41,997 nt of DNA, from assembly GCA_000320545.1 (NCBI GenBank), contig ADNK01003537.1, positions 1 to 41,997 on the forward strand, written 5' to 3'. Shown here one piece after another: positions 1 to 41,997 of this stretch (positions are counted from its first letter, which is position 1; every line of letters starts with the position of its first letter). The notes beneath the pieces were generated by a model. The model had not been told where the DNA came from and did not search any database. It was given only the letters and a program-made list of their open reading frames with translations. The DNA is from Bigelowiella natans CCMP2755 (lineage: Eukaryota > Protista > Cercozoa). Made by a program: the position numbers and the translations under genes.

Positions 1-19
1 CCTAACCCTGACCCCAACC
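1..19 (+). repeat. Degenerate telomeric repeat units (CCCTAA/TTAGGG type)
   Basis: The window starts cctaa-ccctga-ccccaa-cc, i.e. about 3 CCCTAA-like units. The tract is very short, so support is limited. Confidence 0.55.
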
Positions 20-31
20 GCAAAGTGTTTA

Positions 32-1424
32 GCGTTTTGCGCAAGTGCATGACTCGCTTTGTGCGCTTGAGCCAAGTGCAGCTTGCAAGACTGACACAAA
101 AAGTGAGCCATCTCAAAAACTGGATGATGTTTTTCGACAATTTTTTTGCTCAACCACGTGCAGCTGTCATTGCGCACTGAAATTTTGCTCAATTGAACTT
201 GATCACTTGCACAAATTCTCGGTGTGCGGCACGTTCTGGCGTGGGAACGCACAAATGTCGACAATTTGACACTCCTGGACTCGTTCGACCAGTGATTTCA
301 ACAATTTTCATCACTTTTTGCTGTGCACGCGCAATTCTGAGCATTCGTGCCAACATGAGAGTTGTTTTTGCTTTTTCTTGAAAAAGTGAAAACTCTGATT
401 TCCCAATTTTGCCCAATTTTGAAAGTGCAAAAACTGAGGTGTCTGCTCGAGATTTTGGCGATTTGGGCCCAACCACTTGTGCTGCATGTCAGATGGCTCT
501 TGATCAACAGCTCAGAGGAACAGTTTCCTGCAACTCCCACTAGGCTTGGAGCCAGTTGGAACCAAAGTGCACGAGGTTTTTCTCCTTGCATGGCACGCAG
601 ATGGCTCAATTTTGGGCAATGAAAGTGGAATTTCTCGAAAACTGGAACGAGATTGAACACAAAACTTGCATCACATCGATTCCGTGCACTTGCGCGTTGC
701 TCCTGGCCACGTGTGCGCACACGTCATGGCCCCGCTCTTCACACAGCCCAATGTTGCACGATTTGGGCAAGATGTGATCGATGTGAGCCGTGCCAGCGTG
801 CATGTGATGGCTGCGCGATTGCATGCTCGCATCGTGTGGTCTGCAGAAAACACATGGAGCGATGATTGCATTGCACAGAAGCGCGGAACTCAGTGCACGT
901 GATGCCCACAGCCATGCAAGAGATTGAGTTGTCACCTCGGCTAACGGACATTCGCACACATGCGTCCAAACTAGCAAGTGTGCTGCGCGTTGTGGTCGAC
1001 GGCCACACAAACATTGGATGAAAGCGTCACAAGTGCACTCATTGCACAGCACGATTTGACACGAGTTGTGCAGCGAGGGGCACGTTTCCTTCTTGAAATC
1101 ATGAGCAACTGTTTGCTGTGACATGCTGCCAAGACAGGATTTCATCATCGCATCCATGCACACGTACTTTCATGTTTTGTGCAACACTGGCATTGATCAG
1201 GGTTTCATCTCATCAGACCGTTTTGACATCTCACCATCGGTTCATGGTCACATGATCATGATGAAAACACTTTTTTGACAGTTGCAACGGTGGAATCTGC
1301 TGGTGGTGAACCTGCAGACTTGTTAGATGTGTCGTTCGTCAAGTGTTGCACTTGCGAATCCTTTTTTTCAGACAGCCCTTTCTGAAGGCTTTGGCCCAAC
1401 CGTGCAAGCGATTCCTCCAGATTG
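32..1424. other. TpA-depleted subtelomeric island, probably a degenerate repeat; overlapping ORFs are spurious
   Basis: By hand count there are 5 TA dinucleotides in ~1.39 kb. ORFs in many frames lack Tyr and are rich in His/Cys/Met. Confidence 0.75.
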
Positions 1425-3904
1425 CGTATCTAACGAGAGGGCAGGAATGAGTGGAAGCAACCAATGAGATGATGAATGACAAGAAATGCACCAACTGATT
1501 ACGAAAATGATGTCACTACCTCAGCGTGCATTGTGTCTATCTCTGCTCTGACCTTTGACACGTATTCGGTCGATATGCTCCTACGATTGCAAATTAAGAC
1601 AAGGACATTCAAAAGATTTCGACGAGATAGAGGAGCCTTTGATTGATAGTTCATGGGTAAATAGAAAGATTAATCGTCCTGCTAAAACGCCTTTGAATGA
1701 ATATCATCGGTTTTGTCATTGCCAATCAATGCTTGCACGAAAACAGCTGTACTGATTGGAACATGAAATCATTGTGTATTTTGTGAAGCATCTTCAGTAT
1801 TTGACAGACAGTTACGCACTTGATTTTAGCCTCTTCGTTGTTGTTCTTGTCATTGTTGTTCTCCGTCTGGTTCATGCGAATTCCTCGATGGAACACTGCA
1901 ATGTTTGTTCCTTGGAAAATAAAAAAAAGGGAGGAGAAAAAAAGATAAAAATAATAATTATGACTGACAAGCACCATAAAAGGTAGGTTGAAAAGAGAGC
2001 AATCAAAAGAGAGCAATGACTATAACTTCTACCATAGCCTACTGATAATACCCACCATTCTGACTCGCTGGGAGTTTCATTTGCTGCTGCTGAGTCTTCA
2101 GGGGAGGGATACGACCAACATTCTGTTGTTGCTGTTTTTGCTCCTCTGGAGCTGCTTCCATCTTGCTTGGGAGTATTGAGGGAAAACCTGATGGGGGGGA
2201 AGGTGAAGAAAGGGAAATGATGGTCATCATTGAACAACAAACAAAAAACAATTACGATATTTCATGTGTGTTCGATATGATTACCAAAAGGTTCTAGAAT
2301 GTGTGATATAATGTTTCGCATAGTAAGAATCATCGTTCTCTCTACTCTTTCTGCCGCTACTGTTGCTACATCCAGAGTTGGCTCACCAGTACTATCATCA
2401 TCGTCCTTTAAAGCGCTTTCGCTCTTTCCACCGAAAAGGGCTCCGAGGGCATTGCTGCAGCGGAACACACAGCATACATCAAGCAAATACGATCGTGACG
2501 CATCGAGAAATAAGGTACATATCATAGTTGTACAGTTTTGATCAAGTTGAGCAGACACAAGGTCTCCTCCTGCGTTCGAAGCACACGCCGTGTTTGTCAA
2601 AATTGTGTATATGAAAGAGAAAGGGTGGGAGTTCTTCATCTCGAGACTTAGTTTTCGATATTGTGTCTACCCGAGATCATGGTCGCTCGAGCCCTTCTTC
2701 ATGGGCTGTGGAGGGATTTTGCCATCAATCTTTACCTTGAACTCTTTGCTTGGCGACTTCAATGAGGGAAAATATAATTAGAATGCGACATATTATATAT
2801 TTATACATGAGCATACTCATGCACATTTTATATAAAAATACTAATTGCAGAATATGTGTTTGTGTGTGTGTTAAATCTTTAATAAATCAATTGTTTAGCA
2901 AGGCGTTATATATTAAAGTCGCAGCAGCACACCTTTCCATCCTTGAGTACGTGATACGTGTAGGTCTCCCCTACATCAAGATCCATCAAATGCATCTGAA
3001 GAATAATAATTCGGAGTAGAGGGGGGGAAATTCAAATTAAATGAGTAAATATGAACTACTAGCGAGGATGGCAAAGAGAGACGACGACTGTGGAAGTTGG
3101 AAAGCAGCCTGTCATCATCTGCTGTCTTTCACATTATAATTTCAAACATGTGTCATCACACACACAAACACGCACACACACGCAAGTGCGCGCGATTTTG
3201 ATTCTTCATATATCTATAAATAAAAATATTTATTAAATAATACTAACAGTCATGGTAGAAGAACGCATTTTACTTCCTTATTGGCACATTATCACATACT
3301 ATGGCAGATCCACAATGCTACTACCCCCCCCCCCACACTACTCAAAAGCAGCCACCACCTTGTAAAGCGAGGGACTAGAGATCTCAATGTCCTTTGCGTC
3401 CTTTGTGATCTTAACAAGGATATCGTTTTCTCGGATTCCCTGCAGCAGCACGTATGATGATGACGATGTTTATTTTTTATTTCCATGTTAATAATGTCAT
3501 ACAACAGAAGCAGCATGTGACAAGCTCGATTAGTCTATTTGGAATCCTGCGACTGTACCGAGATGTATGCAGCTGAATTTGGGATGACCTTAGCTACCCG
3601 AACCCTAATAATAAGATGAAAGGATGACCGAGAAATGTTATCATACATGCGTGTAAAACGCCCCCGCCCTTATCCATTGCACATTCGCCAATTTAAGTGT
3701 TGTTTTGTCAAATGTGTTGTTAAAAAAATGTAGTAGGCTAAAAGTAGCACCCGCCGCCGTTCATGTTGGTCCTTTCAACATCAATGCCGTCTACTGGCCA
3801 GAGCATTGGCTTTCCCTCAGTCGCAGCCTTTTTTGCACCAGTGAACGAAGGAAAAAAGTTAATATTTAAGTAACATGATCTCAGCAACCGCATGTACAAC
3901 AGGT

Positions 3905-3905
<1 letters not shown>

Positions 3906-3950
<45 letters not shown>
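3906..3950. repeat. (CT)n microsatellite
   Basis: Direct reading of the sequence. Confidence 0.95.
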
Positions 3951-3952
<2 letters not shown>

Positions 3953-3989
3953 TATAATTATCTTTTGCGCTGCTACTACCTTGATGATG

Positions 3990-5750
3990 GGATGCAGGAG
4001 GTTTGATGGCACAGCGAACGCCACTCCGACGTTTCCTAATGAGCAAAAAATGTTATGAAGAGGGTGGGAAAATAGGATGATGAAGAAGAAGAGGAAGAAG
4101 TAAAAATCACACATATAAATATTAGTAGCAGTTTTAGCAGTTTTGAATTCCAGCGCCGCGCTCATTTTTTGGCATTGAAATCTATTAGAATTTTCTTTTG
4201 TGTTTATGATTCTGTCGTATTATGTGTAGTTTGATACATGTTTTGAAACAATTTAATATATGGTGTTAATGTTCTCCTCCCCTTTCTCCTCCTTTTTAGA
4301 GTAAAAGTAGTAGTAATGGTACTACCTCCTCCTTTGCCAGGTGACACGATAGCCGTGTTGATACCGATTAGTTCCCCGGCGCTGTTGACCAGAGCACCGC
4401 CTATTTGGAAAGTATCATTAGGGATATGATGGAGGAGGAGGAGGGATACTCCTATGACGACGACTAATAGTGGCAATAGATGTCGATCCACCATTCTATG
4501 TTTCTTTATTTTTCCCTTTTATAATCGGCAAGATAAGCAGAATAAAAGTACAACATCATTATCTTGAACAACTAACCGCTCGAGCCGACATTTACAGCAG
4601 CATCTGTTTGCACGTAAGGTTGTCTGAGGCTCTGTTCCATGTCCTCAGTGCTGCTCTTCATAGATGATGCTGAAGCGCCCTCACCATCAGAGGAGGAGGC
4701 ACCACCAGAAAGTGTCTCGCTGTCGTTCATAGTGCGGCCAATGTTGGAAATAAGCCCAGCTAATTAGAAAGAAAGTATACGATCGATATGAAATGTTAGG
4801 ATGTACAACAAAAGATAATCACTGAGGGTACTTGTTCTTTGTATTGCAGGCAGTAGTTGTTTATACCATTACTAATGTCTCGCAAATTGGATTGCTTTGA
4901 CCATTTTTCATTACTTGTGTGCTATTATTCGATGCGATTATTATTTTAGGGTAGTATTTTAGGGTAGTATTATGTACTGAGAAAGATAATCTCACAACCA
5001 CCTGTGACAGTATTATGTAGGCCGAGATTGTTACCAAGAGCAAGCACCACATCCCCAATCTATGCGACGAATGCACACGCAACACGGTATCAACACATAT
5101 TATAGTAAAAGAAAGTTGCTCAGTCATGATATTCAAATTTCTAAAAAGATAGGTTGATGATGCGATCAGAAAATTACCTCAGACTTTGTTGCGTCTCCGA
5201 TCTTGATAGGAGTGAATTCTGGCAACGAAGAGCCATCGATTCCTTCCTGAGTCATTGTAAAGATGTTCAACAAAGTCATTCTTTGTCGTATGGCAGAGTG
5301 ATGATGTGTGAAGCGAGTATCATCACATCGTAACTAAGGAGGAGCTTAGCACCTTCATTTTGAGAATAGCAAGGTCAGTTATATGATCCTTCAGTATCAC
5401 CTGAAAGATTGAACAAAAATTTGTCAGATTGGCTATTTTAAGAATCCTTTGAAATATTTTATTATTGTGGTAAAAGTGGTACGTCTGCTTTGAAGATCTT
5501 CTCCCCGCATGTCTTGACTATGTAACTAACGAATTATTGTGGACGTGCCGCAATTATTTCATTTGTGGCCTTGAAGAAATTTCTTGTTTTTCAAGGGAGG
5601 TATGGATAGGACAAAAATAACGACGAATGTTAAATTGGATATAATTCTCTCTTTTTGCCTCTTCCTCACGTTGCGTTTGCCTCGTCAATGACATGATGGT
5701 TGGTGATAACAAGTCCTCCAGGCGTAATTATAGCACCAGAACCCATAGAT
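3990..5750 (-). CDS. HtrA/DegP-family trypsin-like serine protease, multi-exon host gene (probably extends ~2300-6160; coordinates cover the recognisable protease exons)
   Basis: Minus-strand exon translations: MGSGAIITPGGLVITNHHVI (~5746-5690, catalytic His), TDLAILK (~5380-5360, Asp), YVQTDAAVNVGSSG spliced GT-AG to GALVNSAGELIGINTAIVSPGK (~4615-4335, Ser region), and GNVGVAFAVPSN (~4035-4000). Confidence 0.8.
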
Positions 5751-6364
5751 TTTCTTGGGCTGTTTTGCCTGTAGATGTCATAATTTAAAATAAATAGGGA
5801 TGAGGGCTGAGCTTTACGTATCTAGCCAGCATAAAGTTTGCCATAAATCTTGGATTGCCATACTTGTAGAGGATGCCTACGCCATCAATCTCGATGACAG
5901 AGGAAGTATTTGATGATGCCTCGATAGATACCACAGAACATAGGACCTTCTTGACGATGGGAGAGTAACTGATAAAGAATATTTGGCCCCATATCAGAAT
6001 GGACAACAAAACTGTCCTTCAACTTGCAGCTGCCTACCTGGTTGTAGGTAACGTTGTCATGTTGACGCGCATCGATGCGGAATCGTAGGTACGCGATCGA
6101 AGCATATCTGAATCAACGACCGCAGCTGAGCTCCCAAAATTTAGGGCAACAGCCATGGCGAGCAGGGGGAGTGATGTCATCGAGAGGAGGGGGTTGAGAC
6201 ACGAGGGTGCCAGAGATAATTCAAAAATTGAAAAATTGAAACCAGTTTAGCCGAAAAGATGTTTACAATTAATACCTGTTTTTGACGATGTGAGCCTATA
6301 CGACTGTCGCATCCATCAAATCCCCTGAAATGACAAAAAATGCTGGAAATCTGCAACTCTTTTT

Positions 6365-8160
6365 CTCTTGTTCCAGCCCGTGCGTGCTCCACTCGCTTTC
6401 CCCAATTGGCTTCCCCTTCCCTGTGCGTTCACTGAGTCCTGCTCATTGGTCAAGTGGTTTCTGTTGACGTTTGGTTTTGGGCTGCTCTCTCACCTTCGTG
6501 TGTTCATTTCCCACTTGTTCCCATTCTCTAGTTGGCGGTTGATTGGCTCGTTTCCCTGCTTTCAGCCAGTTTTTCAAGACCTCGCACCTTCGCCTGCCCA
6601 GACTTGAGTGCCGGCTAGTTTGCCAGTTAGTCCTCACTAAAGCTAGTTGGAGGTGCTGCATTTCGTGCATTGCAAGTGTCTTGCAACACTTTGGAAATGC
6701 AATTTTTCATCGTTGTTCATTGTTCATTGCTTGCCGGTTCGTCCGCCAAATCGCCCGTGATTTTGCGCTGACCGTGTGGCAAATCCCATGCAGCCTTTTG
6801 TTCTTCTTGAGCGCACCAATGCTTGCACTCCTCAGTGAATGCGCGTCGCCTGCTTGTGGCTCTAGGGCTGTTTGTCAGCTGTTTGTCAGGTTGCCATGGT
6901 TGTTGATCGAACCTTCCACGTGGTGCCTGGGTTTTGCCGTTTGAACCACAGCACGATGCGGATTCGTTTTGTGGCTCATCTTTCTTGTGCAAGCACTTCT
7001 TTTTCTTTTTTTTTTCTTCTGCCTTCTTCTTTTTCTTCTGCCTTCTTCTTTTTCTTCTGCATTCTTCTGTTTCACATTTCCTCCTCCCCCTCCTCTTCTT
7101 CTTCTGCTTCTTCTTCCTCCTTGGCTTTGCCTTGCCTGGGTTCGAATGCCGTTGGCAAGCACGGTGCGTGATCAGCGTGGTCAGTGATGCGTCCACTTCA
7201 GTTCCACTGAGCAAACACTCACTTCTTCTTCTTCGAGCAAGTGCACGCACAGTGCGTCGCTGCTGCCGCGCACGTGCCGCACCCCACACTTCATTTTTCC
7301 CCACTGTCGGCGGTGGCAAAGATTGCGAAAATGTGCAACATGAAAATTTGCCCACTGACGACCTGCTGCTGAACCAAATTGCTAGAAAGACATGGCAAAA
7401 TCACCTAGTCACAGGCACATCACACACGTCTTTTGTGAAAATGATGACCTTTGTCAATAACGACGCAGCAAAATTAAGATTATCAAAAATCCACAGCAGA
7501 GCGAGCATCGCTGAAAACACTGCAAATGCATGTCATTCTAGCAATGCAGTGTTCAGCAGTAGGTCGTCAGCAGTCAGTAGGCAAAATTTCATGTTGCGCT
7601 TTTTCGCAATTTTTGCTACTGCTGCCGATGGCAGGGAAATGAAACATGGGGTGTGGCACATGCACAGGAGCGTGCTGATGCGCCGCGCCCATGTGGCTGC
7701 CAAGCATTCAATGCAACAAAGGACACATCTAGATGTGTAGTCGAAGCAGTGTGCGCATGCAAGGTTCTGCCATGCATCACACAGAGAGCTTCACATTTGC
7801 CATGCTGAACGCGGGCTTGTGTGCTCTCAGTGTTTGTCAATCGTTGCGAAATCTGCTGTCGCCACGTTCTTTGAATTGGGACGTCAATGAGAAATCACCT
7901 TGTGTGCATGTTCGCAGTGCACAATGCACATCGCATCGCAAGGATAGCGCGCACCTCTTCTCTGCTGACCTGTCGGATCGGATGCACATGTGGTAGAAAT
8001 GATTCAACAAGCGAATGTCTGCCCACACTTCACGCAAATTGTTGAACATGTTGATCAGTGCGTGACGAAACGGTCCAAATAGAACGCTGCTGTGAAGGCT
8101 CATTTTTTCTTCTTCTTCTTTTTCTTTTTCCCCCCTGCTGCTTTGCTAGCGGCGATCGCT
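6365..8160. other. Second TpA-depleted island (degenerate repeat/TE-like) containing a CT-rich low-complexity tract
   Basis: About 20 TA in ~1.8 kb by hand count, about 18 of them in CTA or TAG context. Long Tyr-free ORFs on both strands. Confidence 0.7.
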
Positions 8161-8239
8161 GCCACGATCGGCGGCACGTCTACTTTCAACTCCAGACCTT
8201 TTTCAATTGCGACGAATGAGAAATCAGCCATAATTCTAG

Positions 8240-9026
8240 AGATTTTTGTTAGTTGATACCTGGACGTCGTCTCAGGGGAGCGGGAGGTTCCGGTTTCTCA
8301 ATAAGTGGCTTCGCCGGAGCAGGAGGGTTGAAGTCAGGATTAGTTTTCGCTTTTTGCTCGTTGGCGAGATTCTTCTTAACCCGGAAGTGGTTCTCCGACG
8401 TGATGTAACTGATGGTGATAGTACAACATGTGAGCTACGAATCCATTCAGTGGATAATTTGCTGCTGTCTAATTTTAGTGTTCACAGTACATGCTCCATC
8501 ACCTATAATATTCTGGGGAAATCTTGGACAGGATTTTGTCTATCATAGCACCAGGGCCACTGTTGAGCAAATATATCATGTTAATAAGCCATTTAAAATA
8601 ACTAGTCCTATCATCACCATAGATTACAATCTTTGTGAGGATGTAAATATATCATCGGTGGACTTACGAATCTCCTTTTTTGCCCTTTTTCCCCTTCTTC
8701 TTTGCCTTCTTAGGTTTCTTGGGCTTCTTTTTTTTCCTACACACCATCAATAGAAATGTAGTAAGATAGGAGATTGTACTCCTAGTATCTCCTATCCCCC
8801 ATATCATATTTCAATTACTATACTATTACCCTTTAGCGTCGTCTTCGCCTTCTTTTTTGCCACCTCCCATAATGAGACCCACATCAAAAGTTTTCGCTTC
8901 CATTTCCTTAAGAATCTTAAAAACAGAGAGAAACATAATCATGTGAATGTGTATGTGAGGAGTATTTTATTCAAATGGCACAATTAGTCGTAGCGTTGTC
9001 GTCGTTAATTCTACACCCCGTACTCA

Positions 9027-9074
<48 letters not shown>

Positions 9075-9931
9075 TCTCTCTCTTCTCTAACATTTCGTAC
9101 CACATGGGATTGATTCATCCCATTACCTCTTCTGTCATTTTCCCTTCCTTTAACAAAACTTCAGTGCCCACGTCCTTCCGTCTGGGGGTCAAACGCGCCA
9201 AATTCTCCTCAATCTGGTCTATACGCGGGTGATTCTTATGGACCTAACACAGAAGCAACATTGAGACATGACTGTTCGCCTACCCTTTTGGCAAGGAAGA
9301 AACAGTTCCATGACACGTACATGCATGTCTATACCCATATGAATCGATGCAAACGCAACAACCTTATCGAGCATCACACTTTTGGACGCTTTGAAGTATA
9401 TCCAGGCATTGTTGTATTCGTTGAGGGAGAAGTAGCATGATCCAATGTTATTTAGTGTGGTTGCCATATCCACATACCTCATTATCATAAAAAAAAGAGT
9501 AAGTCGAAGAAGATTCAAATGAAGAAACTTGATGAGCGATACGACGATGGTTCCAACTTTTGTAAATGAAGCAAAAGAAAATTTCGGAAAATAATCTAAC
9601 AAATTTAGATCAGCATACATAAAACAAATCTTCTAATACGTACTCTTGCTCTGAATCAGAGAGGCAATGATACCTAACAATAGACAGTACACGTTACTCT
9701 CATCACACTTTTGTGATTATAGCATTGTATCATCATTGCATCCAAGTACATGTACAAACTCATAGACAAGCACAAGTTATTGTTAATTTACATATTTTAA
9801 ACAAATAGTAATATTTGCGGTAGAAAGAACATTGTAACAACGACCGTATGATTCTAGCAGCATTGAAGCATTTCAGGGCCAAACTATATTTGTTCAGGTG
9901 GAATAACGAAGTGCCTGACGCACACACACAA

Positions 9932-9992
<61 letters not shown>

Positions 9993-11124
9993 TATTTGCG
10001 TATACTGTTCATCTTTCATGGTAACATATACCGAATATCGGTAAGCACAAAATTCATTAATAGACCCTCATGCTTCTATTTTTTGACTACATGAACCACC
10101 TAGTACCTATGTTGGAGAAGAGGATGGCTGATAACGGCTGTTTGTGTTGATCCAATGACAATGTCAATCACATTAATTACATATATGGGAAAAGAGTGGT
10201 GCACAAGCTCCTACTTACAATAGGCTACGCTATTCTTATTAAATATGTAAAGTAATTGGTGCATAATTTTGTAATTATTACGTGGGGGGCAAATGAAGTT
10301 TTGAATTCTTCATCAACAGCCCTCTTTCGCATATTGGCGGCATCTTCCACCTCCTGCATGCCCTGTAATCAATAATGATCAAGTCAAGACAACATTATAC
10401 GTCAGGCTCTCTCGCTGCCTAAAGTACACGATTAATACACCGACTACCCGAAATGCCTTGATGAAATCCTCCTCACTCTTAAATTCTACAGATTGGTCAA
10501 AGTCAAATTAATTCCCGTGTGTGTGCACCATATTGTATGTATGCAAAGCGCTTGAGTAATGTGTTACAGCAAGTAGTTACATAGTGCAATTCTAGTACTA
10601 GGGAGAACTACAGAGTATTACCTGAAGGCCTCTGCATTGATGCTGCGAAGCTGTCAGTCATGGTTGGCCAAGTACGGTCTATTTATGAAAAATAACAGAT
10701 ACAAAAAAGCATCGATGACAAACAAATAAAGGGGAGGAGAATGTATTTATTTAAGACGGGGAGATGTGGAGAAAAATTACAGCAACGGCTTATTAATTGA
10801 TCTATTTGTTATATTTTGACTGTATTCGCTAATACTATCATTGACATGTTGATGCTACCTTCTTTTTCTTTCTTCGTCTCTTCCACGGCCGCAGATCCCT
10901 CTATAATAGTAGGTGCGAAGCAAAAAACATGGAAATTATCAGCAACTCATAGACCATGTGCGCATCACCATGGTTTTTTATAAATGTCAAATAACAGCAT
11001 CCATTCAATCTTGGTTCTTGTACAAAAAAAGGTAAATACCCGCAGTTTCTTTGATTCCATAGGTCTGGGTGTCAATGTTAGCTGCGATATTAAGTAGACA
11101 ATCAACAGCGACGACAATGTTATC

Positions 11125-11159
<35 letters not shown>

Positions 11160-12223
11160 GCGCGTGCGCACACACGCAGACACACACACGCACGCACGCA
11201 CGCACATGCTCGAACACACAAACACTCTGACATGCAAGGAAGGAAAGAGAATTATATGGAGATAAAGGGTGCAGCAAAATTTATGAGAAAACATTATGAT
11301 AACATGGATTACAATGAATTATTACCTAGTTCTAAATACTCTGCCCAACAATCCTTGGCCCTCCAGAAACAAAAGAAAGCTACCCGATCCTGATGCATAC
11401 ATCTATAAATATGTACGCACTAATAGACTGACTGATTGACTGACTGGCTGATATATAAACATATTTTAAATACCTTTCCCATTGAAGTAAAGATGCTTCC
11501 TAGGGAACTCCAAAAGTAGACTACGAAAGCTGCCCTACGGGAGGAGTTCGGGTGGTATGGGTGAATGGGTTATTCCCTCATTGATGTTGTGTCCACATAA
11601 CATATGCGCAAATATGCGCATACATAGTTTTGATGAATGCATGTCGTAAGCGTATATCTTGTCTGAATAAGAAGAAATATTCATCCATCTATACCTTTCC
11701 CCGACGCATGAGAAAGATATAGTCGCTTGAATTCATATTTGTTATTTGTGAATTTATTATTGTAATATATTCTAGTCATTATTACTCTGCCACAAGATGT
11801 TTATTCTCCAAGCCTTCCAGAGTGTCGCACTCGAAGAAGTAGTTAGGACCCTCTGCTTCTGCATCATCCTCTTCCTCTAATTCATCACAACCCACAGCCA
11901 TCTCTTCACCAACTATTTCTTTCTGAACACCCTAAGGAATATGAAAGCAGAGACCAAATGAGTATCACCGCACTCAAAACCTTGGGTGGTAGCGATATAG
12001 GCACATCATATCTCGTAGCAATCATTTGTCGTCGTCATCATAATAATCATTTCCTAATCCTATATGTTGTTTAAAGAGACCTTAACATTTTCATCTTCTT
12101 CTCCGACGACTACCACTTTTTCTTCCTCTTCTCCCTTTAAATTCATTACACACAATTACATCTTGGAGATACAATCAAAGGCAACCGTTGCCGTTAAGTA
12201 AGTTTATACGTGCACATATGTTG

Positions 12224-12260
<37 letters not shown>

Positions 12261-12713
12261 CATACACACACAGGTTACTATAGATCACTTTCTCCTCCTC
12301 TTCCCCAGGAGTAGGCACATTTCTCTCAGCCTCTGCAGCAGCTTCGGCCTCTTTCCTCTCTTTGGCTTCGGTTTCCCAGTGGATACGCGCCCGGCACAGC
12401 ATATCTATGGCATCGAGGCACTTTCCCCTGCTCTGAAGCCGCATCGCCTTCACTAACAAGCGTGACAAGTCTGTGGAAGCTTTCAACTCGCCGAAGCTTT
12501 GGGGAGGTATGGTTACCTAGACGGGAAAATAAAACTGTTCTAGGGATAACGATTTATGCACAAGCTTTTACATAATGGACCGGAAGAGCGAATGAAGCAA
12601 GACACAAAGAAGAGAAGATCTTAATTACTCTCCCGCATAACCCATACCTCTCTAATAAGTGTGGCACTTCCAGGAGTTGTTTCAAATGAATTAGGCTGTG
12701 TTGCCTGACAAGC

Positions 12714-12785
<72 letters not shown>

Positions 12786-13700
12786 GCATTTATGCACGGG
12801 AGAAGCTATCAATTTGAAAAGATGTATACGCTGTATTGTTTCTAGATGCTATTAAGTGTCGAATGCTTTGCCACTTTATCATCTGGAGTGGAATCAACGG
12901 CAGCTGGAAATTCCAAACGATTGAGACAATCAAGCATAGAGTTGAAGTCGTTCTCGATCCTGAATGTGGTTCGAAGGAACATTATGCATGCAAATAGTTA
13001 ATTTGTCTCCAGGATTTTTTCAACAAAAGATAGATACTTACTGTTCCTGTTCCTCGATGTCATCATCTTCATTGCCACCTTCCATAGCGTTATCTGTCGT
13101 AATTTTTAATTCTCATACGTCATAGAAACCTCCCTAGTATCGCTCAATCAAAACCACACTGAGTTTCTCTGGCCAGATAATGTGATTACAATGGGGTGTG
13201 GTACCAAAATAAGTTTTTCAGTTGTCAAGAGAATGTTATTTTAAATCGGCCAACAAGAAACGAGGCAGGGGGAAGTTACTCATCATCGTGGTATTGGTAA
13301 CGGCAACAAGTTTCCAATTTTGCTCATCAATAGAAATCTAGCCACACTGAGTGAATATCATTGTCGTAGATTTGGAATTTCATGCTTTCTTGCAATATTC
13401 TCATCTTTGCTGCCTTTATCATTTGATATGGATATTTCCTGTATGTAATTTAGCCGTCTTCTGGAAGATAGCTGTCGATTTAAAGTAGATGGTATTCAAA
13501 AGGACGACACGATTTACATGTTGTCGCGCATGTAGAAACTGTTACGTAGTAACTACTTGAGAAAACAGCGAATCATCCAAACTCCTGCTTGCTCCTCCTG
13601 ATCATCTATCCTCTCCTTAGATCTAGATCTAGTTTTTGAGTTTTTACACGAAAGAAGACTGGGCCAAAGACAACTTAATTTCCATCTACATCTACACAAG
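8240..13700 (-). CDS. TPR-repeat-containing protein, multi-exon host gene (boundaries approximate)
   Basis: Exon fragments YVDMATTLNNIGSCYFSLNEYNNAWIYFKASK, GTSLFHLNKYSLALKCFNAARIIR and LLVKAMRLQSRGKCLDAIDMLCRARIHWE are TPR-like. Many GT..AG introns contain microsatellites. Confidence 0.6.
9031..9082. repeat. (TC)n microsatellite
   Basis: Direct reading of the sequence. Confidence 0.95.
9921..9992. repeat. Compound (CA)n(GA)n microsatellite
   Basis: Direct reading of the sequence. Confidence 0.9.
12718..12777. repeat. Compound (TA)n(TG)n microsatellite
   Basis: Direct reading of the sequence. Confidence 0.9.
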
Positions 13701-14259
13701 GAGGAAAAATGTCAACAATAGCAGAGGAGGAGCCTGACCGTGAGTGATGCAAAAAAAAAAAAGAAGCTCAACCACAATCGATTAGCGAACTGATATAACA
13801 ATGTGGATGCAAAATTTGATATAATCAAATTAATTCACATAGACAGAGATACATTACGAAGATTTTTTTCTTTCTTTTTTGAAGAACCTACTTAAGGGAG
13901 AGAGACATTGATTAGTTCTGGGCAGTATGAAACATTTTGTTTGGGTTTGAGAATTCATTCTTGTTCAATTGTTAACAGTGAAGGATATATTGCTGGACGA
14001 GCAAATTCGAAGATCACGGATGAGCACCTTCGATATCATACTTATTGTTGTGACGACTGTAATTGTGAGTAACTTTTCCCCGTTAGTTCTTTCATTAACT
14101 ATTGTACTAACTAAAGCATATCATGGTGTTGAGGCTTCGCATTTATATTTGTATTTGTTGATATGTGCTACTCCTCATCCTTCGCATGTTAGTTTCCATT
14201 TATTGATATCATACTTATCATTCTACATAGATGTATGGGCGCATTATGTGTGATCTATA

Positions 14260-15280
14260 CCTTGCGGGACTTTACGCAGCTGGCATAAGTTCTGACCAAA
14301 TCCGTGACGAGTTTGAAGTAGTACCAAAATCTAACCGTTCTACTTACTTCCTCCACCTTCAAACGCCGCACAAACTGCTAAGTCTTTTGCGATTATTCAT
14401 ATAACATGGCATTCATGAGAAAGCTGACGACATTAAGTAATTTATAAAGAATAACAATCATTACGATAGATAATAGGATATATATAACGTAGGCGGCAAG
14501 AGATTCGTTTGGAACATTCATTATCTTGTTGTTTCCTGGAATTTTCAATATGGTCAACTCTTTATACCTACGCACACCTGAAGAATATGCAGAAGAATTT
14601 AGGGTAAATCTACTCCAATAATTATATATTAAAGGCTGCACACTTAATGAAGTAGCTATTAGCATCATAAGGCCTGACGTGTGTTCCTGCTGTCATGGTT
14701 TGTGCGTGCGTGCGTGCGTGCGTGCGTGTGCGTGTGTGTTAGAAACTGGTTGCGGACAACAGCTTGTACGAGATTCCCATCCACATCCCTGATGACTTCA
14801 CTTACGTTGAGTGCACTCGTTTTCAAAGGATATGCTGCTGTGGAATAAAATGTGTACGTAAACGATGTGATGATTATCATCTGCTTATAATATATCATCT
14901 ACTTCTAATAATCGTTATGAAACACCATTGAAGACGATGATGTACTACAATGCAATGATACTATTTTTGCATGTCGTAGACATCACTCATGTTGGCTCGT
15001 CTTTAGTACAATCTCATTTCCATTTTTCTGTGCTCCCGTATTTACCTGAATAGTGTTGCTGTGAATAACACGATTGTTATGATGTGGTAACTTTAGTGTG
15101 AGGCATTGGGTGACAAAATTGCACTGCAAGTAATGAACTTGCTACAGATCCGAGGTGCATATGACATGCTCGTGTCAATTTTCAAACTCCAGAGAGTAAC
15201 AGGAGCATGGAGAAACGCTGTGGTACTATTTTAAATAACAAATAGTAGCAAAGTTGTTTTTGTGCGGGTAGTTTCTAGTG

Positions 15281-15316
<36 letters not shown>

Positions 15317-15550
15317 TAGTAGCAGCAGCAGCAGCAGTGGTGATAGTAGTAGAAAAAGAAGAACAAGTAGTGGTAACACTAATAAGGGTTCGTTTATGCT
15401 AAAGAGTGTTTGCTCAAGCACACCCATCACAATGATCAATAGCAAACAAAGCATACGTGCACTCATTGTTTTGAATAACTAGCTACCTCACCTTCGTTTG
15501 GAGCTTTCAATATATTTTTCCTCCTTTTCCGATTGTGATCTACATGCATG
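14260..15550 (-). CDS. Possible multi-exon host gene of unknown function
   Basis: Short coding-like segments (e.g. AAYPLKTSALNVSEVIRDVDGNLVQAVVRNQ) next to splice-like sites. No recognisable domain. Confidence 0.25.
15282..15336. repeat. (TAG)n/(CAG)n trinucleotide microsatellite
   Basis: Direct reading of the sequence. Confidence 0.9.
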
Positions 15551-17797
15551 TAACTATTTTCATAATTGAAATGTTGTAGTAATTGCCAACGAATTAGTTG
15601 TAAAGCAAATGTCACCTCATCCATCTTTCTTCCAAACCCCCCCCCTTCTCCTCCTCCTCGATTTTGCTCTTTATATTTGTACCATTAAGATGTTTTCGGT
15701 TGCTACTCACGCAGTCCCTCAAGTCTTCCTTCAGTGCTTTCTCTTCTACTTCAAGTTGTCATTTATTGAGACGCACTTTTCTCTGATGCAACATTATCGT
15801 ACATTTTGAATGAATGAAACCACAGAAAAACAAGCACCATAAATTGATATCAAAACAATGTACCATGAATTGTTGTTCATATTTTGATAACAATGACAAC
15901 CATGGCAGCACATCTACGGAAGAGGATGAGTTAATTGGCTATAGTTTGGCCCTGTGGTATGCTCAGTTAGGTATGTATTGCAACTGACTTGTTCTCAGCA
16001 GATGTCCTCCCAACGAAATGATGATGATGCAAGAATGAATGGATCCACACACAGGTTCGATAATCCTAAACGGCATCGGAATTGTCCTTGCTCCGAACCA
16101 TAGCCCTGCATTCGACTACGCATATGCAATACCGGTAGGAGTAGTAGATGAGGAAGGATAGATGTTACAACTTGTCGTTATTATTTGTGTGATACTGACA
16201 CAATGGTGATAGATTTGACCTGACGACGAGATGACACCTCTTTCGTTAAACAACTGTTGTCATAGGGGATGAACGTTCATGAAGGCGATATTTCAATCAG
16301 CGAGAAGTAAGTAATCACGCATTTGCCGATCATAAGCATGGGAGTGCTGATACTGATGGTGGTGGAAACATTTTTATTTTGTCATGCCCGTTTGTTAGGC
16401 CTGTACATGATGGCGACCAAAAGTCATCGATGTCAAAAGGAGACAGCTTGATGATGGATGACGTTGATGGGAAAGACACTAAGCACGATACTAAGCACAG
16501 TTTTCGCAAGAAGTCGTCAAAAGGAAAGGTGAAGAGATCTATCTGTTGATGATCATGGTGTGGACATGATTTGTGCTCTTTGTACATTTTGAGAGAATGC
16601 AATGTTGCCGATCCAAAATAGAGGCAGAAATCAATTTGGTAAATGATGGCACGTGTAGGTGGAATCCTCCTTGCCAGACATCAAAGAATGATACTCGCAG
16701 CACAAAGACGCAGTCATTTCAAAGCGGAACTGGAAGTTTGGCATAAGCGTAGGGAATGGCAATGTGGAATTGATGGTGCATCTTGCGGTGCGATCAGTGC
16801 GTACACGCAGCACGCAGCACGCACAGGGAACACTAGTCCCAAAATGCATTGTCATAGAGGCTTTTTTGGCATCAAGTCAATGCTCAATCATTTTGGAGTC
16901 ATCATGTGCATTTTTAGCATGACTAGCAGATGCCTGAAAAATGTTTTTTAGCTTTGGAAACCTGATCAAAACCATTTTCACCGTGATGCGAAGCTTCTAG
17001 GATGAGATTCAGAACGAAGCTTTCGGCTCAGAATGTTAGCATGAAAAAATTTAAAATTTCATTGTTCTGACATGGCAAGGTGACAAAGAGCGTTGCTGCG
17101 CGCGCGTGACGGCGTCCTGTACGTGATGGAGACTGTACAGACTGCACGCATTTATCTACTAGATCTAGCTGCACGGACACAAGTCGACTGAATCTACCGG
17201 TTGTTGTCATGTAGCATGCACACATCAAAACTGATAAGAGAAATAGCACTTTTTTATGCACCAACACGCTGCTGCAATAATGGCCGGTAGCCATACATGC
17301 CGACTGAACACAATGTTCAATGTGTGCATGGGGTGAGCTTCATCGAGGCACGCTCCGATGCATCATGCATCGAGCTAGCGAGGTGCATCGCAGCATCGTA
17401 GCAGTGTGGTCACCTTGTGGTGATATGACAACCCCGTTTAATGAAGTCAGCATGGTGTGTGATGTATAAGTAATAATAATAATAATTATTATAACCGCCA
17501 ATGGCGGTATCTGCGATGTGGGCAGAGCCCACCTGCTCGCAAAGCGATGCGACAGCATTATGCGACTGTATCATTATGCTGTATCATATTACCTTATTAT
17601 ACTTATGTTTCCCAGGGGGTGTTTTCCGGGGGCGGGGGTTATATATATAAAGTATGTAAGTATTTTAATATATATATATATATATATTAAAAAGTTTGGT
17701 TTTTAAAATGCCCCATAAGCCCTCATTAGTTATAAAATGAATGAGGTTAGAAAAAAACACTAATTAAAGTGGGGGTCTGAAAAAAAATGAAGAAGCA

Positions 17798-17960
17798 TAC
17801 GATGTCATTATATGCGATGTGCTATGCCGTGCGAAGCGATATGCCGTGCTATGTATGTATGTATGTTGCGAAGCGATATGCCGTGCTATGTGCCGTGCCG
17901 TGCGAAGCGATTTGCGGTGCTATGTGCCGTGCTATGCGACTGCTGACTAATATGCGACTG
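17798..17960 (+). repeat. Degenerate minisatellite (ATATGCCGTGCT / GCGAAGCG / GCGACTGCT units)
   Basis: Repeated tgccgtgcta and gcgaagcgat units; related tracts at 18661-18815 and 33066-33300. Confidence 0.8.
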
Positions 17961-18034
17961 GTTTGATAGCATTGTGTTGTGAGATGCTCATACGAAAAAC
18001 TTGTTTAAAGAAATGTGTTATATGTAAGTTAGTT

Positions 18035-18652
18035 ATGAACAAATCTAACGAATTGGTGAAAAAATTATTAATTCTTTCTAAATCTAATGACATTGAGAAT
18101 GCTATTGAAGAATGGAAATCTCTGAAAAGTTGTGCGATAGGTAAGCATAAAAAATGTATGATTTCTTGTCAACGATATTGTAGAAGTTTCATAAATTTAG
18201 AAACTTGTAATGTCATATATCTCAAAAACAAATATAGTGAATTAAGTGAATATAAAAATGTTGATGTGGAAGCATCTGCCAACTTTTCAACGAACGAAAA
18301 ACTCTTTTCATATGGTCTTTACAATTACCTAAATGAAAAAAAACGAGTTTTACAACAATTAAACAAAACAAAATATTCGCACAGTTTAAGTCTCAAATTA
18401 AGAGCTAAAAAATCAATCAGTTTCCACGATTTTTTTGAAATTTACAAAAATAAATTAGGCTTTGAAGGATTAATCAAGTTGTTTTTGAAAATTAAAAAAA
18501 TGAGAAAAGTCAAAAACATTTCTAAAAGACACAAAGAATTATTTGATTTCTGTTATGATTTGTTAAAAAGAAAATACAAAAACAAATATTCCATTTATCT
18601 ATCATACAATTATCCAGAAAAAATAACACAACTAAAAAAGAATGTCGTTTGA
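18035..18652 (+). CDS. Hypothetical protein, 205 aa, Cys-containing N-terminal domain
   Basis: Lys-rich ORF. ATG 18035 lies 23 nt after TGTTTAAAGA, so the start is corrected from the ORF track. Confidence 0.7.
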   Translation: MNKSNELVKKLLILSKSNDIENAIEEWKSLKSCAIGKHKKCMISCQRYCRSFINLETCNVIYLKNKYSELSEYKNVDVEASANFSTNEKLFSYGLYNYLNEKKRVLQQLNKTKYSHSLSLKLRAKKSISFHDFFEIYKNKLGFEGLIKLFLKIKKMRKVKNISKRHKELFDFCYDLLKRKYKNKYSIYLSYNYPEKITQLKKNVV

Positions 18653-18660
18653 AAAACAGT

Positions 18661-18815
18661 CACATATGCCGTGCCGAAGCAATATGCTGATAAATATGCG
18701 ACTGCTATTACGAAGCGATATGCGACTGCTATATGCGACTGCTATTACGAAGCGATATATCGTGCTAATACACTGCCATTACAAAGCAATATACTAATAG
18801 ATATGCGACTGCTAC
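18661..18815 (+). repeat. Degenerate minisatellite (ATATGCGACTGCT units)
   Basis: Four atatgcgactgcta copies plus attacgaagcgata x2. Confidence 0.8.
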
Positions 18816-18919
18816 AACATACATGCTTAACAATATAAGCTATTAGCAAAAGGATTCCAGTTTTACAAAACATCCAACTATGATTTCTATTTAAAGAATT
18901 GTCTCACTATAAGATTAAT

Positions 18920-19117
18920 ATGAGTAATATTAATCAAGTAAATAAAAGTAGCACAGCAGATAAAATCTATGATGTTGACTATAAACTTAGTGAAATCGTC
19001 CTCGTAATAGATGAACTAAAAGCCGAACTGAATCCTGAATTCTATCGCAAACTGAGAGATAAACTGATGGAAGTCCACATTTGTCTAATGAGCGAAGTTG
19101 TAGATGGCTATAAATAA
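18920..19117 (+). CDS. Small hypothetical protein, 65 aa
   Basis: ATG 22 nt after TATTTAAAGA (18888-18897). Confidence 0.65.
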   Translation: MSNINQVNKSSTADKIYDVDYKLSEIVLVIDELKAELNPEFYRKLRDKLMEVHICLMSEVVDGYK

Positions 19118-19161
19118 CCATATTTGCTCCAGACTGGACCCGATGTGTGTGCGGAAGCAGT

Positions 19162-20553
19162 CTACATAGCGATGCGAAGATACTCCCCAGATTTGAGACG
19201 ATTACTACCATCACTCCCACCAACAGCAAACAGTTTGCCATCCCCAACAGCCACACCCAACCCACTCCTCACAGTATCCATATCAGGCAGTTTCTTCCAC
19301 CCCGCACCCACATTCTTCAAATCCAGATACTCCCCAGATTTGAGACCCCACCCACCATCATACCCACCAACAGCAAACAGTTTGCCATCCCCAACGGCCA
19401 CACCCAAACCACTCCTCTTAGTATTCATCTCAGGGATTTTCGTCCACCCCTTCATCTCCAGTAATTTTCGTTGTCGCTCTGCTTTTTTCCTCCTTCTTTC
19501 TGCTTCTTCTTTCTTCCTTCTTTCCGCTTCTGCTTTCTTCCTATTTTCTGCCTCAATGTGCGGTCGAATATCCACCGATTTGTCCACTGTGAGGTCGTCC
19601 AGTCTCTCGACGATGTAGGCACTCACCAGCATCTCAGCTTTATGCTTTCCTTTTTTCATCCTGCCTAGCAATCGCTTCCTTTTGAGTTCCTCAGCGATTA
19701 GATTGTGCTTTCTTCCTTCGTCGTTGATGTCTGCCTCCTCATATTCATTTCTGAGTCGTGTGATTTCTTCAGTGGTCTTGTTATACAGAGTTTGAATAGA
19801 ATCCGACAACTGAATTTCCGCTTGGGCGACCGCAGTTATAGTTGCTTTGTCCCCACACTTTCGCAAGGAGGAAAGACTGTGCCCTGTGAAGGATACCCCT
19901 TCCACTATGACACTTTCATCGCTCAACTGAGACACAACTGATATTTTCCCATCGTTGAATTTGTATTTCAGCACAAATTTTGTGTCATTATGCTTGAAAA
20001 CATACTGCTCCGTCGTAAGTTTGTAATCGACTTTCAAACTCTTCTGACCATTCACAATTTCCCGAGCATCCCTTAATTTGCTACAAACTTTCCTTCCTTC
20101 CAACATGTCGGTAATTTCCTTGATTTTCTTGCGATGTTTTCCCAAAATGTCTCGCTGGGTCATAATTTCACGGATTGTGTCTCGCTCCTCGCACTCACCA
20201 TCCAACCCTTCGTCATCCTCTCCTTCATCGCTTTCTCCACCTTCAATTTCATTCTCCAGTTTCCTCAATTGAGTCTCACATTTGGACATATCTTCCTCTC
20301 GCTTCTTCAACTCGTGTTTCAAATTTTCTTTCCAACACTTCAGATGATTTTCTAGTTGCTTCACTTTCTCGCTCACAATCTTGTCTTTGTTGCTCGTTTG
20401 ATTCCCAGAAACAAAGAAAGTCGCAGTGGATCCACGGCTTGTCGAATTTTCGGGGCCACCAATGCCTGAAGCATTCGACACTTTCTTTCGCCTCTTGTTT
20501 TGTCTGTAGCTCACTTTCCAATCATCTTTTCCCAAGAATTGTGACACAGACAT
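19162..20553 (-). CDS. Coiled-coil protein with about two C-terminal Kelch repeats (truncated propeller)
   Basis: 463 aa. 49-aa repeats MxTxRSGLGVAVGDGKLFAVGGxDG..LKSGEYL; 147-bp DNA period. More GC-rich than its flanks. Confidence 0.8.
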   Translation of the reverse strand: MSVSQFLGKDDWKVSYRQNKRRKKVSNASGIGGPENSTSRGSTATFFVSGNQTSNKDKIVSEKVKQLENHLKCWKENLKHELKKREEDMSKCETQLRKLENEIEGGESDEGEDDEGLDGECEERDTIREIMTQRDILGKHRKKIKEITDMLEGRKVCSKLRDAREIVNGQKSLKVDYKLTTEQYVFKHNDTKFVLKYKFNDGKISVVSQLSDESVIVEGVSFTGHSLSSLRKCGDKATITAVAQAEIQLSDSIQTLYNKTTEEITRLRNEYEEADINDEGRKHNLIAEELKRKRLLGRMKKGKHKAEMLVSAYIVERLDDLTVDKSVDIRPHIEAENRKKAEAERRKKEEAERRRKKAERQRKLLEMKGWTKIPEMNTKRSGLGVAVGDGKLFAVGGYDGGWGLKSGEYLDLKNVGAGWKKLPDMDTVRSGLGVAVGDGKLFAVGGSDGSNRLKSGEYLRIAM

Positions 20554-20670
20554 TGTCCTTCCTGATGCTTGATGTCACCAGTCTACACACAGACACAACC
20601 TTCTCTGGTCCTGATTTAGTCACAGGTGTGGAGAGTCTCCAGAGTCTGTTTTCCAAAAAATACATCCAAC

Positions 20671-21753
20671 TTAATTCACGAAAAATCCCCTATCAACTTG
20701 CTTTCTTTTTCGCTTACTTGTCCGTATTTCAACAGGTTCATCGGTCCACCTCTCCCTTGGTTTCGGTGTTTTTTTCTCAATTGCTTTTTTCACTATTTCG
20801 TTTTCAGCAGGTTTCAGTTGATTCTTGCTGAAAGTTTTGTCTAAAACACCTTCCAAAATATATCTTACTGGTCGGTCAGGTAATAATAATATGTTTTCAA
20901 TTTTGTGCGGTTTCAACGAATATCTTATGTCGCCCTCCCTGAAATTGCCTATTTGTTTCTCTCCTTTGAAATTCACAGGATAATCCAATTTGTATCTCAC
21001 CTTCCTACCGACCTCGTATAAATCACAATCGCCTCCCTCCTTACAAGGAACTTCTCCTGTCTGCTTCAACTTCTTCACCTTAGCATTCTCGTTCAACTTC
21101 TTCAATATGTCAGGTAATAACTTTAACCACTGCTTACTTACTTTGTCGTTCTCTAATTCTTTCACCAACTGAGTTTTAATAATAATACTGCCGATACTCT
21201 TATTTCGTGCTTCAACATTTGCTTGTTGACTATGTCTCGCAATACCTGCTCTTCTTAAATATATACCTTTCTCTCTCAAATACCCATCTAATCCTTTTTT
21301 AAACTCACTACCAGCATCTACCTGAAGGATTTTCGGCGGTTTTAATACCTTGTTCTCGTAATATATCTTGTCTATCGCTTTTCTTACCGCTTCAGCAGTT
21401 CTGTATCGTAGAGGTATAGCATCAGTTTGTTTAGTATAATTATCTACTGCTACTAATAAATATCTAAACCCACTATCATTAGGTAGATACAACAAGTCCA
21501 TCTGTCCTCGTTTACCTGGATACCCATAGGCATCGTTGTGGGTTGCTTTTACTTCAGGGTCTTGCTTTTTCTCCCTGGTCAGTTCATCTACTAAATCCTT
21601 ACTCTTCTTGCCGATTAAACTTCCCAGTATGGTTGGTTTCTTCTTTCGTTTGACTATCTTTTTCACTATTTTCTTTTTAGGCATTTCAGTTTCAGTATCA
21701 GTGTCATCATCATCACTACTGCTTTCACTACTATAAGGTTCTTTCTCGTCCAT
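20671..21753 (-). CDS. Retroviral-type (rve) DDE integrase
   Basis: QMDLL (D), RYLLVAVDNYTK, LQVDAGSEF (D) and NVEARNKSI (E). Polinton/mavirus-type C-terminal YEVGRKVR segment; no chromodomain evident. Confidence 0.92.
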   Translation of the reverse strand: MDEKEPYSSESSSDDDDTDTETEMPKKKIVKKIVKRKKKPTILGSLIGKKSKDLVDELTREKKQDPEVKATHNDAYGYPGKRGQMDLLYLPNDSGFRYLLVAVDNYTKQTDAIPLRYRTAEAVRKAIDKIYYENKVLKPPKILQVDAGSEFKKGLDGYLREKGIYLRRAGIARHSQQANVEARNKSIGSIIIKTQLVKELENDKVSKQWLKLLPDILKKLNENAKVKKLKQTGEVPCKEGGDCDLYEVGRKVRYKLDYPVNFKGEKQIGNFREGDIRYSLKPHKIENILLLPDRPVRYILEGVLDKTFSKNQLKPAENEIVKKAIEKKTPKPRERWTDEPVEIRTSKRKRKQVDRGFFVN

Positions 21754-21795
21754 ATATACATAATGTGAGATATAAAATATATGTAGTTTATTTTA

Positions 21796-21990
21796 ATGGA
21801 TAAAGAAATAGAACGAATGCTCATACACAAGGGATTAACCAAAGGAATAATAAGTATGATAGATGAATACCTATATCAAAGTTATTTAGTGTGTTTAACT
21901 CACAATTTCCGCAGACTTAACAATAGTCCTAAACTTAAGTTCATCAACAAATTAAATTTTAAAAAAAAAATATGTAAATTAATAATATAG
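21796..21990 (+). CDS. Small hypothetical protein, 64 aa
   Basis: ATG in an AT-rich context, tightly packed within the element. Confidence 0.5.
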   Translation: MDKEIERMLIHKGLTKGIISMIDEYLYQSYLVCLTHNFRRLNNSPKLKFINKLNFKKKICKLII

Positions 21991-21994
21991 GAAT

Positions 21995-22171
21995 ATGATA
22001 AAGTTAATATATGAATTAATCGTAAATTTACTGCCTGACAATTTTACAACATACAGGAATGATGATGCTGTTGTGGTTTATGACAGGTCAGTGTGGAAGA
22101 TGGAAAGCAGGGACGATGCTATCTTATTGATTAAGAAGAATATATGTAATATGTCAATAATAAATTGTTAA
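21995..22171 (+). CDS. Small hypothetical protein, 58 aa (not in the ORF track)
   Basis: MIKLIYELIVNLLPDNFTTYRNDDAVVVYDRSVWKMESRDDAILLIKKNICNMSIINC*; fills the intergenic gap and is followed by a hairpin. Confidence 0.55.
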   Translation: MIKLIYELIVNLLPDNFTTYRNDDAVVVYDRSVWKMESRDDAILLIKKNICNMSIINC

Positions 22172-22271
22172 TATATATTTATTCCAGATTTCATTTTCAA
22201 CACATTCAACCCTCTTGAAGGTGTTGAAACACAATATTAAATTAAATATAAAAATATATAGTATAATATAT

Positions 22272-23231
22272 ATGAATAGTATACTCAAAGATGTTGACAG
22301 AACTTCTCTCTTTCCAATCAGGCACAAAGACATATGGAATGCCTACAAGATACAACAAGCAGGATACTGGACCGCTGAAGAAATAGATTTCAGTAATGAT
22401 GCCGATGACTTCTCCAAATTAAGTCAGGACGAACAAAAGTATTTAAAATATACCCTTATCTTCTTTGCGAATAGTGATATTGAAGTGAATGAAATGATAA
22501 ATAGGAATCTATACGAGGAGTTTAAGGCATTAGAAATTCGTATGTGCTACGACTTTCAAAGGCAAATGGAAAATATACACACAGAAACATACAATCTACA
22601 GATAGATACTTTGATAAAAGATAAAAAAGAGAAAGAGGATTTGATAAATGCTGTAAAGAATAATCCTATCATAGAACAAAAGATTAACTTCTGTAGGAAA
22701 CAGGTCTTGTTATACAACTCCATACAGCATAAATTGATATGTCAGGTCATCTTTGAAGGCATATTCTTCGCTTCTTCGTTTGCTTGTATTTACTACTTCA
22801 AGCAGAAGGGTATATTGAAAGGTCTAACTTTATCTAATGAGTTTATCAGCAGAGATGAGAACCTACATTATAGTTTCAGCATTATGCTATACAATAAGTT
22901 AGAGAAGAGACTATCACAAGCAGAAGTAGCGGTGTTGTTTGATAAGGCACTATGTATTGAGCGAGACTTCATCACACAAGCATTGCCTGTTAGATTGTTA
23001 GGAATGAATGCGGATATGATGTTAGACTATATCAAATTCACAATAGACAACATATTACTCAAATTAGGTTATGATACAATCCACAATGTGAGTAATCCTT
23101 TGACCTGGATGGAAAGACTGGATTTACAAGGCAAGACCAATTTCTTTGAGAGTAGAGAAAGCAACTACCAATCCGCTAATGTATTAAACGAGAACAAAGA
23201 AGACATCTTTGAAGTAGATTTAAATTTTTAA
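22272..23231 (+). CDS. Ribonucleotide reductase small (beta/R2) subunit, class Ia
   Basis: WTAEEIDFSND, FFANSD, MENIHTETY, EGIFFASSF, NEFISRDENLH and KTNFFE motifs. True ATG at 22272. Confidence 0.96.
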   Translation: MNSILKDVDRTSLFPIRHKDIWNAYKIQQAGYWTAEEIDFSNDADDFSKLSQDEQKYLKYTLIFFANSDIEVNEMINRNLYEEFKALEIRMCYDFQRQMENIHTETYNLQIDTLIKDKKEKEDLINAVKNNPIIEQKINFCRKQVLLYNSIQHKLICQVIFEGIFFASSFACIYYFKQKGILKGLTLSNEFISRDENLHYSFSIMLYNKLEKRLSQAEVAVLFDKALCIERDFITQALPVRLLGMNADMMLDYIKFTIDNILLKLGYDTIHNVSNPLTWMERLDLQGKTNFFESRESNYQSANVLNENKEDIFEVDLNF

Positions 23232-23248
23232 TATCTAAATTATTATAG

Positions 23249-23464
23249 ATGCTACTGGAAATAGTTAGACTATTACAATTACAACTACGATTAAAAAGAT
23301 TAAGAAAAGAGATAAACAAATTGATAAAGCAAAACAAGAAACTGATAAAAGAGAACAGCAAATTGTTGATACAATTAAATATTATGAAACAACCCTTTGA
23401 TGACACTGGTGATTTAACTGATAGTGCTTTTAGGATGTTGATGAACGAAGTAAATGAAAAATAA
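23249..23464 (+). CDS. Small coiled-coil protein, 71 aa
   Basis: TCTA motif 11 nt upstream; Leu heptads. Confidence 0.6.
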   Translation: MLLEIVRLLQLQLRLKRLRKEINKLIKQNKKLIKENSKLLIQLNIMKQPFDDTGDLTDSAFRMLMNEVNEK

Positions 23465-23479
23465 TCTAATCTTTATTAA

Positions 23480-23590
23480 ATGATTGTAGTGTTATTAATA
23501 TTAGGACTTATCTTTTCCATAGGTTATACGATAGGAAAGATAGTAGCAAGGAACACGGATTTAGACCCCACCAACGATATTAGAGTATGA
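23480..23590 (+). CDS. Small single-pass membrane peptide, 36 aa (not in the ORF track)
   Basis: MIVVLLILGLIFSIGYTIGKIVARNTDLDPTNDIRV*; TCTA 11 nt upstream. Confidence 0.55.
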   Translation: MIVVLLILGLIFSIGYTIGKIVARNTDLDPTNDIRV

Positions 23591-23891
23591 TAAGATTAAA
23601 TCTATCAGCATAGTCCTCTAAACTATCCTTCAAATCAGGTTTATTCCACAAGACCCAACGAGATAATGAACCAGCAGTCAGGAATTTGCTCCAATCTTCA
23701 TTCTTCATATGCCTTGTCAGGTATCTATCTTTTCTGTTTATATCTTTATGTATCGTAAAGTCGCTATACCGACTATCTCCAAAGTCGGTGTGTTTTACTT
23801 TTATTATCCTTCCACCCTTATCAACATAAAAGAGCATCCTATGCTTCTTATTTTTAAGAGGTGATTTCATTAGTTTAATATATATTTTCAT
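23580..23891 (-). CDS. Conserved giant-virus/virophage small protein (DUF5754-like)
   Basis: FGDSRYSDFTIHKDINRKDRYLTRH..EDW..AGSLSRWVLW pattern, recognised from memory. Confidence 0.7.
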   Translation of the reverse strand: MKIYIKLMKSPLKNKKHRMLFYVDKGGRIIKVKHTDFGDSRYSDFTIHKDINRKDRYLTRHMKNEDWSKFLTAGSLSRWVLWNKPDLKDSLEDYADRFNLIIL

Positions 23892-23906
23892 ATTATAATG
23901 ATTAAC

Positions 23907-23941
23907 ATAAAATAAATTGTTAAAAAAACAATTTATTTTAT
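23907..23941. terminator. Perfect AT-rich hairpin downstream of the MCP gene (15-bp stem, 5-nt loop)
   Basis: ATAAAATAAATTGTT-aaaaa-AACAATTTATTTTAT; a second 10-bp stem at 23951-23974. Confidence 0.6.
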
Positions 23942-24008
23942 ATTAAGAGGAAAAATAAATTTCTATTTATTTTTTCTTGTTCTTAACAAAAATATTATAA
24001 TATAAAAT

Positions 24009-25832
24009 TTATAATAACGAAGAGAGTTTCTTTTTCATTCCGCCACCACTTACGGATGCTTTACCTCCCATCTTTTTCTTGAGCACATTTGCTCCCATTT
24101 TAAGAACGGCATCTTGAACTTTAGGATTAGAGGCAATATTTTTCACAGTTTTCCCAACTTTAGATGCTAAACTGCTGAAGAACCCTGAACCGACTAATTT
24201 GTTTTCAACATCACTTCCTCCAAATTGTGCTGATAATACATCCTGTTCTGTAATAAGGTTCTTAACAATCATAGAAGAACCTGCTACAGTCTTGAAAAAT
24301 CCTGATTGAGGGGTCATAACTACAAGTTGAAGGTTTGGAATAGCAACATCACCCATTGCTGTAGGTTTCATACAGGTTGCTTGGAGTTGTAGTGTGTAGT
24401 TTCCAATCACACCTGGTGCTTGAGAAGGGTTTAATTCAATATCTTTACCCATTTTAGCAATGACGAACCCACCGCTCGTGTGGATTTTTCTGCCTTTACT
24501 TCTACTGCTTCCAATATAGGTGTGGAAATCAATTTCTAATCCATTATCATAACTCATCTTGTATAATTTATCCACAGGCATTGTGTTTAAAAGACCGCTT
24601 CTGTTATCAAAGGTAATGTTTAAATTTGTGATGGGAAAATAGAATTCGTTTTCGGTCGCATCATATGTTGTTTTCTTAACAGCAATAATTAAACTATCAG
24701 GGATACTTGGTAATGTTATGGTGGATGATAATATGGTTTTACTGTTGTTTATCCCTTGAGGAAAACCATTACTATCAATAGTTCTATATGTAGGAAACTC
24801 CATATATGGGACAATATTTTCAGGACTGACTTTGAGGTCTAAAGCAGGAGTTAAATACACAACATCTATATAACTTTGTAAAAATGGTCCTGGTTTATTC
24901 GCTAATGTAACGAATTCTGCTCTACAGGTTATAGCACCTGCTTCAGCACCGATTCTGTTTCCATCGTAGCAGACTGCTCTACTTGGGTCTTTGAAATTGA
25001 TTTGGAGGGTAGCATTATTAACACCGTATAAACCTACACTATGATAATTCTCAGGAACATAGCATAAAGGACTAATCATAAGTTTCTCTTTGGATGTAAA
25101 TTTTAGGAAAAATTTATATTCTGCTTGGACTTGATTTCCAACTGCTCTTGCGACTGGTTCGCCATCTACATATGGATAAGCAACACCACCTATGTTCACA
25201 TTTCCATTAAAGTTGTCCGCTAAAACATTGCCATTTTCATCTACAAAGTTCACATCAAAATGTGCTCCATTCTTGTGGTAGAATTTATCGCCGTCAAAGA
25301 ACCCAGTAATACTATTATTGAATGCTCCTTTGCCTTCGCTATATTTTCCATAAGGTGATAAATAGGAAGGGCAAATCGCACTGCTACTATCATATTTTGG
25401 GTCAGTAGTCATTAGAAGCAACTGCTCGTTAATGGATTGGTCTAAATTGGTCGTAGATACTGTATCGTTGATTTGTAAACTCATTGTGGAAACCATTCTG
25501 TGTAAAGGGAAGTTGTTTAAGGATAAGATTTCACTTAAGGTTGCGATTTTAGCACCGGCAGCAGGGTTTCCATCCACACCAAAATCAACAGTAGTCTTAA
25601 AATCACCTCTGTTTAAGGTGACTAAAAGGGTGACCTCGGAGGTCCAGTTTATCTTTCGGTCAACGAAGACATTTAAAGAAGGTATGGTAATGTTATAGTT
25701 TTGATTACTCGCACTTGCGGATAAGGATTTAATCTGTTTGTTATTGACTGACATAGAACTCTTAGAGATTTTGTATTCAGGTGGTAACTGAACTGTTCTC
25801 GCATCATAAACTGCTTTCTTACTTAAATTCAT
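24009..25832 (-). CDS. Virophage major capsid protein (double jelly-roll)
   Basis: 607 aa. NITIPSLNVFVDRKI, FPLHRMVSTMSLQIND, LMISPL, TITLPSIPDSLII, ITNLNITFDNRSGLL and APGVIGNYTLQ segments; Gly/Lys-rich C-terminal tail; adjacent to the penton gene. Confidence 0.92.
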   Translation of the reverse strand: MNLSKKAVYDARTVQLPPEYKISKSSMSVNNKQIKSLSASASNQNYNITIPSLNVFVDRKINWTSEVTLLVTLNRGDFKTTVDFGVDGNPAAGAKIATLSEILSLNNFPLHRMVSTMSLQINDTVSTTNLDQSINEQLLLMTTDPKYDSSSAICPSYLSPYGKYSEGKGAFNNSITGFFDGDKFYHKNGAHFDVNFVDENGNVLADNFNGNVNIGGVAYPYVDGEPVARAVGNQVQAEYKFFLKFTSKEKLMISPLCYVPENYHSVGLYGVNNATLQINFKDPSRAVCYDGNRIGAEAGAITCRAEFVTLANKPGPFLQSYIDVVYLTPALDLKVSPENIVPYMEFPTYRTIDSNGFPQGINNSKTILSSTITLPSIPDSLIIAVKKTTYDATENEFYFPITNLNITFDNRSGLLNTMPVDKLYKMSYDNGLEIDFHTYIGSSRSKGRKIHTSGGFVIAKMGKDIELNPSQAPGVIGNYTLQLQATCMKPTAMGDVAIPNLQLVVMTPQSGFFKTVAGSSMIVKNLITEQDVLSAQFGGSDVENKLVGSGFFSSLASKVGKTVKNIASNPKVQDAVLKMGANVLKKKMGGKASVSGGGMKKKLSSLL

Positions 25833-25862
25833 ATATAATTACACCGAGAAAAAAAATTTAAA

Positions 25863-27152
25863 CTATTTTTGCTTTCGTTGAAACATTAGTTTTAGATGGA
25901 TGCTACTTTTGTTAGGCATTCGTATAGGGACTAAATCACCGGTCAACCGATGCTTCCAAAATGCCGAAATCTGTATACTTTTTAAGGGGATGTTCGCAGA
26001 GGTAAAGTTAATATATCTGTATTCACCGCTTGGAACATAGGTAATCGTTCCGCTATAATCATCGGCACTACTAATACCTACTGTCATATCACTAATAACC
26101 TTTTGGGAGGTATCTTGCCTACTATCGCTTACTTGCTGTTTGTCCACAAATTCTAAAGGTGTTCCTGTGATTTCACTCTCAATGGGAATGATATTGGTAG
26201 TAAATACAATCGCACTGACTGGACACCATAAACTGCTTACACTCTCATAGTCTTGGGATAAAATACTATATGTTTTATTTCCTTTGGTGAGTGAATGAAT
26301 GTCTAAATCATCCTCAATTGGTAGAATATCGTAGGCACATCCTGGTATAGACATATTTTCTACTATATCAGTAATCGTGCCTCTGTTATATTCTATAGTG
26401 TTTCTAAGGTCGCCTCCAATATAGTTGTGATGAAAATTGCTAAACAGTAAAAAGAGATTGCTGTTAAAAAACAATCTACCTTTCACATCAAAAATGGTAT
26501 TGTTGAACCTGTTGTTTTTCTTTCCGTGTATATCCTTGTCTAAATAAAGTTTAAATAACTGCGAACTTTCTTCATAATAAAGTATAGGTGCTTTGAGATT
26601 GTCTAAATGTGTTATTTCATCAGAAAGAAGACCTGGTACTTCTGCTTTACATTTAGCAATCAGGTTCTCGTGACATCGTTTGAGAGTTTTATTTATCAAG
26701 TGTGCTATATGACTATAGGTAGAGACATAGTAATAATTAGTAGATAAATCCATCTGCTTCCCTACAGTTGTGGGTGGACTGGTGTTTTTGTTCTGGGTTT
26801 CAAAATAGACAGTTTCGGTCTGAGACTTTTTGTGGTGTATCCCATTTTGAATAAAGTGGTAGAACAGAGTAATCTTGTAAATGGTCTTATTCGCATCGGT
26901 CTGGTCTCGCTCAATTTCAGGTATGAATATAGGGATTTCTCTACCTACACCATTTAATTGAAACCGAATGATGGAGAAATACCAACTGCTGACATCGTCT
27001 AATAATGCCTTTGATAGGGTGTCTGTATAACTTACCACAGGATTATCCTTATTGCTGTCTATGGTCTCGTTATTCACAATATCTAAATTGTAATAAAGGT
27101 GGTCTTGATGCTCCTTGTTAAAATTGTTCATAGCAAATACATAACTATTCAT
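25863..27152 (-). CDS. Virophage minor capsid protein (penton)
   Basis: HLYYNLDIVNN, YFSIIRFQL, IPIFIP, QDYESVSSLWCPVSAIVFTTNIIPI, YVPSGEYRYI and LKLMFQRK; immediately upstream of MCP. Confidence 0.9.
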   Translation of the reverse strand: MNSYVFAMNNFNKEHQDHLYYNLDIVNNETIDSNKDNPVVSYTDTLSKALLDDVSSWYFSIIRFQLNGVGREIPIFIPEIERDQTDANKTIYKITLFYHFIQNGIHHKKSQTETVYFETQNKNTSPPTTVGKQMDLSTNYYYVSTYSHIAHLINKTLKRCHENLIAKCKAEVPGLLSDEITHLDNLKAPILYYEESSQLFKLYLDKDIHGKKNNRFNNTIFDVKGRLFFNSNLFLLFSNFHHNYIGGDLRNTIEYNRGTITDIVENMSIPGCAYDILPIEDDLDIHSLTKGNKTYSILSQDYESVSSLWCPVSAIVFTTNIIPIESEITGTPLEFVDKQQVSDSRQDTSQKVISDMTVGISSADDYSGTITYVPSGEYRYINFTSANIPLKSIQISAFWKHRLTGDLVPIRMPNKSSIHLKLMFQRKQK

Positions 27153-27177
27153 TATTAATAAAATTTAGATAATTTTT

Positions 27178-27828
27178 TTAATATTTTAAATTGTTTTTTT
27201 TTATGTATTGTGATGCTTCAATGAACTTTAGTCCCTTATCTTTCATCAATTTCTTAATCAAAGCACCTCTTCGTTTCCTTGGGTCATTCGCTTTCAATGA
27301 TTTCTTCACTCGTTTACCTTTCCCTGATTTCTTTTCTTCGTCTATTATCACATTTGTTTTCTTATTCCCTTTGCTACTTTTCAACTTTTTATTTACCCTG
27401 TCCATTATCCTTTTCTTAAATTCTTTGTTGCTCTCCACCCACTGAAATAGCTCTTTTGGAGGTTTGTCTACCACTACCCAATCGTCTTTATTGTTGTCAG
27501 CACCTCCATAGTGGTATCCTTTTCCTTTGACTTTTTGAATGAGTGCCTTCACATTAATCTTTTTCTTCTTCTTCTTTTTGTGTTTAACTCCTGATGCCTG
27601 AACCACTTCATTCGCTACATCCAGGACAGGTGCTATCTCAGGTATTAATTTTTTACCTACTTTCATAGGTATTGAAAACCCCTTCTTAAATCCTTTGTGA
27701 AAGTCTTTCCAAAACCCAGTACCCATTAAATTCTTTAGTTGTTTAACTTCGTCATCCATTTCCATAATATTTTTAGCATAGTGTAATCCTAACTCTAATG
27801 CTCTTGATTTATCAGCATTTTGCGACAT
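27178..27828 (-). CDS. Basic, Lys-rich putative virion core protein, 216 aa
   Basis: GTGFWKDFHKGFKKGF amphipathic segment, GKG/GG motifs, C-terminal RGALIKKLMKDKGLKFIEASQYIKK; lies in the structural gene cluster. Confidence 0.7.
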   Translation of the reverse strand: MSQNADKSRALELGLHYAKNIMEMDDEVKQLKNLMGTGFWKDFHKGFKKGFSIPMKVGKKLIPEIAPVLDVANEVVQASGVKHKKKKKKKINVKALIQKVKGKGYHYGGADNNKDDWVVVDKPPKELFQWVESNKEFKKRIMDRVNKKLKSSKGNKKTNVIIDEEKKSGKGKRVKKSLKANDPRKRRGALIKKLMKDKGLKFIEASQYIKKNNLKY

Positions 27829-27895
27829 ATGTATATATATATAAATCATTAGATATTTTTTTTTTTTCAATAAAATTTTCTATATAATAATTAAT

Positions 27896-28663
27896 ATGGT
27901 GAAAAAATTTAAAGATGTCATTGATGAGAAAGAGTATTACATAGGTTCTGTGAATTCCTATAAGCAAAAACCTACAGACATAAACGAAAACCTAAAATTA
28001 AAATATAATAGTGATACTTTTGATGTATATATAGACGAGAAACTCAAAGTCATATTAATAACAATTAGAGGGACTAAACCTACAAGTATGGGTGATTTAT
28101 ATGCCGATTACAAGATTGCTTGGAATAATCTACAAGCAAGTAATAGATTTAAAACTGACATAAAGAGAATGGACGAAATAATAAAGCAATATAAACCCAG
28201 TCAATATCTGTATTTCATAACAGGTCATTCTTTAGGTGGAGCAATAGTGAATGAATTTATAAGGAGGTATCCTTTTATTAAATATGCTACAACCTTTAAT
28301 GGAGCATCTCAACCCCAAGATATAAAGATACAGAACAACGATAAGGTAAAGAGAATATACATAAACAAGGACTTTTTATATAGACTTAACAACGGATACA
28401 GATATGATAGGTTGAAGGTGTTGAAATACAATCCTGAGCAAGTTAGAAGTTTCTTTGATTTTGTGAAAAGAAGGTTTGACTATACCCCAACTATGCTAAA
28501 GGCACACAGTTTAGACCAACCTGCTTTCAGGAAACTATATAATTACGAAGATGGAAACCCAACGATAATACGGAACGACTATGTAGAAGGCGGATGTAAA
28601 AAGAAGAAGAAATGTGAGTGTAAATACAAAAAGATTATCTCTAAAATTATAAATCTCAAATAA
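27896..28663 (+). CDS. Class 3 lipase (alpha/beta hydrolase)
   Basis: ITIRGT, DLYAD and TGHSLGG nucleophile elbow; C-terminal AHSL. Confidence 0.9.
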   Translation: MVKKFKDVIDEKEYYIGSVNSYKQKPTDINENLKLKYNSDTFDVYIDEKLKVILITIRGTKPTSMGDLYADYKIAWNNLQASNRFKTDIKRMDEIIKQYKPSQYLYFITGHSLGGAIVNEFIRRYPFIKYATTFNGASQPQDIKIQNNDKVKRIYINKDFLYRLNNGYRYDRLKVLKYNPEQVRSFFDFVKRRFDYTPTMLKAHSLDQPAFRKLYNYEDGNPTIIRNDYVEGGCKKKKKCECKYKKIISKIINLK

Positions 28664-28670
28664 TATATAT

Positions 28671-29234
28671 ATGAATTTATGTAAGAATGTAGATTTCCAT
28701 AAAAGTTTAGATAATCTTGTCAGCAGTCTAAAATCATACCCTCTTTCCAATTATGATTTAACAAATGCTCACCCTAATATCAGGATAACTACATCTGCCG
28801 ACTTACCGAAATTGCGATTTGCCGACCAACTATTCAATGGTAATATCGGTGTCTTGTTGTGGTTGAATGAGGAGAATTCAGGACACTGGTTGGGTTTAAT
28901 ACGGAAACAGCACACGATAGAAATTTTTGATAGTTATGGATTTCCTTTTAAGAATATCAACAAGCACCTAAACTCCCAAATGAACATCTCGCCTGATGTG
29001 TTATTAAACCTTATTAAGAAAGGCGGATACAAACCTATATTTAATAAGAAAATATACCAAAACAGGACCGATAAAAGCAATGCTACTTGCGGAAAATGGG
29101 TTCTCTTAAGGTTCGCCTTCTCAAAATACAACCTTAAAGAGTTTGATAGGATTTTAAAACATATAAAAAATAAGACCTGTATCAATTCATTAGAATTGAG
29201 TGTTTTATATACAAATGAAATTTTAAATAAATAA
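28671..29234 (+). CDS. Virophage maturation cysteine protease (adenain/Ulp-like)
   Basis: SGHW (His), EIFDSYG (Asp), YQ...ATCGKW (Gln, Cys). Confidence 0.9.
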   Translation: MNLCKNVDFHKSLDNLVSSLKSYPLSNYDLTNAHPNIRITTSADLPKLRFADQLFNGNIGVLLWLNEENSGHWLGLIRKQHTIEIFDSYGFPFKNINKHLNSQMNISPDVLLNLIKKGGYKPIFNKKIYQNRTDKSNATCGKWVLLRFAFSKYNLKEFDRILKHIKNKTCINSLELSVLYTNEILNK

Positions 29235-29237
29235 TTA

Positions 29238-29241
29238 TCTA
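29238..29241 (+). promoter_or_regulatory. TCTA late-type promoter core (representative copy)
   Basis: TCT[A/C] in an AT-rich context, mostly 11-14 nt before the ATG of 13 genes. Confidence 0.65.
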
Positions 29242-29254
29242 AACTTATATATAT

Positions 29255-30919
29255 ATGAAAAAAAATAATGCTATGATAAAAGGACACGACGAGAAAAGAC
29301 GAATCCCTTTCTTTGATAACACACGAAGATTCATCTTACAGAGGGCAAAGCAGTCTATTGATTATAATAAGAAGAAAATGAATGAATACATCAATGGTAA
29401 ATCACTACCCAATATCCTTCCTCCAGATACACCAACAGGAGCATTTAACAGATTACACATCCAATCTCTCCATTCGGCGATGCCTATTGATAGCAATAGT
29501 GCTTATGTTACTACTAAAAGAGGTTCAGGTAGATACTACAACAACATTTTTAAAAATATGCTTGAAAATAAGAGGCAGTTTTTTGCTGAAAGAGATGCTC
29601 TTAAACAGGATTTATCCGTGGTAAAAGAAGATGATGAGAAACCTGCTACTGAAAAGGAAAGCATCTTCAAAGGCGAGAGTGTTTATGTAAAGATGCTTAA
29701 CCAAGTCGTTGATTTATTTGAGGAAGGTGATTACAGTGAGATAAAACTAACCTACTTACGAAATGCTTACTCACAACTCAAAAAGGAATACAACACGATA
29801 AAAAAAGATGATGTTGTTAAATATGCTAAATTTATCGCATCAGTGGTAAAGTATCATTTTGAAGGGAACAAAACATTCACTCGTAATGTTAAGGGCAAAC
29901 AACTTAGAGTGACTGCTAAGAGTTTTCCTAAATCAAAGTTAATGGTCTTCTTCAAGATATTAAATCTAAGTGTCATTATATTAGGCAATAAAAATAAGTC
30001 TGACGAGGAACTGAAAATCGTTATTGAAGGAAGTAGCAAGATGCTAAATGCCCCTAAAACTCCACAGGCAGGAAGAGACCTTTTCAATGATTTAAAGAGC
30101 AAGTATAATGTAAGCATTCCTACAATAGACTTGACAAATACAATAGAAGCAAGTTTAGGAGCAGAGGTAGATAAATCTATTAGAGATAAAGAAATTAATA
30201 GTGTTGCTACAGAATTACGGTCAACTGCTACTACTGGTAGGCAAATAGATAAAGATATTGTAGATAAATACCAAAAAGCAATTGATTCAGCATTTACTGG
30301 TAGCAATGACTTAGATGAAGTGAAGTCAGATGTAAGAAAGGATTTATTAGACAAAAACAAACATAAACTTGACAAGATTCCTAAAAATACTATGATTAAG
30401 GTCTTCAACAAGAATGTAAGAGTAGGGACATTCATCAACAACCTTCGTGCTTCCTTAAAGAAAACCGACACAGAAAGAGATACTAAAAATAAAGTAAGTC
30501 TTATTCTTAACGATGTTGAAAGTAAAAAAAATAGTGGTAATTTAACTCTAAAATATATGAAGCAAGTTCAAAAGGAGATAAATAAGAATTTCAAGGATTT
30601 GAACCCTAAAAACAAATTTACTTATGATGGTAAAAGTATTGATAAAAATGATGTTAAAAAGGTGATACAAGCAGAGGTTGATTCTTTTGGAAAAAGTGAA
30701 AGGAAAGAAAGAAATGCGATTGAAAGCAATCTGTTAAAGGTTGAAAAAAATGTTAAAGACGATGACTCGGTTTTACCTGAAGCGAAAACTGCTATAAATC
30801 TACTTAGGAAGAAGAAGCAGAATGAAGAGTATAGATTTTTTAACGAGGTATTAACAGCATCACAACTCATCAAAGTATTACAAGAATTAGTTGATGACGA
30901 AGAACCTGATAGTGATTAA
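29255..30919 (+). CDS. Large Lys-rich hypothetical protein, 554 aa (possibly structural)
   Basis: Long ORF between the protease and ATPase genes; TCTA motif 13 nt upstream. Confidence 0.8.
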   Translation: MKKNNAMIKGHDEKRRIPFFDNTRRFILQRAKQSIDYNKKKMNEYINGKSLPNILPPDTPTGAFNRLHIQSLHSAMPIDSNSAYVTTKRGSGRYYNNIFKNMLENKRQFFAERDALKQDLSVVKEDDEKPATEKESIFKGESVYVKMLNQVVDLFEEGDYSEIKLTYLRNAYSQLKKEYNTIKKDDVVKYAKFIASVVKYHFEGNKTFTRNVKGKQLRVTAKSFPKSKLMVFFKILNLSVIILGNKNKSDEELKIVIEGSSKMLNAPKTPQAGRDLFNDLKSKYNVSIPTIDLTNTIEASLGAEVDKSIRDKEINSVATELRSTATTGRQIDKDIVDKYQKAIDSAFTGSNDLDEVKSDVRKDLLDKNKHKLDKIPKNTMIKVFNKNVRVGTFINNLRASLKKTDTERDTKNKVSLILNDVESKKNSGNLTLKYMKQVQKEINKNFKDLNPKNKFTYDGKSIDKNDVKKVIQAEVDSFGKSERKERNAIESNLLKVEKNVKDDDSVLPEAKTAINLLRKKKQNEEYRFFNEVLTASQLIKVLQELVDDEEPDSD

Positions 30920-30961
30920 TATTTACTATAAAAAATAATATCTAATTTTTAATAATAAACT

Positions 30962-31821
30962 ATGCCTTATTTATTATTAAAAAAACTAAACAGAATAGAT
31001 GAAAATGAGAATAAGAACCTGAAACCCATAGCGATTGTTAAGAGTGAGAAGAAGGACAAAGACCCTTTACATAATGCTTTTTTATACTAGATATGGATGA
31101 TAAACCGAATTCAAAGAAGAAGACAAAGATTGAGTTGGATTTCCACCAAAAATTTGAGATACTACCGAACACAAATTCAGACAAGAGGGATGTTATGTAT
31201 ATTGCTGGTGCAAGTGGTTCAGGTAAAAGTTATATTACCAAACAGATAGTGAATAATTATGCGAAACTGTATCCTAAACGAAAAATATTTATAGTCTCTC
31301 GTTTAGATGAGGATGAAACATTAGATGGTATCAAAAGTAAAAATATTATAAAATTAGACATACCATCTTTAGTAGAGACACCATTTGATGTCAACAATCC
31401 ATTATTTTATAAAAGTTGTTTTATCGTTGATGACTGTGATGCTTTACCAGATAAAAATGAAGATAAAGCAGTTCAAGATTTAATAGACCAAGTGAGTTCA
31501 ATGGGCCGACTCCATCACAAAAAAAAAGACGAAGATGGTAATAACACAGGACAAGGTGGGATAAGTTTGTTTTTTATCACACACTTCTTATCAAATTACA
31601 AAAAAAGTCGATTGATTATGAATGAAGCAACCCATTATGTCCTTTACCCTCAATCAACGGCAACAAACCAATTATATTATGTGTTGAACAAGTATTTAGG
31701 CTTAGAGAGAAAAGAAATATCAAATTTAAAGAAAATGGGCTCTCGATGGGTAGTGACACATAAGAACTATCCTCAATACATAATAGGTCAATATTCCGCT
31801 GAAATCCTTCATCAAACTTAG
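30962..31821 (+). CDS. A32/FtsK-HerA-type packaging ATPase; the N-terminal 42 codons (30962-31090) are in a different frame (-1 shift needed)
   Basis: Walker A GASGSGKS, Walker B FIVDD, MGR arginine motif, ITH, RLIMNEA. The upstream segment KPIAIVK..FLY resembles virophage ATPase N-termini and carries the TCTA motif. Confidence 0.9.
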
Positions 31822-31859
31822 ATTTTAATAAAATATTTAATCAAATATGTTATTAAAAT
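31822..31859. terminator. Hairpin between the convergent ATPase and HNH genes (17-bp stem, 1 mismatch)
   Basis: ATTTTAATAAAATATTT-aatc-AAATATGTTATTAAAAT. Confidence 0.6.
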
Positions 31860-31861
31860 AA

Positions 31862-32686
31862 TTAACCAATAAATCTATTACCTTTGCTTCTATTTTCAGT
31901 AGCCCACAAGGGTTGAGTATTAGTATAATGCAATCGTTTAATGACTTCTTCTAAATCAGGTGCCTTACCCCCTGCTTTGTATCTAATAGGTGTAATGTGG
32001 TCTATCTCCCACATTCCGTAATTTTCCCAAGTCATACCTTCTTTAAATTTACTTTCTAAATATTTTTTATATTCTTTAATTGTTGTGCCTAAATATTTGA
32101 TGGAGCTTTTACTTTTGTTTGCTTTTAAAGCTCCTCTCACAGCATTTGAAACGGTAGATTGTAAGTATCCTAGTGGGTCGCAGATTTTACAAAATCTTTT
32201 TTGTATTCCGTGATTACAAATAGAACCACCTCCACAATTTTTACAATTTGTTCTTATTTTGTTGTGTTCACAAATGGAACCACCCTTACATTTTTTACAA
32301 ATACTTCTTATTTTGTTGTGTTCACAAATAGAAGCTCCTTTACATTCTTTACAAACATTTTTTTGTCTTCCGTGTTCACAAATAGAACCACCTTTACATT
32401 CTTTACATATACTTTTTCTTTTTCCGTGTTCGCATATTTGACTACCTCCACAACAGACACATCTATTTCTTCTCTTTCCGTGTTCACATTTGCTTTTTTG
32501 TCTCCATTTTTTATCACATTCTGCTTTTTTTTTTTTAACTTCTTCATTGTTTCTATACCTTTTTGCTGTTCTCCTACACTTAATACAAGTTTTTAATTTT
32601 CTCCCTTTCTCATTTAAAAAATCTTCAGGTAATCTATGACATTTGCACCTGTTACATTTTTCGTATTTGATTTCTTCATTACTCAT
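31862..32686 (-). CDS. HNH-type endonuclease with an N-terminal Zn ribbon and six 18-aa CxH..CxxC repeats
   Basis: CEHxxxxxxCKxCxGxSI repeats; GMTWENYGMWEIDHITP...HYTNTQPLWATENRSKG. Confidence 0.85.
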   Translation of the reverse strand: MSNEEIKYEKCNRCKCHRLPEDFLNEKGRKLKTCIKCRRTAKRYRNNEEVKKKKAECDKKWRQKSKCEHGKRRNRCVCCGGSQICEHGKRKSICKECKGGSICEHGRQKNVCKECKGASICEHNKIRSICKKCKGGSICEHNKIRTNCKNCGGGSICNHGIQKRFCKICDPLGYLQSTVSNAVRGALKANKSKSSIKYLGTTIKEYKKYLESKFKEGMTWENYGMWEIDHITPIRYKAGGKAPDLEEVIKRLHYTNTQPLWATENRSKGNRFIG

Positions 32687-32749
32687 TTCTCATACTTTTG
32701 TTAGTCATTATTTCTTTAAATAATATAATTATCTAACTCTATTGTATAT

Positions 32750-33064
32750 ATGGATAATAAAGAACTGGTCTTGGATGTGAAGCACTCACAAGAGTTCAAA
32801 AAGCGATTGGAGCAGGAGATACTACACAAAATGGAAGTGGAGGATGCGAAATTAGAGAACACATATCAATCTTGCTGTATGACTAGCGATAAACGAGCAT
32901 TAGAGTTTTTCTTAAAGAGCGGAGTCATATTTAGTGTGCTTGTGTTCAGTATGCTACAAGTTATTACAGTTAATAATTCGTCCGAGCGGAATGCTTTTTT
33001 AAATATAGTAATATTAATACTGGGTACATTCTTGCCGTCGCCAAAGATGAAGGATAATAAATAA
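32750..33064 (+). CDS. Small two-TM membrane protein
   Basis: Two hydrophobic helices ending LPSPK; TCTA motif upstream. Confidence 0.75.
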   Translation: MDNKELVLDVKHSQEFKKRLEQEILHKMEVEDAKLENTYQSCCMTSDKRALEFFLKSGVIFSVLVFSMLQVITVNNSSERNAFLNIVILILGTFLPSPKMKDNK

Positions 33065-33065
33065 T

Positions 33066-33300
33066 GTGAAGCAAAGCGAATACTGCGACTGCTATGTGCT
33101 GTGCTATGTGCTATATGCTGTGCCGTGCTATGTGCTGTGCTATGTGCTATATGCTGTGCCGTGCTATATGCTGTGCCGTGCTATGTGCCGTGCTATGTGC
33201 TGTGCTATGTGCTATGTGCTGTGCCGTGCTATATGCTGTGCCGTGCTATGTGCTGTGCTATGCTATGTGCTGACATGTGCGGATGCTGATATATGCGAAA
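33066..33300 (+). repeat. Minisatellite of TGTGC/CGTGC/TATGTGC units
   Basis: Direct reading; produces spurious CYVL/CAVL ORFs. Confidence 0.9.
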
Positions 33301-33315
33301 GCAACAAGTGTTTTA

Positions 33316-34080
33316 TTATTCTGCTTTAAGTTCACTTGCCATCAGTTGGTCATAATCTACATCATCCTCTTTTTCTTCATCATCAAACCTACTTTTGCCC
33401 CAAAATGCCTTTTGATGCACATTTCTCAAATCATCCAGTGTGACTGCTTTCCATTCTCGGTTTCTATTAACTTGAAACCAATATCTTTTTCCATTTTGTG
33501 TCACATAGGTAGTAAAACCTACTTTGTATTGCTGTGCATAACCCATCTCTCTTTCCACAAATTCCATTACCATTCTTGTCGCCGTTCTGATTTCTTCCTC
33601 TTTCATTTTTGGCAACAACCACTGCATAGTCTTGTCAATGTCTTCCAATGCTTCTTCCATTTCTGCTCTCTTTGATTTGAAAGTTGTCAACATATAATTC
33701 CATACCGCTCGTAATTGTCCCTCATATTGAAAATATCGCATACTGCCTTTCTGCATTTGGTTAAGTTTCTTCATTTCTTGACCATATATTTTACAAGAAC
33801 TCTTACGGATTTGTTCTATGTTGATTGCATCCTTCTTAATCTTCTTTTTGACACTTTCCAAATTAGCATACCATTGTGAAGCAATCCCATTTGATGCAAT
33901 TTGTGCAGGTTGTGAAAAGTTTTGAGGTTTGTAGGTCTCTATTTGCTTGACCTGTAATTGTAATGGTGCTTTTGGGTCACAGATTTCCATTTGTAATTTT
34001 AATTGTTTGCAAAGGGATGTCATCTTTGCATCGCCGTCGTTGACCCTAAGATTGCTCGTAGCATCACAAAGCATTCGCAT
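33316..34080 (-). CDS. Hypothetical protein, 254 aa
   Basis: Long ORF with plausible composition; no family recognised. Confidence 0.65.
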   Translation of the reverse strand: MRMLCDATSNLRVNDGDAKMTSLCKQLKLQMEICDPKAPLQLQVKQIETYKPQNFSQPAQIASNGIASQWYANLESVKKKIKKDAINIEQIRKSSCKIYGQEMKKLNQMQKGSMRYFQYEGQLRAVWNYMLTTFKSKRAEMEEALEDIDKTMQWLLPKMKEEEIRTATRMVMEFVEREMGYAQQYKVGFTTYVTQNGKRYWFQVNRNREWKAVTLDDLRNVHQKAFWGKSRFDDEEKEDDVDYDQLMASELKAE

Positions 34081-34234
34081 CTGGTTGCCGTTGTCAGCAC
34101 CGCCTTGTAGTCGCTTTGTGAGGTTTAATGGAGTGCTAAAGAAAGAATAATTAAATAATTAGTAACTATGTATCTCCTCCCCCTCTAATGGGTTGAAATT
34201 ACAAATTAAAATAAAATAAATATAAATATATATT

Positions 34235-34855
34235 TTACCTTGTATCCTGAGGAGTTTGATACCGCTTGTCAATCGTTCCTTTCTTCGTAAGTTTTGTCAC
34301 ACCCAAAGTCAGGGTCAAGACCTTATTCTTCTTGCTTTTCTCATCACAGGTCTTGTCTGTAGACTTATTCTTCTTGCTTTTCTTATCACAGGTCTTGTCT
34401 GTAGACTTGGGGAGACCACCCAATATTTTGCTTTTATCAACTGGGGTAGGCACTTTGTATTGCTCTGCGAACTGCTCTCTGAGGTTGTCGTAGTAAGGGT
34501 CTGCTGGAGGCGGTCCAACACCATTAAGCAGGTCTCGTATTTGTTGTGGATTTGTATACATATGTGCGACATCTCGCATATATTTGAGTAGTTTCTTGTT
34601 TCCCTTGTCCTTTTCCAGTGCCGAAACGATTATGGAGATATTAGCATTCCAATCATCACTACCAATTTTGAATGCTTCCTCATTTTCATCCATTAGGATT
34701 TCATTAAAATCGCTCAACCATTTTACTCGCTTTTCCAAGTATTTCTCGTAATGTTTAAATCCAGGTTTTTCTACTGGAGCAGAATTCCACAATTCGTCCC
34801 AAGACCCGAGTCTCTGACTTTGAGCAAGTAGTTTTGATAGTGGTGTTTCCGCCAT
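34235..34855 (-). CDS. Hypothetical protein, 206 aa, with a 14-aa tandem duplication
   Basis: KSTDKTCDxKSKKN x2 (42-bp repeat, 34323-34406); C-terminal LTKKGTIDKRY. Confidence 0.65.
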   Translation of the reverse strand: MAETPLSKLLAQSQRLGSWDELWNSAPVEKPGFKHYEKYLEKRVKWLSDFNEILMDENEEAFKIGSDDWNANISIIVSALEKDKGNKKLLKYMRDVAHMYTNPQQIRDLLNGVGPPPADPYYDNLREQFAEQYKVPTPVDKSKILGGLPKSTDKTCDKKSKKNKSTDKTCDEKSKKNKVLTLTLGVTKLTKKGTIDKRYQTPQDTR

Positions 34856-35035
34856 TGTAAGGAGTGTCGCCTTTTTTGGTGAAAATAATTAAATTGTAGG
34901 GCATTTTGAGAACATTTTTGCCCCTTGTGGAAATAATAAGAGTATTTTGGAATTGCAGGGGGTTTATAATCGTGCAACACCACAAAATGAAACGGTGTAA
35001 CACGAAAATAACTTTTCTGGCTCTTCCCAATGGGA

Positions 35036-35150
35036 GGGGTAGTGCTTTTTGGCTATTTATAGTGTTAGGGGTAGTGCTTTTTGGCTATTTATAGTGTTAG
35101 GGTAGTGCTTTTTGGCTATTTATAGTGTAGGGGTACTACAATTTTTGCTA
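35036..35150 (+). repeat. About 3.5 tandem copies of a ~31-bp unit GGGGTAGTGCTTTTTGGCTATTTATAGTGTTA
   Basis: Direct reading of the sequence. Confidence 0.9.
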
Positions 35151-35203
35151 TTTTTGGAGTTTTAGATTATGTGAATTTACCGAAGCTAAAAGGTCAATCT
35201 CAA

Positions 35204-35330
35204 TGCGAGTGCAGATTTAAAATCTGCACTCGCACTCAAGTGCAGATTTTTGAAACCGACTCGAGTTCCATAAATAGAATTTTTCTGCACTCGAGTTCCA
35301 TAAATAGAATTTAATCTGCACTCGAGAGCA
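35204..35330. repeat. Perfect palindrome with 15-bp arms followed by 30-bp-period direct repeats
   Basis: TGCGAGTGCAGATTT-a-AAATCTGCACTCGCA (35204-35234); ACTCGAGTTCCATAAATAGAATTT at 35259 and 35289. Confidence 0.9.
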
Positions 35331-36333
35331 GAATTACCAAAATCCTATTAATAGCACCCCTTGGTATTCACCAAAGGCGATTTGTTTTTCCCCTGCTTGT
35401 CGCCTTGTCTTACTATCCTCTCGTTTTCCCCAAATCGTTTACGAGGGCATTTATTTATTTTTTGGTCACAATTTCTTGTCGCAGGGTAAGAAATTGGTTG
35501 TCGCACTTTCCTAATCTCAAATACTATGGATGTGAGATTTTCTACAGTGTATCAGAGAGTCTCTGGTTCTCTAAAAAGAAATGCCCTCACTTCTAGGAAT
35601 TTTCTACGAATCATAATTTAAAATTTCGCAGGTGTGAATACCCACATCAACTCCCATCTCTCTACTTGTCTCCAGTTCCTTCCTAATCAGTCACAAAGCT
35701 ATGTTTCTCAAAACTGTAACTTAAGATTGAAAACTAACAATATCAAAGTTCTTTATGAAACATAAACCTATGGTCCTACCTAAAAAAATAGCAAATAATA
35801 AATAATAAATAAAATAGATGCTATTAGATAAAAAGCCAAATGCAAATACAAGTCACGAAAATACATTACCTACTGACCTACTAAGACTCAAAATCAGCAG
35901 TTTTTAGCTTTCATAGCACAATACAACTGAAATATTCAAAACACACAGAAATAAAAATATTTTCTTCAGATATTTAGAAGGTAAAATGAGAAGGTAGAAG
36001 AGAAATTAGAAGTAAAAATGAGAAAACAGAACATTTGCTGGAAAAATACAACTGAGTTATCAACTGTGGACATTAGCAAGTTGTAAAAAATAGAAAAATA
36101 ACTTTTAGTAGTGTTTCAGTTGGAAAGCTGAGAACTGAAAAATATTTGCTTGTAAATATAGATGTGTTTGTATGTAGCTGTAGCTACTACGACCTATTAA
36201 CACTTCGCATCTCAGTGTGGAATACAATTTAGTTTTGGTTTCTTCTTCCCACCCCAACATTTATCATAACACTACACTGTTCAAAGGGTTGAAAACACAA
36301 ATCACAGCAATTAAACAATACATATATGAATGC

Positions 36334-36343
36334 TATTTAAAGA
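36334..36343 (+). promoter_or_regulatory. TATTTAAAGA putative early promoter motif (representative of 7 copies)
   Basis: Also at 18002 (variant), 18888, 32713 (minus), 36633, 38196 and 38630; each 22-29 nt before an ATG. Confidence 0.7.
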
Positions 36344-36367
36344 TATATTAATATATATATCATATTA

Positions 36368-36604
36368 ATGAGCAATAAAAATACTATAGCGAAAACAGAC
36401 ATGTTCCGCCACCAAAAACTTTATTATCGTCGCAATAAGGACAAATTAAACAAAAGGCGAGTATTAGCAAACTATAAACATAAATATGACGGCATTATTG
36501 ATACTCAAGAGAAACTTGAGAAGTTTAGAAAGCACAAAAAAATATACTTACAATTAAAACTGCTTGACAAAGAGTTGCTGACTGCCTTTAGTAACTTGTT
36601 ATAA
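36368..36604 (+). CDS. Small basic hypothetical protein, 78 aa
   Basis: QKLYYRRNKDKLN basic helix; promoter motif upstream. Confidence 0.7.
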   Translation: MSNKNTIAKTDMFRHQKLYYRRNKDKLNKRRVLANYKHKYDGIIDTQEKLEKFRKHKKIYLQLKLLDKELLTAFSNLL

Positions 36605-36667
36605 GATTATTAAGGTTAGAAATAATCGTTATTATTTAAAGATAAAAATATATAATATAATATATAT

Positions 36668-38191
36668 ATGGATAATATTAATCCTGCTATTCTGGACTAT
36701 GCGAACAGCATCAGTGTGCTTAATGAGAAACCTGTCATCACTGTTGATTACAGATTTTTTACCGATGTGTTGCCTACTTACAGCGACGAATGTTGGGCAA
36801 AACTATTTTATGATTTGAACAAAGATGCTTACATATACAATCAGGAACATAAGATTTGGTTCTTCTACGATGAGAACAACATTGTGAAGTCCTACAAAAA
36901 GGAAGCACCAGTCTTTCTAAACAACCAAATTTCCACATGCTTACAGCATGTCCTAAAAACAGAGTTTGCTAAGATTGGAAAGGATAAGAAATACAAAGCA
37001 GAATACTTAAAGAATTTTAGAAAGGTGGGAAGCAATGCCTTTAGTAAGAACATCATCGCAAAACTAATGAAATACTACAACGATGAGGATGTATTGAACA
37101 AAATAGATAAAAATAAGAACCTATTAGCATTCAAAGATTGTGTGTATGACCTTGAAACAAAGAATTATAGAGATATAGAAAAGAAAGACTTCATTTCTAA
37201 TCACATCAAATTCAAACTTAAACCCAGAAGATCAATTAAACAAGAGGTGAGAAAGGACATATTGGATTTCATTTTCGGCATACAGGAAACACAACAAGAT
37301 GCTCTGTTTCTGCTAAAATTATTAGCAAACAGTCTCTTTTACAATAAGTTTGGATTGCTAATTATGTTTTTAGGAAGTGGTGGGAATGGGAAAGGTGTCT
37401 TAACTGCTCTTCATCAAGTAGCAACTTCCAAATATTGTAACATAGTTTCTTCTCAGTTCCTAACAACGAAATACAAAGCGAATGCCCCTAATAGTGATTT
37501 ATATAAATGTATGGATAAGCGATTGGTTGTTGTTAATGAACCTGAAGAAAATGAAGGCGATAAAGAACTATCTTTCAATGTAAGTTTTCTCAAAAAAATT
37601 ACCGATAATGATACAGTTAGTTGTAGAGAGATGTATGATACCCCTGTGGAATTCCTTGCTGATTTTAGCATCTTCTGCTTATGTAATAATGCTCCGAAAT
37701 TAGATAGTGTAGATGATAGCATTAAACGAAGGTTCTTAAACATCCAATTCCCTTTTCAATTCAAAGAAAAACCTGACCCTAAGAACAAATATGAAAAGAA
37801 AAGAGATTACACTCTCAAAGATAAGTTCAGAAACAACAAAGAATATCGTAGAGAATACATCAAACTATTGTTAGAACATGTAGATATGGAGAAATTAAAC
37901 CCTCCCGAAAAGGTATTAAAATTCACAAACGATTATTTAAACGATAACAATCACACCTTAAATTTCATTGAAGAGAATTACGATGTTACTGATGATGTTA
38001 GAGATAGAATTTTATACAACGATATTTATAAACACTTTAAAAGTTGGTCTCCGGTTTACATATCTAAAAGCAACTTCAAAAAGCAAATGTTAGCAAACAA
38101 ATTTCTTTTTGGTAAAGTGAGAGGAAGGTTCTACTTTAAGAAATTAATAAAGAAAGAAGATGATGAAGAAGAGGTAGATATAAATGTATAG
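36668..38191 (+). CDS. D5-like superfamily 3 helicase (no obvious primase domain)
   Basis: D5_N-like NLLAFKDCVYDL; Walker A GSGGNGKG; Walker B VVVNE; motif C LCNN; SIKRRF arginine finger. Confidence 0.92.
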   Translation: MDNINPAILDYANSISVLNEKPVITVDYRFFTDVLPTYSDECWAKLFYDLNKDAYIYNQEHKIWFFYDENNIVKSYKKEAPVFLNNQISTCLQHVLKTEFAKIGKDKKYKAEYLKNFRKVGSNAFSKNIIAKLMKYYNDEDVLNKIDKNKNLLAFKDCVYDLETKNYRDIEKKDFISNHIKFKLKPRRSIKQEVRKDILDFIFGIQETQQDALFLLKLLANSLFYNKFGLLIMFLGSGGNGKGVLTALHQVATSKYCNIVSSQFLTTKYKANAPNSDLYKCMDKRLVVVNEPEENEGDKELSFNVSFLKKITDNDTVSCREMYDTPVEFLADFSIFCLCNNAPKLDSVDDSIKRRFLNIQFPFQFKEKPDPKNKYEKKRDYTLKDKFRNNKEYRREYIKLLLEHVDMEKLNPPEKVLKFTNDYLNDNNHTLNFIEENYDVTDDVRDRILYNDIYKHFKSWSPVYISKSNFKKQMLANKFLFGKVRGRFYFKKLIKKEDDEEEVDINV

Positions 38192-38230
38192 TATATATTT
38201 AAAGATTTATCTCTTATATATATATAATAT

Positions 38231-38617
38231 ATGAGTAATAGAGTTAGATTAAAGTTTCAAGCATATGATAATAAATCCAAGGAAAGAAAACAAAATATAA
38301 AGAAAAGGAATAAATTCCTATACACAAGAAGGTATGACTTCAAAAAGGAAGGTAAAAAGTATCTCCCTGATGCTACTACAGCAAATGAAATCATCGCGAG
38401 GAAAATAAACAAACTGAAAAACAGAGGGAAAATAAACGATAATACTGAAATCCAAGTCGTTTATATCTTACAATACAACATACCAATATCAGGAAGAATA
38501 ACAACACTCGGTGATGGTGTTCACTATCCAAGCAATAGACAGGAAGGGTTCGGTAGCATAGACCTTCATAGGGACGATTTTTTAATACAGTCCGTTCTAA
38601 TTAATTATTTCAAATAA
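38231..38617 (+). CDS. Hypothetical protein, 128 aa
   Basis: ORF between helicase and polymerase with its own TATTTAAAGA motif. Confidence 0.7.
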   Translation: MSNRVRLKFQAYDNKSKERKQNIKKRNKFLYTRRYDFKKEGKKYLPDATTANEIIARKINKLKNRGKINDNTEIQVVYILQYNIPISGRITTLGDGVHYPSNRQEGFGSIDLHRDDFLIQSVLINYFK

Positions 38618-38668
38618 TATACGAAAAAGTATTTAAAGAAATACTCTTTCATATATATATTAATATAT

Positions 38669-39860
38669 ATGTTGCCGAAAAGAAAGAAATACAGATGTGC
38701 TACCAATTACAACCGAAAAACCTTTGGTGTCTACCATTACAACAGAGATGAGAAAGAATACCATTTAACTGTAGATGGTGAGAACATCCTACGAAGCAAA
38801 ACACTGGAAGGGTATAATTTATATGTTCTTAAACCATCAAAGAACAGCAATGTGATTGAAGAATATGGAAAGAAAATGAACGATTTTCATCAGTTTAAAG
38901 CAATCACAGGTTATGACTACAAACGAAGCAACTACGATGATACAGAGATGAGTTTATACATTTGGAATCAGTTTAGACCACAGGAGGTAGAGTTTGGAAA
39001 GACTACAGAAATGGAAGAAGAATGGGTATATAAAGCAAGTAGAGGTGGAATACGATATAGTGTGGATGGAGAATATCAAAACAAAGACTATATCAAATTG
39101 GATTTGAATAAAAAATACACATCCGTGCTATGTAGCAATTATTTCACTATTCCTTTAGGGACACCTATGACAAGAACCATAACACAGGAACAAGTTGATA
39201 AGTATTACAAATTCAATTATGGTTTATACAACATAGAAATAAGCAAAGATGATGATGTATTTTTTAAATACAACAAACATAATATTTATACTCATCTTGA
39301 ACTAAAACAAGCAAAAGAATTAGGATTGAAATTGAACCTATTGGACACCAATTATCTGTATTACAAAGAGAAATTAAAGTCCATAAAACTATTTGGTAAA
39401 TTCTTTCACAGATTATTACCTCATTCAAAATCTCAAGATTTAGTAAAACTAATAATGAATAAACTGTGGGGTATTTTTCAAACCAAGTTGAGAAGAAAGG
39501 TCAACACAAAGCAAGTGATAGAAATTGATGACCGAGAAAGTAATGAAACCCCTACATACAAAATAGGACCTGATGGATATACGATATTGTCCTTGACTAA
39601 ATTTTGAAGAAGAAAAGAAGTATTTTAAATACTATGCCTGTAGAATAGCACCATTTCTTACCTCTTATGTGAGAACCTATATGGTTGGTTTGATAAATGA
39701 ATACAAAGACGATGTTATTTATTCTCATACCGATAGTTTAGTGATAGCAAGAAGCAAAGCAATACATTTTGAAATTAGTGATGAACTTGGGAAATGGAAA
39801 GAGGAGGAACTTCCTAAACACTTCAAAGTGGAGAAAAGTATGCTTGTACAAATGAATTAA
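38669..39860 (+). CDS. Divergent family-B (protein-primed type) DNA polymerase, split by a +1 frameshift at ~39602-39607
   Basis: RGG, motif A LDLNKKYTS and motif B KLIMNKLWG in the first frame; RIAPFLTSYVR, motif C YSHTDS and ELGKWKEE in the +1 frame. Confidence 0.85.
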
Positions 39861-39948
39861 TCATTATTGAAAAAAATATTATAATTATTACTCAATAAAT
39901 ATAATGTTTTTTCTTTTCAAATAAATTATATAGTATATTATAATAAAT

Positions 39949-40278
39949 ATGAGTTTTGCGAACTATTTAAATGTTGATAGGACCACCAAGGCAGTAGAGT
40001 TTAATGTCGGCAATGTTGACTTTGATTTAGATGATATTGAATGTGATAAAATTAAAGTAAATAACCAATTAATAGCACCTGAAATCACAAGTCTACAAAA
40101 TGAAGTAGGTGAGATAAAGAGCGAGATAAATGCGATAAAGAACGATATTATATCGTTCAAAGCGGATGTGCTGGATACGATAAATCAAATACTACAAGCA
40201 CTACAGATAGACCATACAAACAAGAGCATAACGACCGCTTATGATTTAAAGGTCACAGGCAACTTAGAGCAGGGATAA
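39949..40278 (+). CDS. Coiled-coil, fibre-like protein, 109 aa
   Basis: Heptad repeats; C-terminal LKVTGNLEQG resembles the end of the next ORF. Confidence 0.7.
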   Translation: MSFANYLNVDRTTKAVEFNVGNVDFDLDDIECDKIKVNNQLIAPEITSLQNEVGEIKSEINAIKNDIISFKADVLDTINQILQALQIDHTNKSITTAYDLKVTGNLEQG

Positions 40279-40317
40279 AATCTTTAAAAATAATTATTTT
40301 CTAAACTATGTTATATA

Positions 40318-40929
40318 ATGTCCGTATCTTCTACCGCACATTTTAGAAATACCGTATTAATAGATGGAGAACTCACAGGTTTAACCATCACAAGGATTGA
40401 TACAGAGAAGACCGCTGTGTTAAATTCTTTAAATGCTCACATAACAACTTATAATGACAGCGAGACTGCTAATGCTACAGCAAGAGCAGGATTACAAACA
40501 CAGATAGATGATGCTAATACTGCTACTACACAAGCAATTACCAATTTACAGCAAGAAATTGATGACAATAAAAATGACATTGAAGGCAAACTCGCTACTG
40601 AAACCAGTGCGAGATTATCTTTAGAAAATGCTCACAATACAAGAAGTAACTATGTGGATGGTGAGATTTCCAGATTAGATGGATTACATACAAACGATAG
40701 TGCCAGATTAGATGCCGTTGAAGCAGCACAAGCAACTGTTAATACTGACATTGAAGCAAAAATTCAGGAGAGAATTGACCAACACAATGCTGATTTAGAT
40801 AATACACTTCCTCGTTTAGCAAAATTAGAAGAGTATTTAGAAATTGATGAAACCGACCCTTCTAATCCAGTTGTGAGAATCAAGGCAGGAGTTCAATTTG
40901 AAGTATCAGGAAATTTCATTCAAAGTTAA
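40318..40929 (+). CDS. Coiled-coil, fibre-like protein, 203 aa
   Basis: Heptads ETANATARAGLQTQID, ETSARLSLE; ends FEVSGNFIQS; TCTA motif upstream. Confidence 0.75.
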   Translation: MSVSSTAHFRNTVLIDGELTGLTITRIDTEKTAVLNSLNAHITTYNDSETANATARAGLQTQIDDANTATTQAITNLQQEIDDNKNDIEGKLATETSARLSLENAHNTRSNYVDGEISRLDGLHTNDSARLDAVEAAQATVNTDIEAKIQERIDQHNADLDNTLPRLAKLEEYLEIDETDPSNPVVRIKAGVQFEVSGNFIQS

Positions 40930-41065
40930 ATTTAATTATGTGTATTTATATATTTATTCTAATATTGATATTCAACCCTTTCAACACCCTTGAAGGTGTT
41001 GAAAATGAAATCTGGAATAAATATATATTTAATATTTTTTTATCTAAACTATATTAAATATATAT

Positions 41066-41932
41066 ATGAGTGCAGCAAATTATTTTACACGATTAAGTGA
41101 TGGTAGATTGATAATGGATGTAAACAACGACGGAATATTAGAAGCAAAAGGAATTCAGGTTCAAGACACGATTAGGGTGAAAAACATAATAGTTGAAGAT
41201 AATATCAAATCTGCTTCAATTACCTTAAATAATCAAAACTTTACAACAAACAATAACAACATTTCAGCAGGAATAGATGGTATAACAACTACGATGAATG
41301 ACAGAATAGACTTTAGCAAGAACATTCAGTTGAATGCTGGTAAGACTATCACAGGAGATACTGCGAATTTCACAAGTATTAACCTGGATGGTAATAATCT
41401 TGCGACCCAACTCACAAAGATAAGTGAGAATACCACCAACATTGCTAATAATACGACCAAAATCAACGAGAACTTGGTTCAAAGAATTTCCAATGATAAT
41501 GATATTATAAGTAACTCTAATAGAATAACACAAAATACTAATAGGATAGTTAGCAACGAGAGTTTAATAAACGGACATACTGTTTCTATTCAGTCCAATA
41601 GCACAAGAACAAACACGAATACAAGCAATATCACTTCCAATACTAACCGAATATCTACGAATGAAAGTGGGATAAACACCATCAAAACTGATGTAGCAAC
41701 AAACACAACTAACATAAATACTAATACCACTACTATAAGCAATAATACAACCAATATTGGTAGCAATACAACCAATATTAATAATATAGGTACGAAAATA
41801 GACCATTTCACTATCAATCCTACCAACATTAATATCACAAACAAGGACTTTCTTGTGAATGAATTACCAACAGGTTCCAACTACAGGGACTACGAACATC
41901 CAGTTGAAAACAAATGGGGATGTCATTTCTAA
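41066..41932 (+). CDS. Asn/Thr/Ile-rich trimeric coiled-coil fibre-like protein; the 3' end is probably frameshifted
   Basis: IxxNTxx heptads (ITSNTNRISTNESGI..ISNNTTNIGSNTTNI); TCTA motif upstream. Confidence 0.75.
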   Translation: MSAANYFTRLSDGRLIMDVNNDGILEAKGIQVQDTIRVKNIIVEDNIKSASITLNNQNFTTNNNNISAGIDGITTTMNDRIDFSKNIQLNAGKTITGDTANFTSINLDGNNLATQLTKISENTTNIANNTTKINENLVQRISNDNDIISNSNRITQNTNRIVSNESLINGHTVSIQSNSTRTNTNTSNITSNTNRISTNESGINTIKTDVATNTTNINTNTTTISNNTTNIGSNTTNINNIGTKIDHFTINPTNINITNKDFLVNELPTGSNYRDYEHPVENKWGCHF

Positions 41933-41997
41933 AAATTACAGAGTGATATATAATTAATACCATAATCTCACACCCAGAGCATAAATGTTGAAACTAT

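Follow-up and report, generated by a model that had tools for sequence, protein, structure and literature searches.

A TpA-depleted island between two genes of Bigelowiella natans as a probable product of targeted A:T-to-G:C mutation, with adenines before guanine apparently spared

The cercozoan Bigelowiella natans changes A to G and T to C at a rate raised about 1000-fold, in all cases at TpA (Mettrop et al., bioRxiv 10.64898/2026.01.13.699255). Two targets are described as hypermutated, namely an integrated giant virus and a provirophage of 25 kb situated where a scaffold ends. The preprint reports 231 de novo TpA changes and 124 TpA-poor, CpA/TpG-rich clusters across the genome, proposes the ADAT2-like deaminase Bn78255 as a candidate, and itself compares the process with fungal repeat-induced point mutation (RIP). 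A literature search on this process returned no report besides this preprint. Its main text does not mention the flank rule described below: 'CTAG', 'TAG', 'trinucleotide' and 'context' have no matches in it.

The window, by which we mean the whole stretch of 41,997 nucleotides analyzed (contig ADNK01003537.1), contains an island poor in TpA and rich in CpA and TpG (Table 1). Of 20 window proteins compared exactly with a protein collection, four are present in it, in clusters whose named members come from B. natans, and the best hit of the capsid protein is a B. natans model at 99%. As TpA hypermutation has been measured in the same species, the process behind the island is already known, and we regard the island as a fresh case of it to which the flank rule adds something beyond that paper's main text. 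With rho values of 0.20 for TpA and 1.54 for CpA+TpG, the island passes the preprint's window cut-offs (0.43 and 1.52). As in other hypermutated DNA of B. natans, TpA appears to have given way to TpG and CpA on both strands, and TA/TG/CA differences separate repeat copies (CA/TG splits at 6654-55 and 6666-67, and differences between the arms of an inverted repeat). In its layout, the preprint's second hypermutable region, the provirophage at a scaffold end, resembles the right part of the present window. The preprint defines a cluster as at least three consecutive 1-kb windows, so the island of about 1.8 kb falls outside the cluster list while still fitting the process. Unlike the published targets, the island is not viral so far as the tests reach; it is also close to saturation and extends into a host 3' UTR. 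We take the direction of mutation from the preprint and from composition, and infer that TA is the ancestral state of the island's CA and TG sites. We give a probability of about 70% to the reading that a targeted A:T-to-G:C mutator of the host rewrote the island's TpA to TpG and CpA while sparing A before G.

Table 1. Features of the window that bear on the island (positions within the 41,997-nucleotide stretch)
Feature	Positions	Strand	Observations
Chromosome-end zone with the same signature	1-1430		
Left-hand host gene, 5' exons	5200-6156	-	Three CT..AC joints in X15; start at about 6156 by eye
TpA-depleted, CpA/TpG-enriched island	6365-8100		Left edge between 6300 and 6365
Faint spliced RNA over the island	6447-7506	+	GT..AG joints 6447>6531 and 6887>7158
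Repeat core A	6630-6730	+	X1 summed contig depth up to 53,000 vs about 50 alongside
Longest TA-free stretch of the window	6865-7382		
Pyrimidine-rich low-complexity tract	6990-7120		
Inverted-repeat arm 1 (repeat core B)	7262-7394	+	X1 summed depth up to about 8,400
Inverted-repeat spacer	7395-7528		Other copies: X1 summed depth 500-700
Inverted-repeat arm 2	7529-7671	-	
Right-hand host gene, 3' UTR	7878-8100	-	Spliced X15 contig from 7878; X21 depth 12-14
Right-hand host gene, last exons	8100-9400	-	Five CT..AC joints, open frame
Partly converted zone adjoining the provirophage	16630-17450		
TA-rich provirophage	17950-41997		Sputnik-type major and minor capsid, rve integrase, D5 primase, ATPase, RNR small chain

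Between 6365 and 8160, 21 TA remain of the 107.5 expected from base composition (rho 0.20, Poisson p = 2e-24), and the rho of CA+TG is 1.54. Eighteen of them stand in a CTA or TAG context (CTAG 9, GTAG 4, ATAG 2, TTAG 1, CTAA 1, CTAC 1), against 8.3 expected if TA is dealt randomly over the island's 360 TA, CA and TG sites (p = 1.1e-5). Measured against the host flanks, the share is 17/20 in 6365-8100 versus 329/952 (Fisher p = 6e-6). The context bias of the surviving TA is solid, and the island also holds CTAG at 4.6/kb compared with 1.8/kb in host DNA. These counts agree with the first-pass annotation, which had noticed about 20 TA with about 18 in this context, a TA-free stretch of about 500 bp, and ordinary TA content in the flanking genes; the significance of the survivor context, which it had asked to be checked, holds as well. 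In the host flanks, the observed/expected ratio of TA is 0.52-1.08 per 500 bp. The products are balanced between CA and TG, at 200:220 and, counted within the island, 99:113. The only three TA outside CTA/TAG, at 7458, 7475 and 7481, lie inside the inverted-repeat spacer, crowded into 25 bp. This clustering was observed post hoc and may reflect a loop of single-stranded DNA, an insert that arrived late, or chance.

Two DNA and two RNA-type sequencing runs were aligned to 5200-9200 at a likeness of at least 80%, and the summed contig depth obtained in this way is not a copy number. Most of the island lies at flank-level depth, meaning that it is single-copy at 80% likeness, and the exceptions are three short stretches, namely core A and the two arms of the inverted repeat. 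The copy-number check suggested at first pass, carried out here by read depth, thus supports two high-copy cores but not a repeat over most of the island. Core A has many diverged genomic copies, with a single alternative letter carried by up to 80 contigs. Some copies close with a short, variable-length tail of the TTCATTG type, past which their flanks are unrelated, and others return in tandem; the family's RNA is mostly one-stranded (X21 first mates 31.6 on the plus strand vs 1.9 on the minus strand). Core A may be either the 3' terminus of a retro-element that is transcribed or a UTR motif held in common; a search with its motif gave no matches in metagenome contigs and none in viral contigs.

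The inverted repeat spans about 410 bp. Its arms are 74% identical over 143 columns (E = 3e-19), both end close to a CTAG, and 7255-7680 folds as one hairpin (z = -15.7). Arm 2 retains three TA, all in CTA/TAG, where arm 1 has TG or CA. Relative to the flank, summed depth is about 160x in arm 1 and about 10x in the spacer, which again are not copy numbers. In another genomic copy, core A is fused straight onto arm 1 (6701>7296), and cores A and B are therefore likely one family. The most fitting description of the island is a decayed, non-coding repeat relic together with adjoining unique DNA, where the repeat origin applies to the cores and the rest is mostly single-copy at 80% likeness.

Both neighbouring genes are spliced and lie on the minus strand. 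The right-hand gene has its stop at 8100-8102 after a poly-lysine tail and extends further right. Its 3' UTR is single-copy, expressed and TA-depleted, with three TA that are all TAG, and the TA depletion wanes within about 150 bp beyond the stop codon. The first-pass placement of the island between two host genes is therefore right for the most part, but the right-hand gene contributes its 3' UTR (7878-8100) and the end of its coding sequence (8100-8160). At 8147-8260, within this gene's last exon and intron, most of the TA left are CTA/TAG or splice signals and the first unprotected TA is at 8231; the mutated domain may reach slightly into this gene. The faint spliced RNA over the island consists of X15 contigs of depth 2-8 and one X21 read, and has no open frame, with stops in all three frames. 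In a Pfam search of 45 frames, no family above cut-off and no transposon protein was identified for the island; with 64 further host frames added, Pfam named neither host gene and gave one TPR_1 match below cut-off. An Rfam search over 1-17700 gave five matches, all below the gathering score and none in the island.

The signature recurs elsewhere in the window. The window starts with telomere-like CCTAAC, and 20-1430 contains 7 TA vs 94 expected, five of the seven in CTA/TAG (p = 0.034). At 16630-17450 there are 32 TA vs 59 expected (rho 0.54), CA+TG has a rho of 1.56, and CTA/TAG accounts for 18 of the 32 TA compared with 11.1 expected (p = 0.005). Both zones had been named at first pass, the second as a weaker version, and both descriptions hold. 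Unprotected TA is about zero at 1-1400, normal at 1400-6300, about zero at 6400-8200 and normal thereafter. Because it flips so sharply between near zero and normal, the depletion is a patchwork, and this alternation along the window rules out a telomere gradient; the earlier suggestion of local targeting is borne out by the normal values at 1400-6300 between depleted zones. Self-comparison, whether of the unaltered sequence or after collapsing CA/TG to TA, revealed no homology among the three regions, namely the chromosome-end zone, the island and the weak zone at 16630-17450. A stretch inside the provirophage (19900-20600) is also TA-poor, with 15 TA of which five are in CTA/TAG and hence no such bias; this is probably coding composition and not the mutator.

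The survival of TA is graded by its flanks. In the island and the chromosome end taken together, TA makes up 5/425 of the TA, CA and TG sites with no blocking flank, 12/210 of those with one, and 10/27 of those in CxxG, where the corresponding shares in host DNA are 0.32, 0.38 and 0.33. With the assumption, made in all fits, that the island began with host-like TA/CA/TG shares, survival is about 4% with no blocking flank, about 15% with one, and complete at CTAG. A product rule, in which one-sided survival is the square root of unprotected survival, puts the expected number of one-sided survivors at 15; the observed number is 12. Log-likelihoods (lnL) are -6.0 for the rule acting on one strand, -26.8 without context and -64.9 for a duplex DTAH motif, and the latter two are rejected. 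A rule that spares YTAR is also rejected, given that TTAA survives once against 38 products while CTAG survives 10 times against 17.

These values argue strongly that one neighbour shields its own strand only. TpA is palindromic, so a site can be lost through either of its two A's, and CTAG, which is TAG on both strands, is thus the sole fully resistant site. NTAG and CTAN would be lost at about half the rate, one of the two A's being shielded. The survivors look strand-symmetric because a one-strand rule acts on both strands. The first-pass annotation had proposed a strand-symmetric, enzymatic exclusion; the graded survival speaks against a symmetric motif, and an enzymatic origin is likely.

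Which neighbour does the shielding, the G 3' of A or the C 5' of T, was assessed with models of equal parameters. The base after A explains the data better than the base before T, by 9-12 lnL (11 in the island and 9 in the island plus chromosome end), and is preferred in 92% of 300 block bootstraps. Median fitted rates are 2.1 for TAC, 1.9 for TAT, 1.05 for TAA and 0.25 for TAG. TAG would yield TGG, which shows hardly any gain (observed/expected 1.11 vs 0.97), in contrast to TGC (2.50 vs 1.33). The two models tie in the weak zone at 16630-17450, and a direct test of products at one-sided sites is not significant (108:90 vs 253:254, p = 0.28).

Variation between copies was assessed in 40 of 81 variant rows listed, with six rows in the low-complexity tract left out. 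Seven clear TA-bearing copy sites occur among these 40 of 81, all in CTA/TAG; five vary between TAG and CAG and two (7353 and 7375) between TAG and TGG. In the same 40 of 81 rows, the two G-TA-C sites at 6654-55 and 6666-67 are split into CA and TG between copies. The CTAG at 6644 reads CCAG in about 37% of summed depth, and some copies may retain GTAA at 6684. As the copies share ancestry and were aligned only at a likeness of at least 80%, these site shares are not independent events.

Proteins of the provirophage and its paralogues offer a further comparison. We used 15 paralogue proteins of six genes from the same species, dropped patches with more than four changes in 21 residues, and kept 98 distinct differences, which carry no direction and may predate integration. 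Among 46 transition-type differences, 25 are of the TA/TG/CA type (29% expected, p = 3e-4). G follows the affected A in 1 of these 25 (16% expected under a non-synonymous null, p = 0.07) and CT precedes it in 4 (17% expected, p = 0.58). Taken together, the G after A is favoured over the 5' base as the blocking neighbour by about four to one. With this moderate support for 3' over 5', the relative rates would be TAC ~ TAT > TAA >> TAG.

The converse assignment, in which a C two bases 5' of the A spares CTA or both neighbours count, is unlikely. Survival counts by themselves are the same under the 3' and 5' readings, and 7353, 7375 and two of the three arm differences go TAG to TGG, the direction that a 3' rule would spare; 8% of bootstraps also prefer the 5' base, and the weak zone favours neither. 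It fits worse by 9-12 lnL, however, five copy sites among the 40 of 81 rows listed go TAG to CAG, and in the paralogues the A of CTA is affected at the expected rate (4/25) and the A of TAG below it (1/25). Equally unlikely is a thymine chemistry with the same targeting, in which the T of TpA would be modified (for example to 5-hydroxymethyl- or 5-formyluracil), pair with G and change to C, the T after C being spared. 5-Formyluracil mispairs with G, and T>C leaves the same sequence scar as A>G on the opposite strand. Enzymatic 5-hydroxymethyluracil linked to transposon silencing is reported in dinoflagellates (PMC11572971). Against this stand the ADAT2-like nature of the preprint's candidate, Bn78255, and the top context TAC, which is the natural TadA target as UAC or UACG according to excerpts of PMC12027372 and PMC12296453.

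Explanations that dispense with sparing by the mutator are less probable still. TAG and CTA could have been remade by C>T decay of methylated CAG and CTG in silenced repeats, and it fits this improbable scheme that TAG/CAG is the commonest polymorphism between copies (among the 40 of 81 variant rows listed) and that CTAG is denser in the island than in host DNA (4.6/kb vs 1.8/kb). Regeneration alone predicts TA in CxxG at about twice the one-sided value, but 6.5 times is seen (likelihood-ratio test, p = 0.0035), and CTG/CAG is enriched rather than depleted (observed/expected 1.30 vs 0.97). Slightly more improbable is that the survivors are motifs under selection in active master copies, with CTAG as a binding or end motif, and not a preference of the mutator. 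Several survivors are indeed located within the high-copy cores or close to them, and a CTAG stands by the end of each arm, but the bias extends to the single-copy 3' UTR (3/3), the chromosome end (5/7) and the weak zone (18/32), the last two of which have no detectable homology to the island. That the island is a single-copy expressed gene with TA-avoiding codon usage is hardly credible. Its stop-free frames of 277 and 227 aa are long, as expected after the loss of TAA and TAG, and the faint spliced RNA that spans part of it is stopped in every frame; X21 depth is 0 at 6808-6941, Pfam gives no match above cut-off, and the depletion occurs in all frames as well as in the UTR and the inverted repeat. 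On this point too the first-pass annotation, which had set the island apart from such a gene, is upheld.

For the preferred reading, a host mutator that spares A before G, the most likely route follows the preprint. A TadA/ADAT-like deaminase would make inosine in the DNA of silenced or repeat-marked chromatin, replication would copy the inosine as G, and a G following the A would hinder deamination. The mutated domain may have spread into the adjoining 3' UTR, or the UTR may have been recruited from the relic. As a tentative proposal, for which the odds are below even, we suggest that B. natans possesses a natural adenine deaminase that acts on DNA at the motif 5'-TAH-3' (TAC and TAT best, TAG refractory), that it is steered to dispersed repeats and viruses, perhaps by inverted-repeat hairpin RNA such as that of 7262-7671, and that its action extends into unique DNA as far as an expressed gene's stop codon. 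The flank rule, with TAC and TAT acted on, TAA less and TAG hardly, provides a fingerprint for an enzyme search, and a natural A-to-G editor of DNA, if true, is of interest to builders of base editors. In the island, the process would have run to its end state, both on a repeat that is not viral and within a host 3' UTR, which indicates a reach beyond integrated viruses.

The provirophage has several features of its own. Four-base sites are avoided over 18000-41997 (observed/expected): GATC 2/67.5, CATG 7/70.6, CTAG 6/57, GTAC 6/51.9, TCGA 10/74.5, TGCA 21/119, AGCT 14/79, AGCC 4/25.5 and CGGG 1/8. Many of these match the sites of chlorovirus-encoded restriction enzymes, which hints at restriction pressure from a giant-virus helper. 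The avoidance leaves the provirophage nearly without the mutator-resistant CTAG. At 36668-39604 and 24012-25832, this copy has the CA/TG state for 16 of the 25 TA-type paralogue differences, as if it had taken more mutator hits than its paralogues. The ribonucleotide reductase small-chain gene (22272-23231) is near invariant across ten cluster members, and the major capsid protein has no relative in the viral contigs. An inverted pair of 114 bp (22159-22272 and 40927-41040, 79% complementary) brackets about 18.6 kb of the provirophage, and minisatellites are located at about 17810-17950, 18660-18810 and 33060-33290.

The inverted repeat at 7262-7671 resembles a miniature inverted-repeat transposable element (MITE). 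It is short and non-coding, has long inverted arms and many related copies, and thus shows the terminal inverted repeats and lack of coding capacity that characterize these elements. No target-site duplication was fixed for 7262-7671, where the outer ends fade in the alignment of the arms, and it is not known to have a transposase partner. Given the joint between core A and arm 1 in another copy, the unit that holds it may be larger than a MITE-like element.

RIP converts C to T at CpA/TpG and thereby gains TpA; it is premeiotic, is triggered by homology, and needs RID or DIM-2. The island is like RIP in that its transitions are local, specific to one dinucleotide and present on both strands of repeat DNA, and in its sharp edges at genes. 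It is not a case of RIP, for it differs in direction, losing TpA and gaining CpA/TpG, and in that much of it is without detectable duplication.

With RNA editing of the ADAR and fungal ADAT type, the island shares that A is read as G and that U/T is favoured 5' of the A. The 3' preference of ADAR1 is G > C ~ A > U, and editing in Fusarium prefers UAG and UAA, as given in the excerpt of PMC4817773. Here TAG is the least affected (0.25 vs 1.05-2.1) and TAA is next, and the sparing of TAG speaks against the ADAR analogy on the 3' side. The changes are moreover in DNA and on both strands, in contrast to ADAR. A retro-copied edited RNA, which would leave a one-strand A>G scar, is rejected by the balance of CA and TG in the island (99:113). 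TadA provides a closer comparison. Excerpts of PMC12027372 and PMC12296453 state that its natural target is UAC(G), that on RNA TadA8.20 edits UAG well, and that TadA-8e has no clear 3' preference. Engineered TadA8 does not spare UAG on RNA, whereas TAG is the least affected here; the island is alike in its preference for TA/UA and in having TAC as the top context.

Follow-up and report, generated by a model that had tools for sequence, protein, structure and literature searches.

The window, the whole stretch of 41,997 nucleotides of the alga Bigelowiella natans analysed here, comprises a host-type flank (20-17484, 37-49% GC) and a virophage part (17.5-42 kb, 29-37% GC). Protein families were searched using Pfam with curated cut-offs, PHROG, the PDB and a protein atlas. 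As a comparison set, 491 IMG/VR stretches with relatives of the major capsid protein (MCP) were assembled, of which 80 virophage loci were kept. None of 13 flank ORFs has a Pfam domain above cut-off, and RNA reads lie over 16709-17017 at a depth of about 7-11. The scaffold opens with degenerate CCCTAA-type units at positions 1-19. These are the telomere-like repeats described in a first-pass annotation of this DNA; they comprise just 19 nt, and the 12-mer pattern (up to two mismatches) is found at nine sites across the window versus 1.6 expected by chance, so that these units argue only faintly for a telomere. A subtelomeric placement, read from these 19 nt, is at best hinted at. The flank is single copy at least over 16400-17484, where runs X12 and X3 yield a contig of 2177 nt with flat, single-copy word depth whose last position is 17484. 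In three DNA runs, single-copy depth stops at this position and repeated DNA starts from 17493 at the latest. The step up in depth at 17484-17493 is accompanied by loose ends. Its left edge is a high-copy terminal module (17493-17610) containing a CCGCCA/TGGCGG palindrome, with a summed word depth about 60 times that of single-copy DNA (X12, X3); other copies of the module diverge before 17493 and past 17610 in the three DNA runs. Among the Logan contigs of these runs, none spans the junction between host and element (17484-17563). A missing contig and a join at a module repeated some 60-fold would suit an assembly chimera, in which host and viral DNA were wrongly joined at about 17.49 kb. Such an error is nevertheless highly improbable, since short-read contigs are expected to break at any repeat, 14 DNA runs contain 70-75% of the words sampled from 16000-25900, a range lying on both sides of the join, and a preprint handles the scaffold as one locus, mapped across 15 lines (bioRxiv 10.64898/2026.01.13.699255).

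On the left side of the element, a tandem array of TGCTATGTGCCG-type units (17812-17960, plus strand) has related arrays on the same strand at 18660-18815 and 33084-33279. A viral-looking ORF of 222 aa (17984-18652, plus strand, 25% GC) is present at about 3-4 times single-copy depth, has no Pfam or PHROG match and no homologue in the 80 virophage loci, and received almost no RNA reads in 6% of the RNA run. A truncated Kelch gene (18904-20553, minus strand) consists of an ORF at 19162-20553 and a 3' UTR reaching a poly(A) site at 18904. It belongs to a B. natans multigene family of coiled-coil and Kelch proteins (Kelch_1, 53 bits) with seven Bigna1 paralogues on other scaffolds, and encodes 463 aa versus 569-615 aa in members with the full Kelch set. 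Its GC content is 45% and its rho TpA 0.39; poly-T loose ends are found before 18904, and RNA depth is 77-94, with reads perhaps derived from paralogues. The rve (retroviral-type) integrase proposed by the first-pass annotation (20671-21753, minus strand, 360 aa) is confirmed by PF00665 (39.9 bits, cut-off 32.6). Twelve of its 38 relatives combine rve with a chromodomain, and a paralogue on B. natans scaffold 85 lies three gene models from an MCP paralogue. Likewise confirmed is the ribonucleotide reductase (RNR) small subunit (22272-23231, plus strand; PF00268, 263 bits), which is full length; seven of the 80 loci encode homologues that are 37-41% identical. A palindromic intergenic element (TTCAAC...GTTGAA) at 22159-22272 recurs at 40927-41040. 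A DUF5754 protein (23580-23891, minus strand; PF19058, 50.3 bits) has homologues in nine loci.

The MCP (24009-25832, minus strand, 607 aa) is full length and of the Sputnik virophage type. It matches the Pfam families Sputnik_MCP_1st (128.5 bits) and MCP_V20_C (120.3 bits; cut-offs 27) as well as Sputnik V20 in the PDB (E 7e-17), and is identical to B. natans gene model jgi/Bigna1/144261 at 578 of 581 positions. The penton, or minor capsid, protein (25863-27152, minus strand) matches Pfam V18-19 (63.8 bits) and the Sputnik minor virion protein 3j26_N (E 2e-12), with homologues in 77 of the 80 loci. A lysine-rich ORF (27178-27849, minus strand) has no family match in Pfam or PHROG; its likely start is the eighth codon, and TCTA is located at -25 from this internal ATG. 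The gene previously called a lipase (27896-28663, plus strand) is less firmly identified, as a lipase-like alpha/beta hydrolase with a readable GHSLGG motif and homologues in 22 of 80 loci; all its Pfam matches stay under the curated cut-off. The cysteine (maturation) protease (28671-29234, plus strand) has no match in Pfam and falls, at an atlas score of 0.98, among Preplasmiviricota clusters labelled 'cysteine protease'; homologues occur in 35 loci. An ORF of 554 aa (29255-30919, plus strand) with TCTA at -17 has no family match in Pfam or PHROG and no homologue in the 80 loci. The FtsK/HerA-type packaging ATPase (30962-31821, plus strand; homologues in 23 loci) is broken near 31086-31092 by a frameshift of 1 nt, the N-terminal 42 codons occupying 30962-31087 and the remainder 31093-31821 in another frame. 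Its predicted structure (pLDDT 83) has the YSLV5 packaging ATPase as best viral match (E 3.7e-25, TM 0.83, 41% identity), followed in the fold ranking by Sputnik V3, adintovirus and mavirus (rank 6, 19% identity). The morphogenesis genes for MCP, penton, protease and ATPase, earlier described as a complete module, are all present, the ATPase with a broken reading frame. A Cys-rich repeat protein (31862-32686, minus strand) with 54-bp repeats carries a C-terminal HNH-like motif. The motif is readable by eye, but the protein has no match in Pfam or the PDB; B. natans scaffold 2 carries a paralogue that is at least 90% identical.

A non-viral-looking block of 3.2 kb (33065-36270) contains tandem arrays, two ORFs (33316-34080 and 34235-34855, minus strand, 37-41% GC), 31-bp repeats and then non-coding DNA. 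It has no family match, no atlas relative and no homologue in the 80 virophage loci. To its right, the SF3 helicase of the first-pass annotation is confirmed as a D5-type enzyme (36668-38191, plus strand, 507 aa) by Pfam D5_N and DUF5906; PHROG matches it to DNA primase (E 1e-43), and paralogues lie on B. natans scaffolds 2 and 119. The annotated PolB (38669-39857, plus strand) is a real homologue of protein-primed, phi29-type polymerases, but a short one consisting of the polymerase domain only and carrying a 1-nt frameshift near 39600. Its tail, in another frame, matches residues 311-396 of an intact relative of about 397 aa, which likewise lacks the exonuclease domain. Three ORFs of 109, 203 and 288 aa (39949-41932, plus strand), rich in coiled coil and Asn/Thr repeats, have no family match in Pfam or PHROG, and 'fibre' is a guess at what they encode. 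The rve integrase, the PolB-like gene, all 'fibre' ORFs and the HNH-like gene have a homologue in none of the 80 related virophage loci; part of the element, including integrase, PolB-like gene and 'fibre' ORFs, may for this reason have another origin.

Among the viral ORFs, 10 of 20 have TCTA between -12 and -32, versus 53 of 602 other ATGs, a difference whose statistics are inflated because this interval was picked after inspection of the data. Two of the three 'fibre' ORFs are preceded by TCTA; in the MCP it is absent from the interval. In a comparison with 35 related virophage loci, no more than 68 of their 411 ORFs show TCTA at these positions. A second motif, TTTAAAGA, is located at -32 to -37 of 5 of the 20 ORFs and does not overlap with the TCTA set. 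It marks replication-side ORFs; the HNH-like gene, located on the capsid side, is among its carriers. Both motifs are absent from the 33065-36270 block. From the sequence we infer two promoter classes, TCTA (-12 to -32) on the capsid side and TTTAAAGA (about -35) in the helicase/PolB block.

The differing motifs are also what would be seen if two partial elements, or a virophage and some other mobile element, had been joined at 33.07-36.27 kb, in which case the capsid/integrase half and the helicase/PolB/'fibre' half would not be one genome. The tandem array shared in identical orientation by 17812-17960 and 33084-33279 fits such a composite, as does the lack of PolB-like and 'fibre' homologues in the 80 MCP-related loci. 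We regard it as improbable, since 12 of the 80 virophage loci have a D5 helicase homologue no more than 10 kb from the MCP, the HNH-like gene on the capsid side has the TTTAAAGA motif and base composition is equal on both sides. Moreover, B. natans scaffold 2 has paralogues of the HNH and helicase genes three proteome entries apart, pointing to a sister copy with the same gene order.

Taken as one element, the virophage has its closest affinities with YSLV5-type virophages (MCP clade Vp.cl15, Paez-Espino et al. 2019), as indicated by the ATPase and by the literature, in which the MCP of the B. natans virophage groups with those of YSLV5 and the Trout Bog virophages. Related IMG/VR contigs also contain genes for RNR small subunit, lipase, DUF5754 and D5 helicase. 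It differs from these virophages in residing in a eukaryotic chromosome and in possessing the integrase, short PolB, HNH-like and 'fibre' genes; the nearest MCPs from outside Bigelowiella reach only 41-42% identity. Mavirus and the EMALEs of Cafeteria burkhardae are likewise virophages integrated in a protist nuclear genome, and they share the rve integrase, a protein-primed-type PolB and TCTA 5' of genes, which corresponds to a late promoter known from an alliimimivirine giant virus. In contrast to them, the replication-side genes here carry TTTAAAGA instead of TCTA, and the ATPase and the exonuclease-free PolB set the element apart from mavirus. The claim of a lineage distinct from mavirus was borne out. 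The description of the genes as a mavirus-like set did not hold, given the YSLV5-type affinities of MCP and ATPase, the short PolB and the lack of integrase and PolB homologues in the 80 loci. Polintons and PLVs, also integrated in the B. natans genome (Krupovic et al. 2016), have the broad class Preplasmiviricota in common with the element, with MCP, penton, ATPase and protease. The MCP and penton, however, match virophage-specific Pfam families and Sputnik capsid proteins and not the capsids of PLVs or Polintons.

We conclude that the window from about 17,490 to 41,997 is very probably a virophage genome integrated in B. natans nuclear DNA, namely the previously published scaffold-146 provirophage, in a slightly decayed copy predicted to depend on sister copies. 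Its virophage identity is supported by the capsid, penton, rve, RNR and D5 profile matches, and its integration by repeated AT-rich DNA beside a single-copy flank. The element measures at least 24.5 kb and runs off the scaffold end, its right end lying beyond. The provirophage is not new. B. natans provirophages were reported in 2015 (Blanc et al. 2015) and are described as transcribed; a GC content below that of the flank and densely packed virus-like ORFs, both noted in published summaries, are also seen here. Scaffold 146, 17,000-41,997, is itself presented by Mettrop et al. 2026 (bioRxiv 10.64898/2026.01.13.699255) as a virophage-derived region with TpA hypermutation, named 'virophage hypermutable region'; in some culture lines, TpA>TpG/CpA mutations arise there about 1000 times faster than elsewhere in the genome. 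The end of this interval equals the window length, and the AT-rich block has the same start, which identifies the two as the same entity. The frameshifts, the nested host-like blocks and the two motif classes were not found in the available portion of that description. Rho TpA in the viral genes is 0.78-1.03, in agreement with the 9.2% TpA given in the preprint. This lack of TpA depletion suggests that the copy may be young, even though decay has begun.

Short base runs are a common place of assembly errors, and both frameshifts fall at such runs and could be errors of this kind. If they are, the element could be a fully functional, self-sufficient, inducible provirophage with the host-like blocks as tolerated cargo, a reading also favoured by intact promoter-like motifs, the absence of TpA depletion and remaining core genes that are all full length compared with their homologues. 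We consider this rather unlikely. Two independent frame breaks both affect essential genes, the 3.2-kb block without viral features separates capsid and replication modules, the right terminus is absent from the scaffold, and hypermutation of the locus is ongoing according to the preprint. The earlier description as largely intact is only partly borne out, being weakened by the frameshifts in ATPase and PolB, the Kelch fragment, the 3.2-kb block and the missing right end.

As a decayed provirophage, the copy is likely unable to make particles alone, judged from the frameshifted packaging ATPase and polymerase genes, and particle formation from scaffold 146 would depend on sister copies. The virophage would have entered via its own rve integrase. 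Reactivation and host protection are demonstrated features of mavirus and the EMALEs; for this element the first-pass annotation proposed them as possible. ChlorV, a giant virus that infects B. natans and has now been isolated from it, uses TCTA as the motif of its late promoters, and mavirus-type elements use TCTA with CroV. TCTA 5' of viral ORFs together with a separate TTTAAAGA on the replication side is possibly new. A ChlorV-like giant virus would likely switch on the capsid-side genes via the TCTA motifs, and the two promoter classes would pass transcription to the machinery of a co-infecting mimivirid, as in mavirus with CroV.

The right part of the window, from about 17.5 kb onwards, is a genuine integrated virophage. 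The hallmarks of virophages (Maveriviricetes / Lavidaviridae sensu lato) are present, i.e. a double jelly-roll major capsid protein (MCP), a penton, a FtsK/HerA-type packaging ATPase and a cysteine maturation protease, and the virophage gene set proposed by the first-pass annotation was largely right. Base composition changes at about 17.5 kb, from 37-49% GC on the left to mostly 29-37% GC on the right, where 19-21 kb and 33-35 kb stand out as GC-richer blocks. The MCP (24009-25832, minus strand) matches Sputnik_MCP_1st (PF21915) with 128.5 bits and MCP_V20_C (PF22031) with 120.3 bits (cut-offs 27), and the penton or minor capsid protein (25863-27152, minus strand) matches V18-19 (PF21507) with 63.8 bits. 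Both recover the solved Sputnik capsid, the MCP with V20 (E 7e-17) and the penton with the minor virion protein 3j26_N (E 2e-12). A Polinton or polinton-like virus MCP, the alternative named by the annotation, was not found: the capsid types of these elements are not matched, the window's capsid genes match virophage Pfam families only, and the assignment to a distinct virophage holds.

Among 23 ORFs between 17.9 and 42 kb, a Pfam match at E <= 0.01 was obtained for 11 and none for 12. Matches above the curated cut-offs comprise an rve integrase (PF00665; 20671-21753, minus strand), a DUF5754 protein (23580-23891, minus strand), a D5_N + DUF5906 helicase (36668-38191, plus strand) and Kelch repeats (19162-20553, minus strand); the small subunit of ribonucleotide reductase (RNR; 22272-23231, plus strand) scores 263 bits. 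Of 38 integrase relatives 12 also have a chromodomain, which was not detected in the window's integrase itself. Pfam found no family for the protease (28671-29234, plus strand), which is grouped with cysteine-protease clusters of Preplasmiviricota in the protein atlas (score 0.98). Even at E up to 5 there was no Pfam match for the protease, the fragment and the tail of the PolB-like gene, the HNH-like ORF (31862-32686, minus strand), ORF222 (17984-18652, plus strand), orf554 (29255-30919, plus strand), orf223 (27178-27849, minus strand), two ORFs at 33.3-34.9 kb and orf288, one of the three 'fibre' ORFs in 39949-41932 (plus strand). The HNH-like ORF had no match by PDB sequence search either; it contains four 54-bp tandem repeats, each coding for a Cys-rich unit (C..C.GGS.CEHG...). 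Neither tRNA genes nor Rfam families were found.

Both the locus and the provirophage family have been described already. According to later papers, the first report on B. natans provirophages (Blanc et al. 2015) comprises 38 virophage-like elements, six of them complete with terminal inverted repeats (TIRs), transcribed and of lower GC content than their flanks; nuclear location and a GC content lower than that of the flank (29-37% versus 37-49%) are common to the element studied here. A preprint by Mettrop et al. 2026 (bioRxiv 10.64898/2026.01.13.699255) describes positions 17,000-41,997 of B. natans scaffold 146 as a virophage-derived region. Since the length of 41,997 bases and the AT-rich block from about 17.5 kb agree, the window's element is this scaffold-146 locus. 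The best database match of the MCP is jgi/Bigna1/144261 of Bigelowiella natans (578 of 581 residues identical); the second match is 94% identical, and thereafter identity falls to 42%. An integrase relative in B. natans lies three gene models from an MCP relative on the same scaffold, and the B. natans proteome set includes both helicase and HNH-like ORF, whose paralogues on scaffolds 2 and 119 are at least 90% identical. An exact look-up retrieved two of ten ORFs. The novelty claimed by the first-pass annotation is therefore lost to this near-identity and to the equal coordinates in the preprint, the family having been reported in 2015. As a discovery the element adds little, B. natans provirophages being textbook examples since 2015 and the exact interval being treated in the 2026 preprint.

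Regarding lineage, the element appears nearer to YSLV5-type virophages than to mavirus. By sequence (Pfam, PDB sequence search) the ATPase (30962-31821, plus strand) gave generic P-loop matches only, and its structure was therefore modelled from an alignment of 15 homologues from virophage contigs (pLDDT 83). The best viral match of the model is the packaging ATPase of Yellowstone Lake virophage 5 (E 3.7e-25, TM 0.83, 41% identity), followed by those of Sputnik V3, an adintovirus and mavirus; among solved structures, the STIV2 B204 packaging NTPase fits best. Identity to the mavirus ATPase is 19%, as compared to 41% for YSLV5, and later papers put the B. natans virophage MCP in clade Vp.cl15, together with YSLV5. 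The PolB-like ORF (312 aa; 38669-39607, plus strand) has no Pfam match. An exhaustive HMMER search yielded 606 relatives, DNA_pol_B_2 being matched by four of the 22 scanned, two over the cut-off and two just under it. The best relative (397 aa, 80% identical) aligns over residues 1 to 311, and the alignment with relatives of about 600 aa begins only at their residue ~220-300. The family profile matches phi29 DNA polymerase (E 8e-10), and phi29 polymerase also takes the first six places among the fold matches of the model (E 0.004-0.03). The gene therefore codes for a protein-primed-type family B polymerase domain that lacks an exonuclease domain. Full-length PolB with an exonuclease domain, as in mavirus-like virophages and EMALEs, is not matched; the rve integrase is common to both.

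Two genes seem to be broken. Virophage ATPase homologues begin with MPxLxF...PIAIVKGG; the counterpart in the window lies at 30962-31087 with a stop at its end, and the remainder including the Walker motifs follows at 31093-31821 in a different frame, suggesting a frameshift after about codon 41. Likewise, the C-terminal 86 residues of the 397-aa PolB relative correspond to 39597-39857 in another frame, and a 1-nt frameshift at "...LTKF|EEEKKYF..." probably disrupts the gene. All core genes other than ATPase and PolB have end-to-end homologue coverage. The element is less intact than the first-pass annotation described it.

Related loci were collected from IMG/VR, where an alignment-based scan gave 491 MCP relatives, of which 80 loci (30-37% identity) were kept; a scan with a single protein as query found no relatives, and no MCP relative was found in the 'phages' collection. 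Every ORF of the window was compared to the 80 loci by tblastn. Homologues were present for the MCP in 80, penton in 77, protease in 35, ATPase in 23, lipase in 22, helicase in 12, DUF5754 in nine and the RNR small subunit in seven. None was found in the 80 loci for the integrase, the PolB-like and HNH-like ORFs, orf554, orf223, the three 'fibre' ORFs, ORF222, the Kelch ORF and the two ORFs at 33.3-34.9 kb, an absence that is weak evidence because many of the loci are partial.

The left boundary was addressed by read evidence over 16400-19470. Word depth, a sum over all matching contigs and a rough copy-number guide only, is low and flat up to 17429 in three DNA runs, rises about 60-fold over 17430-17635, and amounts to about 3-4-fold at 17945-18665, 15-20-fold at 18769-19180 and 50-200-fold in the Kelch repeats. 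A contig of 2177 nt stops at 17484 in two DNA runs, and the sequence of other copies departs before 17493 and behind 17610. Because of this contig end, the depth jump and the divergence of the other copies, repeated DNA begins at 17485-17493, with a very common module of ~118 nt. The module (17493-17610) carries a CCGCCA/TGGCGG palindrome and reaches, in two DNA runs, a word depth ~60 times that of single-copy sequence. Either the terminal repeats of the provirophages share it as their tip, or it could be a small repeat of its own. No contig bridging the junction of host and element was found in the runs compared over this interval, and no inverted partner of 17493-17983 is present within the window, the right end of the element lying beyond the scaffold. 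The label of a subtelomeric position, proposed in addition, rests on 19 nt.

In about 6% of one RNA run, reads fall on 16709-17017 of the flank and hardly at all on ORF222. A minus-strand 3' end with poly(A) at 18904 is covered as well, at an RNA depth of 77-94; these reads may come from paralogues, since RNA and DNA records both diverge at 19195. The interval 18870-19195 resembles a 3'-UTR module at ~15-20 times depth, other genomic copies of which are joined to different sequence right of 19195. Six marine metatranscriptome runs (X15-X20) contain 7-13% of the sampled words of 16000-25900, no more than a pointer to a possible transcription of nearly identical sequence in the sea.

Host-like DNA is nested in the element. 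Over its N-terminal 365 aa, the Kelch ORF is related to seven named B. natans paralogues from other scaffolds and to one MMETSP transcript; paralogues with the full Kelch set measure 569-615 aa, as compared to 463 aa here, and the ORF (GC 45%, rho TpA 0.39) belongs to a host gene family, of which it is a truncated copy. A second block, 33.07-36.27 kb, opens with a tandem array also found at 17812-17960 and contains two ORFs without relatives (Pfam, atlas, 80 loci); for 33316-34080 there was no credible atlas relative (best 0.89, recognition 1596). Read by eye, the joining of 34235-34855 and 33316-34080 as exons across an AG|GT...AG intron was rejected, as the splice would meet a stop after ~20 codons. 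Virophage-like intergenic sequence returns at ~36.28 kb. Related tandem arrays at 17812-17960, 18660-18815 and 33084-33279, all on one strand and with units like TGCTATGTGCCG and ATATGCGACTGCT, flank ORF222 and start the 33-36 kb block. A palindromic intergenic element, TTCAAC(N)TTCAACCCTCTTGAAGGTGTTGAA, is present at 22159-22272 and 40927-41040 (79% alike), with a partial copy near 36280, and could serve either as a hairpin terminator or for regulation in both directions.

In mutation accumulation, the preprint (bioRxiv 10.64898/2026.01.13.699255) reports 20 de novo mutations in the scaffold-146 region, all A>G or T>C at TpA, a rate ~1000 times the genomic one and a TpA frequency of 9.2%. In agreement with it, viral genes (rho TpA 0.78-1.03, rho CpA+TpG 1.0-1.26) are without long-term TpA depletion, and the attack or the insertion would therefore be recent. 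Differences from paralogues amount to three amino acids in the MCP and five in the integrase, the TpA signature not being fitted. Strong TpA depletion is found in patches of the flank, at 1-2000 (rho TpA 0.24, rho CpA+TpG 1.57) and 6001-8000 (0.26 and 1.49), whose ORFs have no Pfam family; the same preprint ascribes such depletion to hypermutated foreign DNA as a long-term signature. The higher-GC blocks were considered as hypermutated virophage DNA and this was discarded, 19.2-20.6 kb being a member of the host Kelch family and the integrase having a rho TpA of 0.91. Nor can the TGCTATGTGCCG arrays be AT repeats hypermutated by TpA>CpA, because several of their C's are not followed by A. That a hypermutated copy has frame breaks in ATPase and polymerase and nested host-like DNA bears on whether the host targets a live or a dying element.

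Upstream motifs fall into two classes. With the start of the ATPase and one other start corrected, TCTA, mostly as (A/T)TATCTAA, lies 12-32 nt upstream of the ATG in 10 of 20 viral ORFs (orf71, penton, orf223, lipase, protease, orf554, ATPase, orf104 and two 'fibre' ORFs) and at 53 of 602 other ATGs of the viral segments; the MCP has no TCTA within this interval. Five other ORFs (HNH-like, orf78, helicase, orf128 and PolB) carry TTTAAAGA at -32 to -37, a motif with 12 occurrences on both strands of 18.2 kb. Nominal p-values of about 1e-5 to 1e-6 are optimistic, because the motif windows were chosen after the sequences had been seen. Both motifs are absent from the 33.07-36.27 kb block. In 35 of the 80 related loci, those of at least 10 kb, TCTA stands within the same upstream interval for 68 of 411 ORFs versus 1490 of 15,986 control ATGs. 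Most MCP relatives of the element are without the TCTA seen on its capsid-side genes, and a single locus, L015, resembles the window (TCTA in six of ten ORFs). This IMG/VR contig (12.9 kb, 29% GC) also gives the best protease match (41% identity).

ChlorV, a mimivirid isolated in 2026, infects B. natans; its late motif TCTA is described as shared "only with" CroV, and its early motif as AAAAATTGA. EMALEs of the mavirus type have TCTA and respond to CroV. The TCTA motifs of the 10 ORFs, together with their late use by ChlorV, are an indirect hint that the element may depend on a co-infecting giant virus for replication, as virophages do. In the passages covered of papers on Bigelowiella, TCTA and virophages, TCTA is not tied to B. 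natans provirophages. Given the late core of ChlorV and CroV on capsid-side genes and a separate TTTAAAGA class on replication genes, we tentatively propose, as a possibility that we hold rather doubtful, that the provirophage of scaffold 146 is geared to ChlorV, infection by which would transcribe and mobilise the provirophage family. Novelty, if any, lies in this promoter link, which we infer from the two motif classes. As one class equals the ChlorV late promoter core and the virus is in culture, it offers a direct and cheap prediction for infection experiments. If true, this would be the first culturable triad of host, giant virus and endogenous virophage in Rhizaria, and the locus concerned would be the one provirophage for which hypermutation by the host is known.

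What the first reader, a model, noticed from the sequence alone, without database searches (positions are those of the whole stretch)
18002..38639. A second promoter class, TATTTAAAGA, marks replication and non-structural genes
Seen: the motif occurs at 18002 (TGTTTAAAGA), 18888, 32713-32722 (minus), 36334, 36633, 38196 and 38630. It lies 23, 22, 26, 24, 25, 25 and 29 nt before the ATG of the two left-end ORFs, HNH, the 78-aa ORF, helicase, the 128-aa ORF and PolB. I did not see it before structural genes. Known: mavirus and Sputnik genes mostly use their helper's late promoter. Inference: this element has a two-phase (early/late) programme, and the motif could fingerprint its unknown helper virus.
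Basis: partly seen in the sequence, partly recalled or inferred. Interest (0 to 1): 0.7.

Follow-up and report, generated by a model that had tools for sequence, protein, structure and literature searches.

The report
TATA-like promoter on virophage replication genes
A small virus integrated in the genome of a marine alga carries one ten-base signal at a fixed distance before its DNA-replication genes and a different signal before several particle genes; the ten-base signal also sits before genes of many unrelated giant viruses, so it is likely a shared, undescribed promoter for genes switched on before the late phase, not a fingerprint of one helper virus.

Summary
Observation confirmed. All 6 exact TATTTAAAGA copies in the window, plus the TG variant at 18002, lie on the sense strand 22-29 nt before a start codon. 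Shuffles give 0.04 such genes of 27. The element is a Sputnik-type provirophage of Bigelowiella natans (capsid 99% identical). A second signal, TCTA at -15..-23, marks 7 other genes and none of these.

The motif is not private. WTAAAG precedes 7 of 27 virophage primase-helicase genes against 1 of 178 core virion genes. The exact 10-mer occupies the same position in 15 of 79 giant-virus loci, and variants precede viral TBP and PCNA genes but not capsid genes.

It is not the canonical early motif AAAATTGA reported for ChlorV, a giant virus of this alga. Best reading: a TATA-like, post-early (intermediate-type) promoter, likely read by helper TBP/TFIIB; timing and start sites are untested. The fingerprint idea fails, and two-phase virophage expression is already published. 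Against: giant-virus PolB genes lack the strict motif (0 of 11), and the TTTAAA core also precedes late genes.

The parts
17610..41997 (.). Integrated Sputnik-type virophage (provirophage); left end approximate, right end beyond the window
   Evidence: GC drops from about 0.40-0.43 to 0.28-0.35; MCP PF21915/PF22031, penton PF21507, rve integrase, D5 helicase; MCP 99% identical to a B. natans (Bigna1) protein
18002..18011 (+). Motif variant TGTTTAAAGA, start at -33 from the ATG at 18035 (205-aa ORF, unknown function)
18888..18897 (+). TATTTAAAGA at -32 from the 65-aa ORF (18920-19117)
32713..32722 (-). TATTTAAAGA at -36 from the HNH-like ORF (31862-32686, minus); lies in a 63-nt spacer shared with the divergent 104-aa gene
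   Evidence: HNH label from recalled motif, no Pfam hit
36334..36343 (+). TATTTAAAGA at -34 from the 78-aa ORF (36368-36604); the orthologue in L281 (46% identical) keeps TACTTAAAGA
36633..36642 (+). TATTTAAAGA at -35 from the D5-type helicase (36668-38191); the orthologue in L281 (43% identical) has TATTTAAAAA at -32
38196..38205 (+). TATTTAAAGA at -35 from the 128-aa ORF (38231-38617)
38630..38639 (+). TATTTAAAGA at -39 from the PolB-like gene
38669..39860 (+). Short PolB-like gene, frameshifted in this window; a 396-aa intact copy is on record for the same alga
   Evidence: C-terminal piece hits phage DNA polymerase phrog_1907, E 4.5e-9; P0241 98% identical; contigs of three runs differ by one base at the shift
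23234..23237 (+). TCTA at -15 from the 71-aa ORF (second, late-type signal)
27166..27169 (-). TCTA at -17 from the penton/minor capsid gene
27879..27882 (+). TCTA at -17 from the lipase-like gene
29238..29241 (+). TCTA at -17 from the 554-aa ORF
32732..32735 (+). TCTA at -18 from the 104-aa ORF
40300..40303 (+). TCTA at -18 from the 203-aa coiled-coil ORF
41043..41046 (+). TCTA at -23 from the 288-aa fibre-like ORF
22238..22271 (+). Degenerate copy of the helicase upstream region before the RNR small subunit (AAATTAAATA in the motif's register)
   Evidence: repeat D15, 94% over 32 nt; register shown

Best explanation
TATTTAAAGA is a fixed-distance signal before the replication-module genes of a Bigelowiella provirophage and is likely a TATA-type core promoter of a post-early (intermediate) class, read by the helper giant virus's own TBP, TFIIB and RNA polymerase once the virus factory is running. 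Shown: position, strand, enrichment, separation from TCTA, conservation before virophage helicases, and presence at the same distance in giant viruses. Inferred: (1) it is a promoter, since its distance to the ATG is fixed while its distance to the previous stop runs from about 5 nt to over 1 kb; (2) TATA geometry would put the start site about 30 nt downstream, within roughly 10 nt of the ATG; (3) newly made helper TBP/TFIIB would bind it before late factors accumulate, so helicase, polymerase and nuclease are made first; (4) TCTA genes, many of which have a weaker TTTAAA at the same place, would wait for helper late factors. The virophage would thus borrow two successive promoter classes of its helper.
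For: Enrichment and spacing in the window. TCTA at -24..-14 in 7 of the 20 other genes (shuffle mean 1.7, P=0.001) and 0 of the 7 motif genes. In 156 virophage loci, dereplicated at 80%: a weight matrix built only from the window's 7 sites scores >=9 before 5 of 27 primase-helicase genes and 0 of 178 MCP/penton/protease/ATPase genes (P=3e-5); WTAAAG 7 of 27 vs 1 of 178; AT content equal. Kept before both orthologues in L281. In giant-virus loci fetched by RFC, TTTAAAGA peaks at -36..-29 (57 of 81 hits in 1136 upstream regions), apart from the main AAAATTGA peak at about -60..-45; 68 of 906 genes score >=9 vs 14.5 shuffled. It sorts by gene family: viral TBP gene WTAAAG 31 of 44, PCNA TATTTAAAG 3 of 4, a conserved 106-aa gene exact 10-mer 12 of 16, capsid family 0 of 73 at score >=9. 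Phage-like control loci: 7 of 724, exact 10-mer 0. Literature passages: mimivirus replication genes are mostly intermediate; no intermediate promoter described as of 2017; Zamilon makes replication genes first by an unexplained control; vaccinia intermediate promoters are read by a viral TBP/TFIIB pair at an AT-rich core.
Against: No start-site or time-course data. Exclusion of TCTA from motif genes is not significant alone (P=0.087). 20 of 27 virophage helicases lack WTAAAG; in the newly fetched metagenome set alone the effect is weak (WTAAAG 2 of 12 vs 1 of 94, P=0.03; TTTAAAG 1 of 12 vs 0 of 94, P=0.11), several patterns were tried, and relatives are not independent. Giant-virus PolB genes: 0 of 11 loci score >=9; RFC 9 of 61, TK 8 of 51, MYM-zinc-finger factor 1 of 52. 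Loci fetched by capsid gene show no clear excess (12 of 612 vs 6.0, max 12; exact 10-mer in 0 of 71 loci). The giant-virus signal comes largely from one syntenic block of one group of related viruses. In megavirus the replication cluster GV-3 carries the early motif in 59% of genes and motif searches found nothing new. The ChlorV paper reports only AAAAATTGA and TCTA. Vaccinia's intermediate core has no sequence consensus. Integrase and RNR lack the motif.
Confidence: 0.5

Rival explanations
1. The motif is simply the strongest form of a general TATA-like core (TTTAAA at about -33) used by most post-early genes. It sets promoter strength, and timing is set only by the presence or absence of TCTA or by other factors.
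For: TTTAAA at -40..-28 also precedes 7 of the 20 other genes, including MCP and penton, and 5 of 7 TCTA genes (shuffle 1.2 and 0.5). TTTAAA is very common at that position in giant-virus loci. Some virophages carry a GTTTAAGAAA variant together with TCTA on the same gene (L280).
Against: The GA extension is confined to non-virion genes in the window and to helicases over virion genes in relatives; capsid genes would be expected to need the strongest promoter.
Confidence: 0.2
2. It is a TATA box for host RNA polymerase II, letting the integrated copy make helicase and polymerase in the nucleus (on a cue or at low level) before moving to the helper factory.
For: It fits a eukaryotic TATA box; TATTTAAA is called the canonical TBP-binding box of Entamoeba (abstract start in search listing). 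The host does transcribe the element: RNA contigs show many GT..AG joints and the 254-aa gene is polyadenylated.
Against: In the one stranded raw-read run, motif genes have almost no sense reads (0.2-0.45 for helicase to PolB, 0.21 for the HNH bin, against 150 for the motif-less 254-aa gene), and no read starts pile up at motifs. These reads look 3'-biased, only about 6% of the run was read and infection status is unknown, so this is weak. The motif is conserved at the same position in giant viruses and in virophage contigs from viral metagenomes.
Confidence: 0.12
3. It is the true early promoter of an as yet unknown helper whose packaged early machinery reads it.
For: It lies before replication genes, as AAAATTGA does in Gezel/PgVV. 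Position is similar to giant-virus upstream promoter elements. The 36 NCLDV-like genes in B. natans are <35% identical to ChlorV, so other helpers may exist.
Against: Viruses that carry it also carry AAAATTGA as a separate signal at other genes, and it is too widespread to single out a helper. The TCTA late signal points to CroV/ChlorV-like helpers, whose early motif is AAAAATTGA.
Confidence: 0.1
4. It is a binding site for a virophage-encoded regulator, or a spacer homogenised by local duplication, with no helper involvement.
For: Upstream regions of RNR and helicase are 94% alike over 32 nt; some virophages have near-identical long upstream blocks before several genes (L006, L280).
Against: The seven sites share little outside the 10-mer, lie on both strands up to 20 kb apart, and the same word is positionally fixed in giant viruses.
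Confidence: 0.08

Closest known systems
Bigelowiella natans provirophages (Blanc et al. 2015, PMC4586850; paper not held, seen only through passages of PMC6723459 and PMC13196603)
   Same: This is one of them: MCP 99%, RNR 100% and PolB 98% identical to Bigna1 proteins; low GC; host-transcribed.
   Different: No promoter classes for them were found in the passages read; the original paper could not be checked.
Mavirus / type-4 EMALE TCTA promoter = CroV and ChlorV late promoter (PMC8547959, PMC13196603, PMC6723459; passages)
   Same: TCTA in AT-rich context at -15..-23 before 7 genes here.
   Different: Mavirus has TCTA before all genes; here replication genes lack it and carry a different signal further upstream.
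Mimiviridae early promoter AAAATTGA as used by Gezel/PgVV-14T and some Sputnik genes (10.1101/2022.07.28.501842, PMC11998528; passages)
   Same: A second helper-type signal placed before virophage replication genes.
   Different: Different sequence; AAAATTGA precedes none of the genes here and 1 of 27 related helicases.
Vaccinia intermediate promoter read by VITF-3, a viral TBP/TFIIB pair (PMC12917281; passages)
   Same: AT-rich core upstream of a start site close to the ATG; proposed to work likewise.
Zamilon and Sputnik two-wave expression (PMC11464507, PMC11998528; passages)
   Same: Replication genes expressed before morphogenesis genes.
   Different: Those studies found no motif explaining the first wave; this element offers a candidate, not yet shown in those viruses.

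Membership tests
Sputnik-type virophage (provirophage) | Virophage major capsid protein and penton | tested here: met
   PF21915 E 3e-37, PF22031 E 8e-35, PF21507 E 2e-17
Sputnik-type virophage (provirophage) | Packaging ATPase and maturation cysteine protease | tested here: inconclusive
   ATPase: weak P-loop hits; protease: no Pfam hit. Both seeded iterative BLAST groups of related virophage proteins.
Sputnik-type virophage (provirophage) | Integrated in host DNA with integrase and terminal inverted repeats | tested here: inconclusive
   rve integrase E 5.5e-10, host-like flank with microsatellites; the right end is outside the window and no genome is held, so terminal repeats were not seen
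Sputnik-type virophage (provirophage) | Replication depends on a giant virus | not testable with these tools
   Needs co-infection
Mimiviridae early promoter (AAAATTGA) | Octamer AAAATTGA or close variant upstream of the gene | tested here: not met
   Different word; one copy in the element, inside an ORF
CroV/ChlorV/mavirus late promoter (TCTA) | TCTA in AT-rich context shortly before the ATG | tested here: not met
   0 of 7 motif genes; met by 7 of the 20 other genes
NCLDV intermediate promoter (vaccinia type) | AT-rich core at fixed distance upstream of the start | tested here: met
   Motif start at -32..-39 from ATG in 7 of 7; distance to the true start site unknown
NCLDV intermediate promoter (vaccinia type) | Found before the helper's intermediate-type genes and not before late genes | tested here: inconclusive
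   TBP 31 of 44 (WTAAAG), PCNA 3 of 4, capsid 0 of 73; but PolB 0 of 11, MYM-zinc-finger factor 1 of 52 at score >=9 (TTTAAA core 40 of 52)
NCLDV intermediate promoter (vaccinia type) | Read by viral TBP/TFIIB after early protein synthesis and before late transcription | not testable with these tools
   No time course, start mapping or binding assay
Host RNA polymerase II TATA box | Drives starts about 30 nt downstream in uninfected cells | tested here: inconclusive
   No read starts at motifs and very low sense depth, but only 70 reads on 35400-40000 from a 3'-biased-looking run
Helper-specific fingerprint motif | Restricted to one giant-virus lineage | tested here: not met
   Exact 10-mer at -44..-28 in 15 of 79 dereplicated loci from different giant viruses; ChlorV itself could not be scanned

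The most novel reading that the evidence does not exclude
WTTTAAAGA at about -33 is the missing intermediate promoter of mimivirus-like giant viruses, the box read by their own TBP, and a subset of Sputnik-type virophages has copied it onto helicase and polymerase genes to get a replication-first programme inside the factory. This would explain the unexplained first wave of virophage expression and can be tested now in the B. natans-ChlorV system.
Probability: 0.35. Interest if true: 0.72.

Novelty: new variant of a known kind. Interest (0 to 1): 0.52.

Why it matters
Virophages have no RNA polymerase, so their promoters show which stage of the helper's machinery they tap. Two published gaps meet here: no intermediate promoter had been described for mimiviruses (PMC5294985, 2017), and Zamilon's replication-first order was left as a hidden level of regulation (PMC11464507). 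A crisp 10-mer shared by virophage replication genes and giant-virus TBP/PCNA genes is a concrete candidate and a binding-site prediction for the viral TBP. A cultured alga with these provirophages and a lytic giant virus (ChlorV) now exist to test it. It also warns against using this motif to pair virophages with helpers. An earlier virophage motif survey used only 30 nt upstream (PMC5636890), which would cut off a motif starting at -32..-39.

Tried and rejected
Whole-genome analysis of other copies: no genome is held. Single-protein scans with MCP and RNR found no relatives in viral contigs. A helicase alignment was too divergent to scan. The RNR scan returned mostly phage-like loci (judged from few strand switches, not annotated); L197-L256 served as a negative control. 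mis-split the helicase class and was redone. A whole-record pattern search on L399 failed. ChlorV and CroV sequences could not be obtained, so the motif was not tested in the likely helper group. No RNA holder is listed as RNA on record; contig depths (lowest over helicase-PolB in X1, X3, X6) were not used as expression evidence. Raw reads gave no start sites. A terminator role was rejected because spacing is fixed to the ATG, not to the previous stop. PDB and Pfam gave no hit for the PolB N-terminal part. Literature searches for the motif and for promoter classes listed no paper reporting it in a giant virus or virophage. Not seen: Blanc 2015, Fischer 2015, Sheng 2022, ChlorV Fig. S6 and supplement, EMALE motif logos; any of these may show it.
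Full report
What the window is. Bases 1 to about 17,600 are host-like DNA with microsatellites. From about 17,610 to the window end lies an AT-rich, gene-dense element with a Sputnik-type capsid and penton, rve integrase, RNR small subunit, lipase-like gene, P-loop ATPase and D5-type helicase. Its capsid is 99% identical to a Bigelowiella natans (Bigna1) protein, with the next non-identical relatives at 94% and then about 42%; RNR and PolB match Bigna1 proteins at 100% and 98%. It is therefore one of the B. natans provirophages of Blanc et al. 2015, which I could read only through passages of PMC6723459 and PMC13196603.

The observation. All seven sites and gaps are correct. The 6 exact copies are the only ones in the window; each is on the sense strand before an ORF. 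In the element, shuffles give 0.46 copies (max 3 of 300); in 27 upstream regions of 60 nt they give 0.037 genes (max 2 of 5000); and no G/C-containing 10-mer was shared by more than 3 genes in 2000 shuffles, against 6 observed. Motif starts fall at -32..-39 (P about 1e-4), while the distance to the previous stop codon runs from about 5 nt to over 1 kb, and one site is in a divergent spacer. That points to a promoter-side signal (inference from the sequence). The label 'replication and non-structural' holds in part: helicase, PolB-like and HNH-like genes have it, but integrase, RNR and the kelch protein do not, and four motif ORFs have no known role. PolB is supported by a phage DNA polymerase hit on its C-terminal piece (E 4.5e-9).

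The other class. TCTA lies at -24..-14 in 7 of the 20 other genes (shuffle 1.7, P=0.001), 10 of 20 if TCTC is allowed (adds MCP, protease, integrase), and in 0 of 7 motif genes (P=0.087 for the exclusion). So the two classes may share a core, with a GA tail on one and a downstream TCTA on the other.

Other virophages. I fetched 76 and 80 loci around related capsid genes (30-40% identity). After dereplication at 80%, a matrix built only from the window's 7 sites scored >=9 before 5 of 27 primase-helicase genes and 0 of 178 capsid, penton, protease and ATPase genes (P=3e-5; rank test P=0.02); WTAAAG gave 7 of 27 vs 1 of 178; AT content was the same. Most helicases (20 of 27) lack it, several patterns were tried, and the second set alone was weak (2 of 12 vs 1 of 94). 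L281, one of the closest loci, keeps a 77-aa ORF and helicase in the same order (46% and 43% identical) with TACTTAAAGA and TATTTAAAAA before them. AAAATTGA preceded 1 of the 27 helicases.

Giant viruses. In 80 loci fetched by a clamp-loader gene, without regard to the motif, TTTAAAGA peaks at -36..-29 from the ATG (57 of 81 hits in 1136 distinct upstream regions), the reverse complement shows no such peak, and AAAATTGA has its main peak at about -60..-45 with a second at -32..-21. 68 of 906 dereplicated genes score >=9 against 14.5 in base shuffles (max 21 of 30), and the exact 10-mer is at -44..-28 in 15 of 79 loci. By family: viral TBP (PF00352) WTAAAG 31 of 44; PCNA 3 of 4; a conserved 106-aa gene exact 10-mer 12 of 16; capsid family 0 of 73 at >=9; TK and eIF4E favour AAAATTGA (21 of 51, 17 of 28). 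Results against: 78 loci fetched by capsid gene show no clear excess (12 of 612 vs 6.0; exact 0 of 71), RFC 9 of 61, a MYM-zinc-finger factor only the bare core (TTTAAA 40 of 52), and PolB 0 of 11 loci. These viruses were not placed on a tree; calling them mimivirus-like is an inference from GVMAG names, Nucleocytoviricota labels and AAAATTGA use. Phage-like control loci gave 7 of 724 and no exact copy.

RNA. No holder is on record as RNA. Contigs from runs guessed to be RNA show many GT..AG joints across the element on the plus strand, including antisense through the capsid genes, which fits host read-through. In the one raw-read run, a motif-less 254-aa gene is abundant and polyadenylated, motif genes have almost no sense reads, and no starts pile up at motifs. 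About 6% of that run was read, 70 reads fell on 35400-40000, the library looks 3'-biased and infection status is unknown. This leans against a constitutive host TATA box but does not test the promoter claim.

Literature (passages unless noted). ChlorV, a giant virus of chlorarachniophytes including B. natans, has early AAAAATTGA and late TCTA, and encodes its own polymerase and factors (PMC13196603; supplement unreadable). Mavirus-type EMALEs use TCTA; other types have other motifs shown only in a figure I could not see (PMC8547959). Gezel/PgVV uses AAAATTGA before its polymerase (10.1101/2022.07.28.501842). Sputnik has 5 early and 17 late genes with no new motif (PMC11998528). Zamilon expresses replication genes first by an unexplained control; no new megavirus motif was found, and cluster GV-3 has the early motif in 59% of genes (PMC11464507; supplement rows). 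No mimivirus intermediate promoter was known in 2017 (PMC5294985); mimivirus replication genes are mostly intermediate (PMC8400408). Vaccinia VITF-3 is a TBP/TFIIB pair on an AT-rich core without consensus (PMC12917281). Lake virophage motifs were sought in 30-nt windows and differ from this one (PMC5636890; supplement 7 whole). AaV, CpV-BQ1 and Halocafeteria papers did not show it in the passages returned. Searches for the word itself listed no giant-virus or virophage paper.

Mechanism and verdict. The most likely working: after helper infection, newly made helper TBP/TFIIB and polymerase bind the TATA-like 10-mer and start transcription within about 10 nt of the ATG, giving helicase, polymerase and nuclease first; TCTA genes follow under late factors (confidence 0.5; every step after position and conservation is inferred). 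Main rivals: a strength variant of a general core (0.2), a host TATA box (0.12), the early promoter of another helper (0.1), a virophage-private site (0.08). The element and two-wave virophage expression are known. The motif as a shared virophage and giant-virus signal was not found in the papers searched. It is a new variant of a known kind, interest 0.52; the intermediate-promoter reading has probability 0.35 and would merit 0.72.

Noticed in passing
window 38669-39860: The PolB-like gene is frameshifted here, while contigs of three runs and a 396-aa B. natans record are in frame, so the break is copy-specific or an assembly error. At 396 aa it looks too short to hold a proofreading domain; one gene model (P0244) joins the upstream 128-aa ORF to it, possibly a prediction artefact.
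   Followed up: partly
window 22272-23231: A ribonucleotide reductase small subunit inside a virophage; closest non-host relatives are 78-79% identical metagenome proteins, then about 47%.
   Followed up: partly
window 22160-22250 and 40935-41030: Two related hairpin-forming spacers (z -3.1 and -6.3), 114-nt inverted copies of each other, between genes; they resemble hairpin polyadenylation signals of mimiviruses (recalled).
   Followed up: partly
window 34860-36330: A 1.5-kb gene-free stretch with three 32-nt repeats (35037-35133) and strong palindromes (35205-35335, z -9.4) just upstream of the replication cluster; candidate origin or element junction.
   Followed up: no
window 17812-17936, 18655-18815, 33060-33290: Arrays of GTGCTAT/GCGACTGCTAT-like repeats near the left end and after the 104-aa and 254-aa genes; a poly(A) site maps at 33292 on the minus strand.
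   Followed up: no
window 23584-31688: Many GT..AG joints on the plus strand in three runs, through capsid, penton and ATPase genes, suggesting long host-spliced, partly antisense transcripts of the provirophage.
   Followed up: no
window 33316-34080: The 254-aa ORF (minus strand, higher GC, no motif of either class) is by far the most covered gene in the raw-read run.
   Followed up: no
P0243, P0244, P0245 (other B. natans copies): Decayed copies show many Tyr-to-Cys/His and Ile-to-Met/Thr/Val changes, a pattern expected from A-to-G/T-to-C mutation at TA sites.
   Followed up: no
L281:1559-5239: A close relative with the same 77-aa ORF and helicase pair has higher-complexity ORFs inserted next to its capsid gene, possibly another integrated copy with a nested element.
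   Followed up: no
L454:6594-6914 family (giant-virus loci): A conserved 106-aa giant-virus gene of unknown function has the exact 10-mer, often as AAGTATTTAAAGA, in 12 of 16 dereplicated copies.
   Followed up: partly
window 1-20: The window begins with CCTAACCCT-like repeats, possibly a telomere-adjacent position.
   Followed up: no
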